Shown here: in pieces, positions 1 through 64,000 of the stretch | Layout of the letters: every line of letters begins with the position of its first letter | Position numbering within the stretch: the first letter of the stretch is position 1 | NCBI GenBank assembly: GCA_902499925.1 | Contig: GCA_902499925.1_4130.1 | From: Escherichia coli | GTDB lineage: Bacteria; Pseudomonadota; Gammaproteobacteria; Enterobacterales; Enterobacteriaceae | Reading direction: 5' to 3' (one strand) | Length of the DNA: 64,000 nucleotides | The notes under the pieces: generated by a model | Told to the model about the DNA's origin: nothing | Database searches by the model: none | What the model saw: only the letters and a program-made list of their open reading frames with translations | Program-made: the position numbers and the translations under genes

Positions 1-389
1 GTTATAACACTACTACATGAACTTAATGTATTGTTTTGGAATTCATTTTCTTCAATGTTATCAGTACTGGTATTGATGAATTGGATAGTATCTTGTTTCT
101 GATTAGACATTGAAACTAAAGTACAATCAGTATAAGGAGTGTACAAAAACGTCTCATTACTAATTGAACTATCATTAGTATATGATGGTTTGGTAATATA
201 AATCAAACGCATGATATCACGCTCAATACCCGATTTACGACTTTCCACTAAAGAAATCATATCTATATTTTTCATATGATCAACATTGACATGGAACTTT
301 TTGTTGAGAATTACATCTTTTGGAGAATTTTTATATGAAGATAAGATCTCATACATCTCAACTAATTCTCGTGCATTTAATAAACTCAT
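1..389 (-). CDS. Hypothetical protein, 3' end truncated by window edge (family A-like)
   Basis: ATG at ~387-389 overlaps stop of next gene (ATGA); open to window start; contains 'ENEFQNNTL'. Confidence 0.45.
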   Translation of the reverse strand, partial: MSLLNARELVEMYEILSSYKNSPKDVILNKKFHVNVDHMKNIDMISLVESRKSGIERDIMRLIYITKPSYTNDSSISNETFLYTPYTDCTLVSMSNQKQDTIQFINTSTDNIEENEFQNNTLSSCSSVI

Positions 390-814
390 GTTTTGTCTCT
401 TAATGAAAGAATATCCTTAGTATAAACTGAAACTGAAATATGATTATATTTCATCATTAATTTATACACATAAGAAGCTAGTACTAAATCGTAAATTAAT
501 TTAGTATCATACAGTACTCCGTATTGTAAAGCAAGTGAATCAATATCATCTTTACTTTCAATATCCAGAAATGTGCCGAAATATGTAGTACCGTAGAGAT
601 GAAAAGTGGAATTAATGCAATCAATGCATTCATTGTCCAATAGAGTAGATGCTGATGCCCTCGGTGAATCCCAAATAGTCACTGCGTGTATGCCCTCAAC
701 GAACAAATCTATCCATATTTTGTGTCGTTGTCTTTTTTGTTTTTTATATTTTTCTGGATTTGAAAGTGTAGTGTCAATTATATCCCATATGTATAAGCAT
801 TCATCTCTTGTCAT
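386..814 (-). CDS. Hypothetical protein (possible divergent family A member)
   Basis: Complete 142-aa ORF abutting neighbours on minus strand. Confidence 0.6.
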   Translation of the reverse strand: MTRDECLYIWDIIDTTLSNPEKYKKQKRQRHKIWIDLFVEGIHAVTIWDSPRASASTLLDNECIDCINSTFHLYGTTYFGTFLDIESKDDIDSLALQYGVLYDTKLIYDLVLASYVYKLMMKYNHISVSVYTKDILSLRDKT

Positions 815-1392
815 TATAGCACCTTATCCATTGCTGCATTTAATGCTTTTAAACGATCAACATTCAAAGTATTGAAGATGTACGTTCCTAAAATGTGGAA
901 ATCGAACTGGTTCTTTTTGTATGTGTGATAAATTAAACTACAAAAAACAACAGTACTAAGAACCTCTTCCGGTATAACGGTGCTCATCTGAAACAGTTCT
1001 TCATCAACTGTACTTGATTCTGGATTGATAGCTTTTAACTTATACTCTTCATCACCGAATAGTACTTTAATATTATATAAAACACCAACAGTACTAATAT
1101 GAAATGGATGGTGTGAAAAACTTCCATCATCATTAATTTGGATATCGGATCTAATCTCGCACTCTTCATTACTTTTACTATTATTTTTTACAATACAAAT
1201 ATTCCTGGCACCAGAAATAGTAAGAATACCGTGATCGTAATATTCTTTGGACATACATTTAGATGAAAATGACACATCACGGATGAGGTAATGTTTGTTA
1301 ATTTCTTTGGTACTACCAACAATGGATAACATTTTTGTACTGATATCATATAGCTGTTGGTGTCGGGCTGTCATATAACTATAAGCGTTCAT
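814..1392 (-). CDS. Family A paralog (EExxFQxS-motif protein), function unknown
   Basis: Motif 'DEELFQMSTV'; complete ORF overlapping neighbours. Confidence 0.75.
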   Translation of the reverse strand: MNAYSYMTARHQQLYDISTKMLSIVGSTKEINKHYLIRDVSFSSKCMSKEYYDHGILTISGARNICIVKNNSKSNEECEIRSDIQINDDGSFSHHPFHISTVGVLYNIKVLFGDEEYKLKAINPESSTVDEELFQMSTVIPEEVLSTVVFCSLIYHTYKKNQFDFHILGTYIFNTLNVDRLKALNAAMDKVL

Positions 1393-1963
1393 ATGTATCC
1401 TTGATGTTTTTGATTGCCGTGTGTAGCTCTTTTAATGTATCGGATTCACAGTTAATGAACTTACTATACATTACCAATTCACCAGTGTCAATAGCTTTTG
1501 CAGTTTCATAGCAAAGCATCATGTACTCAAACTCCTTGAAGTTGTCAAGTACTGATCTCTGGAAAATGTATGCTTCACGAATGTCTTCACTTTGATCTAG
1601 TTCTGGTGGAATTTCCAAATATGTATCATTCTCTACGTCATCAAAATTGGATTCGACAATTCGATTAATATCTTCGTGTAAAGCATTGACAAATATCATG
1701 TTTGGAGTAATGGAACCGATTTGCTCACTATGCCTTGATGTGCGGATATACATTGCCATAGTATCCCATGAACCTTTTTTCGTCGTTCCATAATCGTAAA
1801 CTTTATAAGACTCCAGTACTACTGAACCAAAACGATATGGTGATTTGCATTCAACTTTAAGACGATAATTTCCAATAGGCTCATGTTCAGTAATGTTGTG
1901 CTTTTCAGATAGTTCTGCAATGTCATGCATCAATTTCATAATTTGAATGTGTTCAGCTTGCAT
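1379..1963 (-). CDS. Family A paralog, function unknown
   Basis: Motif 'EAYIFQRSVLD'; complete ORF. Confidence 0.75.
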   Translation of the reverse strand: MQAEHIQIMKLMHDIAELSEKHNITEHEPIGNYRLKVECKSPYRFGSVVLESYKVYDYGTTKKGSWDTMAMYIRTSRHSEQIGSITPNMIFVNALHEDINRIVESNFDDVENDTYLEIPPELDQSEDIREAYIFQRSVLDNFKEFEYMMLCYETAKAIDTGELVMYSKFINCESDTLKELHTAIKNIKDTYERL

Positions 1964-2526
1964 TATAAGTCCTCTAATTTAACAGGTACATGTTCATTGA
2001 TGAACGTCTTAAGAGCCAGTACTAGATCTTCTAATTCTTCTGTACTGAATTTTAATATAGTTTTAAAGATTATCAATTCATTTCTTTCTATAATCTTTGG
2101 AATTTCATATGCTAACATAAGATTGCGAACAGTACCAGCGTTGTGTATGAGGTTCGCATTGAATAAAAGTACATCGTACTCGTCTTTTTTAATTTTATAA
2201 TTGTACTCTTCAATTACTTCATGTGTGTATGTATTCTTATAAGCAATTTTATTTTTATGAAATTTATAACCAACAGTAACACTATCATCATAAAATGTAG
2301 AACGATAATCTTGTTTTCTATCGCCGGACGAAATGATGTGTAATGCTGTGTATTTGTCCTCAACATCTAACTCAATGTTTGCATAACTGTTAACAGTTTC
2401 ATTCTTTAGGACGTTAATGTTATATTTCTCATTAACTTTAATGTACTGGCGTGAACCATTATCATCAATGAACTTAAAACAATGCTTTACCAACAATGTG
2501 ATTTCTTTAATTAATTCAGTACTCAT
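1963..2526 (-). CDS. Family A-like paralog (degenerate motif)
   Basis: Complete ORF in array; weak motif 'EYDVLLFNANLIHN'. Confidence 0.65.
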   Translation of the reverse strand: MSTELIKEITLLVKHCFKFIDDNGSRQYIKVNEKYNINVLKNETVNSYANIELDVEDKYTALHIISSGDRKQDYRSTFYDDSVTVGYKFHKNKIAYKNTYTHEVIEEYNYKIKKDEYDVLLFNANLIHNAGTVRNLMLAYEIPKIIERNELIIFKTILKFSTEELEDLVLALKTFINEHVPVKLEDL

Positions 2527-2613
2527 ATCTTCTCCTGTACTCTGTTAAAAGCGATTATAACACACCTGAATGCTCATGTAAAGCACTAAACACAAAAAGA
2601 CCCATAAGGGTCT

Positions 2614-3198
2614 TTATTTTGGTAAAACGCTGTCAATGTACGCTAGAGCCTCATCTCGGAGGTACGTTCCATCTATCGTTATGTAATAGTTCTTAGGGAT
2701 ATCACTACCAATCTTCTCGTAAATTTTCATACATGATATCACATCTTCATCACAAATGGTACTCAATTGAAACTGTACTTCATCAGTTAAAGGTACGATA
2801 TCATGTTTAGATGGGGGGTTGGTATTTTCATTCAAAACAATATCAAACAAATTAGGAGTATTCTTTGACGAAATGTAACGATGTTTACTACGAATTACCA
2901 TTCTCGACAGAGAAATACTGGAACTCCATCTTGGGTCCACATCTTCGTATGTTAACGCAATTAACATTTCATAATAATCTTGGAATTTCATTGATGCATA
3001 ATATGTTTTGTCCTCACCGTACATTCCAAATGATTTGAATTCAATGTCACCTACATTGTGTGTATCACTATCACTATTCACGAATTTTAACAGACTGTTG
3101 ATTAGTCTGATTAGAATATCATCTTTATTCATTATCAGATAGCTCCCTGTGCATGTTGTATAAATCTCTAAAGTCCTGATAGAAATCTTTTTCTTCAA
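2614..3198 (-). CDS. Family A paralog, function unknown
   Basis: Motif 'DEVQFQLSTI'. Confidence 0.75.
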   Translation of the reverse strand: MKKKISIRTLEIYTTCTGSYLIMNKDDILIRLINSLLKFVNSDSDTHNVGDIEFKSFGMYGEDKTYYASMKFQDYYEMLIALTYEDVDPRWSSSISLSRMVIRSKHRYISSKNTPNLFDIVLNENTNPPSKHDIVPLTDEVQFQLSTICDEDVISCMKIYEKIGSDIPKNYYITIDGTYLRDEALAYIDSVLPK

Positions 3199-3682
3199 GA
3201 ATATCTTTTAAACTAGGAATCTCATCCATAATCTCATCGATATCAGTTTCAATAGTAAAACCTGATTTATAATTTTGTAAGAGATAACTAAAAGCAACAA
3301 TGTAAAGAATTTCATTTGGTTTATGGATTAACATGTGTTGGAACATAACTGATTCTAAATCAGATTCAGTACAAAGGTCAGCATAACATGTATCGTTTGT
3401 GTCAATTCGTACTTTACTTGAATTTGGATTCCATGTAAAGCAATGTGTTCCAACTGTTCCCAAACATCCTACTCTTGTACTATCATTTGTTCCCAAAAAG
3501 ATATCAAAATACGTTTCATCTGTATAATCGTATTTTTGTACTTTACCTTTTTTAAGGCACAAATCATTATCCTTTCGAAAAGTTTTAGATGATAATGTAT
3601 CAATGATGCACATTAATGTTTTTGCAAATGCAATACAATGACGTAATTCAAGTCTATGGAAATTATAATTAGTAAAATTCAT
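3125..3682 (-). CDS. Family A paralog, function unknown
   Basis: Motif 'ESVMFQHMLI'. Confidence 0.7.
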   Translation of the reverse strand: MNFTNYNFHRLELRHCIAFAKTLMCIIDTLSSKTFRKDNDLCLKKGKVQKYDYTDETYFDIFLGTNDSTRVGCLGTVGTHCFTWNPNSSKVRIDTNDTCYADLCTESDLESVMFQHMLIHKPNEILYIVAFSYLLQNYKSGFTIETDIDEIMDEIPSLKDILEEKDFYQDFRDLYNMHRELSDNE

Positions 3683-4224
3683 AATTGTACCTTCAATATT
3701 TTATCAGCAATTGATATAACCTTCTCACTGAATACATTACCAATCTCAATCCTTATATACATAGCAGGTGGAATCTTTCCTTGAAGTGCATAATATGTTT
3801 GTATACCTAAGTACTCATTATTTGATAATGAAAATTTGATTCTCTCCATATCTATGTCTGATTTTGGTAAATCTAGTAGTTCATGGTGGTAGTCAACATT
3901 TTCAGTGTATATTTGATTTAAGTAATTTGAATGATCACTACTAATGTAGATGCTATCATCACGAATAATTACTTTATAATCAGAAGGTTCAAACTTATCT
4001 TTAGGCGAAAAGAAGACATCATCTATCTTCTCTTCTCGTATACCGAATAACAATTTGCCATCGTACTTTACATCAAGCATACCACCTAGAATAGTAATTA
4101 CACAATGTTCATCAATGTCATGACGTAAAGAACGAGTCTTGTATTTTGGGTTAATGAAAATTTTCATTAATTTTATACAAATGTCGGCAATGCATTTTAC
4201 ATTATCATTTTCTATGTACATCAA
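3679..4224 (-). CDS. Family A-like paralog (degenerate motif)
   Basis: Complete ORF in array, ATGA-type overlap with neighbour. Confidence 0.6.
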   Translation of the reverse strand: MMYIENDNVKCIADICIKLMKIFINPKYKTRSLRHDIDEHCVITILGGMLDVKYDGKLLFGIREEKIDDVFFSPKDKFEPSDYKVIIRDDSIYISSDHSNYLNQIYTENVDYHHELLDLPKSDIDMERIKFSLSNNEYLGIQTYYALQGKIPPAMYIRIEIGNVFSEKVISIADKILKVQL

Positions 4225-4699
4225 AAACCCTCTTTAATTCTTTTACATTTTTAATGAATACTTTCATTGCAGAGATCTCAAAAGATAATGATTTAAAATT
4301 GCAGTACTTTTTAAAGTACGACATAATGAATAGCATCTTGAGTTCTTTTTCTGTGTAAATTAAACTATTTTGAAAGTAACTTTCTTCTGATAAATCATCA
4401 AGAAACGGATATAAAACTCCATTTGTTCTCAAGAACATGATACCTTCACTCCATGATCTAAATGAAAGGTAATCAGTCTTACCACATTCATATAAGGAGT
4501 TTATCATTCCATCAATCATTAAGGAGAACTCAATACTGTATCCTAATCTTTGACACTTGTATCTCTTATCTTCTTTCTTTGTAATTACGAAGTGATGACC
4601 CAGTGAGTCTTTGTTATCGAAAATGAAATCAACTGTCTCTAAACACTCCTTAGCGAACTTCATAGTTTCTCTGTACTTTCGGTTCATTAGTCTCTCCAA
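4205..4699 (-). CDS. Family A paralog, function unknown
   Basis: Motif 'EESYFQNSLIY'. Confidence 0.75.
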   Translation of the reverse strand: MERLMNRKYRETMKFAKECLETVDFIFDNKDSLGHHFVITKKEDKRYKCQRLGYSIEFSLMIDGMINSLYECGKTDYLSFRSWSEGIMFLRTNGVLYPFLDDLSEESYFQNSLIYTEKELKMLFIMSYFKKYCNFKSLSFEISAMKVFIKNVKELKRVFDVHRK

Positions 4700-5100
4700 A
4701 CTTTACCAGGGAAGTGTTTCTCGTAGAACTCATCATCACTTAACATATAATCAGGTGTTTCTACTTCTATGGGTTTGTAGAATGTTTCTGGAATGTGTGT
4801 GATTTTATTTGGTTGTACTTTATGTTCGCGTAAAACCTTCTGTATAGCTCCTAGACGTTGTAAATCAATACAGGTGGGCAGAACTAAGCTGTACTGAAAT
4901 AGCTCATCAGGGGTCATTATAGATACATCCTTGGCTTGTTTGATTTTATTGTTGGCATCAATGAATATATCAAATCCAAGTACTGCATTATAGCTTACAT
5001 ATGTTGTTTTGTTTTTGTCAATAGCTGCACTTAAACTATATCCATATATTCCATGTTGGTCAACAATGCATCGTTGCATAATTTTAATCATTTCGAACAT
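4687..5100 (-). CDS. Family A paralog, function unknown
   Basis: Motif 'PDELFQYSLV'. Confidence 0.75.
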   Translation of the reverse strand: MFEMIKIMQRCIVDQHGIYGYSLSAAIDKNKTTYVSYNAVLGFDIFIDANNKIKQAKDVSIMTPDELFQYSLVLPTCIDLQRLGAIQKVLREHKVQPNKITHIPETFYKPIEVETPDYMLSDDEFYEKHFPGKVWRD

Positions 5101-5446
5101 AATTTACCTCGTATGTGTTATAATTCCACGTTTTAACACTATCCATTTGTATATCCTGAACTTCATGGAAATATTTAAGTACCTTCTGGTATTCCATTAG
5201 TTCGTATACATCTTCAGTATTGACAGTGCTCTCCTGAAACAATTCCTCTTCTGATAAAGTACTATAATCAGGGATTTTTATTTCAGAATATATCTCATTC
5301 ATATATGAATCATTTTGGTAAATCTGTAGATAAAACTGATTATATTCAGGGATATAGGTTACGAAATGGTTCTTGATGAATTCATATCTTGAAGCAAAGC
5401 AATCATTGCCATCCGTCATGTACTGAATTGTTGTTGTATTATGCAT
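5084..5446 (-). CDS. Family A paralog, function unknown
   Basis: Motif 'EEELFQESTV'. Confidence 0.75.
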   Translation of the reverse strand: MHNTTTIQYMTDGNDCFASRYEFIKNHFVTYIPEYNQFYLQIYQNDSYMNEIYSEIKIPDYSTLSEEELFQESTVNTEDVYELMEYQKVLKYFHEVQDIQMDSVKTWNYNTYEVNYVRND

Positions 5447-5921
5447 TCAAATAATCCACGCATTTATGGTATACATCTAAATCTAAAAAGAATCGTTGTT
5501 TGTATTTGTAATGATGAAGTAGTGCACCATAAAGTAATATAGCATTAAGTACTTTTGCATCATGAATACAAGACCCTTGGAAGTACATTTCTTCAGTCAT
5601 GAAAACTAACTCATTGTAAGGGATAAGCACTGAATCTCTAAATGTATCAATGTTAATCTTCAAATCGGACCCTTGGCAATATGAAATATATTCACCTCTG
5701 TAATGAAAGTCATTATCGTCAAAGTACTCAGCATATACTTGATTGTCCCTATTATTTTTAAAGGCAAGTCTTCCTTTGGTTGAACTGAATTGGTCATATT
5801 GGAACATTCCACCAAAAGGAATTCCACCGAAAGGTTGGGGACTTCTGAACTCCTTTGCAATGCGATGAATGTTAGATGCAAATTCTAAAACACCATCGTA
5901 ATCATATTCTGTTGTAATCAT
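5439..5921 (-). CDS. Family A paralog, function unknown
   Basis: Motif 'EEMYFQGSCI'. Confidence 0.75.
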   Translation of the reverse strand: MITTEYDYDGVLEFASNIHRIAKEFRSPQPFGGIPFGGMFQYDQFSSTKGRLAFKNNRDNQVYAEYFDDNDFHYRGEYISYCQGSDLKINIDTFRDSVLIPYNELVFMTEEMYFQGSCIHDAKVLNAILLYGALLHHYKYKQRFFLDLDVYHKCVDYLNA

Positions 5922-6397
5922 AGACCATTTTTCTCCATGTACTCAATGATTTCATCTACGAAGTTTAAATCCATATAGAATCTATCATTTGCGTCATTGA
6001 GTTCATCTTTAAGTACTGTAAAAATTGTAGAACTAAACACGATTCTCTCATTGTACAAAGTACTGTACTGGAAGAATTCTTCTTCTGATCTAACATTAAA
6101 TGTGTCATATTCATCATCAACATCAGATCTAGGATGATAGTACTTAAAACTATCAGATGTATGGAAACAATATGAGATAAAATCCCCTGATGGTGCATCG
6201 TCAAGTACACGAATACCACAGAAATTCTCATCTGTAGTATGCAACAAATTGCTATTCATTGACAAATAATTTTTGTACGCATAAAGTGTGCATCGTGGGA
6301 GAATTATATTCTCTTTAACTGTTACAAGGAACTTATGAAGTTTAATGATATTTTGTGCGATTTTTTGTGCATTGCTAAATGATAGGTCTTTGGACAT
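5918..6397 (-). CDS. Family A paralog, function unknown
   Basis: Motif 'EEEFFQYSTLY'. Confidence 0.75.
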   Translation of the reverse strand: MSKDLSFSNAQKIAQNIIKLHKFLVTVKENIILPRCTLYAYKNYLSMNSNLLHTTDENFCGIRVLDDAPSGDFISYCFHTSDSFKYYHPRSDVDDEYDTFNVRSEEEFFQYSTLYNERIVFSSTIFTVLKDELNDANDRFYMDLNFVDEIIEYMEKNGL

Positions 6398-6456
6398 TGT
6401 GATATAACCCTTTACAATTAATATAAAGAGATTATATCACAAAGATTTGGAGGGTG

Positions 6457-7047
6457 TCAAGAGTTCTCACGAAGTTCTACCATTTCTTTCCATACTAAAT
6501 GGTAATCTTCTAAGTCCAGATAGAAGTCTTCATTTAAGTGCTCATATAAGTACTTGTACATGAATAGTACACCTAAATTGTATTCAGTAGTAAGCAATGA
6601 TTGTTGGAAGTAGTTTTCTTCATTTAGTTCTATATCCATGAACTCAAATCTACCTAGACCTTTTAATGTACGTATCTCAACATGTGAAGTATCTGTTTTA
6701 CTGAAGCACATGAATCCACCTCTAAATTCGGGATCATATTCACATTCATACTGTCCACTGTTATTATAGAAATCTCTATTACCATCCTTATCTTTTGGCT
6801 TAACAACTGATACGTGAAGGTCGTCATCTTTGTACATTGTACGTTCTGGCGTTTTCACACATTTTAACTTATTTTCTTTAATGTACTTGATAATATCAAT
6901 TATATCTTGTGCAGTACTGATTGCTGCCTCGAACGTATCCAACTTAAGATGATTGTATAGAGTTCCCTCGTTCTTTATTTTATCTAACATACTAACCTCA
7001 TAGTTCATACATCTTTGATTTGAATTGCATTGGTCCACCAACTTCAC
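6457..7047 (-). CDS. Family A paralog, function unknown
   Basis: Motif 'EENYFQQSLL'. Confidence 0.75.
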   Translation of the reverse strand: MKLVDQCNSNQRCMNYEVSMLDKIKNEGTLYNHLKLDTFEAAISTAQDIIDIIKYIKENKLKCVKTPERTMYKDDDLHVSVVKPKDKDGNRDFYNNSGQYECEYDPEFRGGFMCFSKTDTSHVEIRTLKGLGRFEFMDIELNEENYFQQSLLTTEYNLGVLFMYKYLYEHLNEDFYLDLEDYHLVWKEMVELRENS

Positions 7048-7336
7048 ATGGATAATTTTCCATAATACGATTCAAAAGTATCTGGTACTGTTGTAGTACT
7101 TCAATTTCCAAATGTATACTACTATCCAGTACTAATGACTCCTGAAACAATTCACCTCTATCTAAACCTGAAAAATCATTTATAGTTAGCATTGGCTTAT
7201 CATTTGTACGCAATGTAAATGATTCCTCATTTCGGATTAATGTACAGAATTCATTATGTTTTCTGTTGTAATCCATTTTAACCAATAATAACTTGGTGTG
7301 AGTTGCGTACATTATTTTTACTAATTCAGTCTTCAT
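6998..7336 (-). CDS. Family A paralog, function unknown
   Basis: Motif 'RGELFQESLVLD'. Confidence 0.75.
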   Translation of the reverse strand: MKTELVKIMYATHTKLLLVKMDYNRKHNEFCTLIRNEESFTLRTNDKPMLTINDFSGLDRGELFQESLVLDSSIHLEIEVLQQYQILLNRIMENYPCEVGGPMQFKSKMYEL

Positions 7337-7685
7337 AACGGAATAAAATTCTCCTGTACTGCTCCGGCTTAGTACTCAATCTCTTCACTGGATAATTGTC
7401 GAAGATCCTTTTCATTTCTTTCTGGATTAAACAAAGAAAATCAAAATCACAATAGTATTTTTTATCCCATACTAAACTTTCTTGAAACAACTCATCTTCT
7501 TGCATTAGCGTAGTATCAATTGTATCTTCACGTGTATTTGAGTACGCTTCATGACATTGAAAACCATCCTCGGATAATCCTAATGTATATGCCGCCATTT
7601 CAAACATATCATCATTTGTCTTTAACGAAAGTAAACAACAAACGTATTTTTTCGTTGTGTAGTAAGTAATGCTAATGGTATTCAT
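7326..7685 (-). CDS. Family A paralog, function unknown
   Basis: Motif 'EDELFQESLVWD'. Confidence 0.75.
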   Translation of the reverse strand: MNTISITYYTTKKYVCCLLSLKTNDDMFEMAAYTLGLSEDGFQCHEAYSNTREDTIDTTLMQEDELFQESLVWDKKYYCDFDFLCLIQKEMKRIFDNYPVKRLSTKPEQYRRILFRYED

Positions 7686-7690
7686 TGGAT

Positions 7691-8293
7691 TTAAACCTCA
7701 GTATAAAGCTTACAATAGCTTTCATCGAAATCAAAAATACTTCTCAAGAACTGACAAAGGTCAGTAAAAATATTTACATTTGCTATATACACATTATCAA
7801 ATTCTGTTCTTTCGAAGAATGTATGCATAGAATTTGTAATATATCTCATTGCAGATTCACGCTGCATTGTTATATCATTTGTGAACATCGCATCTTCATC
7901 AGTACTGACTAATTCAATATCAAATGATTGCATATATGGGATACTCTTCCCTAGTGCAAAGCTATCACCGTATGATGCTTCAACTGCATCTTTAGAATAC
8001 ACCAATTGATATAAGTCCGAAATAGGGTTATAAAAAGTACGACATATTGATGAACATAATTTATTATCTATCCAAAAGAAAACCCTATTTGTATTACCGT
8101 CAAATGCTATACGCAATCCATCACCATCTAACGATATATCACCATCGAGATTAAAAGAGAACTGAACTAATGCTTTTTCTAAGTCCATTCTTTTGTGATA
8201 AATGATTTCTTGCATATAGATAATATCATTTACTAATTTCTTAAAATACAAATGAACCTCAGTACTACAACATTTATTTGCATTTAATAACAT
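7691..8293 (-). CDS. Family A-like paralog (degenerate motif)
   Basis: Complete 200-aa ORF in array; weak motif 'EDAMFTNDIT'. Confidence 0.6.
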   Translation of the reverse strand: MLLNANKCCSTEVHLYFKKLVNDIIYMQEIIYHKRMDLEKALVQFSFNLDGDISLDGDGLRIAFDGNTNRVFFWIDNKLCSSICRTFYNPISDLYQLVYSKDAVEASYGDSFALGKSIPYMQSFDIELVSTDEDAMFTNDITMQRESAMRYITNSMHTFFERTEFDNVYIANVNIFTDLCQFLRSIFDFDESYCKLYTEV

Positions 8294-8880
8294 AGTAGAT
8301 CCTTATACATTGCATGTATTCTTACAATGTCTCTGTAATAACTCATATCTTCACGATTATCATTAAAAACAGTAACACTGAATACAGCAGTACTAATTGA
8401 ACTATCAACAATGTACTCTTTTAATTTATTATAAAGATATATGCACTTAGTAGATGTATCATCCCACATAAGACTATTTTGAAAGATGTTTTCTTCTGTG
8501 TTAGGATATAAGTACTGATCAATCTTGTACCCCAATGAACTATCACAGTTTTTATATACAGAAATAGATGGGACATTCATATTGCACATAATACTAATAA
8601 CATTATCATTGTATGTAGAAATTAAACTGGTACTGGATGCTACACTTTCATCATAATTCAGTACTGAAATTCTTGCATTATCTGTGCAGTACAGATGTTT
8701 CATTCCACCTCTCATAGCCATAGTAAGAAATTTATCAGTGAACCATATTCCTTTTGTTTTCAGTATAGTTTCATGCATAAGATAAGTTTCAATGAAGATT
8801 TTTACACGCTCAAATGCCAAGTCAAGTTCATTGTACATAACGGATATCCTTCTGTAAAGAATCAATATATTCTTTAACAA
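8284..8880 (-). CDS. Family A paralog, function unknown
   Basis: Motif 'EENIFQNSLMWD'. Confidence 0.75.
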   Translation of the reverse strand: MLKNILILYRRISVMYNELDLAFERVKIFIETYLMHETILKTKGIWFTDKFLTMAMRGGMKHLYCTDNARISVLNYDESVASSTSLISTYNDNVISIMCNMNVPSISVYKNCDSSLGYKIDQYLYPNTEENIFQNSLMWDDTSTKCIYLYNKLKEYIVDSSISTAVFSVTVFNDNREDMSYYRDIVRIHAMYKDLLCY

Positions 8881-9019
8881 CTTGTTCCTGATACTGTGTA
8901 CCCAAATACATCAGTACTTTTAATTCTTTGAATTCAGTACCATATGAGTCGATTTGCATCATTCTTTTAGAGTATATACCGAATAGTTTATCAATATCAT
9001 CTTGGTTTATTATTTTCAT
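8828..9019 (-). CDS. Family B paralog embedded in family A array
   Basis: 63-aa ORF with 'LGTQYQEQ' motif. Confidence 0.55.
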   Translation of the reverse strand: MKIINQDDIDKLFGIYSKRMMQIDSYGTEFKELKVLMYLGTQYQEQVVKEYIDSLQKDIRYVQ

Positions 9020-9224
9020 AAACCCTCTTCTGGATTAGTTCCTGTAAGTGCTGAATATAACCCTTCATTGCAACATCCTGTTTGTTAGAGCCAACGAAGA
9101 ACAATAGCTTAAAGTCATGGTAATCCATTTTTGGTTTAGTAGTGAACCATATGTCCCACACTGCACTCACAGTTCTCATGTATTCAATTCGATTAAATGT
9201 TTTTGAATACTTCATCGAAATCAA
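8997..9224 (-). CDS. Family B-like small protein
   Basis: 75-aa ORF with 'VGSNKQD...YIQHLQELI' resembling family B C-terminus. Confidence 0.5.
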   Translation of the reverse strand: MISMKYSKTFNRIEYMRTVSAVWDIWFTTKPKMDYHDFKLLFFVGSNKQDVAMKGYIQHLQELIQKRVYENNKPR

Positions 9225-9726
9225 CCTTTAATAAATTGATATTTAAATTACTGTTAAATGCCATCTGTAATTCCATATAGAACTGAATAATAGCATAGTC
9301 AGGATCAGTACAAGATAGTTGAAAGCACTGTTCTTCAAATGAATTGTAATTGTACTTAGGAATATTAATAGTACGATATAACTCTGGATAACCCCATATC
9401 ATAGTGTACACGTCAATTTCAGTACACTTTTTCTTAAAAGTCATCTGTCGAATAGTTTCAGATCTGGATTCAAGGTATACAACATTCTTATGAACGGCTG
9501 AACCAATTGAAAGCAATGATGTATCAATGACGTGTTTCTCACGTATATCACACTTCTGGAATGCACCATTCCCTTGTAACAGTTTATGGAAATCGTACTT
9601 CTCACTAATAACTGTACTAGGATCAATTAATCCAGTACTGCATTTTTTCAGTACTGGTACGATAGTGCGAATCTTTTTTGATAAATCTTGTAATGCATCA
9701 TAATCATTAATGTTAATTTTTCTCAA
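9193..9726 (-). CDS. Family A paralog, function unknown
   Basis: Motif 'EEQCFQLSCT'. Confidence 0.7.
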   Translation of the reverse strand: MRKININDYDALQDLSKKIRTIVPVLKKCSTGLIDPSTVISEKYDFHKLLQGNGAFQKCDIREKHVIDTSLLSIGSAVHKNVVYLESRSETIRQMTFKKKCTEIDVYTMIWGYPELYRTINIPKYNYNSFEEQCFQLSCTDPDYAIIQFYMELQMAFNSNLNINLLKVDFDEVFKNI

Positions 9727-10169
9727 ACGGATGCCTCTTCTATAGTAACGAAATCAACTAACCTATCAAGTTTTTCAGTGTCTAGATAAAATATATCCAG
9801 TACTGACTTCTGATATAGTACACTAAATGTACATAGATTGTCAAGTGTTCCTTCATTATAAACAGTACTTCCCTGGAAGTACCCTTCTTCTGTACTCAGA
9901 GATAAAATATCAGAAATTTTAAAAGATTCTTCATTCTCATGACGCTCTATCGTAACTTCATCATATTTTCTGTTCAATGAAATATAATCGTATGCTAATT
10001 CAATAGTACTACAGTTGTTGTTGCTAGTGTCAAATAAAGAATCAATTGTAATCTTCGTACCATTAGAAACTTCTCTGCGTTTATCATCTACGTATTCAGG
10101 ATTTTCTTTGAAGAACTTAACAACTTTTAGAATATCATTTGCTTTCTTGATTGCACTTTCGTAACTCAT
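9723..10169 (-). CDS. Family A paralog, function unknown
   Basis: Motif 'EEGYFQGSTVY'. Confidence 0.75.
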   Translation of the reverse strand: MSYESAIKKANDILKVVKFFKENPEYVDDKRREVSNGTKITIDSLFDTSNNNCSTIELAYDYISLNRKYDEVTIERHENEESFKISDILSLSTEEGYFQGSTVYNEGTLDNLCTFSVLYQKSVLDIFYLDTEKLDRLVDFVTIEEASV

Positions 10170-10608
10170 TTTTTCTGGACTCCATATATATCACCTGATT
10201 TAGTTCATATACATAATCTAAATCAATGAATATAGAATTATTAAAGTTCTCTTTCAGAAATGCATTAAAAACTACTAAAGCTCTTAATGCACTATTTGGG
10301 TATATAGTACTGTACTGGAAGTAAGCATCTTCTGAATTTAAGAATAGTACTTCTTCTTCGGTGAATTCAAAATATTTTCCACTTTCATCGATTGAATAGA
10401 AAGTTCCAGAATCCCATACGAAGTACTTGAATTCCAAATCATAATCATGGGACTCGTACTTATATTCATTACCTAATCCTAGAATATCTGTACCAACACT
10501 TATAGTACTAATATATGCCCCTTTATGGTCTAAGTACTTTACATTATTTTGAAAGAACTTTACTATATTAACTAATTCTTCAGCGTGCTTAAGATCACTT
10601 TCGTACAT
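10135..10608 (-). CDS. Family A paralog, function unknown
   Basis: Motif 'EDAYFQYSTIY'. Confidence 0.75.
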   Translation of the reverse strand: MYESDLKHAEELVNIVKFFQNNVKYLDHKGAYISTISVGTDILGLGNEYKYESHDYDLEFKYFVWDSGTFYSIDESGKYFEFTEEEVLFLNSEDAYFQYSTIYPNSALRALVVFNAFLKENFNNSIFIDLDYVYELNQVIYMESRKNELRKCNQESK

Positions 10609-10922
10609 TATATTTCAACCTCTATATATTCTTGGGTAATTAAGTAATCCCAGTAGTACTTCACTTGTTTTTGTATCTCAATTAAAGCATAAAAATTAAT
10701 TCTCTTATCCCATACAAGTGATTCCTGAAAAAGAAATGTTTCATGATCATCTCTGTAATCACATTCAAGGAAGTCAGGAATATAATCACAATCGTGAAGA
10801 TATTCAATCATTAAAGATTCATTACATCTCCTAACTGCAAGATGTTGGAAATTATCATGATCGAAGAAATACATTAGACTAATTGTTCCAGGAATGTACT
10901 GAATACTGTATAAGAATTTCAT
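10608..10922 (-). CDS. Family A paralog, function unknown
   Basis: Motif 'ETFLFQESLVWD'. Confidence 0.75.
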   Translation of the reverse strand: MKFLYSIQYIPGTISLMYFFDHDNFQHLAVRRCNESLMIEYLHDCDYIPDFLECDYRDDHETFLFQESLVWDKRINFYALIEIQKQVKYYWDYLITQEYIEVEI

Positions 10923-11362
10923 CGTTTACCCTTATATACTTCACGTACATATTCATAATCCAAATAAAATCTTGTACTATCAATACTTTTAAAGTACCAC
11001 ATAATAACTAAAGTATCTAGTACTTCATCATCATACAAAGTACTATTCTGAAAGTAATACTCTTCACTATCCCACGGACCTTTCAGTACTTCAAAGTTCA
11101 ATTTTAAAGGTCTGCTGCGATTATAAAAACGGATTTCACCACCATAAGCATAACTGATAAATTCTGCATCTGGATTGTATTGTGAAAAATCTGCGGGACT
11201 TTTGGAATTCAACCCAAGAATAACTGTAGTTGTAGCAAAATCACTATCCTTGTAGTAGTTACCATTCTCGGCTTTGTATACTTCTTCGAACTTCCCAGCC
11301 TTAATGTCTTCAATATATGCCTGTAGTTCTTTTGCTTTATCAAGAGCACTTCGTAATGACAT
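10919..11362 (-). CDS. Family A paralog, function unknown
   Basis: Motif 'EEYYFQNSTLY'; close paralog of the next two genes. Confidence 0.8.
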   Translation of the reverse strand: MSLRSALDKAKELQAYIEDIKAGKFEEVYKAENGNYYKDSDFATTTVILGLNSKSPADFSQYNPDAEFISYAYGGEIRFYNRSRPLKLNFEVLKGPWDSEEYYFQNSTLYDDEVLDTLVIMWYFKSIDSTRFYLDYEYVREVYKGKR

Positions 11363-11828
11363 TATCTTCCCCTACAGTATTCTCTACGTATTCATAATCG
11401 AAATAGAAACTACCAGAACCAATACTTTTAAAGTACCACATAATTACAATAACATCTAATTCTTCTTCATTGTACACAGTACTGTTCTGGAAGTAATATT
11501 CTTCACTATCCCACGGACCTTCTAGTACTGAATACGGAATGATTGTGTCATCAACATCACTATCTGTGTTGTAGATGGTAATATCTTCATTACGGCAATA
11601 ACTAATGTACTGATTGTACATATGATATTCACAGTTATCACTATCACCCGTATCAGTGTGTAGTACTAACGTTTCTGCATGTATCTCTGACTCATCATAA
11701 TCGTCGCGGTCTTTTACAAAAAATTCAGTATCAGATGTTTTATACACCCCAGGAACTGAACCTTCTTGTACCATAATCATGTACTCATGAATCTTCTTTG
11801 CTTCTTTCAATGCACTTTCTAATGACAT
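11340..11828 (-). CDS. Family A paralog, function unknown
   Basis: Motif 'EEYYFQNSTVY'. Confidence 0.8.
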   Translation of the reverse strand: MSLESALKEAKKIHEYMIMVQEGSVPGVYKTSDTEFFVKDRDDYDESEIHAETLVLHTDTGDSDNCEYHMYNQYISYCRNEDITIYNTDSDVDDTIIPYSVLEGPWDSEEYYFQNSTVYNEEELDVIVIMWYFKSIGSGSFYFDYEYVENTVGEDNVITKCS

Positions 11829-11830
11829 TA

Positions 11831-12271
11831 CTAATCCCCTGTACTTAAATATTCACATGCTCCCCAGTCAAGGAAGAAGGGTTCAAAATTCAATTCCTTA
11901 AAGTACCACAAAACAACCAAGGAATCAAGCATTTCTTGGTTAAAAATAAGACTCTGTTGGAAGTAATACTCTTCAGTACCCCACGGCCCATCAAGTACCC
12001 CGAAGTCAACAGGTGTATTTGATGTGTCAAAAGTAATCTTAGTACCTGGAATATATACAAAAAAACTAGTATATTGACTACATGAAGAGTACTGTATAGT
12101 ATTGTCTTTATCATGGCCCATAAGTAAAATATCATCAGAGTATGTCTTTATACCTGATAGATAATACTCATTACCAAATGCACTTACTTTATCACCATAG
12201 AAACCACTTTTTATGTTATCGTGGAAGTGATGTATTTTGTGTGCCAGTTTAAGTGCACTTGCTAAACTCAT
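11831..12271 (-). CDS. Family A paralog, function unknown
   Basis: Motif 'EEYYFQQSLIF'. Confidence 0.8.
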   Translation of the reverse strand: MSLASALKLAHKIHHFHDNIKSGFYGDKVSAFGNEYYLSGIKTYSDDILLMGHDKDNTIQYSSCSQYTSFFVYIPGTKITFDTSNTPVDFGVLDGPWGTEEYYFQQSLIFNQEMLDSLVVLWYFKELNFEPFFLDWGACEYLSTGD

Positions 12272-12738
12272 ATATCCTCTTTTATAACTCGTAGTAGATC
12301 CAAGTCCAAATAGAAGCTAGGACAATCTGTATTATTAAAGTACCACAGAATGACAAGCTTGTCAAGTACATCTTCCTCGTAGATAGTATTCTGCTGGAAG
12401 TAGAACTCTTCACTTCCCCAGTCATTATCCAGTACTGAATACGGAAGATGTTTCTCTGCTGCACCAGTTATAATGTCAGTATCTTGTATTAAAATATCAG
12501 CATCACGACAGAAGTACATGTAATTATCTTCCAAATTAACATCACACCCATTGAGTGTTGTTTCAGAAGAATCTAAGTTTTCTTCATACATGTGAATGTA
12601 CTCACTACTGTCATCGTATATCATTCGACAATAAGCTTTACCTTCCTTGAATAGATACCCATTGAGTCGATTGAGTACTATTTCCTTTTTACATAAATCA
12701 ATTAACTTAGCAATTTCTAATGCTCTTTCAAAACTCAT
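12268..12738 (-). CDS. Family A paralog, function unknown
   Basis: Motif 'EEFYFQQNTIY'. Confidence 0.8.
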   Translation of the reverse strand: MSFERALEIAKLIDLCKKEIVLNRLNGYLFKEGKAYCRMIYDDSSEYIHMYEENLDSSETTLNGCDVNLEDNYMYFCRDADILIQDTDIITGAAEKHLPYSVLDNDWGSEEFYFQQNTIYEEDVLDKLVILWYFNNTDCPSFYLDLDLLRVIKEDI

Positions 12739-12739
12739 A

Positions 12740-12925
12740 TCAACTCCTGTGTTGTGTCTTGATATAATCTCGGTACACCATGTGAATATTAGCTATATAC
12801 AATTCACTAATATCATATGTACCGAAGTACATGTCATTCCTAATGCTGTTGTTATGTCTAATATCAATTACGAATCGTCGAAGTATTGTATTCATGAATG
12901 ATTCCATTTGTTCTTTTTTATTCAT
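12740..12925 (-). CDS. Small hypothetical protein
   Basis: 61-aa ORF filling gap between family A genes. Confidence 0.4.
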   Translation of the reverse strand: MNKKEQMESFMNTILRRFVIDIRHNNSIRNDMYFGTYDISELYIANIHMVYRDYIKTQHRS

Positions 12926-13338
12926 AGCTTAAAACGATACCTATCTTTGGAATCAGTCTCTATACAGATTCTTCTATATTCTTTCATCTTCTGTTGGAGT
13001 TCAATGACTTCCTCTAGTGTACACAAGTACTTCTTGTCAAATATTAATGACTCTTGAAATATTTCAGCCTCACCCTGTACTGTTGTATAGTCTTTCATAT
13101 TTTCTACAACTGTTCCTTTGGACTGATAATCAATGAAGCTAAAGTAAGCACCATTAAATTTAATGTACTGATCCATTTTGTGTTCATAATCACCTTTGTT
13201 AAGATTGCAATACACTTCCAGTGAAGTACTAATCTTAGGTATAAACATAGAAAAATCATATTCCATATTACTCACCTGCATTGAAATAATAACTACTTGT
13301 TGTTGGTGTAGATGTATCAAAGGTGTTTTCTTTAACAT
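12922..13338 (-). CDS. Family A paralog, function unknown
   Basis: Motif 'AEIFQESLIFDKKYLCT'. Confidence 0.8.
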   Translation of the reverse strand: MLKKTPLIHLHQQQVVIISMQVSNMEYDFSMFIPKISTSLEVYCNLNKGDYEHKMDQYIKFNGAYFSFIDYQSKGTVVENMKDYTTVQGEAEIFQESLIFDKKYLCTLEEVIELQQKMKEYRRICIETDSKDRYRFKL

Positions 13339-13633
13339 ATCTCTTCATTTCATTTTGTATAAAAATCATATCTTCTATTGTACATGAGTACTTATTCTTG
13401 TCAAACACCAAAGAAGCTTGAAATAGTTCAACATCATCCAGTACTGTATAATCTGTAATACTTTCAGAGTTATAGTCGAAGTCATCATGCAATACATCAA
13501 TGAAATTAAAACACAAATCCGAGTACTGAATATATAAACTCAACTCATGTTCCGAATCACCCTTGACAAGATTGCAGCACAAATCCCACCCCGTTCTGGA
13601 CTTACAAACGTACATCGAATAATCAAATGTCAT
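13268..13633 (-). CDS. Family A paralog, function unknown
   Basis: Motif 'VELFQASLVFDK'. Confidence 0.75.
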   Translation of the reverse strand: MTFDYSMYVCKSRTGWDLCCNLVKGDSEHELSLYIQYSDLCFNFIDVLHDDFDYNSESITDYTVLDDVELFQASLVFDKNKYSCTIEDMIFIQNEMKRYVKENTFDTSTPTTSSYYFNAGE

Positions 13634-13986
13634 TCTGGTATTCCTATATTGAATTTGTATTCTTGATTAATACTGACATTGCCTTTATTCAAAGAGTCAT
13701 ACTCTTTCATTTCATTTTGTATTGCAATAACTTCTTCAAATGTACACAAGTACTTCTTATCAAATACTAATGACTCCTGAAATAGTTCAGCGGCATCCAT
13801 TACTGTATAATCCGGCATATCCTGATGCGGATACTGTAATGAATTATAATCAATGAATGTGAATTTACCCTGAGTGAAATGAATATACTCATTTGCACTG
13901 TGCATTAAATCACCTTTGTTTAAATTACAAAAGTACTGAAAACTGTTCTTAAAAGAATGTACTGATATTACAAAATCAAATTCCAT
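13630..13986 (-). CDS. Family A paralog, function unknown
   Basis: Motif 'AELFQESLVFDKKYLCT'. Confidence 0.8.
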   Translation of the reverse strand: MEFDFVISVHSFKNSFQYFCNLNKGDLMHSANEYIHFTQGKFTFIDYNSLQYPHQDMPDYTVMDAAELFQESLVFDKKYLCTFEEVIAIQNEMKEYDSLNKGNVSINQEYKFNIGIPE

Positions 13987-14354
13987 CAGTACTCAACCTC
14001 TAAATTAAAAGATTCAGGAAACTTAGTCATATAATCTTCAGGATAGTTCTGCATTGTTTTGATCATCTCTACCTGTGTAGCACGGACGTATTCAATTGGT
14101 GCTCCTGGTAAATTCCAGACAGTACTTTCCTGAAAGAATTCCTCTTCTGACAGTACTGTAAGATTTACAAAATCATTACGGTAATTTTTTGAATCATCAT
14201 ATGTGAAGATTTTAAAAGACCCATTTTCATATAGTACAAGAACAAAATGTGAGAATTTTTGTAATGCACCACCCATTTCCACGTCCGCATGATTCAGTGT
14301 ACAGATGACCTCTTTTTTCCTCATACCGAATTGAATTCTAATTTCTTTTTTCAT
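13986..14354 (-). CDS. Family A paralog, function unknown
   Basis: Motif 'EEEFFQESTVW'. Confidence 0.75.
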   Translation of the reverse strand: MKKEIRIQFGMRKKEVICTLNHADVEMGGALQKFSHFVLVLYENGSFKIFTYDDSKNYRNDFVNLTVLSEEEFFQESTVWNLPGAPIEYVRATQVEMIKTMQNYPEDYMTKFPESFNLEVEY

Positions 14355-14406
14355 AAAATCTCCTTCAGATTAGTACTGAATTTGTACAGAATATTAGAAC
14401 TGTATC

Positions 14407-14493
14407 CATAATCAAATCACCTTTGTTTAAATTACAAAAGTACTGAAAACTATTCTTGAAAGAATGTACTGATATTACAAAATCAAATTCCAT
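14407..14493 (-). pseudogene. Truncated duplicate of the 5' end of family A gene 13630..13986
   Basis: About 80 bp near-identical to 13905-13986 (start codon plus first ~25 codons) with no continuing ORF. Confidence 0.5.
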
Positions 14494-14966
14494 CACTCTT
14501 CCCCTAGATTGAAATAATTACTAAAATTAGTTTCACCAGTTTTACACCATTTATCGATACAATCCTTGTGAATAAATTTGATCCTACGCTGGATTTCAAC
14601 TATCTCTTCTAATGTACAGTTGTACTTCTTATCAAATACTAATGCCTCCTGAAACAGTGCAGCCTCATCCATTAATGTATAATCCAGCATATCGGTTGCT
14701 TTACCCCTAAACCCAGTACTAAAATCCATCAAATAAAATTGAGAATTTTCGAACTTTATAAGTTTGTCCCTTGCGTAGTTTAAATCACGCTTGCACAAAT
14801 TACAGCACGTAATAAACTCACCAGTGTACATCCATGTCCCTATATGAAAATCTTTATATTTCATTTGCATCTTCATTTCAATTGTAATCTTTACTGTAAT
14901 TAATAAGGTAAACTCCAATATAAGGAGCACGTTCGCGGCGGGGTATTTTTTTGTTTCAGGAAACAT
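14493..14966 (-). CDS. Family A paralog; true start probably internal (~14876)
   Basis: Motif 'AALFQEALVFDKKYNCT'; N-terminal extension hydrophobic and unlike paralogs. Confidence 0.7.
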   Translation of the reverse strand: MFPETKKYPAANVLLILEFTLLITVKITIEMKMQMKYKDFHIGTWMYTGEFITCCNLCKRDLNYARDKLIKFENSQFYLMDFSTGFRGKATDMLDYTLMDEAALFQEALVFDKKYNCTLEEIVEIQRRIKFIHKDCIDKWCKTGETNFSNYFNLGEE

Positions 14967-15078
14967 GAACTGTACTCTGAAAACACATTTTAAAACTTTA
15001 TATTAAACATATACCTTAACATGTTTTTCAGCGAAAATTTTTTTGACCCCCCCAGCGGCCTGTGAAAACGAAACGTCT

Positions 15079-15324
15079 CTATTTATTCAGCCTAGAAAGC
15101 TTGATTTCTTCAATCCTTTTCATCGCACAAAGCCTTCGACTCGTCCTCTCGTACATATTCAATACTCGTTGTAATGCATTATCTGTATTATCTGTAACTG
15201 CAATCTGAACCAAATATGTATCCTTCAAAATCGAATCCATCATGAATTCAAAACCTTTCACACTAAAGCAATATACCACTTCCGGCTCTTCAAACGTAAT
15301 CATAATTCCAATCCCCTGTCCCAT
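15079..15324 (-). CDS. Hypothetical small protein
   Basis: 81-aa ORF, minus strand. Confidence 0.4.
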   Translation of the reverse strand: MGQGIGIMITFEEPEVVYCFSVKGFEFMMDSILKDTYLVQIAVTDNTDNALQRVLNMYERTSRRLCAMKRIEEIKLSRLNK

Positions 15325-15493
15325 CTAACCTTCTAAGATATCTTGCGTAAATTATTTCGAAATATCTGTGCAACGAAATTACGGATTGCTCATAATCATC
15401 ATTCCTGTACATTGTGCATGTAAGAAAATCATTTAAACCGTAATCTAAACTGCACTTGAACTTCTCCTTTGCAACATCTCTAAAATTATCCAT
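15290..15493 (-). CDS. Hypothetical small protein
   Basis: 67-aa ORF, minus strand. Confidence 0.4.
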   Translation of the reverse strand: MDNFRDVAKEKFKCSLDYGLNDFLTCTMYRNDDYEQSVISLHRYFEIIYARYLRRLDGTGDWNYDYV

Positions 15494-15656
15494 AATATGT
15501 CCTCTGCACAGCGTAGGTGTACTGTGAACTCAGCACCGTTAATAGGTAATCTATGTTGTAAGCACGATTTCCTCGTTGACTAGCACGACTAGAATAAAGA
15601 ATATTATCCACATATGTATCGAACTGTTCTTCAAATAACTCTTTCATCAGCACCCT

Positions 15657-16211
15657 TTAGCACCCTTTAACAACTTTTGAAATGTAATCTTCTAATGCAC
15701 CAATGTTCTTTGTATTCGTTCGAACTAAAAGATAACTTAAATTCTCGAACTCCTGAACATAATGCTTAACAGCGTACATGCATCGTAATTCAAAATCTGT
15801 ATGAACCGTTTTGTACTGAAATAACATCTCTTCTGAAGCATCTAAAAGCTCTGTAGCTTGTTCTGTACTGAACTTAAAGGGATTCTGTACTCCTGAACTA
15901 AAACACTTTTGTACGTTCGTCTGGACACCCTGTGATAGATATAATCCTGTACTACCATCTTGTGTTGATATCGAATTGAAACCATTACTTGCAACCATTA
16001 AATCTGAACTCAATACAAATAATAATTTATCTTCCTTATGAATTAATAAATCTGACTTCAGGGATTTTATTCCTGTACTGGTTATATCACCTATACTAAG
16101 ATTGTCACTGAACTTCTCAGCGTTGTTCGCAATGCTCTGGACAAGATTTTTTAATCTCTTAATGGCACTTCTGTCTTTTTCTAATGTATCTAATAAACTC
16201 ATTGAACTCAT
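15657..16211 (-). CDS. Family A-like protein
   Basis: Motif 'EEMLFQYKTV'; start moved to ATG preceded by AAGGAAAG (track ORF extends to 16283). Confidence 0.6.
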   Translation of the reverse strand: MSSMSLLDTLEKDRSAIKRLKNLVQSIANNAEKFSDNLSIGDITSTGIKSLKSDLLIHKEDKLLFVLSSDLMVASNGFNSISTQDGSTGLYLSQGVQTNVQKCFSSGVQNPFKFSTEQATELLDASEEMLFQYKTVHTDFELRCMYAVKHYVQEFENLSYLLVRTNTKNIGALEDYISKVVKGC

Positions 16212-16221
16212 TGTACTTTCC

Positions 16222-16566
16222 TTACATATTTGTACTGAACAAAACGGAACTTTGAATGCCATTAATCGACACTTCATGTACATATATATTTTGTCTGAAT
16301 ACCTGAAGCAATTGAACTAAACTCTGTTGCATAATAATATGCATCGCTAAATTATCAAAGGCCGTTTCGTATTGGAATCGTGCAGCATCATCTTCTATGA
16401 AATTCGGAACTTGGACTGGATTTTCAAAATTTGTCCTTGTACTGAACTGTACATCATTGTCCTGTACCTTAATACCATATGAATTATCTTTGTTATCAAC
16501 TACATCAAATTCAATTAAACTACCATCTTTACTGACGTTTACTATATAAACTGAAAATCTACTCAT
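16222..16566 (-). CDS. Family A-like protein
   Basis: Motif 'DAARFQYETAF'. Confidence 0.6.
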   Translation of the reverse strand: MSRFSVYIVNVSKDGSLIEFDVVDNKDNSYGIKVQDNDVQFSTRTNFENPVQVPNFIEDDAARFQYETAFDNLAMHIIMQQSLVQLLQVFRQNIYVHEVSINGIQSSVLFSTNM

Positions 16567-17081
16567 AATCCTATTTCCTTTAAATCTTCCAAAAATGTTT
16601 CATAATCACTTAAGGAAAAAAAGATATCCGTATCGATGTTCGCATCTAATACATTATACAAATTCTGCATCTGTAACACATCAGGAGCATCAATCAATGA
16701 TTGCTGGAAATAGGCAGCTTCATCTTCCAAAATATCTCTGAATGTTCTCTCTCGTACTCTGTGGTGTACTGAATTGAATATTGATTTCTCATCCTTAAGC
16801 ATTGGTAGGTATCGAATGTACATGTGTTCTCTTAGCTCTGGACTGATGGAACCCCTGAACTGTAACACGTATTCGAAGCACATAGCAACATCCTGAAGGT
16901 AATTGGCACTGTAATTATTGCTGTAAACAATCTTATGACTTCTGAACTCATCATCATTTCTGAACCAATTGTCACCTACTTTGGTGTACTTATGACTAAG
17001 CAATCCACCCTCTAACGCTTTGATGATCTTCAAAATGTTGTGTGCAAATGCATATGATGTATTGTACTTGGCCTGATACAT
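16563..17081 (-). CDS. Family A paralog, function unknown
   Basis: Motif 'EAAYFQQSLID'; start moved to MYQAKY... matching paralog N-termini (track ORF extends to 17204). Confidence 0.7.
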   Translation of the reverse strand: MYQAKYNTSYAFAHNILKIIKALEGGLLSHKYTKVGDNWFRNDDEFRSHKIVYSNNYSANYLQDVAMCFEYVLQFRGSISPELREHMYIRYLPMLKDEKSIFNSVHHRVRERTFRDILEDEAAYFQQSLIDAPDVLQMQNLYNVLDANIDTDIFFSLSDYETFLEDLKEIGL

Positions 17082-17293
17082 GTGTGCCTCATCTGCCTCA
17101 TTTGGCGTTAAAATATTCACTGAAATGATTATAACACAAAAGCACCACGATGTTAAGCACTCTGTTGTCAAAATCATCTTGTGATGCAGGATGCAAGGAC
17201 GCATTGATGTTAAAATTCACTATATCATTGTGGAATTGGTATGTGAACAAATCAAACTTCGTATGCCTTTGTTTGATATCATCGGCGGTCATA

Positions 17294-17902
17294 TTATATA
17301 TTCAACCCTTTAACAATGGAAATAAATTCTTTGTATACATTTTCAGGTAAAGCTCTACTACCATAAAGAACACTAAATTCAGGTAACATATCCGAAATCT
17401 CTTTCGCTAAATTTATTTCATCCCTGAACATTTGCACAGGCATGATATCCTGTACCAATGATAACTGAAAGAAAAATGATTCAATATCTTCATGCACCTC
17501 TGAATTTAAATAAATCTCTTCTGGAAACTGGTCTGTACTGTAATAATAAAATACGTCAATTCTTTTTTCATTATTTTGTACAAGAGGTAAATTTCTTTCG
17601 TCTCTCTTATTAATATTTGTTTTCCATGACTCAATGTTATTCGGAACCCAAAACTCATAAGGTGTTTTCTCTCCTGAAATATTATCCAGCTTCAATCCAT
17701 AATATTCACCTTCGCCGTACTTCTGCTTCAAAACAATACCTGTACTACTGATGTTTACAATGTACGTATCAACAATCCCCTCTGCGGTAAAAGGAATATT
17801 TAACTCTGAACCTTCAGGGTACTTAGCATTGAATGCATCTAATGCTTTACTAAGCACTGGAATTGCACTTGTACTGTACTTCATTAATTGATCTATGTTC
17901 AT
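17294..17902 (-). CDS. Family A paralog, function unknown
   Basis: Motif 'ESFFFQLSLVQD'. Confidence 0.7.
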   Translation of the reverse strand: MNIDQLMKYSTSAIPVLSKALDAFNAKYPEGSELNIPFTAEGIVDTYIVNISSTGIVLKQKYGEGEYYGLKLDNISGEKTPYEFWVPNNIESWKTNINKRDERNLPLVQNNEKRIDVFYYYSTDQFPEEIYLNSEVHEDIESFFFQLSLVQDIMPVQMFRDEINLAKEISDMLPEFSVLYGSRALPENVYKEFISIVKGLNI

Positions 17903-18483
17903 TTTAATGCCCCTGTAATCATACTGAAATTTGAACGATACATATCGTACACTGTACTTTCTTTCTTGTGCACAATGAAATCATAAAGATCGACGAATGC
18001 AGGAATAATAATCTTGAATGATTTATTCTTGTACGTCCCAAACTCAACGGTGCTCAATTTTGCAACGAGCATAGCAACAAAGATTTCTTCTGGACTATGC
18101 AATGTACTGTACTGAAAATAATCCTCTGCACTTATTTCACCCATTGCACTAATATCTTGTACTTGTAATGAAATTTTAAGATAATAATAAGAAAAATCAT
18201 TCTCTGATTTGTTTTGTATTTTGTATTGGTCTATGGGTACATCTCTCATGAACCATAAACGGTCCTGACCATAAAAAGGAATGATTGAATTTGGGGAACC
18301 CAAAAAAACTTCTTCTCTATCAATATCCTTTAACTCAATTTGCATACTGGATGAATTGGCAATAATTAATTCATTAAAAATGTAATGAACCTTGTGTACC
18401 ATCTCTTGTACTGAATTGAAATCATCTGGTATTTTAAAATTTTCCATAGGTATCTCCTTAAAAATGATTACACATTGTACCAT
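17899..18483 (-). CDS. Family A paralog, function unknown
   Basis: Motif 'AEDYFQYSTLH'. Confidence 0.75.
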   Translation of the reverse strand: MVQCVIIFKEIPMENFKIPDDFNSVQEMVHKVHYIFNELIIANSSSMQIELKDIDREEVFLGSPNSIIPFYGQDRLWFMRDVPIDQYKIQNKSENDFSYYYLKISLQVQDISAMGEISAEDYFQYSTLHSPEEIFVAMLVAKLSTVEFGTYKNKSFKIIIPAFVDLYDFIVHKKESTVYDMYRSNFSMITGALK

Positions 18484-18519
18484 GCATTTGTACTGGTGTC
18501 AAACAAAAAAGCCCATATC

Positions 18520-19017
18520 TTACGATACAGGCATGTTTATTTGAATTTCATTGTACAAATCATCAATATATAGACATGAAAACGATAAACTTTCTTTAAC
18601 TATATTGTTGTGATAAAGCATTTTAAACACTATATAGAAAAATAAATCAATATCATCATGTACTAAATTCTGCTGGAACCACCACTCTTCTGTTAAATCT
18701 TGTGCATTAAAATCATCAGGAACTTCAATTGACGACATATCAACATCTTCTTTGTACTCAAACCACATGTCGTCATTCGGATAACGTTCATGTTTTTCTG
18801 GGTAACAATTGCTGGGATTAAATGCTAAAATATAAAATGTCGTCGCAGAATGTTCTTTATTAAAAAATGAATTATTCCACACCTGATACCTTTCACCAAC
18901 ATCAATCTCTTTTGATACTGATGTTATTGCACATAATGTACGATATATTGTTTCTATTTTGTGAACAAATTTAAAGGCTGCATCTAAACTGAACTCTAAA
19001 TCAGACATGCGGTGCAT
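18520..19017 (-). CDS. Family A paralog, function unknown
   Basis: Motif 'EEWWFQQNLVHD'. Confidence 0.75.
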   Translation of the reverse strand: MHRMSDLEFSLDAAFKFVHKIETIYRTLCAITSVSKEIDVGERYQVWNNSFFNKEHSATTFYILAFNPSNCYPEKHERYPNDDMWFEYKEDVDMSSIEVPDDFNAQDLTEEWWFQQNLVHDDIDLFFYIVFKMLYHNNIVKESLSFSCLYIDDLYNEIQINMPVS

Positions 19018-19337
19018 AAAATTATCTCAACTAAAATAAGAACGGTATTGAATTCGAGGCAACCTTTGATACCTTGATTGTACATGTACTTTGCTACTAC
19101 ATATTTCTGTACTAAATTATAATTATTAAATTCCTCAAAATTGTAATTTAGAATGAAATTTGTACTCAAAAATAACTTATGCATCTCTAATGCACTCTGA
19201 TAATATTTGTACAACTCACTGATATCAATACTTTGTAAATCACTTTGTTCATATGTATGATAAGGAATGGCGTCAATTTCAATATTATTAAACCATTCTC
19301 TTAACTTATTAATATCAAATGTATTATTCAGCTTCAT
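18996..19337 (-). CDS. Hypothetical protein
   Basis: 113-aa ORF, no family motif. Confidence 0.45.
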   Translation of the reverse strand: MKLNNTFDINKLREWFNNIEIDAIPYHTYEQSDLQSIDISELYKYYQSALEMHKLFLSTNFILNYNFEEFNNYNLVQKYVVAKYMYNQGIKGCLEFNTVLILVEIILCTACLI

Positions 19338-19890
19338 AACTCAATACCTCCATTAAGCACTCATAAACACCATCAATCGCATAAGCACAAAAACTGAAAT
19401 TAATTTTGTTATTCTTGTGTAATGGACTATTGTATACTGTACTCATTATGACATTATAAAATAACAAACGCACTGGTACAAGCATTGAACCTTGGAAAAA
19501 TTCTTCCTCTGATTTATATGTATTGTACTCTATTGCTTTGTTCGTTTCTGTATCATATTTTACCATTACTAACGGGGCATTTTTATTATACCATGCGTAC
19601 TCTAAATCATTCTTTCCAATAACAGCACCAGGGGCAAAATCCAAAAGACTAATAACACTACGGGCATTTGGGGTATCAGGTGTATTGAATCGTTTATCAA
19701 AATGTCTCGTGCACGCAATATATGTATTGTACTTCGATGGAATAATACCAATACATTTGTGGATGTGACGCTTGTAATCTTTCTGTGCATTATATAAGGC
19801 TGCAACAATACAAGCTAACTTTTGTCCCATAAGGATTGCATTAGCGTAGGTGTACTGAATTTCATTGTACTCACTGTACGTCGATGTCAT
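19324..19890 (-). CDS. Family A paralog, function unknown
   Basis: Motif 'EEEFFQGSMLV'. Confidence 0.75.
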   Translation of the reverse strand: MTSTYSEYNEIQYTYANAILMGQKLACIVAALYNAQKDYKRHIHKCIGIIPSKYNTYIACTRHFDKRFNTPDTPNARSVISLLDFAPGAVIGKNDLEYAWYNKNAPLVMVKYDTETNKAIEYNTYKSEEEFFQGSMLVPVRLLFYNVIMSTVYNSPLHKNNKINFSFCAYAIDGVYECLMEVLSYEAE

Positions 19891-20182
19891 AATACGCTCC
19901 TACCTCATAATCTTTCTTGCTTTGGAATTCATTAACGACTTTCTGTATATTTCTTAATGTTACCATGTCATGTCCGTACATGTCAACCACCAATTGCATT
20001 TGGAAAAATTCTTCTTCAGATAATGTATTAAAATCTATAAAATAATCCGTAACAACCTGTGCGTCTAAATTTGCCATGTACCATTGATTGGTATCGACCT
20101 CTTTAACCAAATTCCATGCATCTGAATCGGATTCTAATTCTACATATATTAATGTTAATGTATAAAGCATTTTATACTTCAT
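19871..20182 (-). CDS. Family A paralog, function unknown
   Basis: Motif 'EEEFFQMQLVVD'. Confidence 0.75.
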   Translation of the reverse strand: MKYKMLYTLTLIYVELESDSDAWNLVKEVDTNQWYMANLDAQVVTDYFIDFNTLSEEEFFQMQLVVDMYGHDMVTLRNIQKVVNEFQSKKDYEVGAYYDIDVQ

Positions 20183-20732
20183 AACTGTATCCTTGCATTA
20201 AAAGATCATAAGCAATATCAACTAATTCTAAACGAATGAAAAATTTTAAATTATCTTTCAATGGATTCAAATGCATTGTACTAAACAACATAAGATACTT
20301 CATTTGATTTGTATTGTATATTAGGGATGTCTGAAATACTTCTGCTTCATTGTAAGGATCAATGAATTTTATACCTTCTTCACTGTAATCCGTTTTGGAA
20401 TTCTGATATATAAAATAATCATCACCAGCATTATACCACAAATAACCTTCAAAACTAGAATCAAATTCTGAATTTTCATTTCGCATTAAAGGTGATACTG
20501 AAATTGGATTTGAACCAACTGTTGCACAAACCTCAAGGAAAGCATCTTCACTTCCCTTAACTTCCTCTTTGATTTTATCATTGTACTGACCTGCAAAACC
20601 AGCTTTTACTTCCAAATATAAACTACTACCAACTTTATTAATTCTTAAAAGGGAACTCTGTACTGTATTCGCATTATTCAGCACAAACACTATTGTGCAA
20701 ATCTTATGTACCAATAACTGAATATCATTCAT
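20172..20732 (-). CDS. Family A paralog, function unknown
   Basis: Motif 'EAEVFQTSLIY'. Confidence 0.75.
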   Translation of the reverse strand: MNDIQLLVHKICTIVFVLNNANTVQSSLLRINKVGSSLYLEVKAGFAGQYNDKIKEEVKGSEDAFLEVCATVGSNPISVSPLMRNENSEFDSSFEGYLWYNAGDDYFIYQNSKTDYSEEGIKFIDPYNEAEVFQTSLIYNTNQMKYLMLFSTMHLNPLKDNLKFFIRLELVDIAYDLLMQGYSYEV

Positions 20733-20733
20733 A

Positions 20734-21063
20734 TTATACCCTTGTGCATTTAAGCACTGTAACTAAACCTTTTGCGTTCTTGAAATGCATTAACGATAAT
20801 GATGCATCAACGTATTGTAATGATACAATTACATCTTCTGATGTGTTCTTGAATAAAAATTCCTGTACTGAATTCTCACCAAAATAAATGTACTTTGTGG
20901 ACTCAATTTGCAAATACGGAATTTCTGTACTATGTAAAAAGATATCAATTTTATCATTGTTTTGTAATCTGCAATCAAATTGATATACTTCATAATCAGC
21001 GGCCTGTACTGTATTAGAGAACATTGATAAAATAAATGTTAGAGCTAAAATAATTTTATTCAT
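20734..21063 (-). CDS. Putative secreted/periplasmic small protein
   Basis: N-terminus MNKIILALTFILSMFSNTVQA-ADYE looks like a cleavable signal peptide. Confidence 0.6.
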   Translation of the reverse strand: MNKIILALTFILSMFSNTVQAADYEVYQFDCRLQNNDKIDIFLHSTEIPYLQIESTKYIYFGENSVQEFLFKNTSEDVIVSLQYVDASLSLMHFKNAKGLVTVLKCTRV

Positions 21064-21074
21064 ATTGGTATTCC

Positions 21075-21257
21075 TTAATTTGGTGGATTTGGATGTAATA
21101 AATGATCTATATAATTTAAATGTTCTATTGTAACTAATGAAAGATAATAATTGTAATCATCAATACCACCCTTTAAATGTATATTGTAATACATCTTGAT
21201 ACTTACTAATAAAGAATCATTTAAATCATTTATTGCTTTTGTATTAACGTCTTTCAT
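21075..21257 (-). CDS. Hypothetical small protein
   Basis: 60-aa ORF. Confidence 0.3.
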   Translation of the reverse strand: MKDVNTKAINDLNDSLLVSIKMYYNIHLKGGIDDYNYYLSLVTIEHLNYIDHLLHPNPPN

Positions 21258-21396
21258 TAATGTTCTTCTCTTAAAAAACGCTTAATGGCACAATCTAAAT
21301 AAAAATCATAATACATCATATCTCGATTCTTAACCCATACACAATAATCTGCATTAATATTTCTTAATAATATATTCATATTATAATCTTCACTCC

Positions 21397-21786
21397 CTAA
21401 TCGTGCCATTTAATAGGATACTCCGTTCCATTTATTGTATAAGATATAATCCATCCGTAATGAATAGGACTATTCTTTTCTCCTTTAGGAATAAAATATA
21501 AAGATGTACTAGGATTATAACTGAATAAATCTTTATTGTCAAATGTAAAATGAGATAACGTTATCTTCCTTGAACTTGGACTAATAACATTCTTAACACC
21601 AAACACGGTATCTTGATATTTCTCTGAAAATTCAAACAATGCATCTGTAATTAAATCATTGAATTCTATACATAATGGTTTAAAAGAACCATCATTATCT
21701 TTGAATTCCTTATATAAAGAGCTTCTTGTATTCAAAAGAAATATTACTTTTTTAAGATCCTGAACTATTTCTGGATTCATATTCAT
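21397..21786 (-). CDS. Hypothetical protein
   Basis: 129-aa ORF. Confidence 0.5.
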   Translation of the reverse strand: MNMNPEIVQDLKKVIFLLNTRSSLYKEFKDNDGSFKPLCIEFNDLITDALFEFSEKYQDTVFGVKNVISPSSRKITLSHFTFDNKDLFSYNPSTSLYFIPKGEKNSPIHYGWIISYTINGTEYPIKWHD

Positions 21787-22003
21787 TTATCTCATCCTGT
21801 AACTTAAGCATCAAAATTTGCATATTAATTTTTTGTACAAGGTGATTGAGAAATTTCTGTACTGTATCTTCTTGTTCTTTTGACCCAAGATAAAATAACA
21901 TATTAAATTCCGATAACCTCAGAGCAAAATCGTCATCTCCCCCTTGTAAACAAAAATCCCTGTACTTTGATGCATACAAATAACGGTTTATTTTTTTGTA
22001 CAT
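21752..22003 (-). CDS. Family B paralog
   Basis: Motif 'LGSKEQED'. Confidence 0.55.
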   Translation of the reverse strand: MYKKINRYLYASKYRDFCLQGGDDDFALRLSEFNMLFYLGSKEQEDTVQKFLNHLVQKINMQILMLKLQDEINEYESRNSSGS

Positions 22004-22031
22004 TTATATTGCATCTCCTTTAGGTATATTC

Positions 22032-22343
22032 TTATATGTCAATTTCAATGATCCTCCCTGACATACCTTGTATTAGCTTATCATACATATCGAGCATCAC
22101 TTTTTGAATACTAATTAATACTGGCATCGTGCAAATATCAATGTCGTATATTAAGCTGTACTGGAATAATTCCTCTTCCTGCATTTGTACTAAATTAGGT
22201 AAAAGATAATTGTCTGCCTCTTCATCCTGGTACTTGAAATGCATAACGCCATCCTTTTTGTACAAAAGAATGTCAATATCACCTAACTCTTCTGCATAAC
22301 CAAAAATACATATACTCGATGTTTTTGCTATATTAAATTTCAT
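22032..22343 (-). CDS. Family A paralog (short form)
   Basis: Motif 'EEELFQYSLIYD'. Confidence 0.75.
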   Translation of the reverse strand: MKFNIAKTSSICIFGYAEELGDIDILLYKKDGVMHFKYQDEEADNYLLPNLVQMQEEELFQYSLIYDIDICTMPVLISIQKVMLDMYDKLIQGMSGRIIEIDI

Positions 22344-22352
22344 ATTCTTCTC

Positions 22353-22676
22353 TTATATGTGGAATTCACATACGTGTTGAACAAAATTCTTTGGAAGATG
22401 ACAATGTGTAATCATCTGCTTTTGTACTTCCTTCATATCTTCGAATGTAAATCCTAAAGAATCATCATGTACTAACAAGTACTGAAACTCTTCTTCTTCA
22501 GAGATAGAACATAAATTCGGTACTGAAATTGTTTTTGTTTTTCTTGCACCTAATTTCCAATGAAAAGAATTATTGCATTTTCTGTACTCAAATATCTTCA
22601 ACCCAGAACCTGTATTAAAATCAGCTACTACAATGTAACATGAATTCTTACGTACAATACAATTGAACTTACGCAT
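22353..22676 (-). CDS. Family A paralog (short form)
   Basis: Motif 'EEEEFQYLLVHD'; start moved to MRKFNCIV (track ORF to 22703). Confidence 0.7.
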   Translation of the reverse strand: MRKFNCIVRKNSCYIVVADFNTGSGLKIFEYRKCNNSFHWKLGARKTKTISVPNLCSISEEEEFQYLLVHDDSLGFTFEDMKEVQKQMITHCHLPKNFVQHVCEFHI

Positions 22677-22921
22677 TATCTCCACCTCTCTCCGTCTGTA
22701 CAAGAGTACTGGTACGTTGTCGTTAGGGTAGGAACCATGTTTGTAATGGGCATATTGTTAACAATAACCGTAACAGGCATAAGAATCGTCTCTTCTCTAC
22801 TCTGTCCTGTCCTTGTGCAATTCATCTTCTGCATTTCATCTGAATCCATGAAATACAATACAAATGGTGCAATCCCAAGAACAATACACAAGACGATAAG
22901 GAAATTTAAAAAATTTAACAT
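22676..22921 (-). CDS. Putative small membrane protein
   Basis: N-terminal ~24 strongly hydrophobic residues (LNFLNFLIVLCIVLGIAPFVLYF). Confidence 0.4.
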   Translation of the reverse strand: MLNFLNFLIVLCIVLGIAPFVLYFMDSDEMQKMNCTRTGQSREETILMPVTVIVNNMPITNMVPTLTTTYQYSCTDGERWR

Positions 22922-22990
22922 AATTTTTACCCTCTATTTGAACGCTCAAAAAGTACAGGTACTATAGCACTAAAGAAAAGTACTGTCAAG

Positions 22991-23356
22991 CTAGTATTGC
23001 ACTGTTCTAATGAAAGTACCTGAACTCATGGATTTAAGCTTATGAACCTCTTCCTGTATACCCTTGAGCAACTCTAAAGGCATTGGTACATCATGTACTA
23101 AGCTGTACTGAAAGTATTCTTCTTCAGATAAAGTACTAACATCTGGGACGCCAATTTTAGTTAGATAATCTTGATGTGTTGACCAATAAATTATATCTTC
23201 AGTACAATTGTACTCCCCATATACTGAACAATATTGATGAATATCTTTCCTGTACCCTTGAGCAATAAAGAACTTATCTACGGCATTAATAGAACTCACT
23301 TCGATTGTTACAGTACTTGAGCTTGTTTTTCCTTTATTATGCATATTAATCCCCAA
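22991..23356 (-). CDS. Family A paralog (short form)
   Basis: Motif 'EEEYFQYSLVHD'. Confidence 0.75.
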   Translation of the reverse strand: MGINMHNKGKTSSSTVTIEVSSINAVDKFFIAQGYRKDIHQYCSVYGEYNCTEDIIYWSTHQDYLTKIGVPDVSTLSEEEYFQYSLVHDVPMPLELLKGIQEEVHKLKSMSSGTFIRTVQY

Positions 23357-23532
23357 ATTAGATATCGAACACTATCAGCTTGATAGTTAGTTCCTACTGT
23401 GTGTTTTAATATTAACTCATCTTTCAGTACTGAACATTCTGCATTAGATATAGGAAGTGAATTAATTCTTTGAATTTCTGGTCGCAACATACCGCGAATC
23501 TTGCGATAATCTTCGTATGATAATCTTTTCAT
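23308..23532 (-). CDS. Family B paralog
   Basis: Motif 'VGTNYQAD'. Confidence 0.6.
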   Translation of the reverse strand: MKRLSYEDYRKIRGMLRPEIQRINSLPISNAECSVLKDELILKHTVGTNYQADSVRYLIWGLICIIKEKQAQVL

Positions 23533-23535
23533 GGT

Positions 23536-23880
23536 TTAATACTCAATAATGTGTTCTTCATAATCACCATTAGGCTCCTGTTTAGCTTCTTTCATTAGTA
23601 CTATCATCTTATGTACTAATGGCATAGGAAACTCTAAATCCCATACTAATGATTCCTGAAAGTATTCCTCTGGTGATAAAGTACTTAAATCTTTAATATC
23701 AACGTGCTTGTATATTTTATTTTCGTAATTAACAAATGATATATATAAATCATTAATATAAGAATCATACGTAATTGTGAATGGCTTACCCTTGTAGTCC
23801 ATTACATCTCTACATAGACTACTTTTGATATATATATGTTCATAGGATTTATATACCTTGAGTTGTATATTAGTTTTCAT
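23536..23880 (-). CDS. Family A paralog (short form)
   Basis: Motif 'PEEYFQESLVWD'. Confidence 0.75.
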   Translation of the reverse strand: MKTNIQLKVYKSYEHIYIKSSLCRDVMDYKGKPFTITYDSYINDLYISFVNYENKIYKHVDIKDLSTLSPEEYFQESLVWDLEFPMPLVHKMIVLMKEAKQEPNGDYEEHIIEY

Positions 23881-24121
23881 ATTTCTCTTTATTAGCTTGT
23901 TTGGTTTTATAGTGAATTAAATCTATTAATGTAATCAAGTACAACTTCAAAAAGTACTCTTGATGGTTCGTACCTAATGATACAAAGAACTTATGCTCAT
24001 AAATCAAAACCTGTTTCACTTCAAAGGGACACTTAATCCTCTGTATAGGTTTAAGTAAATGATAGTACTTATTAAATCTATGATACATTTCTAGTTCTGT
24101 CAGTACTTTCATATTAAACAA
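23870..24121 (-). CDS. Family B paralog (LGTNYQE-motif small protein)
   Basis: Motif 'LGTNHQEY'. Confidence 0.65.
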   Translation of the reverse strand: MFNMKVLTELEMYHRFNKYYHLLKPIQRIKCPFEVKQVLIYEHKFFVSLGTNHQEYFLKLYLITLIDLIHYKTKQANKEKYEN

Positions 24122-24335
24122 TCACTCCATTAGCTGTAGCATCACGTAAAGCTCTCAAATACTTCTGTACTGCTTGCTCTTGCTTATTTGTACCTAAAAG
24201 TATATACATCCATAATTCACTGTAATGTACATCTTGTGTATAAGGGTTGTTGTAACTTTTTGATAATATAGCATCAAATTCAGATGCATGAACCCTTGTG
24301 AACTTAAGAATATCTTGTTGTGTTATGATTCTCAT
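24114..24335 (-). CDS. Family B paralog
   Basis: Motif 'LGTNKQEQ'. Confidence 0.7.
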   Translation of the reverse strand: MRIITQQDILKFTRVHASEFDAILSKSYNNPYTQDVHYSELWMYILLGTNKQEQAVQKYLRALRDATANGVIV

Positions 24336-24547
24336 ATCTTTTCCTGTACTATCTGTATAAGAATCCCTATGTGTGAATTAACAGTTCTCTCTTGATGCTG
24401 TGTTCCTAAGAGTGTCAGTACTATCATCTCTGAACGCAAAAGATTTTTCTGAAGTTCACTTATATCAGTCCTCATATCAAGATTCAGAAATTCTTGACTA
24501 TTTTTTCTGAATAGTGCCAAGTACTCTTGATTTGATATTTCCTTCAT
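24332..24547 (-). CDS. Family B paralog
   Basis: Motif 'LGTQHQER'. Confidence 0.7.
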   Translation of the reverse strand: MKEISNQEYLALFRKNSQEFLNLDMRTDISELQKNLLRSEMIVLTLLGTQHQERTVNSHIGILIQIVQEKI

Positions 24548-24774
24548 AGTTTATCCCTGATGCCATTTAAAAGTGCTCTAATATGCTCCTGTACGAATTT
24601 GTACTGACTGTCTGTTCCTAGAGTGAGTAGCAATCTTAAATCTGAACTTTTGATGTGATATTCTAAATCATTATTTGATTCTTGCATCAGTTTCTTAAAG
24701 GATGAGAAGTTTGCAGCCATTAGTTCAATGTATTCTGCTGTTCCTAGTGGTTTGTGTATTGGCTGTTTGTGCAT
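24544..24774 (-). CDS. Family B paralog
   Basis: Motif 'LGTDSQYK'. Confidence 0.7.
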   Translation of the reverse strand: MHKQPIHKPLGTAEYIELMAANFSSFKKLMQESNNDLEYHIKSSDLRLLLTLGTDSQYKFVQEHIRALLNGIRDKL

Positions 24775-24986
24775 TTTAATTTTATTACCCTTTTGAGTGT
24801 ATTAATGTAATTATACACATTGGCTTCTTGATAGTTAGTTCCCAGTGTAGCTTGAACATAGATTTCATTTAACTTAATAATTTTATCAGTATCTGGTAGT
24901 TTTGATGTGTTAATGGCAAATAACTTCAAAAACAGTCCATTTAAGATTGTTAGGTATTCTTCGTCGGTAATGATTCGCATTTGCAT
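24744..24986 (-). CDS. Family B paralog
   Basis: Motif 'LGTNYQEA'. Confidence 0.7.
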   Translation of the reverse strand: MQMRIITDEEYLTILNGLFLKLFAINTSKLPDTDKIIKLNEIYVQATLGTNYQEANVYNYINTLKRVIKLKCTNSQYTNH

Positions 24987-25192
24987 TGGATAAACCTTTT
25001 TAGTTCTTTGATGTAATCATTAATATTGCATTCTTGATAGTTAGTCCCTAGGGTAGCTTGAACATAGATTTCACTCATTAGAATATTTTTTTCTTCATCA
25101 GGTAAATCTGTGGTCTTTGCTATATACAATTTTAGAATTAAACTACTTAATAGTTCGTGGTATTCACTTGGTGAAAGGATTTTCATTTGCAT
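24950..25192 (-). CDS. Family B paralog
   Basis: Motif 'LGTNYQEC'; near-duplicate of 24744..24986. Confidence 0.7.
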   Translation of the reverse strand: MQMKILSPSEYHELLSSLILKLYIAKTTDLPDEEKNILMSEIYVQATLGTNYQECNINDYIKELKRFIQCKCESLPTKNT

Positions 25193-25398
25193 GTTCTCAG
25201 TACAGATTCTTTAAGTTCATCGATGTAGTCCTCAACGAATTGCTCTTGGAAGTTAGTTCCAATATATAAAAGAACTCTTAAATCTGCTCTAAGTAACTCT
25301 TTTTCATCATCATCTATATCAGACAATGTTATGTTTAAGAATTTACTTGTATTAAAGATTAACAATTCTGTTTGTTCACTGTGGCTTAAAATTTTCAT
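25183..25398 (-). CDS. Family B paralog
   Basis: Motif 'IGTNFQEQ'. Confidence 0.7.
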   Translation of the reverse strand: MKILSHSEQTELLIFNTSKFLNITLSDIDDDEKELLRADLRVLLYIGTNFQEQFVEDYIDELKESVLRTCK

Positions 25399-25606
25399 AA
25401 TCTCTTTTTGCTTTCCTCGACAGTAGGTACAAATACGATTCTTCGTATTGTGCTTGGAAGTTTGTGTTTAAGAGTCGAAACAACTTCTGTTCTTCTAGAA
25501 CGAGTTGCTTATCTTCATAACAACGGTAGCGTATCAACTTTTTGTATTCGATGTTGATTACATCCATTACTATAAGCCCATGTTCATCATCTGTCAAGTG
25601 CTTCAT
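25376..25606 (-). CDS. Family B paralog
   Basis: Motif 'LNTNFQAQ'. Confidence 0.65.
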   Translation of the reverse strand: MKHLTDDEHGLIVMDVINIEYKKLIRYRCYEDKQLVLEEQKLFRLLNTNFQAQYEESYLYLLSRKAKRDYENFKPQ

Positions 25607-25845
25607 GCTTTTTTTCTTTTCCTGATGTGTTTAGTTAAAAGGTATATTAGTTTTCTGATGTATTCTTCCTGATAGTTTGTTCCTAATAGTGCAAGAAGTT
25701 TTGCTTCAACTAAAGCTAATTGACGTTCTTCAAATGTGTGTTCCAGTATGTACTTTGGGTTTGATTTTTTAGAAATTGCACTATTAGTTTTCATTACAAT
25801 CTTATGATATTCATTAACTGTTAGGATTTTTAAATTCTTGAGCAT
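25603..25845 (-). CDS. Family B paralog
   Basis: Motif 'LGTNYQEE'. Confidence 0.7.
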   Translation of the reverse strand: MLKNLKILTVNEYHKIVMKTNSAISKKSNPKYILEHTFEERQLALVEAKLLALLGTNYQEEYIRKLIYLLTKHIRKRKKA

Positions 25846-26071
25846 GTACCTTTTCCTTTATAGAGAATTTAAGATATCGAAGCATACTTTCAATGTAATA
25901 CTCTTGTCTGTCAGTTCCAAGAAAGTACAGGAGTTGAATGTATAAAACTTCTGCACTCCTTTCGGCATGTGACTTGTTTGTGTCGTTTGGAAGTTGATTT
26001 GTAAGTTTTCTGGATTTAATTAATCGTTCTTTTAACTCATCGTCTGTTAAGTATTTCATTTGCATTTGCAT
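25814..26071 (-). CDS. Family B paralog
   Basis: Motif 'LGTDRQEY'. Confidence 0.7.
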   Translation of the reverse strand: MQMQMKYLTDDELKERLIKSRKLTNQLPNDTNKSHAERSAEVLYIQLLYFLGTDRQEYYIESMLRYLKFSIKEKVHAQEFKNPNS

Positions 26072-26297
26072 TTACTTTTTCCTTAATAGTGATTTTAAGA
26101 TATCTAATCATACGTGCAACATATTCCTCTTGTCTATCAGTTCCCAGAAGATATGGTAGTGATTGGAATAATACTTCTGCACTCCTTTCTGCTGGGGTTT
26201 GGTTTAGGTCAATTGGACGTTTATTGGTATATCTCTTGGCACGAACTAATCTCTCGACGTATTCATTATAGGTTAAGTATATCATTTCATTTTGCAT
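26037..26297 (-). CDS. Family B paralog
   Basis: Motif 'LGTDRQEE'; near-duplicate of 25814..26071. Confidence 0.7.
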   Translation of the reverse strand: MQNEMIYLTYNEYVERLVRAKRYTNKRPIDLNQTPAERSAEVLFQSLPYLLGTDRQEEYVARMIRYLKITIKEKVNANANEILNRR

Positions 26298-26533
26298 TTA
26301 ATGTTTCTTACGTAAATTGTCTGGATTAAACAATCAATCCAAGTTTGAATATATTGGTTTTGATACTGTGTGCCTAAGAGACTCTGCATTTTAAACTCTG
26401 CTTCAAGTTCATATCTCTTTTCTATAGAAAAGCTCAAATGACCATATTCTTTATCGTATCTTCTCAGTGCTTCCCCAATTCTATCAAATCTTTCTGCTAA
26501 TCTGATGTTATTCACAATATTCATCGCATTCAT
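26282..26533 (-). CDS. Family B paralog
   Basis: Motif 'LGTQYQNQ'. Confidence 0.7.
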   Translation of the reverse strand: MNAMNIVNNIRLAERFDRIGEALRRYDKEYGHLSFSIEKRYELEAEFKMQSLLGTQYQNQYIQTWIDCLIQTIYVRNIKCKMK

Positions 26534-26808
26534 CGATCAGTACACCTCAGTGGTTGGGTCATTTGATGAAAGTACAGCTTACCTCTGATTTCCAGTAGTA
26601 ACTCCGCGATTAAGCGATTTACTTCTGTATCTTGATAGTTTGTTCCTAAGAATACACCCATCTTTAACTCACGCATCATAATCATTTTCTTACTGTGTTG
26701 AATTTCTGGGTTGTGATAGATTGTATTACGTTTGTGCGTAATTTTTGTCATACGCTCGGTATATTCATCTTTACTTAAATTAATCATTTTTATTCTCCAA
26801 AGCATCAC
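26530..26808 (-). CDS. Family B paralog (start probably at internal MINLSKDEY)
   Basis: Motif 'LGTNYQDT'. Confidence 0.65.
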   Translation of the reverse strand: MMLWRIKMINLSKDEYTERMTKITHKRNTIYHNPEIQHSKKMIMMRELKMGVFLGTNYQDTEVNRLIAELLLEIRGKLYFHQMTQPLRCTDR

Positions 26809-27019
26809 ATTTATTTTCGATACAAATCATTAGTTCTCTAAGATAGTTTTTTATCTTACCTTCCTGATGGTTCGTCCCCAGGAAGTTGCATAACTCTGCT
26901 TCTATTATTTTGATTCTTCTGGTGTCAGGTTTCAATTTTTTGTTATTGAAGATTTGAATCCTTATATCCCTTGATGCATTTAAACGTTTTTGATATTCAT
27001 GGAAAGATAAATTAATCAT
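26780..27019 (-). CDS. Family B paralog
   Basis: Motif 'LGTNHQEG'. Confidence 0.7.
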   Translation of the reverse strand: MINLSFHEYQKRLNASRDIRIQIFNNKKLKPDTRRIKIIEAELCNFLGTNHQEGKIKNYLRELMICIENKCDALENKND

Positions 27020-27234
27020 TTACTTTGTATCTCTCTCTTGAGGGCATCAATTAACAACAGTACAGCATTCTCTTGATAGTTTGTTCCTAAGACTGAAAGC
27101 ATCTTAATCTCATTTACTACAATCAACTTCTTTGAGCGTTCAATAATGTTACTATTATAAACGGCGTTACGTGCTGGATAAGTTTTTGCAAGACGAACAT
27201 AATATTCATCTTTACTTAAATTAATCATTTGCAT
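27016..27234 (-). CDS. Family B paralog
   Basis: Motif 'LGTNYQEN'. Confidence 0.7.
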   Translation of the reverse strand: MQMINLSKDEYYVRLAKTYPARNAVYNSNIIERSKKLIVVNEIKMLSVLGTNYQENAVLLLIDALKREIQSK

Positions 27235-27443
27235 TTACTTTGGATCTCCTTGACTAATGCATCAACCCACATGTCTATATACATTTGTTGATAGTTTGTC
27301 CCTATGAGTGCCCCTGCATAGAGTTCAGCTACCATTGCATGTTTTAGGTTGGCAGGGATGCTCTTATCAGATTGAATCTTTACTCTTCTGTTGGCACATG
27401 TTTTCAGAAGCTTAACATATTCGTAACCTATTAATTTTCTCAT
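27225..27443 (-). CDS. Family B paralog
   Basis: Motif 'IGTNYQQM'. Confidence 0.7.
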   Translation of the reverse strand: MRKLIGYEYVKLLKTCANRRVKIQSDKSIPANLKHAMVAELYAGALIGTNYQQMYIDMWVDALVKEIQSKCK

Positions 27444-27655
27444 TCTTTTGATATCACCTTGTTACGTAAGGCACTTAACAATACGTCAGTGTAGATGTTT
27501 TGATAGTTTGTTCCTACGAATACACCCAACTTCATTTCAGCTATTATAACACATTTGTCCTCTTGTGCAATAGACTTGTCTAAAGAAATACTAACAACTT
27601 TCCTTCTTATAGCTTGTAACCTCCAATGATACTGATACTCATTTAGGGTTATCAT
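27440..27655 (-). CDS. Family B paralog
   Basis: Motif 'VGTNYQNI'. Confidence 0.7.
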   Translation of the reverse strand: MITLNEYQYHWRLQAIRRKVVSISLDKSIAQEDKCVIIAEMKLGVFVGTNYQNIYTDVLLSALRNKVISKE

Positions 27656-27890
27656 TCTCTCGCCTCCATTTCTCGGTTCTAATGTGTTGACATTGTGCTT
27701 CGATGAACATATCTATTGATTTGGCAATTGCTTTTTTATCTGTGCCTGTCATCAGTACAAGCATCTCGGCCTCACAGTGAAGTAAACGCATGATATCATA
27801 GGGTAATATTCCAGATACCGTGTCATAGTGTTTCTGTGCCAGTGTCTGTAATAGTTTACAATACATTTTGTGATTTAGTCTGTGTCGCAT
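27639..27890 (-). CDS. Family B-like paralog (divergent)
   Basis: Divergent motif 'TGTDKKAI'; same size and position in array. Confidence 0.55.
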   Translation of the reverse strand: MRHRLNHKMYCKLLQTLAQKHYDTVSGILPYDIMRLLHCEAEMLVLMTGTDKKAIAKSIDMFIEAQCQHIRTEKWRRENDNPK

Positions 27891-28147
27891 TGTTTATTCC
27901 ATTCTTTTTTGGCCTTGATGGTTTTATATTGGATTTGGTTTCTTAATGCTGATAAGTATCGTTGAATGAACAGATCTTGATAGTTTGTTCCAATGAATTT
28001 CATCAGATAAAGTTCACCGTTGATAACATCCACTTCAGGTGCACCATATAAGGCATTGTTTTTTCTAAGGGTATGGATTAAAGAGAATAGGGCAGTTTGA
28101 TACTCAACTCCTGATAAAGTCTTCATGTTTTGTGAGCCAATAATCAT
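27875..28147 (-). CDS. Family B paralog
   Basis: Motif 'IGTNYQDL'. Confidence 0.7.
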   Translation of the reverse strand: MIIGSQNMKTLSGVEYQTALFSLIHTLRKNNALYGAPEVDVINGELYLMKFIGTNYQDLFIQRYLSALRNQIQYKTIKAKKEWNKQCDTD

Positions 28148-28361
28148 CTAGTTTATCCTGTATAACATTCATTAATTGTTCGACATATTCTGTGCAAAAC
28201 TTATCTTGATATTGAGTCCCCATAAAGTACAACAACCATAGCTCATTAACTTTAGCTCGCATTTGGTTCCATGTAAGGCTGGGGTCATCGTAGACTATCC
28301 TTGCTATAGGGGTTAGTTTACGGACTATAGTTTCATATTCATCTAGTGTTAAGTGTTTCAT
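28104..28361 (-). CDS. Family B paralog
   Basis: Motif 'MGTQYQDK'. Confidence 0.7.
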   Translation of the reverse strand: MKHLTLDEYETIVRKLTPIARIVYDDPSLTWNQMRAKVNELWLLYFMGTQYQDKFCTEYVEQLMNVIQDKLDDYWLTKHEDFIRS

Positions 28362-28576
28362 TTACATTTGTCCCTTATTAGATCAGTGAGGGCAACTATG
28401 TGTGCAACAACATACTCTTCCTGAAAGTTCGTCCCCAGTACAGCCATCATGCGTATATCGGTGGTGTTTATCCTGTGTTCCCTTACACATAAACCTTCTG
28501 TGTGAGGAAGTGTAAAATATTTGTTTATTGCAGCAACGATAATTTTATTCTTCTCGGAGTTACTTAAATGTTTCAT
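28358..28576 (-). CDS. Family B paralog
   Basis: Motif 'LGTNFQEE'. Confidence 0.7.
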   Translation of the reverse strand: MKHLSNSEKNKIIVAAINKYFTLPHTEGLCVREHRINTTDIRMMAVLGTNFQEEYVVAHIVALTDLIRDKCK

Positions 28577-28785
28577 AGTTTGCTCTTAATGTATTTCTGG
28601 AGTGCAATTATATACTCATTCAAGAAATGCTCCTGATAGTCTGTGCCGAGGAATGCACCCAATAGTATATCATTTTCCAATACTAATGCTAAGTTTAAAT
28701 CATCAGTCTCTTCATATACTATGAGAATTTCAAGTTGTCTGGCAGCGACGCGTTCGGTATATAGATTTGAGTTAATGCTATTCAT
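28573..28785 (-). CDS. Family B paralog
   Basis: Motif 'LGTDYQEH'. Confidence 0.7.
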   Translation of the reverse strand: MNSINSNLYTERVAARQLEILIVYEETDDLNLALVLENDILLGAFLGTDYQEHFLNEYIIALQKYIKSKL

Positions 28786-28994
28786 AGTTTACTCTTAATG
28801 TAATTCTGGAGTGCAATTAAGTATTCCCCTACATAATACACCTGAAAGTCTGTATCCAAAAATGCACCCATAAGTAAATCTTTTTCTAATACCCTTGATA
28901 AGTTAAGGTCTGCATTTGAAAGGTATATAAGTAAGATTTCACCCTGTGCGGAATTGAAACGTTTCTTATATTCTTCTGGTGTTAAAAAAATCAT
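28782..28994 (-). CDS. Family B paralog
   Basis: Motif 'LDTDFQVY'; near-duplicate of 28573..28785. Confidence 0.65.
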   Translation of the reverse strand: MIFLTPEEYKKRFNSAQGEILLIYLSNADLNLSRVLEKDLLMGAFLDTDFQVYYVGEYLIALQNYIKSKL

Positions 28995-29200
28995 AGTTTC
29001 CTCTTAATATCTTCTATTAAAAATCGAATCCAATCGTCAACATACTCTTCCTGATGGTTTGTGTTCAGTACAGCCAACATGCGGATCTCTGCTCTTGCAA
29101 CTTCAATTGCAGTTTTAGGAAGGTCTTTTCTGATATCCAACATTAAGTCCATGTATCTCAAGATAAGACCGTATGATTGGGTTCGTGTTATAGTTTTCAT
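28991..29200 (-). CDS. Family B paralog
   Basis: Motif 'LNTNHQEE'. Confidence 0.65.
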   Translation of the reverse strand: MKTITRTQSYGLILRYMDLMLDIRKDLPKTAIEVARAEIRMLAVLNTNHQEEYVDDWIRFLIEDIKRKL

Positions 29201-29397
29201 TGTTTCCTCGTGGATAATATTTCATTTTTCAATGCATCCATATATTGAATCACCCATCTTCCCTGATAGCTTGTTCCCAATGTAATCAAAAGGTATAACT
29301 CAATTCGTTCTAAGTTTGTGTCTGTGTTATAAATCTTTACCATGTTTTTACGTAACAGTTCTTGATAATCTTCTTTATTTAAAATACGCATTTTCAT
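29197..29397 (-). CDS. Family B paralog
   Basis: Motif 'LGTSYQGR'. Confidence 0.65.
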   Translation of the reverse strand: MKMRILNKEDYQELLRKNMVKIYNTDTNLERIELYLLITLGTSYQGRWVIQYMDALKNEILSTRKQ

Positions 29398-29591
29398 AGT
29401 CTACCTTTTATGTCCCTTCGTAATTCTTGTAAGTATAGTTCGATATACTTTTCTTGATAGTTAGTTCCTATGAAAAGTTTCATAACCAATTCACGCTTAT
29501 ATGCAATACCACGGATATGTGACATATGTAGGATATATGCCATGTTGGATATGAGTGTGTGGTTGTGCTCTTCTTGAGTTAAAATACGCAT
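29394..29591 (-). CDS. Family B paralog, first gene of array
   Basis: Motif 'IGTNYQEK'; start moved to MRILTQEE preceded by GGAG (track ORF to 29621). Confidence 0.7.
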   Translation of the reverse strand: MRILTQEEHNHTLISNMAYILHMSHIRGIAYKRELVMKLFIGTNYQEKYIELYLQELRRDIKGRL

Positions 29592-29619
29592 AGGGACTCC
29601 ATTAAAAATAATATCAATC

Positions 29620-29650
29620 ATATAATATACAATTCATATAAAAAGTCAAT
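29620..29650 (-). promoter_or_regulatory. Candidate sigma70-like promoter reading into family B array
   Basis: Minus-strand TTGACT, ~17-nt spacer, TATTAT/ATTATA just upstream of gene start 29591; approximate. Confidence 0.35.
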
Positions 29651-29840
29651 AACATTTTATTAGTAATACCCCTTTATCGAAGTCGCTAAGGTTACCCGCC
29701 CTTTAGCCCCCTACGCATTTTGCCATAGTCCAATCCCTTTTTATTCATAAAAGTCAAGGGATTACCTATGCATTTTTTTAACGCTGAAATTTAAAAATGC
29801 CTTGACTTTTTTATGATTCAGTACTAAATCCTTTTACGCA

Positions 29841-30050
29841 TTAATCCTTCGTTACGCTTACGATTATCTGTGTATCCCCATAGTCCTGCCATACTTCCAC
29901 GCCAGCCGCCGCCCTGGTTAGTCGTGCTGTCATCTGCTTAATGGTCTTAGGCTTTAGTGGAACCTGTTGCAGTACTGTACGCATAGCACTATCGACGTTA
30001 TCATGTACGCCTGCAATAGTGCCTAGAACGTTGTATACTGTATAGATCAT
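29841..30050 (-). CDS. Hypothetical protein
   Basis: 69-aa ORF; AGGAG upstream; composition shifts to higher G+C here. Confidence 0.6.
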   Translation of the reverse strand: MIYTVYNVLGTIAGVHDNVDSAMRTVLQQVPLKPKTIKQMTARLTRAAAGVEVWQDYGDTQIIVSVTKD

Positions 30051-30118
30051 GTGTATGTACTCCTGATATAGTTAAGGCCGCTAGAGAGCGGCCTATGATG
30101 TTTGATGATGTGTAACGC

Positions 30119-30520
30119 TTACAACCCTAAGATAGTACGTGCTTCGTTGCGTTCCGTCCACAACTGCATGATGTGAGCAAGTAAGTCCTTGCTAATGTAT
30201 CCGGTGTTCATAGCTTCACGGATAGATACATCATAAGCACCGAAGCCAGTGCGAACGATACGCACATCATTCAGGTTAGTGTTATAGATACCGCCGAGAT
30301 CAACGGCTTCGAATACTGCATCAACAGAATATTCATTGTTGCCATCGTTGAAGTTTTCCAGTGCAATAGTATTGGATACCGCCCAACGTTTGCAGTTTCC
30401 AATGATGCGGCACTGTTCCGGTTGGATAGTGCCATTACTTACAGCGTACTCCAGTGCATCTTTACCAAAAGTCCGAGCCAGTACTAAAACGTCAGCGAAG
30501 GAAGTGATTGAGAAGGTCAT
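30119..30520 (-). CDS. Hypothetical protein
   Basis: Start set at ATG 7 nt after TAAGGAG; track N-terminal extension is the promoter/hairpin read through. Confidence 0.7.
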   Translation of the reverse strand: MTFSITSFADVLVLARTFGKDALEYAVSNGTIQPEQCRIIGNCKRWAVSNTIALENFNDGNNEYSVDAVFEAVDLGGIYNTNLNDVRIVRTGFGAYDVSIREAMNTGYISKDLLAHIMQLWTERNEARTILGL

Positions 30521-30540
30521 GATAAAACTCCTTAATTTAG

Positions 30541-30610
30541 GAGGGAGAACCATTTCCCCCTCTCTATGTAAAACATTATACATGAATCTAAGTACTATGC
30601 AAGTACTTTT
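30541..30610 (-). promoter_or_regulatory. Promoter (TTGCAT-N16-TATAAT) plus 5' leader palindrome
   Basis: Minus-strand reading: AAAAAGTACTTGCATAGTACTTAGATTCATGTATAAT then GGGGGAAATGGTTCTCCC then TAAGGAG. Confidence 0.55.
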
Positions 30611-30942
30611 TACATTTTGATACCTGGATTCAGGTAGCGGTGAGATCCATATTCTGGATCGGTTTCGGCCCAGTACTGTAAATCTATAGTACCTTTAGCG
30701 TTAATCTTGTCTACCAGCTTATTCATCTTAGCGTATACTACATCAGCATCGATGCGTTTAAAGCCAGTGGCTTTAGTGAAGTAGTAGTGATTTGCTTCAC
30801 TATCATTAAGGATGTACCGAGCACCGTTTGCCGTTTGTGCAATAATGATTGAGTATTCTACGTTACGGTCGAGGCCGTCAATGAATACAGAGGAAACATT
30901 AGTACGGATGAAAGCTTTAACGATAGCGATTGAAGTAGTCAT
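30610..30942 (-). CDS. Hypothetical protein
   Basis: 110-aa ORF; upstream TTGACA-N17-GATAAT and AGGAG. Confidence 0.7.
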   Translation of the reverse strand: MTTSIAIVKAFIRTNVSSVFIDGLDRNVEYSIIIAQTANGARYILNDSEANHYYFTKATGFKRIDADVVYAKMNKLVDKINAKGTIDLQYWAETDPEYGSHRYLNPGIKM

Positions 30943-31094
30943 TTTGAATCTCCTAACTTTGTGGGCCGTCGCACCGTTGCCGCCCTACGAGATACATTAT
31001 CGCAGTACTGATATACTTTGTCAATACTTTTTTATTAATAGTTTCCACTCCACCAGCAGATAGTTACTCACCGTTATTAACTATATATTTTGGG

Positions 31095-31180
31095 TACACC
31101 TATGCACCCTGTGGGCTAGTTTTTGTCTATGCGTATATAATAGCAAAGGGACTGACCGGAGTCAATCCCTTTTTTTATTC
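31095..31180. repeat. Copy A of ~90-bp intergenic repeat (GCACCCTGTGGGC motif + AAAGGGACTGACCGGAGTCAATCCCTTTTTT hairpin)
   Basis: Near-identical copies at ~33350, ~36615 and ~40624. Confidence 0.6.
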
Positions 31181-31187
31181 TTTTTTG

Positions 31188-31388
31188 TTAGATGATTCTC
31201 CAATCATCAACGATCATGGTAAGATACCGAACCAGTGATCCGAGTGATTCGTGTTCTCGATAGTCTGCCGCTCCACCAGCGGTACAAGTACAGCCGATTA
31301 AGCCGTTTTGTAGTTCCTGGATCTTTACGTCGATCTGGTTGGCTTTAGCTTCTTTCAGTACTTCAACCAGGGCGATAGCGATAGACAT
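31188..31388 (-). CDS. Hypothetical protein
   Basis: 66-aa ORF with own promoter and leader hairpin. Confidence 0.65.
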   Translation of the reverse strand: MSIAIALVEVLKEAKANQIDVKIQELQNGLIGCTCTAGGAADYREHESLGSLVRYLTMIVDDWRII

Positions 31389-31410
31389 AATGTTTTACTC
31401 CAAACTATTG

Positions 31411-31472
31411 GCGGGAGAACTATTCCCCCGCTCTATGTAAAACATTATACATTACTGGTTAGTACTGTCAAA
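31411..31472 (-). promoter_or_regulatory. Promoter (TTGACA-N16-TATAAT) plus leader palindrome GGCGGGAGAACTATTCCCCCGC
   Basis: Read on minus strand immediately upstream of gene start 31388. Confidence 0.55.
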
Positions 31473-31478
31473 TAGTTT

Positions 31479-31736
31479 TTATGAAATATCTTCGATGTAG
31501 TCGGCCCATTTCATTTTTTCAGTACTGTCAATGGCGACCGGATTATTTGGATCAAACCATTCACCATCACCGCAATACATACCCACGGCTACGGTTTTAT
31601 AGCCATCCTGGGCCGCACTCCACGACATTGCACGATAGATATGGCCTTTAACTGGTTGCAGTACTGGTAACGTTTTATGGTCTTCTACGTAGGCCATAGC
31701 TTGAGGATTTACCCGATATTGTGTGAACTGATCCAT
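31479..31736 (-). CDS. Hypothetical protein
   Basis: 85-aa ORF. Confidence 0.65.
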   Translation of the reverse strand: MDQFTQYRVNPQAMAYVEDHKTLPVLQPVKGHIYRAMSWSAAQDGYKTVAVGMYCGDGEWFDPNNPVAIDSTEKMKWADYIEDIS

Positions 31737-31812
31737 TATGTTTCCCCTTGTAGTTAGTAAAGTTATTACATCAGTACTATCAAGCTATGTCAATAGTACT
31801 GAAATAAAACTT

Positions 31813-32037
31813 TTAGATTAGATTATTGAGGCCGTCAATGGTAGACTCACTTTCTTCTTTCTCCCATTGTCGGTAGTACTTCCATGCTTCATGATAGGTG
31901 GCGATTAGTTCATCTTTTTGATCCTGGTTACATGCCAGTACTGAATCACGGTGAGCGGTGTTATAGATAGAATCGAATGATTTCTTCTCTTCTGCCAGGT
32001 TAGCTACTTCCCGCATCAGTTCATCAAAGTTAGCCAT
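31813..32037 (-). CDS. Hypothetical protein
   Basis: 74-aa ORF; leader palindrome GGGGGAGGATATCTCCCCC upstream. Confidence 0.65.
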   Translation of the reverse strand: MANFDELMREVANLAEEKKSFDSIYNTAHRDSVLACNQDQKDELIATYHEAWKYYRQWEKEESESTIDGLNNLI

Positions 32038-32104
32038 TTTATTACTCCTTTTAGTGGGGGAGGATATCTCCCCCTATGCAAAACATTATACGCTTTATTC
32101 AGTA

Positions 32105-32368
32105 CTATGCAAGTACTTTTTTCATATAAAGATTATATTCTACACCGCCGTAACCTTCTACGATGATATGTTTTGCGTTATCACGTTTGCATATAGTAAA
32201 GGCATCGTTGACGTGTTTTGCATTTTCCAGGGCAACATCGCCGATAGCGGCACATACTGAACTAATAACGATATTCCGCAAAGTACTGGTATCATTAGCG
32301 GTCATAGTAGTTTGCAGTACTACGTTGTCGTATACGTGTGCATTGATAGTGATTTCGATAGTGTTCAT
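32105..32368 (-). CDS. Hypothetical protein
   Basis: Start set at MNTIEIT preceded by AGGAG; track extension MFYIERGKWF... is the translated promoter/hairpin. Confidence 0.7.
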   Translation of the reverse strand: MNTIEITINAHVYDNVVLQTTMTANDTSTLRNIVISSVCAAIGDVALENAKHVNDAFTICKRDNAKHIIVEGYGGVEYNLYMKKVLA

Positions 32369-32455
32369 GGTGTATCTCCTGGACTTGAGGGGAAACCATT
32401 TCCCCCTCTCGATATAAAACATTATACGTTAATCTAACTACAATGCAAGTACTTT

Positions 32456-32647
32456 TTAAATTTTATTTCCGATATAGTCCGGTCTATTCTTTTCGGTCAT
32501 ACGCTTTGCTAATGATTGCATATGGCTTATTGCGTTTAATGTGTCTTCCTCCAGGGATGAATCAACATAATCAGGATCATTCTTCACCTTGCAATGATTA
32601 TGATATCGTAGTACTGCCAGTACTTTTTTAACTTCTTCAACTGTCAT
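32456..32647 (-). CDS. Hypothetical protein
   Basis: 63-aa ORF; ATGA overlap with upstream gene. Confidence 0.6.
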   Translation of the reverse strand: MTVEEVKKVLAVLRYHNHCKVKNDPDYVDSSLEEDTLNAISHMQSLAKRMTEKNRPDYIGNKI

Positions 32648-32916
32648 AATAAGTATTCCACTTCGTTAGCTTTCAGGTTAGTATCAATCATCAGTGGATT
32701 TTTGTAGTTCACAAAACGAGTAGTTTTCTCGATAGCGAATCCCATATAATCCAGCTTACTAACAGTACATTCATTCTTAAAAACTTCTTTCGCTGCATCG
32801 ATGGCTGATTGCATGGATAACCGCCCATCTAAGTTAATATTTCCAAATGATCCACCAGCAGAAGTAGGATTACCGTTCATATCTTTAATGATCATAGTAG
32901 CGGAGTAGCTGGACAT
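32644..32916 (-). CDS. Hypothetical protein
   Basis: 90-aa ORF. Confidence 0.65.
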   Translation of the reverse strand: MSSYSATMIIKDMNGNPTSAGGSFGNINLDGRLSMQSAIDAAKEVFKNECTVSKLDYMGFAIEKTTRFVNYKNPLMIDTNLKANEVEYLL

Positions 32917-32937
32917 AATTTTGTTTCCTTTTAGTAT

Positions 32938-32997
32938 CGGGGAGAACTATTCTCCCCTTGATGTAAACTATTATACAGTACTAATATACTTTGTCAA
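32938..32997 (-). promoter_or_regulatory. Promoter (TTGACA-N16-TATAAT) plus leader palindrome GGGGAGAA-cta-TTCTCCCC
   Basis: Hexamers and perfect 8-bp inverted repeat read directly upstream of gene start 32916. Confidence 0.6.
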
Positions 32998-33000
32998 TAC

Positions 33001-33222
33001 TTAATTACGTTTAAAATGATATGTGCCTTTATCATCCTGTACGCCCCATACTGATTTACCATCAACACCAGTGAAACCGGATTGTAATTCAATATGGAAA
33101 CCATTATTATCAACTACAAAAACTTTTTTATTTTCATCCCGATAACATTGATATTCTGAATCAACATTAAAGGCCGCATCATTCAGAAGATTGGAAGCGT
33201 AAATGCAAGTCATTGTAGTCAT
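33001..33222 (-). CDS. Hypothetical protein
   Basis: Start set at MTTMTCIY after AAGGAA. Confidence 0.65.
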   Translation of the reverse strand: MTTMTCIYASNLLNDAAFNVDSEYQCYRDENKKVFVVDNNGFHIELQSGFTGVDGKSVWGVQDDKGTYHFKRN

Positions 33223-33349
33223 GATTTTATTCCTTAATATACCAGGGAGAACCATTTCCCCCTCTCGATATAAAACATTATACTTGATTCTAAGTACAAT
33301 GCAAGTACTTTTTTAAAAATAGTTTTCAGTACTGAATACTTATATAATA

Positions 33350-33438
33350 TATACACTTCCGCACCCTATGGGTCAGTGAGTTATCTCTCAATGAATATAT
33401 AATAGCAAAGGGACTGACCGGAGTCAATCCCTTTTTTA
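33350..33438. repeat. Copy B of ~90-bp intergenic repeat
   Basis: GCACCCTATGGGTCAGTGAG...TATAATAGCAAAGGGACTGACCGGAGTCAATCCCTTTTTT. Confidence 0.6.
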
Positions 33439-33445
33439 ATCTTTT

Positions 33446-34030
33446 TTATCGTGTTACCTTACTTGCTTCTACATCACGCTTTTTATAGTACTGATTCCAG
33501 ATATTGCGGGTTAAACCGTAATCAAGTACTTTAATAAGTCCATTACGATCCTGGCCGATATTCTGTTTTCTGATATCTCTTATCGTTAGTGTTGATAATG
33601 TATCATCAACGTGTTGTAGTGCATCAGCAAAGCGGTGCTGGCGTTCGATTGCATTACGTTTAATATTGTACTTTAATTCGTTGCACGCGTTAACGTGCTT
33701 CACACTGCCTTTACTTGCAGTACTCAACCGATCCATAACGATAAACATATTATCAGGATCGCATAAATGCATATGCACCTTTGCAAAGTACTGTTTCAAC
33801 TGAGGGCGGTCATAGTCTAAAAAATTCCATACCTTACATTCAGTTTCATTTTGTTCTACACCCGCATCACAATTCGCGACCTTAATCACTAACCGATCAT
33901 TTAAAGCGAAAACTATACGGGAAGAACCAGCACCGATGATCTCCAGGCCAGCTAACCGACAAGCTGAAAGGATCTCTTTGTTGGTTTCCATTTCTGACAG
34001 TGTACGGATGAATTTAGTATAATTACGCAT
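33446..34030 (-). CDS. Putative Ser/Thr protein kinase-like protein
   Basis: Gly-rich loop 'GAGSSRIVF', 'VIKVAN', catalytic-loop-like 'RDIRKQNIG' and DFG-like 'LDYGL'; start at MRNYTKF after GGAG. Confidence 0.6.
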   Translation of the reverse strand: MRNYTKFIRTLSEMETNKEILSACRLAGLEIIGAGSSRIVFALNDRLVIKVANCDAGVEQNETECKVWNFLDYDRPQLKQYFAKVHMHLCDPDNMFIVMDRLSTASKGSVKHVNACNELKYNIKRNAIERQHRFADALQHVDDTLSTLTIRDIRKQNIGQDRNGLIKVLDYGLTRNIWNQYYKKRDVEASKVTR

Positions 34031-34061
34031 TGTTTTATCTCCTTGAGTTAATGAAACTATA

Positions 34062-34304
34062 TTACAGTACTTTACTATCAATGGCAACTACTTTTTTAAC
34101 ATTAACGGCGTGGATCACTTCCTTCGTGTTTTTAGTACTGAATACTTTCGCCGCACCATTCACGACCGTGATACGATAGCGACCATTAACATCAACCATA
34201 TTAATAAAGTCCGGCGTGCTGAATGGTGTTGTTTTACATTTCAGTACTGTTAACAGTTCCACCAGCGATGTAGTTTCTTTGATACGTTTTTCTAAAGTAA
34301 TCAT
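34062..34304 (-). CDS. Hypothetical protein
   Basis: Start at MITLEKRIKE; track ORF begins at a TTG inside the upstream leader. Confidence 0.6.
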   Translation of the reverse strand: MITLEKRIKETTSLVELLTVLKCKTTPFSTPDFINMVDVNGRYRITVVNGAAKVFSTKNTKEVIHAVNVKKVVAIDSKVL

Positions 34305-34361
34305 TTTGTTTCCCCCGTGTTGGTATGTACATATAGTACTAAAACATTTGAGTACTGTCAA

Positions 34362-34580
34362 TTAGATAATATTATATTTCTTAAAATAAAATGCGTCCTG
34401 TGTTGGTTGATACTCGATACCGTTACCGTTATTGACTTCAACTAATAAACCTTTGTCAATAAGTTTTTTAATAGTACGATACCCTTGTTGAAAATTGGTA
34501 AAATGTGAATCATTACGAAAGGTATAACCGTGCTTAACTGCTTCATCAATAGTTTTCTTTTCGATTTTAGATAATTTCAT
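34362..34580 (-). CDS. Hypothetical protein
   Basis: Start at MKLSKIEKK; upstream leader duplicated from the previous gene. Confidence 0.6.
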   Translation of the reverse strand: MKLSKIEKKTIDEAVKHGYTFRNDSHFTNFQQGYRTIKKLIDKGLLVEVNNGNGIEYQPTQDAFYFKKYNII

Positions 34581-34633
34581 TTTGTTTCTCCCGTGTTGGT
34601 ATATGTACATAGTACTAAAACAATTGAGTACTG

Positions 34634-34888
34634 TCAACGTGATATTAGTTTTATTTTCTTATTATATTGTTGGTGTTCATATAGGTTTATCTTTCCTGTG
34701 TTCTCTATTACTATTCTGTTGTTAGTGTCTACATCGATTACACGCAGTTTTCCGTTGCTTAACTTCCTTGGTAATAGGTTACCATTAATAAACTCATTAG
34801 CAAGCTGTACGGCCTTTGTGATGATTCTCTGAGGTGCTTTATAGTGTACCCGCAAGATATTATCTTTATATAGTTGAACCTTAATCAT
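34634..34888 (-). CDS. Hypothetical protein
   Basis: 84-aa ORF directly after a terminator hairpin. Confidence 0.65.
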   Translation of the reverse strand: MIKVQLYKDNILRVHYKAPQRIITKAVQLANEFINGNLLPRKLSNGKLRVIDVDTNNRIVIENTGKINLYEHQQYNKKIKLISR

Positions 34889-34902
34889 TTTAGTTTATCC
34901 TA

Positions 34903-34928
34903 TAAAAAAGGCGGGAACTGATCCCGCC
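34903..34928 (-). terminator. Rho-independent terminator
   Basis: GGCGGGATCAGTTCCCGCC followed by TTTTTT on minus strand. Confidence 0.6.
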
Positions 34929-34950
34929 GTGTTGTTAGTACTGCAAGTTA

Positions 34951-35346
34951 TTAGATAACCTGGCGGCGTTTACTGTATACTGTTACACGATTACCCTTAC
35001 GGTCGTGTCGGATCTCTTTCTGGTTGCGAATCAGTTCACTTGGACGCTTAAGGTTTGCCAGGTGATCCGCGTGAGTCCAAGCGGTATGGTTTACCTGTAC
35101 TTTGATATCAGAACCAGCGATAAACTCATCTTGTGCGTTAAGTACTGCCGCCAGATCTTCCGCTCGTTTTAGTTCTGCTGCTGTTAGTACTGGCTCAGGT
35201 GAATTCACAATATCAGAGATCTCTTTGAACTGTACGGCCCAACGTTGGCCTTTCGGTGCATCTTTGCCCATGTCTTTAAATGCTGCTCCTTCCTCGCGTG
35301 CAACAATACGGGCAGCTTCACGGGTAGCGTAGAATTTAGTAATCAT
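34951..35346 (-). CDS. Hypothetical protein (paralog of 47602..47865)
   Basis: Shares 'YFATREAARI...FKDMG' and 'DRKGNRVTVY' with 47602..47865; start at MITKFYATRE after AGGA. Confidence 0.65.
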   Translation of the reverse strand: MITKFYATREAARIVAREEGAAFKDMGKDAPKGQRWAVQFKEISDIVNSPEPVLTAAELKRAEDLAAVLNAQDEFIAGSDIKVQVNHTAWTHADHLANLKRPSELIRNQKEIRHDRKGNRVTVYSKRRQVI

Positions 35347-35441
35347 GGTATACATCCTATTAGTTAAGTTAGTACTACAAGTTAGAGTCTATTATAAAGT
35401 ACTATCTGGGCAATGTCAAATAGTACTTTAAATGGATTCTA

Positions 35442-35765
35442 TTACATGTCTTTCTTACGTTTTACATCGTAGTAGCGAACTGTTATTTCTTTGTTAATCT
35501 CTTTTTCGATGTGGTGAATAACTTTTTCTTTCGGGTTGAAACCTATAACGGTTTCTTTAATGATCTCCAAACCAGTGTATTCGCCTTGTGTGCCGTAACC
35601 GTATGTAAAGGTTTCATGTCCCAGGTCTTCCCAGCGGTCGCCAATTAACGCAGACACGTAGCAAGAGTGGTAAGTATTGCCGTGTGAATCAGTCCACCGA
35701 TTAACTTTAATGTCAAAGGAGGTTACAATTTTCAATTCTACTTTCTGGGCAAGGATCATAGCCAT
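35442..35765 (-). CDS. Hypothetical protein (paralog of 42290..42613)
   Basis: Shares 'RWTDSHGNTYHSC.VS' and 'FTYGYG' with 42290..42613. Confidence 0.7.
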   Translation of the reverse strand: MAMILAQKVELKIVTSFDIKVNRWTDSHGNTYHSCYVSALIGDRWEDLGHETFTYGYGTQGEYTGLEIIKETVIGFNPKEKVIHHIEKEINKEITVRYYDVKRKKDM

Positions 35766-35852
35766 TTTTATTTCTCTCTTTTAGTTAGGAGGGGAACCAT
35801 TCCCCTCACTTGATGTAAACTATTATACAGTACTAAGATACTTTGTCAATAC

Positions 35853-36035
35853 TTATTTTTTGGAAAGTTTACGCATTAATTCTACGCTTTCTTGTGAACG
35901 TTTTGCTACCTGGCAAGCTGCATGGACAGTAAACATTTTTGTATAGTCTGACGCTTTGCCACCGAACCGAGCGGCACGTTCACGGGCACTTGGAACTAAT
36001 ACTATTTCTTTCTTGCAGATAGTGCACTTAGCCAT
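35853..36035 (-). CDS. Small Cys-rich (zinc-ribbon-like) protein
   Basis: MAKCTICKK...HAACQ; start set 45 nt inside track ORF. Confidence 0.55.
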   Translation of the reverse strand: MAKCTICKKEIVLVPSARERAARFGGKASDYTKMFTVHAACQVAKRSQESVELMRKLSKK

Positions 36036-36123
36036 TTTTATTTCTCTCTCTTTGTTAGGAGGGGAACCGTTTCCCCTCACTCGATGTAAACTATTATACA
36101 GTACTAAGATACTTTGTCAATAC

Positions 36124-36399
36124 TTAATTATTGTAAATGTCGTGAATAGTGATAAAGTTTTTACGACCGTAAACCTGCAAATCAATATCAATGTAGTGCT
36201 TATCTAGTACATCCTCGACGCTTAACGCGGTGTCGTGGATATCTTCGTAGAATTGAGGATCTACAATCTTGCTTAAGTCATCCGGCGTTAACTTATCGTT
36301 AAGCCATTGAACCGCCTGGATATCTGCTTCACGTTTCCAGTCTTCCAGGTTAGTAGTCAGTACTTGTTCGATTTCGTTAGCTGTCAGTAGAATCCGCAT
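36124..36399 (-). CDS. Hypothetical protein
   Basis: 91-aa ORF downstream of tandem promoters and structured leader. Confidence 0.65.
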   Translation of the reverse strand: MRILLTANEIEQVLTTNLEDWKREADIQAVQWLNDKLTPDDLSKIVDPQFYEDIHDTALSVEDVLDKHYIDIDLQVYGRKNFITIHDIYNN

Positions 36400-36423
36400 T
36401 TTTATGTTTCCTTATCAGTGGTT

Positions 36424-36600
36424 GATGTAAGTATTATACTCTTTTACTTTCTATTGTCAAACTATTTTATCAGGGGAGGTTTTCTTATGTCTTACTCCTG
36501 GACTACTTAACGGGGTTACTTGTTTCGTTCCCCGTCCTGATGTAAAACATTATACTTGATTCTAAGTACAATGCAAGTACTTTTTTAAAAATAGTTTTCA
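36424..36600 (-). promoter_or_regulatory. Tandem promoters flanking a ~70-nt conserved structured leader element
   Basis: Two TTGACA/TTGCAT-N16-17-TATAAT promoters; between them CAGGACGGGGAACGAAAC...CCTCCCCTG, repeated at ~46925-46998. Confidence 0.5.
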
Positions 36601-36614
36601 GTACTAGCCACCAG

Positions 36615-36706
36615 CATATAATAGATACATTTATGCACCCTGTGGGCTGATTTGTTTCTATGCGTATATAATAGCAAAGGGACTGACCGGAGTCAATCCC
36701 TTTTTC
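36615..36706. repeat. Copy C of ~90-bp intergenic repeat
   Basis: TATAATAGATACATTTATGCACCCTGTGGGCT...AAAGGGACTGACCGGAGTCAATCCCTTTTT. Confidence 0.6.
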
Positions 36707-36714
36707 AATTATTT

Positions 36715-36864
36715 TTAAACTTCTTTCGGGTTGCGATAGGTGATAGCGTTCGGGTACATTTGTTTAATGTTATTCCATGCCTGGTTAACATTGTAACCAC
36801 TTGAGCGAATCAGTTGGTTACTACCGACACCTTGAAACACTACTTCGAATAAGAATTCTTTCAT
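36715..36864 (-). CDS. Small hypothetical protein (~49 aa), not in ORF track
   Basis: ATG overlaps stop of upstream gene (ATGA); translation MKEFLFEVVFQGVGSNQLIRSSGYNVNQAWNN... Confidence 0.45.
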   Translation of the reverse strand: MKEFLFEVVFQGVGSNQLIRSSGYNVNQAWNNIKQMYPNAITYRNPKEV

Positions 36865-37034
36865 GCTTTCACCTCGCGATCTGCTTTACCTTTACGCCAG
36901 GACATTACTAATTGTTCGCGTTGCCATAAGTCGAGTGATACAAAAAGTTTTGCGGTATCACTTTTAGGATACTCGCCATTAGTACCTAACCGATAAAACA
37001 GATCTTTCAGTACTGATAATTCTACTTGGATCAT
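36861..37034 (-). CDS. Hypothetical small protein
   Basis: Start at MIQVELSVLKD; track extension is the translated leader hairpin. Confidence 0.55.
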   Translation of the reverse strand: MIQVELSVLKDLFYRLGTNGEYPKSDTAKLFVSLDLWQREQLVMSWRKGKADREVKA

Positions 37035-37120
37035 TATACTTTCCTCTTTGTTGGGAGGGGAACTATTCCCCTCTCGATATAAAACATTATACACTTTATT
37101 CAGTACTGTGCAAGTACTTT

Positions 37121-37333
37121 TTAATCTTTCAGCCAATGATCCTGAATGAATTTTTCGCCGGAACCTTGCTGCATAGATTGTAACAGACGTTCACGATGAG
37201 CGGCGGCGAATTGCTCAGTACTATGCGTTACACCTGGTTGATATCTGGATTCACCATTGGGGGCGATGTATTGTACATCCCACGGTTTTTCGTTAGTATC
37301 AGACCATTTACGAACGATTAGTTGACCTTGCAT
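37121..37333 (-). CDS. Hypothetical protein
   Basis: 70-aa ORF with promoter and GGGGAGAATCATTTCTCCCC leader. Confidence 0.65.
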   Translation of the reverse strand: MQGQLIVRKWSDTNEKPWDVQYIAPNGESRYQPGVTHSTEQFAAAHRERLLQSMQQGSGEKFIQDHWLKD

Positions 37334-37416
37334 TTTTCTTTCCTCTTAGTGGGGAGAATCATTTCTCCCCTTCATGTAAACTATTATACAGTACTAGATT
37401 ATCTTGTCAATAGTTT

Positions 37417-37740
37417 TTATTCACCTTGTTTGAATTTAGTTTTCTCCATTGATTCCATGATTGCAACCAATACACCGTGGATCTCGCTTAACGCGGAATC
37501 ACTAAAAGCATTAATGAATAGTCGATCATTCTCGCGAATATTTTTAATGTACTTTTCAGCAGTAGTTGCGAATTCATTCAACGGTAGATCAAATGCTTTA
37601 TCCCATGATGGATGGCGTAATTGTAACAGTACTGGATTATCACGATCACCAGGGGAAAACGTACCAGTGATGAAACATACGCCCGGAATACTTTCGAACT
37701 GGCAACGGACTTCCTTTGTGATAGTAGTATGAATGTACAT
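37417..37740 (-). CDS. Hypothetical protein
   Basis: 107-aa ORF; GAGGA SD; likely co-transcribed with 37768..37956. Confidence 0.65.
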   Translation of the reverse strand: MYIHTTITKEVRCQFESIPGVCFITGTFSPGDRDNPVLLQLRHPSWDKAFDLPLNEFATTAEKYIKNIRENDRLFINAFSDSALSEIHGVLVAIMESMEKTKFKQGE

Positions 37741-37767
37741 TTATTGTTATCCTCTATTAAATTAATA

Positions 37768-37956
37768 TTACAGTTTATGAATCAATTCTTTATCTAAGCG
37801 ATAGCGTACATTATTAATGGTAACAGCATTATTTTTAATGCTACGCTGTACAGGTCCACCAGCAATAACAAATGTTGCTTTATTACCCCGAACAATGATA
37901 GCACTTCCAGGATTACCGAAATCATCTTGTACTAAAATACTTGATAAGTTTTCCAT
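37768..37956 (-). CDS. Hypothetical protein
   Basis: 62-aa ORF; promoter TTGCAT...TATAGT and leader hairpin upstream. Confidence 0.6.
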   Translation of the reverse strand: MENLSSILVQDDFGNPGSAIIVRGNKATFVIAGGPVQRSIKNNAVTINNVRYRLDKELIHKL

Positions 37957-38034
37957 TTTTATTTCCTCTTAGTAGGGGAAGATGTTTCCCCTTGATGTAA
38001 GTACTATAACAGTACTGAAAACTAAATGCAAGTA

Positions 38035-38391
38035 CTATGATAAAATCATGATAGGATATTCACTATCGATCAGTACCTCGAATCCGAAACCTTCGTACCA
38101 TTCTTTAAGATTAAAGGCGTTATCTTCTCCCGTATCGCATTCTAAGATGATACAATCTGAATCATCAGCGGCATCGATAAAGGCATTCATTAATTCGTTA
38201 CCTTCACCATTGCCCCGACTATCAGGATCAACATAAAGAGAATCAATAAACGCTACACGGTCATAATCAAGATCCGGTGCAATGATTCCACGTTTAACAA
38301 ACCAGTACTGCAATTGTGCTACTTTGCCCTGTACTTGATAGCCAGTGATCTCGCCATTGTCAGTAGTACGCGTGATATGTTGTATTCCCAT
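38035..38391 (-). CDS. Putative GNAT-family N-acetyltransferase-like protein
   Basis: 'IDSLYVDPDSRGNGEGNELMNAF' resembles acetyl-CoA-binding motif A; TTGACA-N16-TATAAT upstream. Confidence 0.55.
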   Translation of the reverse strand: MGIQHITRTTDNGEITGYQVQGKVAQLQYWFVKRGIIAPDLDYDRVAFIDSLYVDPDSRGNGEGNELMNAFIDAADDSDCIILECDTGEDNAFNLKEWYEGFGFEVLIDSEYPIMILS

Positions 38392-38455
38392 GATTACTAT
38401 CCTCAGTTAAGATATAAAACATTATACACTATCTTTCAGTACTGTCAATTACTTT

Positions 38456-38713
38456 TTATCTCATAGATCTATGCCAACAATTACGCGGGGGACGTTTAAA
38501 AGTACTATCATGATCCTCCTGGCAAGTAATGCAGTACATGCACCCTATAACGGCCTGGCGTCGATTCTCAGGGATTTTATCGCCGCAGTCGAGGCAATGT
38601 ACTAGTGATTCTCTTTGTGCGTTAATTTGCTTTCTAGCGTGGTTGACGGCGGCCTGAATCACTGCGTTGATCTCGTCTTGTTCGGCCCCGTCTTTCGCGT
38701 ATCCTACTGCCAT
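38456..38713 (-). CDS. Putative DksA/TraR-type C4 zinc-finger protein
   Basis: 'HCLDCGDKIPENRRQAVIGCMYCITCQ' gives CxxC-N17-CxxC spacing. Confidence 0.55.
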   Translation of the reverse strand: MAVGYAKDGAEQDEINAVIQAAVNHARKQINAQRESLVHCLDCGDKIPENRRQAVIGCMYCITCQEDHDSTFKRPPRNCWHRSMR

Positions 38714-39042
38714 TATTTTAACCTCATTATAAAAATACTATAGTACTGTAATGCTACAATAATACTACTAGTGTTTATCTTATTCAAACCATATGATACT
38801 ACATATCCATCAGCATTACCACGGATAGTAACGCCTTTGTACTGTCTATATAAATTCAACTGCGTATATTGCCTTTGATCAAGAATTGATCAGAATTATA
38901 CGCCTTATGCTAAATTAATCCAGTACTTTTTTGATCATTTATTGATCGATATTATATAGTTACATTTGTGCACCCTATGGGTTAGTGACGTTCTCGTCTT
39001 GATGTAAGTATTATGCCAGTACTGGAGGATATTGTCAATAGA

Positions 39043-39240
39043 TTATTTTAATTTTTTTCTGTCATTGATTAATGCTTTCAGTACTATACTAATAACTTGC
39101 AATGATTCATCAATGACAATGAAATTATTCTCTTTCATTAGATGATAGTTACCATTGATTGTATATTCTAACGAGTACTGTTTACGTTTAATTTTTGATA
39201 ATGTTTCTATTTGTTTTTGTACTGATTTCATGCTAATCAT
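39043..39240 (-). CDS. Hypothetical small protein
   Basis: ORF in AT-rich spacer; start taken at first ATG (track begins at TTG). Confidence 0.35.
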   Translation of the reverse strand: MISMKSVQKQIETLSKIKRKQYSLEYTINGNYHLMKENNFIVIDESLQVISIVLKALINDRKKLK

Positions 39241-39313
39241 TGTCAAACGTCCTGTAACGCATTCTAACGAGATAAACGGTTTAGTACTGGCATTGTATAG
39301 GGTAAATGATTAA

Positions 39314-39339
39314 AGCCCACCAGCGTTAACCAGTGGGCT
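39314..39339 (-). terminator. Rho-independent terminator
   Basis: AGCCCAC-N12-GTGGGCT hairpin followed by T-rich tract on minus strand. Confidence 0.55.
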
Positions 39340-39345
39340 ATAATC

Positions 39346-39489
39346 TTACATCTTGCGGATAATCTTAACAGTATCTTTCACCGATTTACCGTTTTGCTGA
39401 CATTGCTCGATCATCGCGTATTGTTCTGCGGTCAGATCCTCGCCAGTTTTTGCCAGTACTGCGTCGATGAATGAATCCAGTGCGATCAT
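39346..39489 (-). CDS. Small hypothetical protein (~47 aa), not in ORF track
   Basis: Own TTGACA-N16-TATAAT promoter; translation MIALDSFIDAVLAKTGEDLTAEQYAMIEQCQQNGK...; terminator downstream. Confidence 0.45.
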   Translation of the reverse strand: MIALDSFIDAVLAKTGEDLTAEQYAMIEQCQQNGKSVKDTVKIIRKM

Positions 39490-39588
39490 TTTGTTTCTCT
39501 CTTAGGTTAAGTTAACTACTGTTTATAAAACTTATTATACAGTACTATCAAACGTTGTCAATATCTTTAATAGTACTGGTAATATATT

Positions 39589-39768
39589 TTAGCGGTAATC
39601 GTCGTATGCTTTATTCACCTGGCGAATGTAACTTTCAAAGGCTTCGTCTACCGTTTCATACTCCCGAACATAATCACCATAGGAAACTACATACATACCT
39701 TTTTGATCTTCAAACGTCATGATGATAGAATCCAGGCCGATGATTTCAGTTTTTGCGATGATAGCCAT
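39589..39768 (-). CDS. Hypothetical small protein
   Basis: Start at MAIIAKTEII after AAGGA; upstream TTGACA-N17-CATAAT. Confidence 0.55.
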   Translation of the reverse strand: MAIIAKTEIIGLDSIIMTFEDQKGMYVVSYGDYVREYETVDEAFESYIRQVNKAYDDYR

Positions 39769-39850
39769 TTTTAATTCCTTAGTAGTGTAGTTGATAAAAG
39801 TTATTATGCCAGTACTATCAATCAGTGTCAATAGTACTGTGATAATATTT

Positions 39851-40063
39851 TTAGTTAATGATAGTCAGTGTAAAATTGTAATCCCCTGCCTGGTATAGTA
39901 CTTTGTCGCCGAACGTTCCAACACGTTTCATATTGCAATAGATACCCATAACACTTTTTACATCTTTGATATTCCGAACGCCAGTAATATCCTTGTTTAA
40001 ATGATCGTGATCAGAAAATAAAACTTGTTTTGCATTTTTCAGTACAGTGCAGATATTAGCCAT
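39851..40063 (-). CDS. Hypothetical protein
   Basis: 70-aa ORF; promoter and GGGGAGAATCATTTCTCCCC leader. Confidence 0.6.
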   Translation of the reverse strand: MANICTVLKNAKQVLFSDHDHLNKDITGVRNIKDVKSVMGIYCNMKRVGTFGDKVLYQAGDYNFTLTIIN

Positions 40064-40157
40064 TTTGTTTTCTCTCTGTTAGTGGGGAGAATCATTTCTC
40101 CCCTTGATGTAAACTATTATACAGTACTATAATCTATTGTCAAACTATTTTTTTATA

Positions 40158-40499
40158 TTATTCGAAATCTTCTGGACCGGACTGATAATCATCTTCACCG
40201 TATGCACTTTCTAACCGCTCACCAGTGTGATCATCAGTTAGTGAGTCATCCTCATAGTTCACGTCTACGCCAGTGATGTAAAACTGGCTATCGTCTGGAT
40301 CATTGAAATTAATTTTTTGGATGTTTACAATAACTGTATTGATACCCAGGACACCGCCATCAGCCGTTACAAAGTACTGATAGTTTTCGCAACCGCCTGA
40401 ATTGAAACCGTAATTAATTTCGGCCCGACCATCATTTAAACGCAGTGCCTGGGCGATGATTTCATTTTCAAAGTTAGATTGAGCAATTGAGATAGTCAT
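40158..40499 (-). CDS. Hypothetical acidic protein
   Basis: 113-aa ORF with promoter TTGCAA-N16-TATAAT and GGGGAAACGGTTTCCCC leader. Confidence 0.65.
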   Translation of the reverse strand: MTISIAQSNFENEIIAQALRLNDGRAEINYGFNSGGCENYQYFVTADGGVLGINTVIVNIQKINFNDPDDSQFYITGVDVNYEDDSLTDDHTGERLESAYGEDDYQSGPEDFE

Positions 40500-40623
40500 G
40501 ATTTGTTTCCTTATTACCAGGGGAAACCGTTTCCCCTTTCGATGTAAAACATTATACGCTTATTGAGATAGTTTGCAAGTACTTTCTACAAATACTTTTA
40601 AAATAGTTTTCAGTACTCAAACA

Positions 40624-40727
40624 TTATATAATAGATACACTTATGCACCCTGTGGGCTAGTGAGCTATCTCTCAATGAATATATAATAGCAAAATGGCTG
40701 ACCGGAGTCAACCACTTTTTTCATTTA
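40624..40727. repeat. Copy D of ~90-bp intergenic repeat
   Basis: TATAATAGATACACTTATGCACCCTGTGGGCTAGTGAGC...AAAATGGCTGACCGGAGTCAACCACTTTTTT. Confidence 0.6.
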
Positions 40728-40864
40728 TTTTTAGCTTTTAGAATCGCCGCCTTTCGCGTCATGCCTTGCTTGATGTATTCCTGTACTTTCGCTTTACGTG
40801 CATTCGCTTTATTTGCTTTCGTAAACGCCGAACAACTTTTATAATTTAAGCCTGTTGGATTCAT
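40721..40864 (-). CDS. Small basic hypothetical protein (~47 aa), not in ORF track
   Basis: Start directly after stop of upstream ORF (TAAATG); Lys-rich; followed by terminator hairpin. Confidence 0.4.
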   Translation of the reverse strand: MNPTGLNYKSCSAFTKANKANARKAKVQEYIKQGMTRKAAILKAKNK

Positions 40865-40954
40865 TTAAATCACCATAAAGAATAGATAGGTTACTAACAA
40901 TGCCGCGATCAATGCACCGACCAGGGCCGAACTATAGTAAGCTAATGATTTCAT
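40865..40954 (-). CDS. Small hydrophobic peptide (~29 aa), not in ORF track
   Basis: ATGA overlap with upstream gene; MKSLAYYSSALVGALIAALLVTYLFFMVI is a single predicted TM helix. Confidence 0.4.
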   Translation of the reverse strand: MKSLAYYSSALVGALIAALLVTYLFFMVI

Positions 40955-41103
40955 TTTTTAGCCTGAAAGTAATGTTTAATTTGAGCGGCGGTCAGTGCAC
41001 AATTACGCAGGAAGTTTTCTGTATAACTGCGGCGAGTACTGAAAGAGAATTGACCTTTGCCGTTACCGATAGTAACATCAAACCGAGCGTTGTATTGTTT
41101 CAT
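40951..41103 (-). CDS. Hypothetical small protein
   Basis: Start at MKQYNARF after GGAG; track extension is promoter/hairpin. Confidence 0.5.
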   Translation of the reverse strand: MKQYNARFDVTIGNGKGQFSFSTRRSYTENFLRNCALTAAQIKHYFQAKK

Positions 41104-41184
41104 TTTGTTTCTCCTGTTATTGGGGAGAATCATTTCTCCCCTTCATGTAAAACATTATACAGTACTAAAAACTAATTGCAAGTA

Positions 41185-41331
41185 CTATTTTTTAGATTTA
41201 CGCAAACTTTCTACCATCTCAGGAGTAAGGCCAGGCGGGTAGAAAACCACTTCATCAACGAAACGTAAAGGGAATACCCCATCTAAGGTTGAACGTGCTT
41301 TCTTGTTAGTACTCTTTTTTGATGCTTTCAT
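41185..41331 (-). CDS. Small basic hypothetical protein (~48 aa), not in ORF track
   Basis: Own promoter (TTGCAA-N16-TATAAT), GGGGAGAA leader and TAAGGAA SD; MKASKKSTNKKARSTLDGVFPLRF... Confidence 0.5.
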   Translation of the reverse strand: MKASKKSTNKKARSTLDGVFPLRFVDEVVFYPPGLTPEMVESLRKSKK

Positions 41332-41400
41332 TTCATATTCCTTAATTAGTGGGGAGAATCATTTCTCCCCTTCATGTAAAACATTATACGCGTTTAAAAA

Positions 41401-41610
41401 CTAATTGCAAGTACTATTTGAAAGTAAATGCTCATACGCTGCATTAACTACGTTTTCAATAACCGACTGTACAGAAAGATCCCCCACGGCCTGGCTATAG
41501 TAGAAATCGCTTACAGTGGTGTCATCGTATGCAAATACTTTACCAGGTACTGCATCAATCACATACATATTAACCTTTAAGATGTCGATCTTATCCTGTA
41601 CAGTAAGCAT
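41401..41610 (-). CDS. Hypothetical protein
   Basis: 69-aa ORF. Confidence 0.6.
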   Translation of the reverse strand: MLTVQDKIDILKVNMYVIDAVPGKVFAYDDTTVSDFYYSQAVGDLSVQSVIENVVNAAYEHLLSNSTCN

Positions 41611-41615
41611 ATTAA

Positions 41616-41888
41616 TTAACCTTTTAAGTACTGGCTTAAGTAGTCTTGTTGATCTTCGGTGATTGCAGCCATCTTCCCTAGTACTGGATTGATGATATAA
41701 TCCCCTGTAACGTCCTGTAACGCATTCTCAGGCGGTTTAACGGCTGGGGTAGCCATAGCCATTGCCTGGACTTGTTCGACGCTGTAACGCTCATAAAGGC
41801 GGCATTCTTCCGGTGTTAACATAGCATCAGTACGCTTCATCGGTTTAATGATGCTTTCGATCTCATTCAGTACTTGATTAACGTTCAT
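41616..41888 (-). CDS. Hypothetical protein
   Basis: 90-aa ORF. Confidence 0.65.
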   Translation of the reverse strand: MNVNQVLNEIESIIKPMKRTDAMLTPEECRLYERYSVEQVQAMAMATPAVKPPENALQDVTGDYIINPVLGKMAAITEDQQDYLSQYLKG

Positions 41889-41939
41889 GGTATAATCCCC
41901 AATATAAGCGGCCTGAATCGACCGCTAACGATGTTTTGA

Positions 41940-42209
41940 TTAATAGGTGTATGGTTGACGCTCAAACAATGATTGCACGTTGTACGCCCCGCTTATGGGC
42001 TTCGCTGGTAAATCAATTTTATATTGTTCACGCTTAAAGATAATAAAACGGCAATTGTTTTTAACATCAAAATTGATTGAACGTTCCAGGAGTTTTCCAT
42101 CGTGCACAAATACAAGATAACCGCTTGCTACTTGTTTTGTAGTACTGGTTGCAACCATAGACCGACGAACATGTGTACCTGCATCGATTAAAGTACTGAT
42201 ATTTTTCAT
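41940..42209 (-). CDS. Hypothetical protein
   Basis: 89-aa ORF. Confidence 0.65.
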   Translation of the reverse strand: MKNISTLIDAGTHVRRSMVATSTTKQVASGYLVFVHDGKLLERSINFDVKNNCRFIIFKREQYKIDLPAKPISGAYNVQSLFERQPYTY

Positions 42210-42289
42210 TATACGATCCTCTTAAGTTAATTTAATTTCTTTCCCCTATGCAGACACTATATCAAAGTATCTGCATAAAGTAAAGCTAA

Positions 42290-42613
42290 TTAAAGATCTT
42301 TTTTGCGTTTAACATTCTGTACAGTACAATGCAACGGGATATTAAGATCATTGCACAAACGAGTAAGGGAGGTTTCATCAGTATTAAGCCCGTCTACTGA
42401 TTCCTTTAAGAGAGATAACGCCGTTTGTTGATATGCATCTTCATAGCCATAAGTAAATGATTCAACCGCCAGATCATTCAAACCGTTATCCAGTTCAACG
42501 CTTACATGACAAGAATGATAAGTATTGCCATATGAATCAGTCCAACGTTTACCGTCAACATTGATTGCACGGATTGCAGCCAGGGAAACGGTGTTAATGA
42601 TAGTTTTAGCCAT
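42290..42613 (-). CDS. Hypothetical protein (paralog of 35442..35765)
   Basis: Shares 'RWTDSYGNTYHSCHVS' and 'FTYGYE'. Confidence 0.7.
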   Translation of the reverse strand: MAKTIINTVSLAAIRAINVDGKRWTDSYGNTYHSCHVSVELDNGLNDLAVESFTYGYEDAYQQTALSLLKESVDGLNTDETSLTRLCNDLNIPLHCTVQNVKRKKDL

Positions 42614-42702
42614 TTTTGTATTCCTTAAATTAATATGTTGTCTTGATAAAATCTATTATGCCAGTACTATCAAACTATGTCAATAGTACTGTGATAATAT
42701 TT

Positions 42703-42846
42703 TTACTTACTTTTTTCTTTCTTTATTACTTCCACCTGGTCGGCCCATTCTTTACCCCATACTTGTAAATTATAATGGTACTGGCAAAGAGCAACGCCCC
42801 GCTTTAAACCCGTAATAGATTTCTGACCACATTGACAAGTTTTCAT
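42703..42846 (-). CDS. Small Cys-containing hypothetical protein (~47 aa), not in ORF track
   Basis: Own promoter and GGGGAGAACCATTTCTCCCC leader; MKTCQCGQKSITGLKRGVALCQYHYNLQVW... Confidence 0.45.
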   Translation of the reverse strand: MKTCQCGQKSITGLKRGVALCQYHYNLQVWGKEWADQVEVIKKEKSK

Positions 42847-42932
42847 TTTAGTTTCCTTGTAGTGGGGAGAACCATTTCTCCCCTTGATGTAATGTATTAT
42901 ACTTTATTCGATTTACTTTGCAAGTACTTTTT

Positions 42933-43160
42933 TTAATTTAATTCATCAAGGCAAAGGATACGCTCAACGCCCAAATCAGTTAAACTAATCGACGGCACTT
43001 GATAGGTTTCAATGTATGCTACACTTGCCCACTGACCGAACTCATTAACGGCCCAGGTATTCATTGCATTTTGCAATTCCGCACCTTCCTTGTTGGTAAT
43101 GACTGCAACTACTTGTTCGTTGCCAGTAGTACCAGATACGCGAGTAATGATAATAGCCAT
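42933..43160 (-). CDS. Hypothetical protein
   Basis: Start at MAIIITRVSG; track extension is promoter/hairpin. Confidence 0.65.
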   Translation of the reverse strand: MAIIITRVSGTTGNEQVVAVITNKEGAELQNAMNTWAVNEFGQWASVAYIETYQVPSISLTDLGVERILCLDELN

Positions 43161-43397
43161 TGTTTTGATTCCTTTGATTTGGAAGGAGAACCGTTTCCCC
43201 CTCTCGATGTAAAACATTATACGCTAATCTCTTAATCGTGCAAGTACTTTTTATTACTTTTTGCAAAATACTTTAAACGCTCTCAATCGCATTACAACGA
43301 CCTTAACGCCACCAGCTAGGGCAATTGCATCAGATAATCAGTTTAATGCGTTAGAATCGTTTCTAGGCGGTGCTGGTGGCCTGGTAAACGATAAACA

Positions 43398-43425
43398 CAA
43401 AAAAGCCCACCATTTAAGGTGGGCT
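43398..43425 (-). terminator. Rho-independent terminator
   Basis: AGCCCACC-ttaaat-GGTGGGCT followed by TTTTTT on minus strand, just 3' of gene 43447..43929. Confidence 0.65.
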
Positions 43426-43446
43426 AGTGATTCAGTACTTTAATTG

Positions 43447-43929
43447 TTATGCTTCAACTTTGCGATGAGCTTCGATCCATTCCTCGCGAGTCATACCGCT
43501 GGAGTTAATCGCATCCAGTACTACAGCAATGCAGTTACCACGCACCGGAATCAGATATTCTTCCCCGTTGTCCAGTACTACCGCTACGCGTTCCTGAATC
43601 CATTTTTTTGCTTTTACTTCTGGCTTATCTTCCCCGTACTTAACCGCCAGGGCTTTTTGTGCCATCTCTGTAACTACTTCCAGATCCAGCCCAACTACTG
43701 CCGCCTGAATACTTTCAATTGTTGCTTGCAGTTCTGCTTCACGGGCCGCTTTCGCCGCTTCAATTTCTGCCGCTTTATTTGCTTGTAGTTCTTTCGCAGT
43801 ACTGTACGCGATGTTAAAATTATTGCGTACCGCTTTCATGGTATCGTTGTCCAGTTCAGCCAGGATCTCAGCCGCGACGTTAGTTTCATTTGCTACCAGT
43901 GCTTTGATGAATGATTTTACATTAGCCAT
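43447..43929 (-). CDS. Hypothetical protein with Ala/Glu-rich predicted coiled-coil region
   Basis: Start at MANVKSFIK; central 'AKELQANKAAEIEAAKAAREAELQATIESIQAA'. Confidence 0.7.
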   Translation of the reverse strand: MANVKSFIKALVANETNVAAEILAELDNDTMKAVRNNFNIAYSTAKELQANKAAEIEAAKAAREAELQATIESIQAAVVGLDLEVVTEMAQKALAVKYGEDKPEVKAKKWIQERVAVVLDNGEEYLIPVRGNCIAVVLDAINSSGMTREEWIEAHRKVEA

Positions 43930-44134
43930 TTTATAAATCCTCAATTAAAGTTTAGTTTACGTTTATTAGTGTATCAAAGTTTTCTCGACGTGTCCAGTTT
44001 TTCGTTCGACTTACTGGCGGTCTACTTAGTGCTCCCCGTCTTGATGTAATACATTCTACGCCTTTTTGCGGTAATGTCAACTACTTTTTTTAAAACTATT
44101 TTCAAAGTATCTCAGTACTACGATACTATAAAAA

Positions 44135-44161
44135 CAAAAAAGCCCACTGTATAAGTGGGCT
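44135..44161 (-). terminator. Rho-independent terminator
   Basis: AGCCCAC-ttataca-GTGGGCT followed by T-run on minus strand, 3' of gene 44179..44478. Confidence 0.6.
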
Positions 44162-44178
44162 AGTGATTCAGTACTAGA

Positions 44179-44478
44179 TTATAAACAGTTAATTACTCCG
44201 GTGTGCGTTACTTTCTCAGTATCCATTACAGTGACCGAACCGCGTTTAGTACTTGCATCGTAATAAATTGTCGTGCTACCTTTTTCGTCTTCTTCATGGA
44301 ACGGGCCGCTTTTAAATGCTTCTGGCTGGATCTCTAAATCCTTTAAAACAATCTCGCCAGTACTTTCATTGGTCATCGCTACAGTGCACTGAATGAATTT
44401 TTCATTACTTACATCTAACGACGCATTAACAGCGAAAGAGGAAACAGATAAAGCCAGGGCGATGATTGCAATTTTCAT
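44179..44478 (-). CDS. Putative secreted/periplasmic protein
   Basis: N-terminus MKIAIIALALSVSSFAVNA-SLDV looks like a signal peptide. Confidence 0.7.
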   Translation of the reverse strand: MKIAIIALALSVSSFAVNASLDVSNEKFIQCTVAMTNESTGEIVLKDLEIQPEAFKSGPFHEEDEKGSTTIYYDASTKRGSVTVMDTEKVTHTGVINCL

Positions 44479-44562
44479 TTGATTATCCTTAGTTACCAGG
44501 GGGAACCGCTCCCCCTTGCGATGTAAAATATTATACAGTTCTAAAAACTATTATCAAGTACT

Positions 44563-44799
44563 TTATGATTTTTTATAAAACATTTCAGCAGTGATATTTT
44601 TACCCGTTGGCTGTACTTTATCCAGGATTTTTTGATGTCCAGGCCGACCAAATGAATATGATCCGTAAACCGTAAACCAGTAGTTACCCTCAGTGTTTAC
44701 ATGTACAGCACAATAAGGAACACCACGCGATTCATCACTAGTAAAGTGTGATACCGTTCCCGTTACATTCGCAGACGTTGATTTGATTTGTTCGAGCAT
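44563..44799 (-). CDS. Hypothetical protein
   Basis: 78-aa ORF with leader hairpin GGGGAACCACTCCCC. Confidence 0.6.
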   Translation of the reverse strand: MLEQIKSTSANVTGTVSHFTSDESRGVPYCAVHVNTEGNYWFTVYGSYSFGRPGHQKILDKVQPTGKNITAEMFYKKS

Positions 44800-44906
44800 T
44801 TTCTTATTCCTTAGTTACCAGGGGAACCACTCCCCTATGCAAAACATTATACGCGTTTAAAAACTAATTGCAAGTATTTTAATAAAAAGTATTTGAAAAA
44901 TAGTTG

Positions 44907-44935
44907 TTGACAAGTGCATCCAGTACTGGCATAAT
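44907..44935 (+). promoter_or_regulatory. Plus-strand sigma70-like promoter (TTGACA-N17-CATAAT) with no downstream ORF
   Basis: Hexamers read on plus strand; followed by CCCACCGGGTGC motif and a hairpin. Confidence 0.5.
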
Positions 44936-44941
44936 TACTAC

Positions 44942-45045
44942 ATAAAGACAAAACAGTCTCTAACCCACCGGGTGCCGAGATCCGTCTATTAAATGATTCA
45001 GTACTGAAAAAGTAACGGGGAGTTATTATCTCCCCGCGTTGTTAT
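44942..45045 (+). ncRNA. Candidate small RNA (promoter-to-terminator unit ~100 nt)
   Basis: Begins after promoter at 44907-44935; contains CCCACCGGGTGC; ends at CGGGGAG-ttattat-CTCCCCG hairpin followed by T-rich tract. Confidence 0.35.
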
Positions 45046-45263
45046 TTGGTAAGGTATAAACAGAAGTCACCTTTATTTGCTACGCCGCCAGTGTAACGCG
45101 ATGAATAGTTAGAAACGTCCTGGACTTCTGCTATTACCAGTGTATCATCATTCATTTCGTCGCAGAAGCAAACGGCTGGATCTTGTACGCCGATTTTGTC
45201 GGCATGTTCCCGCATAGATTTAACCAGTGCTTCCAGTTGGGAAAGAGTAGTGATATTAGCCAT
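45042..45263 (-). CDS. Hypothetical protein
   Basis: Start at MANITTLSQ; track extension is leader. Confidence 0.65.
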   Translation of the reverse strand: MANITTLSQLEALVKSMREHADKIGVQDPAVCFCDEMNDDTLVIAEVQDVSNYSSRYTGGVANKGDFCLYLTK

Positions 45264-45349
45264 TTTATTTTCCTCATTACCAGGGAGAACCATTTCTCCC
45301 TTTGATGTAAACCATTATACAGTACTGAAAACTAATTGCAAGTACTTTT

Positions 45350-45553
45350 TTAATTTAATTGCTTTAAAACATACTCAAAGACACCACGCACATCATTGAT
45401 CATCGCCTGGCGGTTAGCAGGTAACGCATCAGGATCGCCACTATCCCAGGCATTGATAAAACTCCCCAAATCATGATAGATTTTATTCTGTAAGCCGATT
45501 AACTGCAATTCTTTTTCTTCAAGCTCTTTGATACGTTCAATTAAATCACTCAT
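45350..45553 (-). CDS. Hypothetical protein
   Basis: Start at MSDLIERIKE after GAGGA. Confidence 0.6.
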   Translation of the reverse strand: MSDLIERIKELEEKELQLIGLQNKIYHDLGSFINAWDSGDPDALPANRQAMINDVRGVFEYVLKQLN

Positions 45554-45570
45554 TAGATAATCCTCAGTAC

Positions 45571-45855
45571 TTAACTGTAAGATCCGCAACGGTCGCAGTA
45601 GTGCCCGTCCTCGTCATCGTCAACGAATTGACCGACGAAATGATCTACTTTCGCTTTCAGGTTATTATAATCGTTTTCTACTTCCGTTAAACGCTTCTGG
45701 TAGTATTCCAGTGCTTTAAGATATGCCGCATCAGCAGTTTTCTCCTGCATAGCTAAATTCATGCCACGCGTTTCATCGTACAGCCAAAAACCATCGGTGC
45801 ACTCACTGATTGACAATGATTTACTTAACACATTGTACTTTATTACTTTACTCAT
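45571..45855 (-). CDS. Hypothetical protein with C-terminal CxxC
   Basis: Start at MSKVIKYNVL after GAGGA; C-terminal 'HYCDRCGSYS'. Confidence 0.65.
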   Translation of the reverse strand: MSKVIKYNVLSKSLSISECTDGFWLYDETRGMNLAMQEKTADAAYLKALEYYQKRLTEVENDYNNLKAKVDHFVGQFVDDDEDGHYCDRCGSYS

Positions 45856-45911
45856 TAGATAATCCTCAGTAAAGGCGGGAACCATTCCCGCCATTGATTC
45901 AGTACTGAATG

Positions 45912-46151
45912 TTACATTCCAACCATTGCGGCACGGATCGCAGTAGTGCTATACTTGAATCCGTCCGGCGTTGTAGTAGTACCGTTGGCTTTTAATCTGC
46001 GGTACATACATTGGGCCGCAATATCTTTAGTTTTACATTGTGCGATGCAACTTTGAGCAAGCCGATATAATGACTCACCGTTATTAATCCACAATGAAAC
46101 ATTCCAATGAGTTTTGTTTTTGTGCCCGTTGTAAGTTTTAGTACTAGCCAT
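45912..46151 (-). CDS. Hypothetical protein (paralog of 47951..48190)
   Basis: Shares 'GHKNKTHWNVSLWINN' and identical C-terminus 'TPDGFKYSTTAIRAAMVGM'. Confidence 0.7.
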   Translation of the reverse strand: MASTKTYNGHKNKTHWNVSLWINNGESLYRLAQSCIAQCKTKDIAAQCMYRRLKANGTTTTPDGFKYSTTAIRAAMVGM

Positions 46152-46241
46152 TTTTAAATCCTCGTTTGAGCGGGGAACCATTCCCCGCCTCGATATAAAG
46201 TATTATACGCTTTTAAACTTAGTTTGCAAGTACTTTTTGAA

Positions 46242-46853
46242 TTAATATTCGATTGATTCTACTACGCCATCAATAACATTGAATTGATATTCGTTACCCT
46301 CAATCAGTGCCGTAATGTTTTCAGTACTGAATTGATCCTCATATGCATTCTCTAAATCACGGTACAACTTGCGGGATAATTCACGAATAGTTTCAGTGAG
46401 TAGTTCCTCAAGCTCATTAACTAACGTTTCTTGTTTTGCGGTTAAATCAGTGTAAGCCGATTCAATGTACCCGCTTACAGTGTTTTCGTGTGAGTAGCGA
46501 GATTGAGAACGCTTTACACTCATCGCCAAATCATCTTCATTCAGCAGGTGACGGATTGAGCGATACTTAGTTAATGCTCTTACCTTGCGTAAAAACTTCA
46601 CTGCGTCAACGTGGTCAGTACTGATTGATGCACCGTCACCCTGGGACCAAAAACCACTGAATTGTATTTCAGCGTCATTAATGCCATATTCCGGTAATAC
46701 TGTTTCTTTATAGTATTCGATCACTGACTCAGAAAAGAAATCATCCCCGCTTGAACGTTCACGTTCCCGAACCAGTTCGATAGCTGACGTTTTTTGTTCT
46801 GCGTTCAATTCAGAAAAATCCATAACATAAGTAGTAGTAGTGATAGTTTTCAT
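46242..46853 (-). CDS. Hypothetical acidic protein
   Basis: 203-aa ORF; tandem promoters plus structured leader upstream. Confidence 0.7.
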   Translation of the reverse strand: MKTITTTTYVMDFSELNAEQKTSAIELVRERERSSGDDFFSESVIEYYKETVLPEYGINDAEIQFSGFWSQGDGASISTDHVDAVKFLRKVRALTKYRSIRHLLNEDDLAMSVKRSQSRYSHENTVSGYIESAYTDLTAKQETLVNELEELLTETIRELSRKLYRDLENAYEDQFSTENITALIEGNEYQFNVIDGVVESIEY

Positions 46854-46879
46854 TTTGTAACCCTCATTCAGTAGTTGAT

Positions 46880-47035
46880 GTAAGTATTATACGCTTTTAA
46901 AAACATTTGTCAAACTATTTTATCAGGGGAGTTTTTCGTGTGCCTTACTCCTGGGCTACTTAACGGGGAGTTACTTATTTCGTTCCCCGTCCTGATGTAA
47001 AACATTATACGCCTTTAAACATAGTTTGCAAGTAC
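46880..47035 (-). promoter_or_regulatory. Tandem promoters flanking second copy of ~70-nt structured leader
   Basis: Same arrangement and near-identical element as 36424-36600. Confidence 0.5.
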
Positions 47036-47078
47036 TTTTTAAAAATAGTTTTCAGTACTGAATATTAAAAAAAAAGTA

Positions 47079-47107
47079 TTGACAGCATTATCAAGTACTG
47101 GTATAAT
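47079..47107 (+). promoter_or_regulatory. Plus-strand consensus promoter (TTGACA-N17-TATAAT)
   Basis: Followed at ~20 nt by CCCACCGGGTGC; no plus ORF downstream. Confidence 0.5.
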
Positions 47108-47281
47108 ATATCCCATGACAACAGCTAACCCACCGGGTGCACAATTGTAACTATACTAAACTAATTTTTCTATAGATACACTCCCGCACCCTATGGGCTA
47201 CGGCTTATCTGCCAATGAATACATTATGCCAGTACTGACAAAATAAGTCAATACCGGCAATTGTAAAGATTTGTAAACTGC

Positions 47282-47512
47282 TTATACTGCAATCGCGTCC
47301 AGGCTATAATAATAATAAGTGCCGTATTGGTGTACTTTATTACCTTTTATTTCAGTACTGAATGAATCCGAACGATTGGCATATGATGTTAATTTAAAGT
47401 ACTTTGATTTGCTGATACGTTGCCATACACCGCAGATCCGCTGTAAGTAAGTAGTTTTATTAGTGGTAGTATCTTTTACGGTTTTAACTTCAGTCATATA
47501 CATATTGGTCAT
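47282..47512 (-). CDS. Hypothetical protein
   Basis: 76-aa ORF; AAGGAG upstream. Confidence 0.55.
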   Translation of the reverse strand: MTNMYMTEVKTVKDTTTNKTTYLQRICGVWQRISKSKYFKLTSYANRSDSFSTEIKGNKVHQYGTYYYYSLDAIAV

Positions 47513-47601
47513 TTTTTTTTACTCCTTGCTTTAGTGGGGAACTATTCCCCACCTGATATAAAGTATTATACGCTTTTAAACTTAGTTTGCAAGTACTTTT
47601 T

Positions 47602-47865
47602 TTATAGTACTGCTATCTTTTTAGTACGGTACACGGTAACACGATTCCCCTTACGGTCGAGCTTTATTTCTACCACTCGACGCGATACACTAGCAGGACT
47701 TTTCAACGCCGCTAACCAGTACTGTAATGATCTGGCGGTACTACGCTTTACAATGGCCCAACGTTTACCACTTTCCGATTGTACGCCCATATCTTTAAAC
47801 GTTGCCCCGTCCTGGCGTGCGGCGATCCGAGCTTGTTCACGCGTCGCAAAATACTTAATATTCAT
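47602..47865 (-). CDS. Hypothetical protein (paralog of 34951..35346)
   Basis: Start at MNIKYFATREQARIAAR. Confidence 0.65.
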   Translation of the reverse strand: MNIKYFATREQARIAARQDGATFKDMGVQSESGKRWAIVKRSTARSLQYWLAALKSPASVSRRVVEIKLDRKGNRVTVYRTKKIAVL

Positions 47866-47950
47866 GCTGTTGCCCTTATCGTTGGTGTATGAATAAAACA
47901 CTATTATAAAGTACTATCGCAAAAAATGATAGTACTTTAAATAAATTCTA

Positions 47951-48190
47951 TTACATTCCAACCATCGCCGCACGGATCGCAGTAGTGCTATATTTGAATC
48001 CGTCCGGTGTTTTATCTTGTCCAGTCTGTTCTAAAAATAACATCATATGACGGGCCGCATCATTGCGATTAGTGCTATCGTTAATAAAGTCCTGGGCCAA
48101 CCGGTATAATGATTCATCGTTATTAATCCAAAGGCTTACATTCCAATGAGTTTTGTTTTTGTGACCTAAGAACATTTTTGATTTAGCCAT
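47951..48190 (-). CDS. Hypothetical protein (paralog of 45912..46151)
   Basis: 79-aa ORF sharing N- and C-terminal blocks with 45912..46151. Confidence 0.7.
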   Translation of the reverse strand: MAKSKMFLGHKNKTHWNVSLWINNDESLYRLAQDFINDSTNRNDAARHMMLFLEQTGQDKTPDGFKYSTTAIRAAMVGM

Positions 48191-48282
48191 TTTTTAATCC
48201 TCTTATATAGTGGGGAACTATTCCCCACCTGATGTAAAACATTATACGCTTTTAAACTTAGTTTGCAAGTACTTTATTAAAC

Positions 48283-48645
48283 TTATTTGTAAATTTTGCC
48301 ACTGTCAGCCCATACCAGGAAACGATGCATATTATCCCATGCATCTTGTTTTAAATTTAAACCGTGCAATTCCTCAGTAGTTGCCATCCCTGGTACTGGC
48401 TTACTACACACCGCGAAATTTTCTCCCATGTACTGATAAACCATCGTTAAATCATTTGAGATCATTACATGGATCATTGAATCAAGCATCAAAGTAGCGG
48501 CGTATTGTTCACGCTTAAGCGGCAACATTGCAATAAGTTCCCGATAAGCTGCAATGTGAATTTTTACAGTTTCAGCCGGAAGACCTTTCATCTCTTCACG
48601 GAAGTTAACCAGGTTAAGCATGATTTTATTGATTTGAGTCGCCAT
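48283..48645 (-). CDS. Hypothetical protein
   Basis: Start at MATQINKIML; leader palindrome GCGGGAA-gtg-TTCCCGC. Confidence 0.7.
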   Translation of the reverse strand: MATQINKIMLNLVNFREEMKGLPAETVKIHIAAYRELIAMLPLKREQYAATLMLDSMIHVMISNDLTMVYQYMGENFAVCSKPVPGMATTEELHGLNLKQDAWDNMHRFLVWADSGKIYK

Positions 48646-49008
48646 CGTTTTAATCTCTCTTAATGTGTAGCGGGAAGTGTTCCCGCTCTCGATGTAAAAC
48701 ATTATACGCTTTTATCAGTACGGTGCAAGTACTTTCTACAAATACTTTTAAAATAGTTTTCTTTCTATATAGGGGAACTATTATTCAGTACTGCAACCAT
48801 CCAGGGGAACTATCTTTCTATATAGTAGTACTATCATTCAGTACTGAATCAATCCACCAAATCATCCCGATACCCCGTAAAACGGCCTCAGACGCATTCT
48901 AACGCATTAATACACCTAAGCTATACATTTGCACCATTCCAATCATTCCAGGGCTTTACTGGCCGTTTAAACGCGTTAAATTATTTTCAATTATTTTGTT
49001 TTTAGCTA

Positions 49009-49036
49009 TTGACTCAGTACTAAAAAAGCGTATAAT
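49009..49036 (+). promoter_or_regulatory. Plus-strand promoter (TTGACT-N17-TATAAT) in noncoding region
   Basis: Followed by TACTACATAGA...GAGAAAG...GATCCGTCC leader resembling the unit at 44936. Confidence 0.45.
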
Positions 49037-49474
49037 TACTACATAGACGCGAGAAAGCGGATACCCCAGGGGGTGGGAAGATCCGTCCAAAATTCATAAA
49101 ATTTAAAAAGGATACACTCCCGCACCCTAGCAGGTCAAAGCACTTTCTCAGTACTGAAATATAGTACCATAGTCCGGCCCAGGATAGCAAGCAAATTAAT
49201 TAAAACTTTTTGCTTCCAGGGTATTGCTTTATTTTTCCAGTACTGTATAATAGTTCCATCAAGTCGAGAAAGACTCAAGCCCACCGGGTGCATAGTTACG
49301 CCCAAAATTCAGTACTGAAAAAATTTTTAAAAATATCCGTCCAGGCCGTTGACATTGCCCCCAGTTTATAAGATAATGATTCCAGATTCAGAAAAATCTA
49401 ACTCCAGATACTGCGGGGAAACTATCCCCACGCGGTAGGGGAACTATTGGAAAAAACAAAATAAAATTTTGATT

Positions 49475-49620
49475 TAGCCGTCTATACTTCCAGACGTGTA
49501 ACCATCTAGCCGTTTAGCCGTCCAAACGTCTAGCCATCCAGCCATCCAGAAATCTAGCCGTTTAGCCGTCTAGATGGATAGCCATCTTTACTTCCAGACT
49601 TCTGGAGGGCTAGACATATC
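49475..49620. repeat. Cluster of short direct repeats (TAGCCGT / CCATCCAG / TCTAGCC), iteron-like
   Basis: About ten TAGCC(G/A)T-type units within ~150 bp in ORF-free region. Confidence 0.6.
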
Positions 49621-50289
49621 TACGTCCAAAATCCATCCAGGGTAACTACGCCCAAAATCCGTCAGTACTATACCATAGATCTATCTTTTGAAAGGGAGTA
49701 TTCAGTACTGCCATCATAGCCCTCACTATGTTACCCTAGGAGGATGAAGACTATCATGTAGTACTGAATACTGTTAGAGGGAATCCACCAGCTTGTGCTG
49801 GTGGCATAATGCTTTAGATTAAAATCAGTACTGATACCATTCTGTTAATACCAGTACTGTTATTACGATTTTCATATGAGGTTCAAAAAGATGTACCACC
49901 ACAGGAGGAACTATCTTTTCTGTACTGTCTCACGACAGGAGGTAGAGTAAATGAATTGTTCGCAGCAACTCATCTCTCTATGTAGAACATTATACAGTAC
50001 TGAATCATAATGTCAATAACTTTCTTTCACCATTCAGTACTGATATTCTTGAGAACTACCCGACTACAAACATCATTATATCCCACAAATCATAAACGTC
50101 CCAACGTAAATTTCAACTTTCGAAGATCCAACTTTTATTTCATAGGTACTCCAAAATTTTTAGGATCGAGATTTAGGATGGAGTACTAACCAACTTTTTG
50201 CTGGAGCCTCAAGGGGTAATGGAATTTTACCCCGAAGGGTAAAGGGGTAATTGAAATTAAGGTGAAAGTAATAATTCAGTACTAATCAT

Positions 50290-50560
50290 TGCGTGATTAC
50301 TTTTGATTACATTTGATGTAATTTGCAAAATGGAAAAGGAGCTTGGAAACTACAAAGTACGGCAGACTTCCTCTGCCTACTTAGTGGCATATCGACACCT
50401 TCAGTACTGAATACTTTTGGGGCAGTACTGAATCCTTCCCTAGCATTCTTGAGTAATCTTGTCTATAATAATCAGTACTGAATCATATATAATCATTCTG
50501 TGATTCTACGGTGCTCATATAAATGTTTATATATGATTACTTATGACTACATATGATTAC
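50290..50560. repeat. Repeated TGATTAC-type heptamers
   Basis: GTGATTAC...TGATTAC...TGATGTAAT and ATGATTAC...TGACTAC...ATGATTAC read directly. Confidence 0.45.
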
Positions 50561-50683
50561 GGGGTTTAGCCTGGGGAGAATCCTAGTGATCGCATTTGTC
50601 CAGGCTGAATTTTAACATATATAACATATGTTAAAGCCTGTCCAATGCTTTCCCTGCGGAGCTTCCCCTGTCTATATGTTGAA

Positions 50684-50890
50684 TTACTTCCTATATATAA
50701 GCATTAACATATAGTAGTACTGATTATGCTGTACATTCTCTTTAATATTATAAGGGTCTATAGCAATCTCGGTACATCTGTTAAATGCATATCTATTAAA
50801 TGCCAGTACTATTATAGATCTAATCCATGCTTGGTCAGTCGGTGGTAGTTTACTTATATAGTACTCTTTATAATTTTTTATGTTCTGCAT
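50684..50890 (-). CDS. Family C paralog (small protein, N-terminal KEYY...KL motif)
   Basis: MQNIKNYKEYYISKL...YYYMLMLIYRK. Confidence 0.65.
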   Translation of the reverse strand: MQNIKNYKEYYISKLPPTDQAWIRSIIVLAFNRYAFNRCTEIAIDPYNIKENVQHNQYYYMLMLIYRK

Positions 50891-50901
50891 AGTATACCTT
50901 A

Positions 50902-51093
50902 TTATTTCAAAGTACCATATAGTACTCTTAATAGGAAGTAGTACGTATTAGAAATATCATTACTAGTTAAAACAATCTTTGTACACATATTAAATTCGTA
51001 TTGAGTCATTGCCAGGGGGATTAAATTGTTAACCCATGCTTGTTCGTTTTCTTTGAGTTTACTTATATAGAAATCTTTATGTTCTTTATTCAT
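50902..51093 (-). CDS. Family C paralog
   Basis: MNKEHKDFYISKL... Confidence 0.65.
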   Translation of the reverse strand: MNKEHKDFYISKLKENEQAWVNNLIPLAMTQYEFNMCTKIVLTSNDISNTYYFLLRVLYGTLK

Positions 51094-51295
51094 ATAGGAA
51101 TAGTATACCTATGATGCCGGAGTACATATTAGTACTGTTATTATTGGCGTTTGCGTTTAAAGTCATTTGAATACAATTATTGTAGCATACTCTGCCGAAA
51201 TATGTATCAGTACTTAAAGGTGCTGTAGTCCTTAGAAACATTTGTTCTGTGGGGCTGAGGTGTTTGGAATAGAATTCTTTATGTTCTTTATTCAT
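51086..51295 (-). CDS. Family C paralog
   Basis: MNKEHKEFYSKHLSPTEQMFL... Confidence 0.65.
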   Translation of the reverse strand: MNKEHKEFYSKHLSPTEQMFLRTTAPLSTDTYFGRVCYNNCIQMTLNANANNNSTNMYSGIIGILFLYE

Positions 51296-51300
51296 ATTAG

Positions 51301-51486
51301 TTAGTGTCTGTATATAAGTAATAGTAAGAATACGTACTGCACCTGTTCATCTTTAGTATTGAGTACTGTACGTATTGCGTCATGGAACAAGAATATAGTA
51401 CTTGGGTCATTAGAATTTAAGGGGTTTACGGGGACGGCGTGTTTGTAGTTCCCTTTAACAAATTGTATATAGTATTCTCTATGCAT
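51301..51486 (-). CDS. Family C paralog
   Basis: MHREYYIQFV...VFLLLLIYRH. Confidence 0.6.
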   Translation of the reverse strand: MHREYYIQFVKGNYKHAVPVNPLNSNDPSTIFLFHDAIRTVLNTKDEQVQYVFLLLLIYRH

Positions 51487-51487
51487 A

Positions 51488-51676
51488 TCAGTACCTATAT
51501 ATTAGGGCGAGAATGTAGTACAGTTTATATGTATTATAATCTGGGTTGATAGCACATAGTGTGTGGTAGTGGAATTGTTTGGTATTTTTCTTATCCTTGA
51601 TATCTATTGGGTTTAGTGGTATAAGCATTTGGGAGTTTAGTTCCAGATGGTTTAAGTAGAATTCTTTGTTATTCAT
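51488..51676 (-). CDS. Family C paralog
   Basis: MNNKEFYLNHL...YYILALIYRY. Confidence 0.65.
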   Translation of the reverse strand: MNNKEFYLNHLELNSQMLIPLNPIDIKDKKNTKQFHYHTLCAINPDYNTYKLYYILALIYRY

Positions 51677-51875
51677 AGAAGAATATTAGTCCCATTACGC
51701 CTGAGTATTGAATATTTTTGTTATTGTTTTCTAAAGCTTCTAGAGTAATACGTATACAATTATTAAAGCAATCTCTGGCGTGTGGTGTATCTAAACTTAA
51801 AGGTGATACACTCCTTAGAAACATTTGTTCTGATGCACTGAGGTGTTTGGTGTAAAATTCTTTCTGTTCGTTCAT
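51669..51875 (-). CDS. Family C paralog
   Basis: MNEQKEFYTKHLSASEQMFL...; close paralog of 51086..51295. Confidence 0.65.
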   Translation of the reverse strand: MNEQKEFYTKHLSASEQMFLRSVSPLSLDTPHARDCFNNCIRITLEALENNNKNIQYSGVMGLIFFYE

Positions 51876-51885
51876 ATTGGCCTCT

Positions 51886-52074
51886 TTAGTACACGAAAGC
51901 TAGGTACAGTGTATGATACAGTACTCGATGATAGCTATCAAAATCTAGTATACATGCTTTAGTGCACATAGTAAAGTACACTTTATCGTTTTGAGCATTG
52001 ATACCGCGAGGTTTATCTAATAGATTAGTACTGAGGTACATTGGGAAATATTTTGTGTAGTATTCTTTATGCAT
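51886..52074 (-). CDS. Family C paralog
   Basis: Start at MHKEYYTKYF (track ORF to 52119). Confidence 0.6.
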   Translation of the reverse strand: MHKEYYTKYFPMYLSTNLLDKPRGINAQNDKVYFTMCTKACILDFDSYHRVLYHTLYLAFVY

Positions 52075-52075
52075 A

Positions 52076-52258
52076 TTAGTACCTGAATATAAGTAGGATA
52101 GTGTTATATAATTGGTCATAACTACTACTATTTTCTATACTTCGTTCTATGCAGTTATTGAATCCCAGTACTGCCAAATCGTTATCCAGGGGGACTTTGT
52201 ATCTGGCGTAGTGTTCAAAAATGCTGGGGAGAAATTGTGTGTAGTATTCTTTGTGCAT
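52076..52258 (-). CDS. Family C paralog
   Basis: MHKEYYTQFL... Confidence 0.65.
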   Translation of the reverse strand: MHKEYYTQFLPSIFEHYARYKVPLDNDLAVLGFNNCIERSIENSSSYDQLYNTILLIFRY

Positions 52259-52259
52259 A

Positions 52260-52451
52260 TTAGTACTTATATATTAGTAAAAGGATGTGATACAGTACTC
52301 GATTATAGTCTTCAATATATATCGAGGATTTAGTGCACTGAATGAAGTAGTCTTTTTCGTAGTTTTTTTCTATACCCAATGGTTCTGTTGGTAGAAGGTG
52401 TTGGAGATACATTGGGAGTTTCTCTATGTAGTATTCTTTGTGGTTATTCAT
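52260..52451 (-). CDS. Family C paralog
   Basis: MNNHKEYYIEKL... Confidence 0.65.
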   Translation of the reverse strand: MNNHKEYYIEKLPMYLQHLLPTEPLGIEKNYEKDYFIQCTKSSIYIEDYNRVLYHILLLIYKY

Positions 52452-52459
52452 ATTATGTG

Positions 52460-52633
52460 TTATTTCGTGAAAACAAGGGTTAGTACTGCATAGTACAAGT
52501 CATACGTATCTTTAGGGTTAATAGCACCTTTAATACATTCTTTCATTACTTCATTATAGATAATTTTAGTACTGAATGTATTGGATGTTACTATATCGGA
52601 ATTAAGGTACGAGAGGTAGAATTCTTTATACAT
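52460..52633 (-). CDS. Family C paralog
   Basis: Start at MYKEFYLSYL (track ORF to 52696). Confidence 0.6.
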   Translation of the reverse strand: MYKEFYLSYLNSDIVTSNTFSTKIIYNEVMKECIKGAINPKDTYDLYYAVLTLVFTK

Positions 52634-53285
52634 AGTTTGAAATATACGTAATGAGGTGATGAAATTTCTTATCAGTACTGATAAGTTCCTGTACATGTTT
52701 TGTTAGTTTGTACGCGTTTTTATAGAGTCCTGGATTATCGATTACAGTACTGTACATGAATTCTTCTTCCTCGGATAATTCTTTGTGTTCTAGTTCTTTG
52801 AGGAATTGCAGTACTGTATCAGTTTCGTTAGTACGTTGCTTTTGGAAGAAGTGCATGTTATCGTGTATTTTTTCTGAACCCATGCAGTACATATCGCCGA
52901 TTTGGAATTGTGCAGTACTGATATCATGGGTGCTATTACAATTCCCGAAGAAGTATACATTCCCGAAAGATAGAATTATAGTGCACGGGATATTATCCAT
53001 GTGTATATAGATAGATGCATTCTTTAGTGCTTTTGTGCTGGTATTAGTACTCAATACTTTTAAATCAGTATTATAGATATTAATAAAAGCAAGAGCTATA
53101 TTATTTTTCTTCAAGTACGATTTGAGGTTCTTAGATACGAGAACATTTCTGGATTTTTTCTTTTTATTTCGTTTCTTTAGTACACACGGGTCGTAAGTAT
53201 ATGCTGGTGTAAAAGATTCTGCTTGAATACTGTTGAGGTATTTAAAGTGCTTAAGGTATTGTTTGCTGTGTGCATTAAGTTTCAT
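52626..53285 (-). CDS. Family A-like protein embedded in family C array
   Basis: 219-aa ORF with 'SEEEEFMYSTVIDNPG'. Confidence 0.65.
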   Translation of the reverse strand: MKLNAHSKQYLKHFKYLNSIQAESFTPAYTYDPCVLKKRNKKKKSRNVLVSKNLKSYLKKNNIALAFINIYNTDLKVLSTNTSTKALKNASIYIHMDNIPCTIILSFGNVYFFGNCNSTHDISTAQFQIGDMYCMGSEKIHDNMHFFQKQRTNETDTVLQFLKELEHKELSEEEEFMYSTVIDNPGLYKNAYKLTKHVQELISTDKKFHHLITYISNYV

Positions 53286-53294
53286 TTGGTTTCC

Positions 53295-53474
53295 TTTATA
53301 CAGATGCGAGAGCGAGGATTTCCCTGAAGGGATTATCTTTTGTTAGTGCGTGATGAATGCAGCTATTGAGATTAATATTTTTAGTACTGTTAGTTGCCAG
53401 GTTGTAGTACTTCACGAAGGTGTCGTACATGAAACGGTCTTTAATGCTTATGTGTTCTATATAGTATTCTTGCA
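53295..53474 (-). CDS. Family C paralog (~59 aa), not in ORF track
   Basis: Translation MQEYYIEHISIKDRFMYDTFVKYYNLATN...; coordinates approximate. Confidence 0.45.
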
Positions 53475-53483
53475 TATTATTCC

Positions 53484-53672
53484 TTACATAGAGATGAGTT
53501 TCAGTACATCAATATACATATAACGTTCAGATGACAGTACACGGGTAGTGATAATCTCAATCGATATATTTTTAATTCCATGTGCAGATGATTGATGGTG
53601 CTGAATAAATGAGTTGTGCATACTTTGTTCTATGTGGTTTAGTTTATTGAAGTAGTACTCAAAAGTGTTCAT
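53484..53672 (-). CDS. Family C paralog
   Basis: MNTFEYYFNKL...YIDVLKLISM. Confidence 0.65.
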   Translation of the reverse strand: MNTFEYYFNKLNHIEQSMHNSFIQHHQSSAHGIKNISIEIITTRVLSSERYMYIDVLKLISM

Positions 53673-53679
53673 GTCTACC

Positions 53680-53859
53680 TTAGATTGAGATTAGTTTAAG
53701 TACTTCTCTGTACGTGTACTTTTCGTTTTGTGCTTCTACTGTACATGATAGTAGGTATCGTTTTTTATCTCTTTTGTTCCCGACTGTGTAGTACCTTTGG
53801 AATTTATTATAGTTGTATCTATCTTTGTGCTGGAGGTTATAGATATAGAATTCTTGCAT
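53680..53859 (-). CDS. Family C paralog (~59 aa), not in ORF track
   Basis: Translation MQEFYIYNLQHKDRYNYNKFQRYY...YTYREVLKLISI; coordinates approximate. Confidence 0.45.
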   Translation of the reverse strand: MQEFYIYNLQHKDRYNYNKFQRYYTVGNKRDKKRYLLSCTVEAQNEKYTYREVLKLISI

Positions 53860-53867
53860 AGAGTACC

Positions 53868-54053
53868 TTAGATTGCTATCAGTTTGAGTACTTCAATATA
53901 TGTGCGGTACTCTGCTTTAATTAAATTTGTACACACTGTAAGGGAATTTCTTTGTATAAGTTTATTGCCGCTTTTATACGCATTTCTCCACACATAGAGA
54001 TGAGATCTTTCAGGCATAGATAGTTTATTTGTATAGTACTCAAATGTATTCAT
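53868..54053 (-). CDS. Family C paralog
   Basis: MNTFEYYTNKL...YIEVLKLIAI. Confidence 0.65.
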   Translation of the reverse strand: MNTFEYYTNKLSMPERSHLYVWRNAYKSGNKLIQRNSLTVCTNLIKAEYRTYIEVLKLIAI

Positions 54054-54061
54054 ATATTACC

Positions 54062-54265
54062 TCAAATAGAGATTAGTTTAAGTACTTCTCTGTATGTGTA
54101 CTTTTCGTTTTGTGCATCTCTTGTGCTTGTATATAGGTATCCTCGACGATATTTGTTGCTCCCGTTCTTGTAGTTGAATTCGAACTTATTGTAGATGAAT
54201 CTATCGCCAGGCTGTAATTTACTTAAGTACAATTCAATGCTCATAGTATTCTCTTTACATATCAA
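54062..54265 (-). CDS. Family C paralog
   Basis: ...MSIELYLSKL...YTYREVLKLISI. Confidence 0.65.
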   Translation of the reverse strand: MICKENTMSIELYLSKLQPGDRFIYNKFEFNYKNGSNKYRRGYLYTSTRDAQNEKYTYREVLKLISI

Positions 54266-54440
54266 TAAGTTTCAGTACTGCTCTGTACGTGTACTTAGTT
54301 GTTAGTGCTTCTTTTATAGCAATACAGAAGTAATGTTGTTTGTCTCTTATACTACCGCGTTTGTAGTACCATACATTGGAGTTGTGGGTGTACTTGTCCC
54401 TGTCGGATAGATTTTGGTAATAGTATAATATATGATTCAT
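54255..54440 (-). CDS. Family C paralog
   Basis: MNHILYYYQNL...YTYRAVLKLIDM. Confidence 0.65.
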   Translation of the reverse strand: MNHILYYYQNLSDRDKYTHNSNVWYYKRGSIRDKQHYFCIAIKEALTTKYTYRAVLKLIDM

Positions 54441-54649
54441 GGTAATGTAATTAGCCTTACTATATTAAAGTACTCGGTCCCTGGTACACCTTGTAGAATA
54501 TTATCAACTACATTTTCTTGGTGCAGGATTAATACATTCGGTGCGGTTCTTTTAAGGTTTTTTAAAGTACTGTATTCTTGTTTAAGGATGAACTGTACAT
54601 CTTTAGGGAGAATATCTAAGTAGTACTGGTGTATGTTCATAGTTTTCAT
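54437..54649 (-). CDS. Family C paralog
   Basis: MKTMNIHQYYLDIL... Confidence 0.6.
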   Translation of the reverse strand: MKTMNIHQYYLDILPKDVQFILKQEYSTLKNLKRTAPNVLILHQENVVDNILQGVPGTEYFNIVRLITLP

Positions 54650-54660
54650 ATAGTACTCTT

Positions 54661-54846
54661 TTAGAACTTAAAGATGAGGTTCATGATAGATAAGTACTTA
54701 GTTTCAGGAAATTGATGTTCTATTGCATAACGTGTCTCCAGTCTGAAGTCAAATTTATAAAAGGGACTATTCATATCCATAGGTTCATTGGGAAATGAAT
54801 CTCTGTATTGTTTGTGCAGCTTACTACAGTAGAATTCTTTATACAT
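54661..54846 (-). CDS. Family C paralog
   Basis: MYKEFYCSKL... Confidence 0.6.
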   Translation of the reverse strand: MYKEFYCSKLHKQYRDSFPNEPMDMNSPFYKFDFRLETRYAIEHQFPETKYLSIMNLIFKF

Positions 54847-54847
54847 A

Positions 54848-64000: not shown

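Follow-up and report, generated by a model that had tools for sequence, protein, structure and literature searches.

Some 24 kb of a giant Escherichia coli phage is spent on roughly 40 old, diverged copies of one protein, here termed family A, whose members are small (100–210 aa), mostly acidic and soluble. The copies lie in a 64,000-nucleotide window (the whole stretch of DNA analyzed) that derives from an E. coli jumbo phage of the Asteriusvirus type (121Q/PBECO4-like), and the analysis showed them to form one ancient multigene family, confined to RaK2-like jumbo phages, with a predicted fold that is apparently new. This structural and evolutionary description is held with high confidence. 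The best explanation as a whole, in which an old family with a folded core supplies a repertoire of binders, is given just under an even chance.

The strict pattern E.[FYW]FQ.[SN][TLCM][VIL] occurred 15 times on the minus strand within 1–24 kb and not once in 20 shuffles. An iterated HMM recovered 35 members, a broader HMM added 3125–3682 and a profile-profile comparison added 9193–9726 (91.9% probability), giving 37 firm members, all of them minus-strand ORFs located from 0.8 to 23.9 kb. About three further ORFs are possible members by profile-profile comparison, namely 3679–4224 (65%), 1379–1963 (42%) and 52626–53285 (37%), and membership was unsupported for four ORFs inside the array (386–814, 1963–2526, 7691–8293 and 16222–16566). 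The preliminary description had placed about 45 paralogs in nearly every minus-strand ORF; the expansion is real and, as HMM building and profile-profile comparison bore out, consists of one family, but the count was 10–20% too high and the members account for about 40 of the 57 genes in 0.4–24.1 kb. The outlying ORF at 52626–53285, also listed there, is retained as a possible member only. Short and long classes were joined by hhalign (90.5%) and, in agreement with the N-terminal divergence first described, most paralogs could be aligned only over a core of 30–70 aa. The members and candidates are as follows.

814–1392 (−): long class, 192 aa, EELFQMSTV; HMM E 2e-13; reciprocal best hit to a RaK2 ORF.
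1379–1963 (−): possible member (REAYIFQRSVLD); hhalign 41.8%, aligned at the motif columns.
2614–3198 (−): long class; HMM E 1e-12; real start probably internal, giving about 172 aa (orthologs are 172 aa).
3125–3682 (−): long class, degraded motif VMFQHMLI; broad HMM; hhalign 96.9% over 145 columns.
3679–4224 (−): possible member, motif degraded; hhalign 64.9% with ortholog profile.
4205–4699 (−): long class, ESYFQNSLI; HMM E 4e-17.
4687–5100 (−): short class; HMM E 2e-13.
5084–5446 (−): short class; HMM E 3e-11.
5439–5921 (−): long class, EEMYFQGS; HMM E 3e-18.
5918–6397 (−): long class; HMM E 3e-16.
6457–7047 (−): long class; HMM E 5e-13.
6998–7336 (−): short class; HMM E 7e-16.
7326–7685 (−): short class; HMM E 1e-18.
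8284–8880 (−): long class; HMM E 2e-12.
9193–9726 (−): member carrying EEQCFQLSC as a motif variant; 91.9% by hhalign against the ortholog profile.
9723–10169 (−): long class; HMM E 5e-14.
10135–10608 (−): long class; HMM E 2e-14; no full-length ortholog in slurp01.
10608–10922 (−): short class; HMM E 1e-11.
10919–12738 (−): tandem sub-cluster of four long-class members, 10919–11362 (modeled), 11340–11828, 11831–12271 and 12268–12738; mutual identity 30–44%; DNA repeat D1.
12922–14354 (−): four short-class members, 12922–13338, 13268–13633, 13630–13986 (modeled) and 13986–14354; HMM E 1e-14 to 3e-20; identity up to 51%.
14493–14966 (−): short class; HMM E 2e-12; longest-ORF start probably over-extended.
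15657–16283 (−): long class, EEMLFQYKTV; HMM E 1e-9.
16563–17204 (−): long class; HMM E 1e-12; real start probably near 17081 (PHROG match begins at residue 42).
17294–17902 (−): long class; HMM E 1e-10.
17899–18483 (−): long class; HMM E 1e-9.
18520–19017 (−): long class, EEWWFQQNLV; HMM E 4e-15.
19324–19890 (−): long class; HMM E 3e-14.
19871–20182 (−): short class; HMM E 5e-12.
20172–20732 (−): long class; HMM E 3e-13.
22032–22343 (−): short class; HMM E 1e-14; reciprocal best hit to RaK2.
22353–22703 (−): short class, EEEEFQYLLV; HMM E 7e-14; reciprocal best hit to RaK2.
22991–23356 (−): short class; HMM E 5e-14.
23536–23880 (−): short class; HMM E 5e-13; last array gene before the family B array.
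52626–53285 (−): possible member lying outside the array (SEEEEFMYSTVID, with F-M); aligned at the motif columns, hhalign 37.2%.

The family signature reads [ST]-E-E-x-[YFH]-F-Q-x-S-[TL]-[ILV]-[YH]. Every one of the 37 firm members carries F-Q. Conservation of E at positions −4 and −3 is 84–86%, and position −1 is Y, F or H in about 74% in total. Across 138 divergent clusters drawn from 1.84 billion proteins and otherwise sharing 20–45% identity, F was conserved in 100% and Q in 98%; F-M in place of F-Q was seen in true member P0111 and in the candidate 52626–53285. Synonymous codons vary freely within the motif (F, TTT 22/TTC 15; Q, CAG 23/CAA 14; S, AGY 17/TCN 11), so that it is conserved at the protein level and not as a nucleotide signal or low-complexity sequence. 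No Pfam, NCBIfam or PADLOC domain matched any of the 35 members scanned at any curated cutoff, the weak matches being non-recurrent; neither low complexity nor a known annotated domain explains the motif. No homology to any known function or partner was found for any family A member.

One long member (10919–11362; pLDDT 87.6, pTM 0.83) and one short member (13630–13986; pLDDT 88.5, pTM 0.84) were modeled with AlphaFold. Both models predict a compact domain built from an antiparallel sheet, a pair of helices and a closing strand; in long members, an extra helix is predicted at each terminus. The signature is predicted to make up the first helix of the pair and the turn leading to the other, the motif being helical (residues 100–106 or 65–74) at pLDDT >90 inside one compact domain. 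As modeled, it is thereby shown to belong to the folded core and not to a linker or cleavage site. The preference for a structural core as the meaning of the motif, expressed in the preliminary description, fits these two independent confident models; the hydrophobic segment reported after the motif is also there, but as a predicted amphipathic helix and not a membrane segment. No PDB structure matched the family A models, whose sole structural neighbors were uncharacterized proteins of RaK2-like jumbo phages.

The same data bear on whether E-E-x-Y-F-Q↓x-S is cut after Gln by a 3C/TEV-like protease, which would free a C-terminal peptide of about 40 aa. Many members share with the TEV/3C site ENLYFQ↓S/G the Glu at P6, the aromatic residue at P3, the Phe at P2 and the Gln at P1, and a few match ExxYxQ(G/S) exactly, such as EEMYFQGS at 5439–5921. 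However, the P1′ residue is generally not small, since only 4 of the 37 members have a small residue (G/A) after Q and the remaining 33 have a bulky or charged one, the commonest residues being Y (8), E (8), Q (5), N (4) and L; in addition, the motif is predicted to be helical in mid-domain, with both sides of Q co-folding. No cognate protease is known, and the annotated proteases of relatives comprise a T4-type prohead protease and a ClpP-like protein, neither of which is, to our knowledge, of a Gln-specific type. The likeness is coincidental, the earlier suggestion of a TEV/3C-type site is rejected, and processing of this kind is highly improbable.

Helix capping can explain the [ST]EE residues and an Asp at +7; the 98% invariance of Gln, which capping leaves unexplained, hints at a shared functional site over a pure scaffold. 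F-Q, with E-E and S, might thus form a docking or active site engaging one partner, a hub protein of host or phage or a small ligand, in every paralog, the variable remainder providing each copy with its own cargo or specificity and the array supplying adaptors, inhibitors or sponges that act on one hub. The near-complete conservation of F and Q across the 138 clusters favors such a site, together with five conserved polar positions within 12 residues (unusual for a purely structural core), the retention of FQ in CBB where Ser is lost, and the low omega of the motif segment given below. Set against this, the motif occupies an ordered helix and turn rather than a flexible peptide, and forty proteins competing for one site would not be parsimonious, making a common docking site unlikely. 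The form Q-x-S-L-[VIL]-[YFW] loosely recalls the bacterial sliding-clamp-binding peptide QL[SD]LF and served as a lead only. Compared with QL[SD]LF/QLxLxL, the family agrees at Q1 and S3. It departs from the peptide at position 2, which varies and lacks Leu, at position 4, where 49% have Thr, and at position 5, where I/L/V occur but Phe never does; the context is ordered, the CBB variants fail to fit, and the clamp motif is not matched.

Family A copies were also counted in related phages: fEgEco12 has at least 42, RaK2 at least 31 and an uncultivated lineage at least 21, and CBB has about 5. In 13 of 36 cases the member resembles a gene of Klebsiella phage RaK2 more closely than it does any paralog of the same genome. 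One-to-one orthology is maintained across genera, and 31 of 39 orthogroups are common to three Asteriusvirus genomes, each of the other 8 being lacking in one or more. Even the most similar paralogs are only 51% identical, and outside the signature the sequence has diverged almost beyond recognition. Orthologs share 72.5% aa identity compared with 91–95% for flanking genes, a divergence 3–6 times that of the neighboring genes. Gene-wide omega in 31/31 ortholog pairs had a median of 0.246 and a maximum of 0.58 (none >0.6), the same as for neighboring genes and giving no arms-race sign; by protein segment, all three values were between 0.19 and 0.30, with the motif segment lowest at 0.19. All reading frames were intact in the ortholog comparison. 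These results show that purifying selection maintains every copy in its own right. The rapid diversification originally proposed is not supported in that form, in view of the omega of 0.25, the shared orthogroups, the 51% identity of the closest paralogs and the members nearer to RaK2 than to their own paralogs; what holds of it is that orthologs are far more diverged than their flanks. The presence of some array ORFs with degraded motifs and of one gene remnant might suggest a non-functional expansion of neutral or selfish duplicates in slow decay, but this is very improbable given purifying selection in all 31 pairs with intact frames, one-to-one orthologs between genera and two confident fold predictions.

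The array is tightly packed, with overlaps at 39 of 56 gene junctions as the reported start/stop overlaps implied, and the family B genes at 8828, 8997, 21752 and 23308 do belong to a family, of 29 genes. The 5′ gene fragment was likewise recovered as a copied gene start. It is the one recent recombination remnant; apart from it, the ongoing duplication proposed earlier is not supported, the closest paralogs being 51% identical. The few intergenic gaps of the array hold strong sigma70-like promoters, identified as consensus matches. These features are listed below.

14411–14495 (−): remnant, duplicated 5′ end of gene 13630–13986, 96% identical to 13904–13988 (D10); 27 codons, then a frame-divergent tail.
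17128–17156 (−): sigma70-like promoter, TTAACA-17-TATAAT with TG, located upstream of where gene 16563–17081 probably begins; consensus match only.
18474–18532 (−): terminator-like hairpin (18532–18511) followed by a sigma70-like promoter (18502–18474), in the 18483–18520 gap; consensus matches only.
22961–22989 (−): sigma70-like promoter with extended −10, TTGACA-17-TATAGT with TG, in an intergenic gap of the array; consensus match only.

Promoter-like sites showed no overall enrichment (65 found against 63.6 expected). In the linear 375 kb fEgEco12 record the array lies at about 27–55 kb, and the CBB cluster begins 64 nt after the terminal repeat. The equivalent short-gene region of CBB holds most RpoD-like promoters and is regarded by its authors as an early host-takeover region (PMC5259590).

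Family A proteins had a median pI of 4.84 and a net charge of −9.4, compared with 6.91 and −0.1 for the other genes of the window; 58% had a pI <5, and the range extended to 8.9, with two basic members (pI 8.5–8.9). Such acidity, extreme in 11340–11828 (net charge −27 over 162 aa), and the location of the genes outside the virion set and in an early-type region would suit proteins that serve as nucleic-acid decoys against restriction and other DNA-binding defense proteins, which they would block in the manner of Ocr, ArdA and Arn, which are also small, strongly acidic, early, non-structural phage proteins. These three are single-copy whereas family A forms 40-copy arrays, not all family A members are acidic, and no fold or sequence similarity of family A to Ocr, ArdA or Arn was found. 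DNA mimicry is considered quite unlikely.

Jumbo phages carry paralogous internal proteins, and the array could in principle encode packaged or ejected virion cargo comparable to the internal proteins of T4 or the inner-body paralogs of phiKZ. An inner body is present in phAPEC6 (PMC7247149), where gp442c is a family A member and the family interval is gp348–gp548. None of the 62 phAPEC6 virion proteins identified by mass spectrometry falls between gp347 and gp549, which largely refutes packaging and leaves it with hardly any probability. A host-takeover or anti-defense role is plausible, based on absence from the virion, acidity, the early-type region and nearness to the genome end. The array genes would be transcribed early by host RNA polymerase, in polycistronic blocks, from the region adjoining the terminal repeat; each copy may present its own variable surface on a common scaffold to a different host target, e.g. 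a defense or nucleic-acid-handling protein, and the array could then act as a standing repertoire of binders. This assignment as early host-takeover or anti-defense binders is tentative, somewhat short of an even chance.

No description of family A was found in the literature searched. PHROGs holds the same proteins under unknown function, split into more than 10 unannotated groups with cross-hits between some of them (phrog_9317, 12674, 15629, 13866, 28549, 38467, 28680, 31297, 19795, 34017 and others); that they form a single superfamily, its signature, fold and copy number are not recorded there. A lineage-specific expansion of about 35 zinc-ribbon proteins is known in Bacillus phage G (Iyer et al. 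2021, PMC7824862), a survey with no mention of family A. It is likewise jumbo-phage-specific and based on a small domain at similar copy number, but the zinc ribbon is a known fold with a predicted nucleic-acid-binding role, and family A shows no recognizable fold or domain. Among terminal multigene families of large DNA viruses, the ASFV MGF110/360/505 and poxvirus host-range expansions are also tandem arrays of dozens of diverged paralogs near a genome terminus, with 37–40 copies in 24 kb in the present case and a copy number that is as low as about 5 in CBB and reaches at least 42 in fEgEco12. As in those families, some copies vary between isolates (8/39 orthogroups here) and the proteins are non-structural and presumed to act at the host interface. 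Neither in sequence nor in fold is family A related to them, and it belongs to a bacterial virus; the family A copies are ancient, each under purifying selection, and not recent “accordion” copies.

The segment at 9000-14000 of the window shared 98% identity with Escherichia phages fEgEco12 and WPEC3 and 85-97% identity with about 30 other coliphages of 350-385 kb (121Q/PBECO4/SP27/slurp01 type, genus Asteriusvirus), all the genes beneath this match being annotated as "hypothetical protein". The preliminary description of this stretch had reported an expansion of small minus-strand proteins (family A) sharing an E-E-x-[FY]-F-Q-x-S-[TL]-V core motif, and this was borne out. In full, the signature reads [ST]-E-E-x-[YFH]-F-Q-x-S-[TL]-[ILV]-[YH]; a strict form of the motif was counted 15 times over the first 24 kb of the minus strand and was absent from shuffled sequence. 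After iteration over every ORF in the window, an HMM of the motif region settled on 35 members (E-values 1e-9 to 1e-20). A broader HMM added 3125-3682 (hhalign 96.9%) and a profile-profile test using orthologs added 9193-9726 (91.9%), giving a total of 37 firm members, in all of which (37/37) the F and Q are invariant. Three further ORFs are possible members:

1379-1963, minus strand, possible family A member (profile-profile 42%)
3679-4224, minus strand, possible family A member (profile-profile 65%)
52626-53285, minus strand, possible outlying family A member (profile-profile 37%), with F-M replacing F-Q

The F-M variant is also present in P0111, a bona fide family A member, and no link to the family was found for four other ORFs within the array. 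The expansion is therefore large, as had been claimed, but the count of about 45 paralogs was 10-20% too high. The start/stop overlaps were also confirmed, with 39 of 56 junctions between consecutive genes overlapping and a gap >30 nt at only eight, as were the interspersed genes of a separate family (family B) and a 5' gene fragment, an 85-nt gene-start remnant at 14411-14495. Two minus-strand genes inside the array lie outside family A, one encoding a 109-aa protein with a signal-peptide-like start (20734-21063; MNKIILALTFILSMFSNTVQA) and the other an 81-aa protein with one membrane-helix-like segment (22676-22921).

Family A comprises two size classes that were linked at 90.5% probability in a profile comparison. 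Long members (145-213 aa) can be aligned over their whole length. They begin with an N-terminal helix and end with a C-terminal one; between these come a strand-rich middle that varies and carries many insertions, then the motif, a further helix and an "F-Y-L-D" strand. Short members (100-122 aa) are without the terminal helices. AlphaFold2 models, for which the input alignment contained the window's own paralogs only, reached a pLDDT of 87.6 and pTM of 0.83 for a long member (10919-11362) and a pLDDT of 88.5 and pTM of 0.84 for a short one (13630-13986). In both models the motif forms a short helix (residues 100-106 and 65-74, respectively, pLDDT >90), followed by a tight turn and a longer helix, and both helices pack on an antiparallel sheet. 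Judging from secondary structure, part of the signature can plausibly be read in structural terms: [ST]-E-E would cap the N-terminus of a helix and the Asp/Asn at +7 would cap the one that follows, with core contacts supplied by the F and the [TL]-[ILV]-[YH] triplet. The "hydrophobic segment" previously placed after the motif proved to be an amphipathic helix. Membrane proteins were rejected as an interpretation, a membrane-length hydrophobic stretch being absent from every member except for two artefactual N-terminal ORF extensions. The earlier speculation on a TEV-like protease cleavage site was ruled out by the P1' residue, which is small in only 4 of 37 members, and by the structural context of the motif, a helix inside a folded domain.

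No Pfam, NCBIfam or PADLOC model matched family A and no weak match recurred among the 35 members scanned, while PHROGs splits the family into more than 10 separate families of unknown function. The family A profile had no match among PDB sequences, and Foldseek against predicted viral structures returned only uncharacterised proteins of 121Q, SP27, RaK2 and GAP32 and, weakly, of Serratia phage BF. On the basis of these models, the fold is apparently new, with no recognisable relative among PDB sequences and predicted viral structures. At the invariant F and Q, synonymous codon choice matches the general usage of the family, and the conserved Ser is encoded by both AGY and TCN codons. This synonymous variation indicates selection on the protein and rules out a nucleotide-level (DNA or RNA) signal or low complexity as the cause of the motif.

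Searched exhaustively with the profile, 1.84 billion representative proteins yielded 138 clusters; about 100 of these share just 20-45% identity with any window paralog and yet keep the signature. Conservation across the 138 clusters was 100% for F, 98% for Q, 84% and 86% for the two E, 90% for S, 96% for [TL] and 91% for [ILV]. Twenty distant clusters were sampled and came from RaK2-like phage genomes, phage-sized contigs deposited as E. coli or metagenomic contigs, none of the 20 being from a cellular genome. Family A members were found in the following phages and contig:

Escherichia phage fEgEco12, at least 42 family A members, the array extending left beyond the window
Klebsiella phage RaK2, at least 31 members, syntenic and beside the same Dam methyltransferase and cytidylyltransferase
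Uncultivated contig of 28.5% GC, at least 21 members in 20 kb, with essentially no DNA similarity to isolates
Pectobacterium phage CBB, about 5 members, the cluster beginning 64 nt past the terminal repeat

The uncultivated contig, Logan SRR15674957_670 (27.9 kb; identical sequence in SRR30815946), represents a RaK2-like lineage in which isolated phages match only 2% of a 7.9 kb query segment at the DNA level and the layout is as in the window. In CBB the relatives (8985-12604, gp053-gp058) follow a terminal repeat of 22,456 bp and keep F-Q, with the Ser replaced by Leu or Met. For 13 of 36 window members, a RaK2 protein is closer than any paralog from the same genome (reciprocal best hits for 7 of the 13), indicating that much of the expansion is older than the split between the genera Escherichia and Klebsiella. 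The tandem sub-clusters 10919-12738 and 12922-14966 are later, Asteriusvirus-specific additions.

Reciprocal best hits between the window and slurp01 were further compared by the Nei-Gojobori method (family A, n=32; other window genes, n=80).

Divergence between the window and slurp01 (medians; p from Mann-Whitney tests)
Amino-acid identity: family A 72.5%; other genes 91-95%; p 2e-5
dN: family A 0.167; other genes 0.03-0.055; p 1e-4
dS: family A 0.585; other genes 0.14-0.18; p 8e-7
Omega: family A 0.246 (maximum 0.58); other genes 0.21-0.30; p 0.42

By segment, omega was lowest in the motif (0.19), with 0.30 in the N-terminal and 0.29 in the C-terminal part; positive selection at the level of whole genes or segments was rejected, as all gene-wide and segment-wise values were <0.6. 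The closest family A paralogs in the window share 51% aa identity and the only DNA repeat of >90% identity is the 85-nt remnant, which argues against recent duplication, and 31 of 39 orthogroups are common to all three Asteriusvirus genomes compared. These values and the low omega run against the rapid diversification and ongoing duplication proposed in the preliminary description. Family A is an old, largely stable repertoire with every copy maintained, showing unusually deep alleles and modest turnover; decaying junk copies were contradicted by direct tests. Synonymous divergence from slurp01 was 3-4 times higher in the array (1-24000) than in 24000-64000, with equal omega. The raised dS may point to allelic lineages of great depth or to recombinational exchange within the array alone, the exchange of diverged alleles being one possible source. 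Two adjacent paralogs share 82% DNA identity over 145 nt in their 3' parts, covering the motif and C-terminus (10946-11090 and 11385-11529), in proteins with an overall identity of just 41%. Gene conversion may have occurred here, and CMSTMSU protein P0004 resembles a chimera of these two genes.

Family B, a second large expansion, comprises 29 genes whose products (63-92 aa) have an L-G-T-N-Y-Q-E core and no Pfam match:

8828-9019, minus strand, family B gene
8997-9224, minus strand, family B gene
21752-22003, minus strand, family B gene
23308-23532, minus strand, family B gene
23870-29621, minus strand, family B genes

A truncated relative of family A was rejected as its origin (hhalign probability <1%). 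The two families are interleaved in the window, fEgEco12 (31 family B copies), slurp01 (33), RaK2 (11) and the uncultivated lineage (11); family B was not found in the CBB segment. A third tandem family at 55391-63870 (plus strand) encodes proteins with RCC1-repeat (beta-propeller) matches, each about 380 aa long and equivalent to the virion proteins named "DNA condensation protein" in E. coli phage phAPEC6; slurp01 has 13 such genes in a row. Roughly from 50 kb these large plus-strand genes succeed the long minus-strand run of small genes, and the GC skew changes sign near the same position. A 213-aa protein (33446-34087, minus strand) gave a weak, sub-threshold Pfam Pkinase match (E 0.003; 17.5 bits vs a cutoff of 31.7), and no tRNA genes were found in the whole 64-kb window.

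Regarding expression, phAPEC6 gp442c is a family A member, and none of the 62 proteins detected by mass spectrometry in phAPEC6 virions falls between gp347 and gp549 (PMC7247149), so that virion cargo was rejected. Family A is significantly more acidic than the other window genes (median pI 4.84 vs 6.91; median net charge -9.4 vs -0.1). Promoter-like sites showed no overall enrichment; of the sigma70-type matches that have an extended -10, the best fall in the few gaps between genes of the array, in coding-strand orientation:

22989-22961, minus strand, sigma70-like promoter with extended -10 (consensus match)
18502-18474, minus strand, sigma70-like promoter with extended -10 (consensus match), just after a terminator-like hairpin
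17156-17128, minus strand, sigma70-like promoter with extended -10 (consensus match)

A perfect 12/12 sigma70 consensus (TTGACA-17-TATAAT; 21514-21542, minus strand) sits within ORF 21397-21786, with two small genes, 21075-21257 and 20734-21063, downstream of it. In CBB, RpoD-like promoters are concentrated in the region of short hypothetical genes, viewed by the authors as an early host-takeover region (PMC5259590), and two other reports describe these phages as dependent on host RNA polymerase and phage sigma factors (PMC7318152; PMC11895373). Taken together, the lack of virion association, the acidity, the promoter-like sites, the presumed early region of CBB and the use of host RNA polymerase favour family A proteins being early, cytoplasmic and host-directed.

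We place high confidence in the structural and evolutionary description of family A. Its function is more tentative: a conserved scaffold may carry surfaces that vary, so that every copy would have a target of its own, and the array may then serve as a permanent collection of binders for host takeover or anti-defence, a reading we hold to be plausible but somewhat short of probable. The main rival, in which the invariant F-Q and its polar neighbours form a shared functional site docking all copies onto one partner or ligand, would explain the near-absolute invariance of the Gln more easily; we consider it unlikely. It is similarly improbable that F-Q is a functional site common to all copies on an unprecedented fold, with some 40 germline-encoded binders or adaptors, possibly together with family B, serving RaK2-like jumbo phages to neutralise many host defence or nucleic-acid-handling proteins.

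No description of family A or functional data on it were found in the literature searched, including Iyer 2021, a 224-genome jumbo-phage survey, the CBB, phAPEC6 and Sharanji papers and a phage Tn-seq preprint; only 22 paralogous ORFs in total were recognised in the CBB paper (PMC5259590). Within a widespread group of jumbo phages of E. coli and Klebsiella, including several proposed for therapy, family A accounts for about 7% of genes. The signature, the two confident models that lack a known relative, the purifying selection seen on each copy and the cross-genus conservation define one superfamily, and thus a concrete entry into the 80% of these genomes without annotation. As the hosts are genetically tractable, copies can be tested individually for toxicity, partners and defence inhibition; if they are inhibitors, they would provide dozens of new anti-defence proteins on one scaffold.

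The bacterial clamp-binding peptide has the form QL[SD]LF, which Q-x-S-L-[VIL]-[YFW] of family A loosely resembles; this is a lead only, since positions 2, 4 and 5 do not fit, nor do the CBB variants or the structural context. Large viral genomes are already known to contain paralog expansions; what family A adds is a fold that appears new and a signature of unusual sharpness. In the improbable case that F-Q is a functional site common to a whole repertoire of binders, the array would be the phage equivalent of the multigene families found at the genome ends of large eukaryotic DNA viruses, and its way of engaging targets would be new.

Follow-up and report, generated by a model that had tools for sequence, protein, structure and literature searches.

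The duplicated gene start at 14411..14495 of the window (the whole 64,000-nt stretch of DNA analysed here) is, with a probability of roughly 80%, the left copy of an 85-nt target duplication left by an ectopic insertion between two family-A genes. The inserted piece would comprise the last ~140 nt of a 192-aa gene together with a complete 122-aa gene, both originating from a different allele of the same array. Four features characteristic of an insertion scar are found at the site, namely, bracketing repeats, single-copy empty sites, a source context that extends beyond the insert, and joints at microhomologies.

Overview of the site and its gene families

The window is part of a jumbo coliphage of the Asteriusvirus (121Q/PBECO4-like) type. 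At the site, the genes are encoded by the minus strand and follow each other closely, stop codons overlapping start codons. With a 2.2-kb query centred on the fragment region, 36 phage records were matched, including 121Q, PBECO4, Turkey3, fEgEco12, and four Salmonella phages, with Turkey3 as the best match (94.7%). No description of this locus was found in the literature searched. The site consists of the following features.

13630..13986, minus strand: 118-aa family-A gene whose start is duplicated (phrog_15629; PHROG match 1.3e-54)
13904..13988, minus strand: R2, right-hand repeat copy, which forms the true 5' end of the 118-aa gene; the single-copy site of L028, a close relative, has the same sequence
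13986..14354, minus strand: 122-aa gene, intact, probable payload of the insertion (phrog_13866; PHROG match 1.1e-43)
14355..14410, minus strand: relic of 56 nt, 3' end of a 192-aa (A4_364-like) gene, from multi-genome alignment
14365..14493, minus strand: chimeric relic ORF of 42 codons plus TGA, from translations; the first 28 codons are a family-A start and the rest is a frameshifted 364-like tail
14411..14495, minus strand: R1, duplicated 5' fragment of the 118-aa gene (codons 1-28, ATG at 14491-14493), which includes the TGATG overlap of this start with the stop of the upstream gene
14493..14966, minus strand: upstream family-A gene, called as a 157-aa ORF (PHROG match 7.1e-50 over residues 37-156)

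Family A corresponds to phrog_15629, a family of unknown function with four members at 12922-14966, and the intact family-A neighbours of the fragment match this PHROG at 1e-47 to 1e-55. The family of the 122-aa gene, phrog_13866, is distinct from phrog_15629 and only distantly related to it (a weak cross-match, E 0.003). Ten proteins of the array, the 122-aa protein included, gave no credible domain in Pfam, and in PHROGs the array proteins matched families of unknown function only. The family-A fold predicted with AlphaFold2 (pLDDT 83.8) had no informative relative among solved structures; it recurs only in uncharacterised viral proteins, and the significant matches from named organisms are Asteriusvirus and RaK2 phages. 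The 157-aa ORF at 14493..14966 is probably over-extended, with its true start at an internal ATG near 14870-14876; its orthologues are annotated at 125-127 aa, and the upstream part of the ORF (window 14871-14966) matches conserved intergenic sequence in A4.

On a wider scale, many small ORFs on the minus strand at window ~5200-24000 share an E-x-(F/Y)-F-Q-x-S motif followed by a helical region. The ORFs with this motif span PHROG families 15629, 13866, 9317, 12674, 28680, and 31297, and they suggest one very large, fast-diverging superfamily limited to Asteriusvirus/RaK2-like phages.

A gene start is duplicated on both sides of the 122-aa gene

Positions 13904-13988 and 14411-14495 form a direct repeat of 85 nt, 82/85 identical, with a start-to-start spacing of 507. 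When the 64-kb window was searched allowing 3 mismatches, no match was found beyond the two copies, and 100 dinucleotide-preserving shuffles yielded zero matches, indicating that the repeat did not arise by chance. The repeat covers 27-28 codons, and the encoded residues are identical up to NLNKGDL; in tblastn, the fragment encodes only residues 1-28 of the 118-aa protein and is not a full-length phrog_15629 match. In gene sense, the last 8 nt of R1 (14411-14418) are GATTTGAT, the microhomology of joint J1, and R2 positions 13982-13988 are TGATGGA, the microhomology of joint J2.

The sequence-only reading that drew attention to this site had described a nearly identical copy of a gene start, which is indeed present. 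Its identity does exceed that between ordinary family-A 5' ends, the point on which that reading depended; over their first 90 nt, the remaining family-A genes of the window share just 45-63% identity with one another and with the 118-aa gene. Its boundaries of 14394-14493 do contain the repeat but are shifted, including ~17 nt of non-homologous tail and omitting 2 nt of the stop/start overlap. The stop that it placed after the repeat is in frame, but the frame of R1 runs on for 14 unrelated codons past the homology to a TGA at 14365-14367, 42 codons from the ATG. It had also counted both neighbours of the fragment as family A, which is incorrect for 13986..14354, a member of phrog_13866 and not of phrog_15629.

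In the 118-aa gene and its orthologues, codons 11-19 (window ~13930-13958) form a short hypervariable patch. Depending on the phage, the patch reads SFKNSF, SFKHSY, TFKHSY, TFKNTH, SFKLQR, or TVKGAP, with several changes per codon and invariant flanking nucleotides, suggesting diversifying selection or patchwise gene conversion.

Empty and filled sites among related phages

A 515-nt query over the insert sorted the 36 related phage records into three groups. Twelve of them have the insert here (121Q [two records], slurp01, Turkey3, phAPEC6, SHEFM2K, G17, ECO103 4-12-1, BF17, EC22.5-2, Sharanji, and CRJP21), and 23 have one 85-90-nt match only, once each, which corresponds to an empty site with a single copy. 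A4 has the 122-aa gene at its native place only, without the repeat. The insert measures 507 bp in the window, where it is flanked by the 85-nt repeats, and the cassette ranges from 507 to 590 bp across carriers. fEgEco12 and PBECO4 lack 507 bp, both flanks of the window overlapping there on one junction copy, and the annotation of these phages places the 118-aa gene directly after the upstream family-A gene. The exact 118-aa protein of the window is present on 15 public contigs; four of these (L026-L029) match the window at 96-98% identity along 7 kb, and in each of the four the site is empty. Throughout the 36 phage records and the metagenomic contigs examined, the site is either empty or occupied by the same chimeric stump, apart from A4. 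When the start of the 122-aa gene was used as an exact search pattern, IMG/VR gave only 121Q itself and the JGI metagenomes gave nothing; protein look-ups yielded more additional contexts than these pattern searches.

Source of the insert and structure of the joints

In A4, the 122-aa gene (A4_365) is preceded by the 192-aa gene A4_364, the last 46 residues of which are the tail of 121Q gp366, a 74-aa fragment ORF; A4_364 ends with VAFQQDLIMDVDSAATYSSNVLCKEFQNSKILELLYIADCNILYKFCTHLKEIL before its stop, and 121Q gp366 starts with MEFDF and ends with NLNKGDLIMDTDTEVVYSSNVLCKEFQNSKMLELLCIADCNILYKFSTNLKEIL before its stop. Traced backwards from the start codon of the gene that follows the 122-aa gene, the nucleotide homology to A4 continues to the exact point at which the family-A homology ends, and blastn placed 121Q (L003 2200-2721) on A4 (L005 1994-2515) with 92.5% identity. 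A full-length 192-198-aa gene followed by the 122-aa gene is also found in L019, L021, and L022 (a 357,761-bp contig), in the same context as in A4, and the 122-aa gene of the window is 93.8-94.7% identical in nucleotides to A4 and to these three contigs.

According to tblastx, the window is collinear with the A4 record at 28-62 kb. A4_350, the single family-A gene of A4, is located opposite the family-A genes of the window, whereas A4_364-366 (record 43.6-44.9 kb) are opposite window 8293-6998. This native place, about 6 kb away in the array, is occupied in the window by distant homologues of the donor-type genes.

6998..8293, minus strand: native position of the donor-type genes, distant homologues (tblastn 25.6%, 28.3%, and 36.5% amino-acid identity)
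7691..8293, minus strand: 200 aa, counterpart of A4_364 (tblastn 25.6%)
7326..7685, minus strand: 119 aa, counterpart of A4_365 (tblastn 28.3%)
6998..7336, minus strand: 112 aa, counterpart of A4_366 (tblastn 36.5%)

The C terminus of A4_364 aligns full length, through the point of J1, with its positional orthologue at 7691..8293. Together with the synteny between A4 and the window, this alignment indicates that the full-length context is the native source and that the stump at 14355-14410 is derived. The payload thus appears, from these alignments, to be an A4-type allele copied about 6 kb away within the array. The opposite direction, with A4 as recipient rather than source, was rejected; the 192-aa gene of A4 is full length and matches its positional orthologue end to end.

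Joint J1 is located at the 8-nt GATTTGAT, which is shared by the family-A sequence (AAAGGTGATTTGAT, continuing with gcac) and A4_364 (CAACAGGATTTGAT, continuing with TATGGA). Joint J2 is located at the 7-nt TGATGGA, a stop/start overlap common to the A4_365/A4_366 boundary and to the family-A boundary. Past GATTTGAT, all insert-carrying genomes run identically into the A4_364-type tail, and both joints are common to all carriers, indicating that the insertion event was unique.

Proposed route of insertion

At J1, the tail of the 192-aa gene would have become the in-frame continuation of the 118-aa gene after codon 28, with GATTTGAT as the microhomology, and at J2 the stop of the 122-aa gene would have been joined to the start of the 118-aa gene at TGATGGA, both being illegitimate joints. 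The 85 nt would occur twice because J2 coincides with the first base of the recipient gene and J1 is 85 nt further in; either two recipient molecules or two template switches would place this stretch on both sides of the insert. We infer that the process was break-join or copy-choice between co-infecting genomes, and the order of the joints likewise. After this single event, the cassette would have moved among diverged Asteriusvirus backgrounds by homologous recombination in the flanking genes and the 85-nt repeats, and exchange in the same flanks and repeats has probably since removed it again from some backgrounds. The same structure could be reached by tandem duplication of a ~5.7-kb interval in an A4-like ancestor, followed by internal deletion and allelic replacement, so that R1 once belonged to a full-length gene; this route is more complex.

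Spread and probable loss of the cassette

The insert is 98-99.5% identical across backgrounds with flanks differing by 10-18%. For the 122-aa gene, the window differs from slurp01 at 2/366 positions (99.5% identical) and from 121Q at 5/366, compared with 71/405 differences from slurp01 in the upstream gene and 26/274 in the downstream gene (p<1e-8). A near-identical insert in diverged flanks points to spread or loss of the cassette by homologous recombination. Four upstream-flank haplotypes were distinguished, each with both filled and empty sites (the window and ph0011; Turkey3 with fEgEco12 and EC.P1; 121Q and PBECO4; BF17 and CRJP21 with SD-2_S15). In the window, R2 equals the single copy of L028, and R1 with its upstream flank departs from the single copy of ph0011 only at the last polymorphic base; therefore, the three differences between R1 and R2 are imported polymorphisms rather than new mutations. 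These mosaics show that homologous exchange at the site is frequent. A carrier may have supplied the cassette, or R1xR2 recombination may have removed it; the mosaic patterns agree with both, and the empty sites in close relatives may be either ancestral or secondary losses, for which the same patterns are expected.

It is also conceivable, although we consider it doubtful, that the 85-nt gene start serves as a portable homology arm, with R1xR2 recombination excising a ~0.5-kb circle that re-integrates by a single crossover. If so, the 122-aa gene would be a recombinase-free, Campbell-type cassette, comparable to the T4 PeSL mini-circles but made from coding sequence, and the target of its circle would be the conserved single-copy site in any co-infecting Asteriusvirus. 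An excisable cassette would then explain the 98-99.5% identity across backgrounds whose flanks differ by 10-18%.

Decay of the chimeric ORF

The tail that follows R1 was compared in an alignment of the window, Turkey3, phAPEC6, slurp01, CRJP21, 121Q, and A4. Its length is 138 nt for 121Q and A4-like genomes; it falls to 75 nt in phages of the Turkey3 type and to 56 nt in the window. The 138-nt tail gives a 74-aa ORF in 121Q, L020, and L023, and the 75-nt tail gives a 53-aa ORF in Turkey3, phAPEC6, slurp01, BF17, and CRJP21; both versions end with NILYKFSTNLKEIL before the stop and overlap the 122-aa gene by ATGA. The shortening is due to a 63-nt in-frame deletion between TAAT(G/A)TTCTGT repeats at about window 14390-14399, present in all examined carriers except the 121Q type (121Q and the metagenome contigs L020 and L023), and to a window-specific 19-nt deletion between ATACAG repeats at about 14400-14405, which frameshifts the chimeric ORF. 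Compared with A4, the tail has 18/138 differences and the 122-aa gene 20/369 (Fisher p=0.007), so that the tail has diverged 2.4 times faster, a difference that could also come from a donor not exactly A4-like. The faster divergence and the two deletions indicate relaxed constraint on the tail. As far as these comparisons go, the chimeric ORF appears to be a by-product under relaxed constraint, which shrank from 74 to 53 aa and became frameshifted in the window.

It is unlikely that the chimeric short ORF has been kept by selection, either as a bridging leader, translated by coupling at the TGATG overlap with the upstream gene and passing ribosomes to the 122-aa gene at the ATGA overlap, or as a small functional protein. 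The frame is open from the coupled ATG to the ATGA overlap in Turkey3, phAPEC6, slurp01, BF17, CRJP21, 121Q, L020, and L023; it was kept through the 63-nt deletion and is in frame, with both overlaps preserved, in every carrier examined other than the window, which could point to some selection (e.g., for translational coupling) instead of pure neutrality. However, the 19-nt deletion in the window ends the ORF 8 nt before the next ATG and the 122-aa gene is still intact, with its own AAGGAG ribosome-binding site (14360-14365) inside the 14355..14410 relic. Selection would also have to be reconciled with the 2.4-fold faster divergence of the tail, with six non-synonymous codon changes in the 121Q-type R1, and with the frameshift of the 122-aa gene itself in two metagenomes.

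No Rfam family was found for the fragment region, the RNA fold of the fragment had a z-score of 0.07 with no stable fold, and no promoter or terminator consensus was found on the coding strand at 14355-14495; thus, no other role is indicated for the fragment. The 85-nt duplicate is an ordinary by-product and not a working element, and we infer that the stump lacks function.

The frameshifted ectopic 122-aa genes were observed in two ENA metagenomes (L023 3001-3294 and L024 68-361), where the frame is broken in the FFQES motif and the product is 97 aa. The same frameshift in two separate assemblies suggests that the payload itself is dispensable in some lineages.

Unequal exchange within family A and other origins

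The sequence-only reading had interpreted the fragment as a footprint of unequal recombination within the array and as a sign of active turnover of its genes. Turnover is supported, since the site is present or absent among relatives and L025 contains a true unequal-crossover fusion; the fragment is also a footprint of recombination, but not one of unequal exchange between family-A genes. For the latter, a full-length family-A paralogue must once have occupied the site and been truncated by unequal homologous recombination, with its first ~25 codons left, which we regard as very unlikely. Unequal exchange of adjacent family-A genes does occur in the group (the L025 fusion, P0007), and the array has 66-108-nt blocks, 68-81% identical, that could support it. 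Nevertheless, beyond base 85 the homology of the fragment is to an A4_364-type gene of another family and not to family A, and at 96% identity the fragment is a copy of the start of the neighbouring 118-aa gene and not a paralogue, paralogues being 45-63% identical. The full-length copy whose existence at this site the earlier reading had raised was found in none of the 36 phage records or metagenomic contigs examined.

The L025 fusion (L025 3001-3330, Logan SRR27732228) is a 109-aa product (P0007) of the upstream family-A gene and the 118-aa gene, in which window 14605 is joined to 13821; it is a true unequal crossover that deleted one unit. In UE-S1 (L013 1727-2455), a single 243-aa ORF is annotated across both family-A genes.

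Transposons, insertion sequences, and homing elements are recognised by a transposase or nuclease, terminal inverted repeats, and target duplications of 2-14 bp. Direct repeats around an insert that only some genomes carry might also be expected of an assembly artefact or of a conventional mobile element with target-site duplication (a transposon, a homing-endonuclease gene, or an integron cassette), but both are highly improbable and were rejected, the artefact because the same structure recurs in at least 12 independently sequenced phages and several metagenomes, and the transposon or homing element because there is no enzyme (no Pfam domain in the 122-aa protein) and there are no element ends (no terminal inverted repeats at the borders, an insert that begins inside a truncated gene, and an 85-nt duplication far beyond transposon target duplications).

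Relation to known systems

In the Hendrix/Hatfull model for lambdoid phages and mycobacteriophages, mosaic genomes arise from illegitimate-recombination junctions. The scar described here is a known kind of phage mosaicism; it reveals no new mechanism and no function for the gene family. As in phage mosaicism generally, a new joint of unrelated sequences would have formed at a microhomology of a few bases and spread via homologous or homeologous flanks, with non-functional leftovers being deleted gradually. Unlike usual mosaicism, one joint falls within two coding sequences and can still be seen as a chimeric stump fused in frame, donor and recipient occupy different places in one paralogue array, and the empty site and donor context are both still available in relatives. 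Tandem gene families undergo segmental duplication and give rise to chimeric pseudogenes by non-allelic or microhomology-mediated recombination. Like such pseudogenes, the stump is a truncated gene start fused to the end of another gene, beside an intact gene; in contrast to them, it is found in a virus and at a 0.5-kb scale, with inter-genome exchange evident from mosaic identities.

Illegitimate and homeologous recombination have been set against each other as sources of mosaicism (Martinsohn et al. 2008, PMC2327257), and modular shuffling with mini-circles is described for the promoter-early stem-loop (PeSL) cassettes of T4-type phages (Arbiol et al. 2010, PMC2839356; PMC4122927). Similar to PeSL cassettes, the 122-aa gene is small and non-essential, belongs to a hyperplastic region in a large virulent myovirus, and is bracketed by direct repeats, through which recombination would remove the gene or place it back at a single-copy site of another genome. 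However, PeSL repeats combine a sigma-70-like promoter with a stem-loop terminator, and the repeats here are the coding 5' end of a neighbouring gene, with no promoter-terminator consensus, and they are a one-off duplication, whereas PeSL elements form a dispersed repeat family.

The scar documents the rebuilding of small-paralogue arrays in jumbo phages, with the donor, empty, and filled states all surviving, and it provides a natural marker for recombination among Asteriusviruses. With respect to annotation, the 43-74-aa ORFs called at the site (e.g., 121Q gp366) are chimeric relics and not genes.

Other repeats in the window

An intergenic repeat of 80-120 nt occurs in at least 18 copies at window 30500-50100 (e.g., 33256-33333, 36528-36605, 41101-41191, and 45261-45351). 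On the coding (minus) strand, it consists of TTGCAA/TTGACA, 17 nt, TATAAT, and a GC-rich hairpin (GGGGAGAA..TTCTCCCC) that immediately precedes a ribosome-binding site and ATG. With their promoter and stem-loop, the repeats resemble the T4 PeSL elements and may drive gene shuffling in the jumbo phage. On the plus strand, window 55383-63996 contains a second large paralogue array of eight tandem ~1.2-kb units, each of which opens with a conserved TATAGTATAATGAATAAAGGAGG leader and the codons MLPFVRMFDYGN. Finally, an imperfect tandem repeat with an 8-nt period (CGTCTAGC, CATCCAGC, and so on) and about 19 units is located at window 49479-49630.

Follow-up and report, generated by a model that had tools for sequence, protein, structure and literature searches.

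The MGF110, MGF360 and MGF505 families of ASFV and the terminal ankyrin and Bcl-2-like families of poxviruses have a demonstrated role in host range and immune evasion. Like the gene array described here, these are tandem sets of old, diverged paralogs that adjoin the genome termini, differ in copy number between isolates through whole-gene gain or loss, and encode non-structural accessory proteins. However, their folds and hosts are unrelated, their genes are monocistronic whereas the array resembles a coupled polycistron, and a role of this kind is one that we infer for the array. Poxviruses also offer the "genomic accordion" with its amplification of K3L (Elde et al., 2012, cited in PMC13359090), which the array resembles in adaptive tandem duplication and in copy-number polymorphism among close relatives. 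Accordion copies are recent, near-identical and expand or collapse within passages, whereas those of the array share at most 65-70% DNA identity and are older than the species carrying them.

Among phages, early host-takeover modules occur at genome ends: gp37-gp60 of SPO1 lie in its terminal redundancy, and the pre-early genes of T5, like the early genes of PA5oct (PMC7318152), lie in a terminal repeat. They share with the array small, non-structural genes at or near a long terminal repeat, sigma-70-type promoters and the use of host RNA polymerase. They differ in lying within the repeat, while the array lies just outside it, and in consisting of genes that are unrelated to each other and mostly have separate promoters, while the array is one paralogous family without spacers. 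The zinc-ribbon family of Bacillus phage G (~35 copies; Iyer et al., 2021; PMC7824862) is, like ours, a jumbo-phage expansion of a mini-domain to some 30 copies, but it has a recognisable zinc ribbon with conserved cysteines and suggested DNA binding, whereas the present family has an orphan helical fold. The array of phage 121Q received a single sentence in 2017, as a tandem duplication enlarging the genome (Hua et al., mBio; PMC5646251). A 2026 review, "The biology of jumbo phages" (PMC13282480), restated this, and the array has been uncharacterised since 2017. That locus is almost certainly the one studied here, in the same genus (family B or the adjacent family A); the sentence defined no family and was silent on fold, genome position, operon structure, selection and function.

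Results

The window, a 64,000-nt stretch of DNA, belongs to a jumbo coliphage of the genus Asteriusvirus (PBECO4/121Q-type). ORF calls and a family HMM placed 27 family B genes on the minus strand of 23308-29621, of which 26 are contiguous (23870-29621) and the last is split off by one gene of a second family, A; three further copies lie outside the array, for a total of 30. The 26 consecutive small ORFs and scattered copies described in an earlier note on this DNA were thereby borne out, as were the gene overlaps. Depending on the start codons chosen, 4-nt ATGA overlaps join the genes at 12-15 of the 25 B-B junctions; elsewhere the overlap is 8-44 nt or the gap is at most 8 nt, leaving no intergenic spacers. 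All 27 reading frames of the array are intact.

All genes listed here are on the minus strand, and assignment was by the family HMM unless otherwise indicated. The first, B01 (29394..29591), has 65 aa from the ATG at 29591, the longer ORF reaching 29621; it is joined through an ATGA overlap to B02 (29197..29397, 66 aa, E 1e-17), which is followed by B03 (28991..29200, 69 aa; also PHROG 4148, E 4e-14). B04 (28782..28994, motif LDTDFQ) and B05 (28573..28785, pI 4.4) have 70 aa each and are 51% identical; next are B06 (28358..28576, 72 aa), B07 (28104..28361, 85 aa, E 2e-25) and B08 (27875..28147, 83-90 aa by start choice). B09 (27639..27890, motif TGTDKK) is a divergent or uncertain member, placed by its in-register position and by orthologs at 83-97% identity. 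Then come B10 (27440..27655, 71 aa), B11 (27225..27443, 72 aa) and B12 (27016..27234, 72 aa), the structure-predicted member, which matches PHROG 4148 (E 1e-22). B13 (26780..27019, 79 aa), B14 (26530..26808, 85-92 aa) and B15 (26282..26533, 83 aa) precede the closest pair, B16 (26037..26297, 82-86 aa) and B17 (25814..26071, 81-85 aa). B18 (25603..25845, 80 aa) has a pI of 10.0, and B19 (25376..25606, 76 aa, motif LNTNFQ) is the most conserved member, with orthologs at 95-99% identity. B20 (25183..25398, 71 aa, pI 4.5) is followed by B21 (24950..25192) and B22 (24744..24986), both of 78-80 aa and 55% identical, and by B23 (24544..24774, 76 aa), B24 (24332..24547, 71 aa), B25 (24114..24335, 73 aa) and B26 (23870..24121, 80-83 aa). 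The family A interloper (23536..23880, 114 aa, motif LSPEEYFQESLVWD), set apart from B by hhalign and AF2, then separates B27 (23308..23532, 74 aa), the last array member. The scattered copies are B28 (21752..22003, 83 aa, motif LGSKEQ, leave-one-out E 1e-6), B29 (8997..9224, 75 aa, recovered also by leave-one-out) and B30 (8828..9019, 63 aa).

Searching the six-frame translation with the HMM set the 30 members (E <= 4e-15) cleanly apart from noise (E >= 0.24). When each member was left out in turn, 29 of the 30 were recovered (E <= 1e-6), the sole failure being B09 (E 6.8). A check of each alignment column upheld both the N-terminal and the C-terminal motif claimed earlier: conservation reaches at least 90% at G50, T51, Q54 and L65, and the N-terminus keeps L6, E10 and Y11. 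Considering that the array's DNA has a regular unit every ~210-250 nt at 32-35% GC, the repeat might be a feature of the DNA or RNA itself, such as binding sites or a structured transcript, with ORFs incidental to AT-rich sequence. However, the strict motif [LIVMF]G[TS][NDQS][YFHKRS]Q had 25 matches in the frames of the minus strand and a single plus-strand match, against a mean of 0.34 per shuffled window. Conservation is in protein rather than DNA, core residues being kept despite a median nucleotide identity of 45% and saturated synonymous sites; dN/dS is below 1, and there were no Rfam matches. Motif frame and strand bias, column conservation, synonymous saturation and dN/dS together effectively refute this reading.

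The proposed structure prediction gave a very confident AF2 model for B12 (pLDDT 97.3, pTM 0.83), with four helices and a beta-bridge linking residues 4 and 51, and BFVD models of family members, obtained independently, superpose with TM scores of 0.78-0.89. The family B domain appears to be small (about 65-75 aa), soluble and all-helical, and the region is its lineage-specific expansion. The L-[TS]-x-x-E-Y and L-G-T-N-Y-Q-E motifs may correspond to helix N-capping boxes together with hydrophobic core residues and so define the fold, a reading made from the sequence pattern and DSSP string rather than from inspection of coordinates. PHROG 4148 was matched by 18 of the 20 members tested, mostly over their full length (best E 9e-26), with B09 and B28 unmatched; PHROG 28039 consists of apparent 5'-truncated gene calls of B03 orthologs. 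Neither Pfam nor a PDB sequence search returned a match to family B, the libraries searched gave no functional annotation for it or PHROG 4148, and no informative structural neighbours of the fold were found in PDB or BFVD.

While the core and capping boxes are conserved, surface positions exceed 3 bits of entropy, near-maximal variation between paralogs. The proteins range in pI from 4.4 to 10.0 and have no conserved Cys or His. Since 21 of the 30 are basic (pI >8), all are small and helical, and LLGTNYQExxVxxYI superficially resembles the turn of a helix-turn-helix, they could be small nucleic-acid binders, i.e., regulators of transcription or translation or nucleoid-type DNA coaters, with DNA or RNA of the phage or the host as their targets instead of host proteins. 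The DNA binding suggested for the phage G expansion (Iyer et al., PMC7824862) is a further argument for this reading, which we regard as unlikely.

A second alternative is that B proteins work with each other or with family A, as adaptors, chaperones or subunits of intracellular hetero-oligomers, rather than on host targets. The two families are co-directional and interdigitated, with an A member in the B array and B28-B30 in the A block, and translational coupling favours stoichiometric co-production. The B domain also occurs with unrelated C-terminal extensions in P0094 (269 aa; EC.P1 XOD30632) and P0071 (121 aa; Alcyoneusvirus-like contig). However, there is no regular A-B pairing (at least 37 A copies versus 30 B), the A and B profiles show no homology (hhalign probability 0.3%), and the extension of P0094 falls outside family A (E 0.02). 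The AF2 model of the interloper is an alpha/beta fold (pLDDT 77). Both families are also missing from the virion proteome of phAPEC6, in which no gp347-gp549 product was detected (the array there is gp467c-gp489c) by a study that could detect a 4.7-kDa protein. An assembly role is thus rather unlikely, and absence from the virion suggests that family B products are non-structural.

Within the 220-nt gap 5' of the array there is one sigma-70-like promoter (29622..29649, minus strand; TTGACT-16 nt-TATTAT, 10/12), kept in nine relatives. Its -35 hexamer, spacing and -10 positions A2 and T6 are preserved in relatives including fEgEco12, EC.P1, PBECO4 and 121Q, as well as in Sharanji, phAPEC6, JNE01 and Turkey5. 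Since the -10 hexamer directly adjoins ATG 29621, B01 almost certainly starts at ATG 29591, which has a GGAG-N5-ATG context, is kept in relatives and is equivalent to the annotated start of fEgEco12 g057. The proposal of one operon driven from ~29620-29650 holds for the polycistronic anatomy and the promoter, but not for ATG 29621 as first start. The earlier note had seen no internal promoters. Promoter-like sites within the array indeed number 0.47/kb, a background level, compared with 1.83/kb in the neighbouring terminal repeat, but one candidate scores 11/12 (25569..25597, minus strand; TTGACA-17-TATAGT) and is identical in 8 phages; it sits within the highly conserved B19 ORF, where TTGACA encodes the Leu-Thr of the family motif. 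No convincing terminator was found within the array. Judged from sequence, the absence of spacers, the background promoter density and the single conserved upstream promoter support the anatomy of one polycistronic unit, which probably extends past 23308, as overlapping genes carry on into the family A block.

The terminal repeat of fEgEco12 is reported as 20,993 bp (PMC13070987). Since its nt 1 corresponds to window position 50381, the repeat would cover about 29,690-50,381, so that the array starts ~100 bp genome-inward of a left direct terminal repeat of ~21 kb and lies just outside it. A conserved G-rich block (29684..29740, minus strand) spans the inner boundary (about 29689), which was placed by collinearity with the fEgEco12 repeat; GGGTAACCTTAGCG, from this boundary region, occurs once in the window. 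On the array's strand, the terminal repeat has 12 promoters that match the sigma-70 consensus perfectly, and read-through from these strong upstream promoters into the array is possible. In PA5oct, a related phage dependent on host RNA polymerase, terminal-repeat genes are strongly transcribed early (PMC7318152). Because the array promoter (10/12) is weaker than those of the repeat, expression could be delayed-early or middle.

The adjacent pairs previously flagged as near-duplicates (24744/24950, 25814/26037, 28573/28782) are more alike than any others in the array; at 51-56% amino acid and 65-70% nucleotide identity (pS 0.51-0.58; for B16/B17, 56%, 70% and 0.51), with synonymous sites near saturation, they do not merit the term. 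Across all paralog pairs median pS is 0.75, and median paralog identity is about 23-28%, for which the 2017 wording "very similar" is too strong. In PBECO4, Sharanji, 121Q, EC.P1 and fEgEco12, nearly every paralog has an ortholog of its own that is syntenic and the reciprocal best match; gene order is kept, alongside whole-unit indels and mosaic identities. The duplications are therefore older than the split of these species, and recent tandem duplication is not supported. Recent change is instead whole-gene gain or loss, as in fEgEco12 (about 95% identical), which has two extra array genes. The suggested comparison among relatives showed that copy number indeed differs, at 21-32 per Asteriusvirus locus; Klebsiella Alcyoneusvirus KP13-7 has about 7 weak copies, and family B accounts for just 96 clusters in a set of 1.84 billion representatives. 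Its range is essentially confined to Asteriusvirus jumbo phages.

Variation in copy number from 19 to 30 without obvious consequence might indicate mostly dispensable "filler", tandem duplication being fixed by the DNA tolerance or need of a larger capsid (the ratchet of Hua et al., 2017), and these authors cited the 121Q array as evidence of genome expansion through duplication (PMC5646251). Array dN/dS against four relatives (0.33-0.37) is also ~2x that of neighbouring terminal-repeat genes (0.16-0.20). However, even the paralog-variable columns have a dN/dS well below 1 (0.41-0.46, versus 0.18-0.23 at family-conserved ones), all 27 frames are intact and in conserved order across species with synonymous divergence up to 0.4, and relatives share both the promoter and the ribosome-binding site. 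Filler is thus improbable, and the substitution pattern indicates that family B comprises real genes under purifying selection, paralog-specific positions included.

Discussion

The core of the earlier note's observation stands, after correction of the near-duplicate pairs, the first-gene start and the absence of an internal promoter-like site; its interpretation holds for a genuine tandem-expanded family with operon anatomy, though not for recent duplication. We tentatively favour, at a probability of about 0.45, the explanation that the array is transcribed early as a translationally coupled polycistron and encodes small binding proteins for host takeover or anti-defence, a set shaped by birth-and-death. 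At variable positions, the pooled dN/dS is below 1 and gives no sign of the pervasive positive selection that an intense arms race might produce, and the near-identical B sets of Salmonella- and E. coli-infecting members count against a simple host-range determinant.

Under the favoured explanation, host RNA polymerase would read the array early as a single coupled message, to which read-through from terminal-repeat promoters may add. The phage would thereby be supplied with ~27 mini-proteins of common scaffold and differing surfaces, each of which may bind a different host target, whether a housekeeping or a defence protein. Such binding would contribute to host takeover, host range or anti-defence, and the set would evolve through birth-and-death and through recombination among co-infecting relatives.

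Membership and Extent of Family B

The region 23308-29621 matched 36 phage records at 83-96% identity, all of them Asteriusvirus jumbo phages of the PBECO4/121Q group (~350-385 kb) from Escherichia or Salmonella, and every gene of the matched region in these relatives is annotated "hypothetical protein". ORF listing and a motif scan placed 26 contiguous family B ORFs on the minus strand (23870-29621), a last array member at 23308-23532 (minus) beyond a 114-aa ORF of another family (23536-23880, minus; ORF listing), and three scattered members (8828-9019, 8997-9224, and 21752-22003; all minus). The array and scattered copies described in the earlier note were thus recovered, with 30 members by profile and protein lengths of 63-92 aa. 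A profile search of the kind that note had advised, run over every six-frame segment of the window, gave 30 matches at E <= 4e-15, the next best being no better than E 0.24. Since that search is circular, it was repeated with each member left out and the profile built from the other 29, and 29/30 members were recovered at E <= 1e-6. The exception, 27639-27890 (E 6.8), lies in register within the array but is of uncertain membership, and we treat it as a divergent member. An independent profile, PHROG 4148 (function unknown), matched 18 of the 20 members tested, most at E 1e-9 to 9e-26 and two weakly (E 1e-5 and 6e-4); among these 20, no match was found for 27639-27890 and 21752-22003. Minus-strand frames contained 25 copies of the strict motif [LIVMF]G[TS][NDQS][YFHKRS]Q and the plus strand one, against a mean of 0.34 in shuffled windows. 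Therefore, the HMM, leave-one-out, PHROG 4148, and motif results together establish that family B and both its motifs are real, far beyond chance.

Two other multigene families share the window. Family A, to which the interloper at 23536-23880 belongs, occupies ~800-23,900 (minus) with at least 37 paralogs of 100-215 aa carrying the C-terminal motif [ST]EE[EY][FY]FQxS[LT][VI]. PHROG 13866 takes in its short members, Pfam and PDB yielded no relative, and an AlphaFold2 model of the interloper is alpha/beta, with six strands and two long helices (pLDDT 77, pTM 0.72). Family C forms an array of ~20 ORFs of 59-78 aa (50684-55284, minus; g596-g613 of phage fEgEco12) with N-terminal "xEYYxxxL" and C-terminal "VLKLISI" or "LLLIYRY", and is interrupted by a 219-aa family-A-like ORF (52626-53285, LSEEEEFMYSTVID). 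The idea that family B is homologous to family A, or to family C at the right end, was rejected by profile comparison (hhalign probability 0.3% for each).

Predicted Fold and Conserved Positions

The structure prediction proposed in the earlier note was run on the 72-aa member at 27016-27234, using the 30 paralogs as alignment. AlphaFold2 gave a confident four-helix model (pLDDT 97.3, pTM 0.83) with helices at residues 8-17, 19-26, 33-47, and 54-71, and a beta-bridge joining residue 4 to residue 51, which lies in the GTN motif; members from other phages, as modelled in BFVD, superposed at TM 0.78-0.89. Fold searches against PDB and BFVD, the two collections against which novelty was judged, returned nothing significant outside family B. 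Pfam held no family for any of the 30 members, with no consistent weak signal across them, and a PDB sequence search found no relative.

The conserved columns were of three kinds: hydrophobic positions with helical periodicity; two Leu-preceded [ST]-x-x-[EQ] patterns exactly at helix starts (L6-[TS]7-x-x-E10-Y11 and L49-G50-T51-N52-Y53-Q54-E55); and E42 with K72. Entropy was above 3 bits in the other columns, and members span pI values of 4.4 to 10.0; family B proteins share one scaffold but differ widely in surface. From established helix-capping rules, rather than from inspected coordinates, we infer that the two patterns are N-capping boxes with hydrophobic staples, and on this reading the motifs would define the fold and not an active site. 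A helix-turn-helix with "LLGTNYQExxV" as its turn was considered and rejected, as fold searches and Pfam gave no such match; that family B proteins are nucleic-acid binders is, in our judgment, unlikely. A cathepsin propeptide inhibitor (I29) was also rejected, the sole trace being a weak PDB profile match to pro-cathepsin H (E 0.24, 38 residues), with no Pfam Inhibitor_I29 match and no fold match in PDB or BFVD.

Promoter and Anatomy of the Putative Operon

A sigma-70-like promoter predicted by consensus match (TTGACT-16-TATTAT; 29649-29622, minus) lies in the 220-nt gap upstream of the array. It was kept in eight of the nine relatives aligned, the record of Salmonella phage SD-15_S21 being rearranged at the site, and even JNE01 and Turkey5, which represent a deeper lineage, retain its -35 hexamer, its spacing, and the key positions of its -10. 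A GGAG-N5-ATG/GTG at 29591 is conserved as well, again including JNE01 and Turkey5, and with the conserved promoter it sets the start of the first gene at 29591, as annotated in fEgEco12. The putative operon that the earlier note drove from ~29620-29650 keeps its promoter, and its first gene begins further downstream.

The gene overlaps that had been read from the sequence were borne out: neighbors meet in an ATGA overlap at 12-15 of the 25 junctions, and any spacer is 8 nt or shorter. Just 11/27 array genes have a Shine-Dalgarno core of 4 nt, and this scarcity, together with the ATGA overlaps, is consistent with translational coupling. The single terminator-like hairpin, at 24287-24271, is weak, and the total number of such hairpins is within shuffle expectation. 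No Rfam family matched the leader region, nor did it show significant RNA structure; we assign next to no probability to the repeat being a DNA- or RNA-level feature.

Promoter-like sites scoring at least 10/12 occur in the array at the background density of 0.47 per kb, compared to 1.83 per kb in the terminal repeat. The earlier note saw no internal promoters, but a candidate one, an 11/12 site at 25597-25569 (minus), lies within the array and is identical in eight phages. The ORF around it is the most conserved of all, and the TTGACA doubles as the Leu-Thr codons of the family motif. Overlapping genes run on past 23308 into family A, and the next convincing promoter (TG-extended TTGACA-17-TATAGT; 22989-22961, minus) lies in a 70-nt gap upstream of 22676-22921 (minus), which encodes a predicted 81-aa membrane protein (PHROG 8826). 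This promoter-gene pair is kept in the divergent JNE01 and Turkey5, there among family B genes, and was located in relatives at L007 12456-12761 and L008 14043-14337. The in-array TTGACA-17-TATAGT of JNE01 and Turkey5, considered as a homologue of the 25597 site, is really this membrane-protein-gene promoter. Further sigma-70-like sites (11-12/12, mostly TG-extended, minus) occur at 6431-6460, 18474-18502, and 2554-2582, all three in gaps between genes, of which the family A block has few, and at 21514-21542, within an ORF; these promoter-like sites suggest that the block may be split into several transcription units.

Position at the Terminal Repeat

Direct terminal repeats, experimentally supported in fEgEco12, have been reported at 20,993 bp in that phage, 21,525 bp in vB_Ec-M-J, and 20,668 bp in Sharanji (PMC13070987, PMC11895373). 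Nucleotide 1 of fEgEco12 aligns to window position 50381, beyond which the window runs into the unique right end, and this alignment with the reported length places the repeat at ~29,690-50,381. The array starts ~100 bp genome-inward of the inner boundary (~29,690). The repeat holds ~56 small, individually spaced genes (spacing 60-250 nt) and, on its minus strand, 12 perfect TTGACA-16/17-TATAAT promoters; fEgEco12 annotations within it include a spackle-like protein, a DksA-like zinc finger, a GNAT acetyltransferase, and a Ser/Thr kinase. A G-rich, strongly conserved block (GGGATTGGACTATG...ATGCGTrGGGGG...GGGTAACCTTAGCG; 29684-29740, minus) spans the inferred inner boundary (~29689). It has a single copy in the window, is retained as far out as JNE01 and Turkey5, and is a candidate terminus-defining or packaging-related site.

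At the other end, family C lies directly upstream of the repeat. Beyond it, 55391-63870 (plus) encodes seven tandem paralogs of ~360-440 aa with the N-terminus MLPFVRMFDYGN, which in relatives carry RCC1-like annotations ("DNA condensation" or "chromosome condensation regulator"); gp549 and gp551 of phAPEC6, which belong to this group, are virion-associated.

Age, Copy Number and Selection

The earlier note took three adjacent pairs for near-duplicates left by recent tandem duplication. These are the closest pairs in the array, yet they share just 51-56% aa and 65-70% nt identity, with pS of 0.51-0.58, and across all paralog pairs the medians are 23-28% aa identity, 45% nt identity, and pS 0.75, i.e., synonymous differences are saturated. 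Nearly every paralog has its own reciprocal-best ortholog, with order kept, in fEgEco12, EC.P1, PBECO4, Sharanji, a Salmonella phage, and 121Q, so duplication preceded the divergence of these species. The paralogs are old, and the reading of recent duplication is abandoned.

Whole-gene content changes on short timescales, as the copy-number comparison among relatives showed. Two extra genes are present in fEgEco12 (~95% identical), five array genes are missing from 121Q, and PBECO4 has extra genes and one inversion of order; arrays across the genus hold ~19-30 copies, those of JNE01 and Turkey5 having ~19-21 members that are mostly just 28-50% identical to the window's. Such change between close relatives is shared with a genomic accordion (recent tandem amplification), but an accordion consists of near-identical tandem copies, whereas the best pair of all here reaches only 70% nt and 56% aa identity (pS 0.51). 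Ortholog identities are mosaic (member B16, 26037-26297, is 74% identical to fEgEco12 vs. 100% to PBECO4), a pattern that points to recombination within the array.

Nei-Gojobori dN/dS over 21-30 ortholog pairs was 0.33-0.37 against four relatives. When alignment columns were split by between-paralog variability, it was 0.18-0.23 at family-conserved columns and 0.41-0.46, well under 1, at paralog-variable columns; from the latter we conclude that each paralog's own surface is maintained. The baseline in the same window was 0.16-0.20 for terminal-repeat genes and 0.33-0.44 for the family A block, i.e., families A and B evolve about twice as fast as the neighboring terminal-repeat genes. Family B ORFs are real genes, and an array of near-neutral filler is very unlikely.

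Distribution and Annotation

A profile search of 1.84 billion representative proteins yielded just 96 family B clusters, and a 5.8-billion-sequence search returned Asteriusvirus proteins and ~350-kb "E. coli" contigs, which are phage genomes, and nothing else. An HMM scan found ~7 weak members in Klebsiella Alcyoneusvirus KP13-7, and the contig of one low-scoring representative has the same gene order as KP13-7. Family B is therefore older than Asteriusvirus, with its massive expansion found there only.

Many members are absent from reference annotations, a point of practical use: PBECO4 (NC_027364; L003 4331-10706) has ~17-19 annotated CDS against 29 array genes by HMM. The relatives' loci L005, L006, and L011 likewise miss array genes, and several records leave B19 (25376-25606) orthologs without annotation. 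The 53-aa PHROG 28039 seems to be made up of 5'-truncated calls of B03 orthologs, and P0097, a two-domain read-through, is probably a frameshift artefact of B19 and its neighbor B18 (25603-25845). The family B domain also carries unrelated C-terminal extensions in a 269-aa protein (P0094) within the family A block of EC.P1 (L005 2127-2936) and in a 121-aa protein (P0071) on an Alcyoneusvirus-like contig (L012), neither extension matching a known family. P0094 was considered as a "Rosetta stone" fusion of families B and A and rejected, its C-terminal part having no family A profile match (E 0.02). That family B proteins are partners of each other or of family A we regard as quite unlikely.

Expression and Possible Function

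No Asteriusvirus transcriptome was found in the searched literature. PA5oct, a related phage that depends on the host's RNA polymerase, shows high early transcription of its terminal-repeat genes (PMC7318152), and by analogy with these genes the array may be expressed early. The phAPEC6 virion proteome comprises 62 proteins, one as small as 4.7 kDa, and its MS table lists nothing between gp347 and gp549; since the array corresponds to gp467c-gp489c, the family B proteins are non-structural.

Family B is thus a multigene family confined to one clade, old yet still changing in content, with an orphan mini-fold. It is spacer-free and positioned at the terminal-repeat boundary, a family whose non-structural products are under purifying selection on paralog-specific surfaces and are encoded behind a conserved sigma-70-like promoter. 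It is a case of lineage-specific gene-family expansion in large viruses. We favor, at a probability of roughly 0.45, an early polycistronic set in which translation would be coupled from gene to gene and the differently surfaced products would bind host proteins, serving takeover or counter-defence. Small (63-92 aa) non-structural proteins are a feature shared with phage early host-takeover modules, the likeness in early expression being by analogy with PA5oct only.

As in viral terminal multigene families, an analogy of function and not homology, the array consists of tandem diverged paralogs by a genome terminus with variable copy number. A bolder and doubtful extension of the favored reading is that family B corresponds, in a bacterial virus, to the terminal multigene families of ASFV and poxviruses. 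Evolving by birth and death, ~100 distinct types in public data (~20-30 per genome) would share a four-helix scaffold not described before, with two N-cap boxes to fix it, and be produced stoichiometrically from a coupled early polycistron, each mini-binder neutralizing its own target among host defence and housekeeping proteins. In that case, the array would be a natural library of compact protein inhibitors, and families A and C parallel arsenals flanking the terminal repeat.

The existence of the array was already known from Hua et al., whose mention is repeated in a 2026 review (PMC13282480); genome papers on CBB, phAPEC6, Sharanji, and fEgEco12 contain nothing further on family B. As far as the searched literature shows, the family definition, fold prediction, repeat-boundary position, operon anatomy, age, and selection regime are undescribed. 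Family B alone takes up ~6 kb of the genome, and families A, B, and C together ~35 kb; none of the three has a known function or fold relative, yet selection keeps them intact throughout a genus that phage-therapy studies make use of. If the family B proteins are host- or defence-directed binders, they would provide dozens of ready-made small inhibitors as probes for E. coli defence and housekeeping targets, and a tractable model of multigene family evolution in bacterial viruses.

Follow-up and report, generated by a model that had tools for sequence, protein, structure and literature searches.

The window (the whole stretch of DNA analysed, 64,000 nt of an Escherichia coli assembly, GCA_902499925.1, contig GCA_902499925.1_4130.1) carries a G+C-richer block of small genes between AT-rich arrays of paralogs. 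Its main features are:

386–23,356, minus strand: dense, overlapping arrays of 100–210-aa paralog families (G+C 0.32, coding density 96%)
23,308–29,621, minus strand: first array past the end of the putative terminal repeat (DTR), about 28 overlapping paralogs of ~70 aa with an LGTNYQ motif (G+C 0.33)
29,649–29,622: promoter-like TTGACT-N16-TATTAT, just beyond the DTR end
29,686–50,381, minus strand: putative single DTR copy (20,696 bp), homologous to bases 1–20,993 of Escherichia phage fEgEco12
29,841–48,702, all minus strand: 52 small ORFs (47–203 aa, mean ~85 aa; ORF and RBS calls), mostly unique genes
48,750–50,381, no strand: non-coding, terminus-proximal end of the DTR (~1.6 kb, G+C 0.385), with many TCAGTACTGA palindromes and short direct repeats
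50,684–55,284, minus strand: array at the putative unique right genome end, about 20 paralogs of 60–75 aa (G+C 0.333)
55,391–63,870, plus strand: eight paralogs of 360–440 aa, whose fEgEco12 homologues are annotated as RCC1-like 'chromosome condensation regulator'

The G+C content is 0.323 at positions 1–29,650, 0.385 at 29,800–50,200 and 0.343 at 50,700–64,000. The best piecewise-constant fit of three segments to 100-bp bins placed change points at 29,800 and 50,000 (segments of 0.323, 0.386 and 0.344), and the observed variance reduction, used as the test statistic, was reached by none of 200 bin permutations, so the G+C-richer block described in a sequence-only reading of this DNA is real. 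On the left, G+C jumps from 0.33 to 0.445 inside ~400 bp, a sharp step, whereas on the right it changes gradually (49.8 to 50.6 kb). That reading had set the block at about 29.8–48.7 kb; the left limit holds, but the right limit lies further out, at about 50.0–50.4 kb, because the non-coding DNA at 48.75–50.38 kb also has a G+C of 0.385. The term extremely AT-rich, used of the flanks, depends on the reference chosen: set against the genome mean of the related phage TH47, 0.3505, the block differs by about +3.5 points and the arrays by about −2 to −4. Raised G+C is not confined to the DTR, as the region at 300–320 kb of TH47, outside the repeat, is equally G+C-rich (0.377–0.399). The rise sits in coding sequence and at every codon position: block CDS have a G+C of 0.400 (GC1 0.48, GC2 0.34, GC3 0.377), compared with 0.32–0.33 (GC3 0.29–0.32) for CDS of the paralog arrays, and intergenic DNA of the block reaches only 0.343. 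Two G+C-rich runs cited as examples are present, at 29,908 and 30,963, and are hairpin stems.

The ORFs of the block match fEgEco12 genes g01–g056, all on one strand, and since all 52 lie on the minus strand they are all transcribed away from the left terminus of fEgEco12. Cassette content differs from that phage by several single-gene indels and replacements. The flanking arrays at 23,308–29,621 and 50,684–55,284 correspond to fEgEco12 g057 onwards and g596–g613, respectively. Pfam matches among the block ORFs are limited to a DksA/TraR zinc finger, a GNAT acetyltransferase, a weak protein-kinase match, a ParE-like domain and several DUFs, with no integrase or transposase family found; 47 PHROG families are matched, of which the 25 listed are without functional annotation. 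Gene organisation differs between block and flanks, as had been proposed, with coding densities of 73% and 92–100%. Paralogs within the window were found for 6 of 55 block genes (three pairs only), compared with 49 of 85 genes in the left flank and 26 of 28 in the right.

On the gene strand, the block has 42 sigma70-like promoters, 28 of them sharing the core TATAATGTTTTACATC. All 28 conserved cores are inside the block and on the gene strand, and no such core with a −35 element occurs elsewhere in the window; a scan of the complete genome of TH47 gave 19 cores, 17 of them within its homologous region at 85–110 kb. Promoter-like sites number 100 in the block (68 ± 9 in shuffles), including 11 perfect 12/12 sigma70 matches on the gene strand, while 20 kb of flank has 107 (111 ± 10 in shuffles) and one perfect match. 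Many of the promoters belong to repeated cassettes:

30,525–48,746, minus strand: 23 near-identical promoter/5′-hairpin cassettes, consensus AAAAAGTACTTGCA-N17-TATAATGTTTTACATC-(8–10 bp G+C stem)-SD-ATG
Starts of −10 elements, cassettes 1–12, minus strand: 30580, 31449, 32090, 32426, 32975, 33282, 35827, 36098, 37091, 37388, 40121, 40556
Starts of −10 elements, cassettes 13–23, minus strand: 41159, 41388, 42901, 43221, 44535, 44851, 45319, 46207, 47570, 48246, 48706
48,191–48,286, minus strand: representative cassette, aaaGTACTTGCAaactaagtttaaaagcgTATAATgttttACATCagGTGGGGAAtaGTTCCCCACtatataAGAGGattaaaaaATG
31,137–31,172, minus strand: second cassette type, a 12-bp stem-loop overlapping the −35, AAAGGGATTGACTCCGGTCAGTCCCTTT-GC-TATTAT
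33,399–33,434, 36,668–36,703 and 40,683–40,718: further copies of the second type

The order of elements is UP element, −35, −10, a 5′ G+C-rich hairpin and then the Shine–Dalgarno site. The hairpin folds in all 23 cassettes (−11 to −16 kcal/mol, mean z = −3.6 against shuffles), and its stems co-vary, differing in sequence while keeping complementarity. As it lacks a U-tract, a terminator function is doubtful, and transcription may run on from one unit into the next, making the units less than strictly monocistronic. Terminator-like sites in the block (21, with 11.8 ± 3.5 expected) serve a minority of units, and the second cassette type, at 31,137–31,172, scored as both terminator-like and promoter-like. 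Of the suggestion that the block consists of monocistronic units with individual promoters, the promoters thus stand for most units, and terminators exist for few. A difference in expression class between the blocks fits the sequence, with 42 promoters in the block and few in the overlapping flank arrays; the timing would follow from promoter type and from analogy, by which the block genes are probably of the immediate-early class.

In the non-coding end (48,750–50,381), no ORF with a ribosome-binding site was found by ORF/RBS calling, and the corresponding bases 1–1,688 of fEgEco12 have no annotated gene. In this region, CAGTACTG is the centre of repeat families D2, D3 and D6 and of 24 inverted-repeat pairs, and AGTACT occurs 16 times (0.5 expected). 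The same hexamer is 8–15-fold over-represented across these jumbo phages. An 8-bp tandem array of about 12 copies at 49,475–49,573 (no strand; unit TAGCCGTC, or GACGGCTA on the gene strand) is a candidate protein-binding array for packaging or replication.

The sequence of the window from 50,381 to 29,686 aligns contiguously with bases 1–20,993 of fEgEco12 at 96–97% identity, base 1 falling at 50,381 and base 20,993 at ~29,686, and the alignments continue without a break past either junction, into unique sequence of that genome's right end on one side and of its left part on the other. The fEgEco12 DTR (20,993 bp) was determined experimentally by PhageTerm and restriction digests (PMC13070987); in its record, bases 1–20,993 equal 353,741–374,733, and the two copies, compared over 2,260 bp, are identical there. 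Related repeats measure 21,525 bp in vB_Ec-M-J (PMC13070987), 20,668 bp in Sharanji and 22,456 bp in CBB, the last with 51 ORFs and RpoD-like promoters. The G+C change points come within 114 and 381 bp of the ends of the DTR. Very probably, then, the 21-kb G+C-richer block represents one assembled (collapsed) DTR copy of an Asteriusvirus (PBECO4/121Q-type, Rak2-like) jumbo coliphage, in which putative immediate-early cassette genes abut paralog arrays. The apparent coincidence of the block with the ~21-kb DTR of the genome is the main point that the sequence-only reading overlooked. Sequence beyond 50,381 would be the unique right end of the genome and that before 29,686 its unique left part, and the linear virion DNA would, by homology, have the DTR sequence at both ends. 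As a long terminal repeat is a known kind of phage feature, its recognition aids annotation more than it surprises.

The genes of the repeat are widely shared. By tblastn, 26 DTR proteins matched 440 phage records, including Vequintavirinae and Stephanstirmvirinae, and covered 20–34% of Vequintavirus, Phapecoctavirus and Justusliebigvirus genomes, whereas a same-sized query of flank proteins matched 44 records, all of Rak2-like jumbo phages. Homologues in three sampled genomes were found for 15 of 52 DTR genes and 0 of 113 flank genes. Single cassettes show 82–90% DNA identity to Vequintavirus, Phapecoctavirus or Justusliebigvirus. One example, the gene and promoter cassette at 47,279–47,577 (minus strand), is 89% identical to 5,216–5,516 of the Justusliebigvirus 'Campylobacter phage C3', where promoter and hairpin recur in the cassette at 5,203. 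The 146-kb C3 genome contains only two AGTACT sites, both within this common segment, pointing to export rather than import of at least one cassette. Different evolutionary origins of the blocks, as once suggested, are thus borne out at the level of gene pools, DTR proteins occurring in many unrelated coliphages and flank proteins only in Rak2-like ones. Taken to mean a foreign insertion, the suggestion fails, as place, size, gene order and raised G+C are kept in a Klebsiella phage that is only distantly related. Of 32 breakpoints in alignments with fEgEco12 and TH47, 17 are located within cassette intervals, which occupy 22% of the region (for TH47, binomial p = 6e-4), and one gene found only in fEgEco12 is bordered by a 98-bp duplicated cassette. 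The repeated cassettes would provide short homologies for gene insertion, deletion and swapping, both between members of the genus and in exchange with large coliphages unrelated to it.

In the Klebsiella Rak2-like phage, the syntenic block of ~20 kb has the same position, length and gene order, proteins 27–75% identical to those of the window, and a G+C of 0.34–0.38 with a sharp step to flanks of 0.27–0.33. Polarised substitutions gave an equilibrium G+C of 0.376 for the DTR (currently 0.387) and 0.341 for the left flank (currently 0.321), estimates that overlap statistically, being ~1.1 SD apart on substitution counts. Synteny and substitutions near equilibrium together indicate that the contrast is old and maintained, with no recent import.

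The composition step would arise because two kinds of DNA meet where the repeat ends: cassette genes of ~40% G+C, drawn from a diverse and widely shared pool, and lineage-specific arrays of ~32% that duplicate rapidly, each near its own substitution equilibrium. At the physical end would lie the 1.6-kb non-coding stretch, whose TCAGTACTGA palindromes and 8-bp repeats are probably binding sites for packaging or replication proteins, and further inward 52 small genes directed away from the end. Most would have an AT-rich UP region, near-consensus E. coli sigma70 −35 and −10 elements, a G+C-rich hairpin at about +8 to +30 of the transcript, a strong Shine–Dalgarno site and the ORF; the hairpin is unlike a terminator in appearance, and its role is probably to stabilise the mRNA or to mark it. 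The block is most likely an immediate-early 'host-takeover/accessory' module, available to unmodified host RNA polymerase upon entry of either DNA end.

Selection on expression is a possible but less favoured cause of the G+C excess, the codons and amino acids of immediate-early genes, whose translation would have to precede any phage function, being pulled toward the E. coli tRNA pool while weakly constrained arrays follow an AT mutation bias. GC3 is 0.377 in the block and 0.29–0.32 in the arrays, GC1 and GC2 are also higher, consensus promoters and good Shine–Dalgarno sites suggest high expression, both compartments seem near equilibrium, and Asteriusviruses have a few tRNA genes of their own (seven in Sharanji); yet the 1.6-kb non-coding end, beyond the reach of codon selection, is as G+C-rich as the genes (0.385). 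That end is in line with a by-product of recombination, in which DTR copies would recombine or anneal in each cycle, and cassettes often, and GC-biased repair or conversion would lift the whole repeat, coding or not. The step matches the DTR ends within 0.1–0.4 kb and recurs in the distant relative, and the equilibrium estimate is higher for the DTR (0.376 against 0.341), but this difference is non-significant, TH47 has its equally G+C-rich 20-kb stretch outside the DTR, and we know of no demonstration of GC-biased conversion in phages; this cause is rather unlikely.

A recent foreign island, taken from G+C-richer coliphages (rV5-like, ~43.6%; phAPEC8/phi92-like, 37–40%) and not yet drifted to the composition of the genome, is highly improbable. 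It would account for the cassettes 82–90% identical to genes of Vequintavirus, Phapecoctavirus or Justusliebigvirus, for the 15 of 52 genes with homologues there and for the similar G+C of the early regions of those phages (0.405–0.423, near the 0.400 of block CDS). However, position, length, gene order and raised G+C are shared with the Klebsiella phage despite its divergence, the block coincides with a structural feature found across the clade, and AT-to-GC and GC-to-AT changes in the DTR are balanced (177 and 185), which means that its composition is not decaying toward 32%. Genes without homologues in other phage families are equally G+C-rich (0.405, compared with 0.39 for those with them), the AGTACT signature of at least one shared cassette indicates export, and integrase and transposase families are absent from the Pfam matches. 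That the contrast is due to chance fluctuation, or to a few hairpins, terminators and similar G+C-rich motifs acting as an artefact, has a negligible probability. The block was indeed first judged by eye from runs that are hairpin stems, but this reading is refuted by the permutations (0/200), by G+C that is higher in CDS than in intergenic DNA (0.400 and 0.343) and raised at all codon positions, and by the DTR genes without outside homologues, which exceed flank genes in G+C (Mann–Whitney p = 3e-12).

The closest known systems are the Rak2-like DTRs of fEgEco12, vB_Ec-M-J, Sharanji and CBB, which resemble that of the window in length class and in their ~50 small ORFs. The repeat of fEgEco12 is homologous and collinear (96–97%), its ends having been mapped while those of the window repeat are placed by homology, and that of CBB was likewise noted for RpoD-like promoters. 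The composition step, promoter/hairpin cassettes and cross-family gene sharing are not described in the publications consulted on these DTRs, and the word 'promoter' is absent from the fEgEco12 and Sharanji papers. The terminal repeat of SPO1 is, like the window DTR, full of small genes with strong host-type promoters and strong ribosome-binding sites, as is that of T5. The window repeat is longer (20.7 kb, compared with 12–13 kb in SPO1 and ~10 kb in T5), no sequence homology to either was found or expected, and we know of no two-step DNA entry, as in T5, in Rak2-like phages. In SPO1, the products of the small genes in the repeat appear early and switch off functions of the host (PMC6873191); for the window block, early timing is predicted from promoter sequence and analogy.

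The cassettes resemble the PeSL (promoter-early stem-loop) cassettes of T4-type phages RB49/phi1, PST and nt-1 (Arbiol et al. 2010, PMC2839356; Comeau et al. 2014, PMC4122927). Both are composites of an upstream stop codon, an AT-rich tract, a sigma70 consensus promoter, a GGGG...CCCC stem-loop, a Shine–Dalgarno site and a start codon, and both flank small, function-unassigned genes in a variable region, with indel and replacement breakpoints within the motif. The window cassettes belong to another phage group, have another motif sequence and are concentrated in a terminal repeat rather than in internal hyperplastic regions. Their main stem-loop follows the predicted transcription start, whereas PeSL stem-loops precede the start site, lying ahead of the promoter, inside it or immediately after it; the second window type overlaps the −35, as one PeSL subclass does. 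As with PeSL shuffling in T4-type phages, indel breakpoints concentrate in the promoter cassettes.

The sliding-window G+C profile (1-kb, 400-bp) is ~0.32 up to 29.6 kb, rises to 0.44 at 29.8 kb, remains near 0.385 to ~50 kb and then falls to ~0.34. A least-squares fit of three segments to 100-bp bins breaks at 29,800 and 50,000, with means of 0.323, 0.386 and 0.344, and none of 200 bin permutations reached a comparable fit. The composition step proposed by the sequence-only reading is real at both boundaries of the block, and the two G+C-rich runs it quoted were found at 29,908 and 30,963, the latter being a hairpin stem inside an intergenic cassette. The block does not end at ~48.7 kb, as had been proposed, but nearer 50.0–50.4 kb, the non-coding DNA at 48.75–50.4 kb also having a G+C of 0.385.

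By megablast the sequence falls in Asteriusvirus, the jumbo coliphages of the PBECO4/121Q type, with the Escherichia phages fEgEco12 and vB_Ec-M-J as top matches (95–97%). Local alignment of fEgEco12 nt 1–20,993 to the window (50,381–29,686, 96–97%) placed base 1 at 50,381 and base 20,993 at ~29,686. The direct terminal repeats (DTRs) of fEgEco12 are 20,993 bp long, a length found with PhageTerm and verified by restriction digestion (PMC13070987), and in its record nt 1–2,260 are identical to nt 353,741–356,000 (2,260 bp compared). Across the right junction (fEgEco12 nt 353,741), the alignment that begins in the unique right end passes unbroken into the block, and at the left junction the alignment from the left repeat continues unbroken into the array of ~70-aa proteins. 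The mapping is collinear across both junctions, so window 29,686–50,381 (20,696 bp) is, by homology, a single assembled copy of the DTR; the assignment rests on homology to the ends mapped in fEgEco12. The size class also fits, with 20,696 bp and 52 ORFs compared with 20,668–22,456 bp and 51–56 ORFs in relatives (Sharanji, 20,668 bp; vB_Ec-M-J, 21,525 bp, PMC13070987; CBB, 22,456 bp and 51 ORFs). Homology and collinearity with a mapped repeat, junctions, length and ORF count are thus all those of an Asteriusvirus-type DTR, which earlier work describes in the closest relatives. The interval 29,600–50,700, originally delimited by eye, encloses the inferred DTR almost exactly, and the step falls 0.1–0.4 kb from the mapped ends (114 bp and 381 bp). 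Most Asteriusvirus and Rak2-like genomes are deposited with a collapsed repeat and an arbitrary start, and the composition step offers a cheap, sequence-only marker of terminal-repeat boundaries in them.

Followed inward from the physical end, along the − strand of the window, the repeat begins with a non-coding stretch followed by a run of small genes. A simple caller of ORFs and ribosome-binding sites gave 52 credible ORFs in the block.

Features of the repeat, in order from the physical end
50,381–48,750: non-coding end, no credible ORF, many (~20) TCAGTACTGA palindromes
49,994: consensus promoter in the non-coding end, no ORF downstream
49,475–49,573: tandem 8-bp unit TAGCCGTC, ~12 copies, inside the non-coding end
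48,702–29,841, − strand: 52 ORFs of 47–203 aa (mean ~85 aa), all in the same direction
46,919–47,000, − strand: promoter unit without an ORF
43,965–44,049, − strand: promoter unit without an ORF
36,466–36,545, − strand: promoter unit without an ORF

The first 1,688 bp of the fEgEco12 record likewise carry no annotated gene, and the non-coding end may contain sites for packaging or replication, or give rise to a non-coding transcript. Pfam searches of the 52 proteins returned a DksA/TraR zinc finger, a GNAT acetyltransferase, a weak kinase match, a ParE-like domain and several DUFs, and nothing else; as regards action on host processes, these domains are hints only. Matches were found to 47 PHROG families; among the matches listed (25 of the 47), none has an annotated function. 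A promoter-like site (TTGACT-N16-TATTAT; 29,622–29,649, − strand) lies ~40 bp past the inferred DTR end and immediately before the first gene of the ~70-aa array, so that this array may form a separate transcription unit starting at the edge of the repeat. The sign of the GC skew flips at ~50.5 kb, beside the end of the DTR and of the physical genome. Genes remain on the − strand to 55.3 kb, and the array of 60–75-aa proteins (~50,400–55,300) has a skew opposite to that of other − strand genes.

Base composition and coding density of the block and the paralog arrays
Block: CDS G+C 0.400; GC1 0.48; GC2 0.34; GC3 0.377; intergenic G+C 0.343; coding density 73%
Paralog arrays (1–29.65 kb and 50.65–55.33 kb): CDS G+C 0.32–0.33; GC1 0.37–0.41; GC2 0.26–0.27; GC3 0.29–0.37; intergenic G+C 0.30–0.34; coding density 92–100%

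Within the block, CDS are richer in G+C than intergenic DNA (0.400 versus 0.343). The shift therefore lies in the genes, at amino-acid-determining and synonymous positions alike, and hairpins or terminators are excluded as its source. An array of tRNAs or structured RNAs is likewise excluded, as ARAGORN found no tRNA in the window and Rfam gave no match at the gathering score. The arrays in the flanks are genuinely paralogous: a paralog within the window was found for 49 of 85 genes on the left and 26 of 28 on the right, compared with 6 of 55 in the block.

Most of the small genes of the repeat are preceded by a repeated intergenic cassette, in which an AT-rich tract precedes a sigma70 consensus promoter; the aligned cassettes have the consensus AAAAAGTACTTGCA-N17-TATAAT, with TATAAT invariant. 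The 16-mer TATAATGTTTTACATC (three mismatches or fewer) matches the gene strand at 28 places, always between 30,580 and 49,994, while its two matches outside the block both lack a −35 element. In phage TH47, a related jumbo phage, 17 of the 19 core matches in 352 kb fall in the homologous region. A generic scan counted 100 sigma70-like sites in the block compared with 68 ± 9 in shuffles, and 107 compared with 111 ± 10 in 20 kb of flank, where one site was perfect. On the gene strand of the block, 42 sigma70-like promoters match the consensus at 10 or more of 12 positions, and 11 of these are perfect (12/12). Shine-Dalgarno sites in the block are of the AGGAG type.

All 23 cassettes examined carry a hairpin with an 8–10-bp G+C stem, ~8 nt past the ACAT start region (−11 to −16 kcal/mol; mean z = −3.6 against shuffles). 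The stems vary from copy to copy with pairing retained (GGGGAGAA/UUCUCCCC, GUGGGGAA/UUCCCCAC, GCGGGA/UCCCGC and others). None of the 23 main hairpins, which lie downstream of the predicted start, is followed by a U-tract, which favours a 5′-terminal mRNA hairpin, serving to stabilise the transcript or as an element for recognition, over a terminator. In a second type of cassette (n = 4), a 12-bp stem overlaps a TTGACT −35 element. Terminator-like sites are enriched in the block yet few (21 versus 11.8 ± 3.5). Of the organisation suggested earlier, monocistronic units with individual promoters, one promoter per gene is borne out; monocistronic units are not. Each of the three units without an ORF consists of a cassette promoter and ~80 nt containing a long hairpin; a second promoter then follows and drives the gene. 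The three sequences share a weak consensus fold (−9.3 kcal/mol, two compensated pairs) and have no Rfam match; they may be putative small RNAs or leader transcripts.

Alignment to relatives points to the cassettes as sites of rearrangement. The DTR differs from that of fEgEco12 by four single-cassette indels or replacements, and g047, a gene found only in fEgEco12, is bordered by a 98-bp duplicated cassette. Aligned to TH47, the DTR is split into ~14 collinear segments, whereas the left flank, over the first 13.4 kb of the window, stays in one. Seventeen of 32 breakpoints lie inside cassette intervals, which make up 22% of the region (binomial p = 6e-4, TH47 alone).

The repeat also shares genes far more widely than its flanks. 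A tblastn query of 26 concatenated DTR proteins (2,240 aa) matched 440 phage records, whereas a flank-protein query of the same size matched 44, all of them Asteriusvirus or Klebsiella Rak2-like phages. Genomes of Vequintavirus, Phapecoctavirus and Justusliebigvirus cover 20–34% of the 26-protein query at 55–67% identity, and other jumbo phages (Erwinia, Yersinia, Salmonella, Xanthomonas) match it near the start of their own records. In three sampled genomes or regions, homologues were found for 15 of 52 DTR genes but for none of 113 flank genes. Single cassettes are 82–90% identical in DNA to phages of the three smaller-genome genera, Vequintavirus, Phapecoctavirus and Justusliebigvirus. The layout recurs in the early regions of tuntematon and rV5, where each small gene has a single sigma70 promoter, a G+C hairpin at the 5′ end and a Shine-Dalgarno site, in motif variants particular to these phages. 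A hairpin of the Phapecoctavirus type occurs in one cassette of the window, upstream of 30,610–30,942, and one cassette of Justusliebigvirus C3 carries the promoter type of the window.

No hexamer family is more over-represented in the window than the palindrome AGTACT (a ScaI/Eco255I site; 284 versus 21.5 expected, 13-fold), which occurs in all three reading frames, on both gene strands and in intergenic DNA. In TH47 it stands alone among palindromic hexamers (917 versus 119, 7.7-fold; the next is 2.5-fold), and is 15-fold over-represented in the Klebsiella Rak2-like phage OU509535.1 (258 versus 17). In the left-flank arrays there are no sites at 16,000–22,200 and 26,000–29,686, while neighbouring arrays have 10–26 times the expected number; the 75–80 kb bin of TH47 also has none. 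The motif is avoided in Justusliebigvirus C3 (2 versus 49) and Vequintavirus C12 (9 versus 41). Both sites of C3 (MG065656, 146 kb) are inside the one gene-plus-promoter cassette (5,143–5,516) that is 89% identical to window 47,279–47,577, and this position in a common segment suggests that the cassette was transferred to C3 from a jumbo phage. A literature search on AGTACT over-representation in phages found no paper with the motif. MG065656.1, MG065635.1 and similar UNVERIFIED records are labelled as Campylobacter jejuni phages (C3, C12, A150 and others); they are classed as Justusliebigvirus or Vequintavirus and resemble coliphages of 137–146 kb, and their host label is doubtful.

If the block were recently imported foreign DNA, it might be expected to be absent from the same site in relatives and to carry mobility genes. 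It is instead syntenic and G+C-rich in both TH47 and the Klebsiella phage. The unannotated TH47 genome (352,450 bp) has a G+C of 0.3505, its homologous block (85–105 kb) 0.375–0.393 and the adjoining arrays 0.30–0.34. In OU509535.1, with proteins 27–75% identical, a syntenic ~20-kb block at locus 20,000–40,000 has 0.34–0.38 compared with 0.27–0.33 in both flanks, with a sharp step at locus 40,000, beyond which lie homologues of the window's paralog-array families; this block probably marks the predicted terminal repeat of that phage. No integrase or transposase Pfam family was found among the 52 proteins, and no tRNA target in the window. Having homologues in other phage families makes no difference to the G+C of DTR genes (0.39 with, 0.405 without; p = 0.27). 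When TH47 is used as the outgroup to polarise them, substitutions between the window and fEgEco12 are balanced both in the DTR (177 AT-to-GC, 185 GC-to-AT; equilibrium 0.376, current 0.387) and in the left flank (326 and 298; 0.341 and 0.321), so each compartment is close to a steady state of its own. Synteny in the Klebsiella phage, equal G+C and balanced substitutions reject a recent island, and import of this kind is highly improbable.

Higher G+C could come from translational or protein-level selection on early genes, which is possible but falls short of being probable. A recombination-linked bias fits the G+C-rich non-coding end of the repeat, but a cause confined to the DTR is at odds with TH47, where one further 20-kb stretch outside the DTR (300–320 kb) is equally G+C-rich, and we consider such a bias unlikely. 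The two equilibrium estimates (0.376 and 0.341) are only ~1.1 SD apart, so substitution spectra do not separate selection from biased conversion. A broader proposal, tentative and in our view rather doubtful, is that the DTR is a cross-family exchange hub with the early regions of unrelated 135–150-kb coliphages, in which AGTACT would mark the direction of transfer and obligate recombination, not gene content, would set the higher G+C equilibrium. If this were true, promoter/hairpin/ORF cassettes would move between the Rak2-like DTR and Vequintavirinae/Stephanstirmvirinae. The sharing itself ties jumbo phages to smaller coliphage families.

The terminal repeat of T5, packed with small, strongly promoted early genes, is a classic case of such an arrangement. 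That of SPO1 is similarly packed (PMC6873191). The block shares with these host-takeover modules its location in the terminal redundancy, by homology to a mapped DTR, and its small genes, whose host-sigma promoters and ribosome-binding sites are strong; the ~50 small genes are likely to be the immediate-early host-takeover set of this 350-kb phage. Current views are not overturned, as early-gene terminal repeats are well known from T5 and SPO1 and that of the closest relative has been published. In the literature consulted, we found no description of a composition step at repeat boundaries, of a conserved cassette family in Asteriusvirus, or of the extent of sharing with Vequintavirinae/Stephanstirmvirinae. 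In T4-type phages, promoter/stem-loop cassettes are recombination sites (PMC2839356, PMC4122927), and excised mini-circles formed by them are described. Like these promoter-early stem-loops (PeSLs), the block has a repeated intergenic sigma70 promoter with an AT-rich tract and an adjacent stable stem-loop (GGGG...CCCC is typical of PeSLs), and variable small genes flanked by the motif, with indel and replacement breakpoints inside it. It differs in belonging to a Rak2-like jumbo phage, and in motif sequence and hairpin position, so that PeSL-like modular shuffling extends beyond the T4-type phages.
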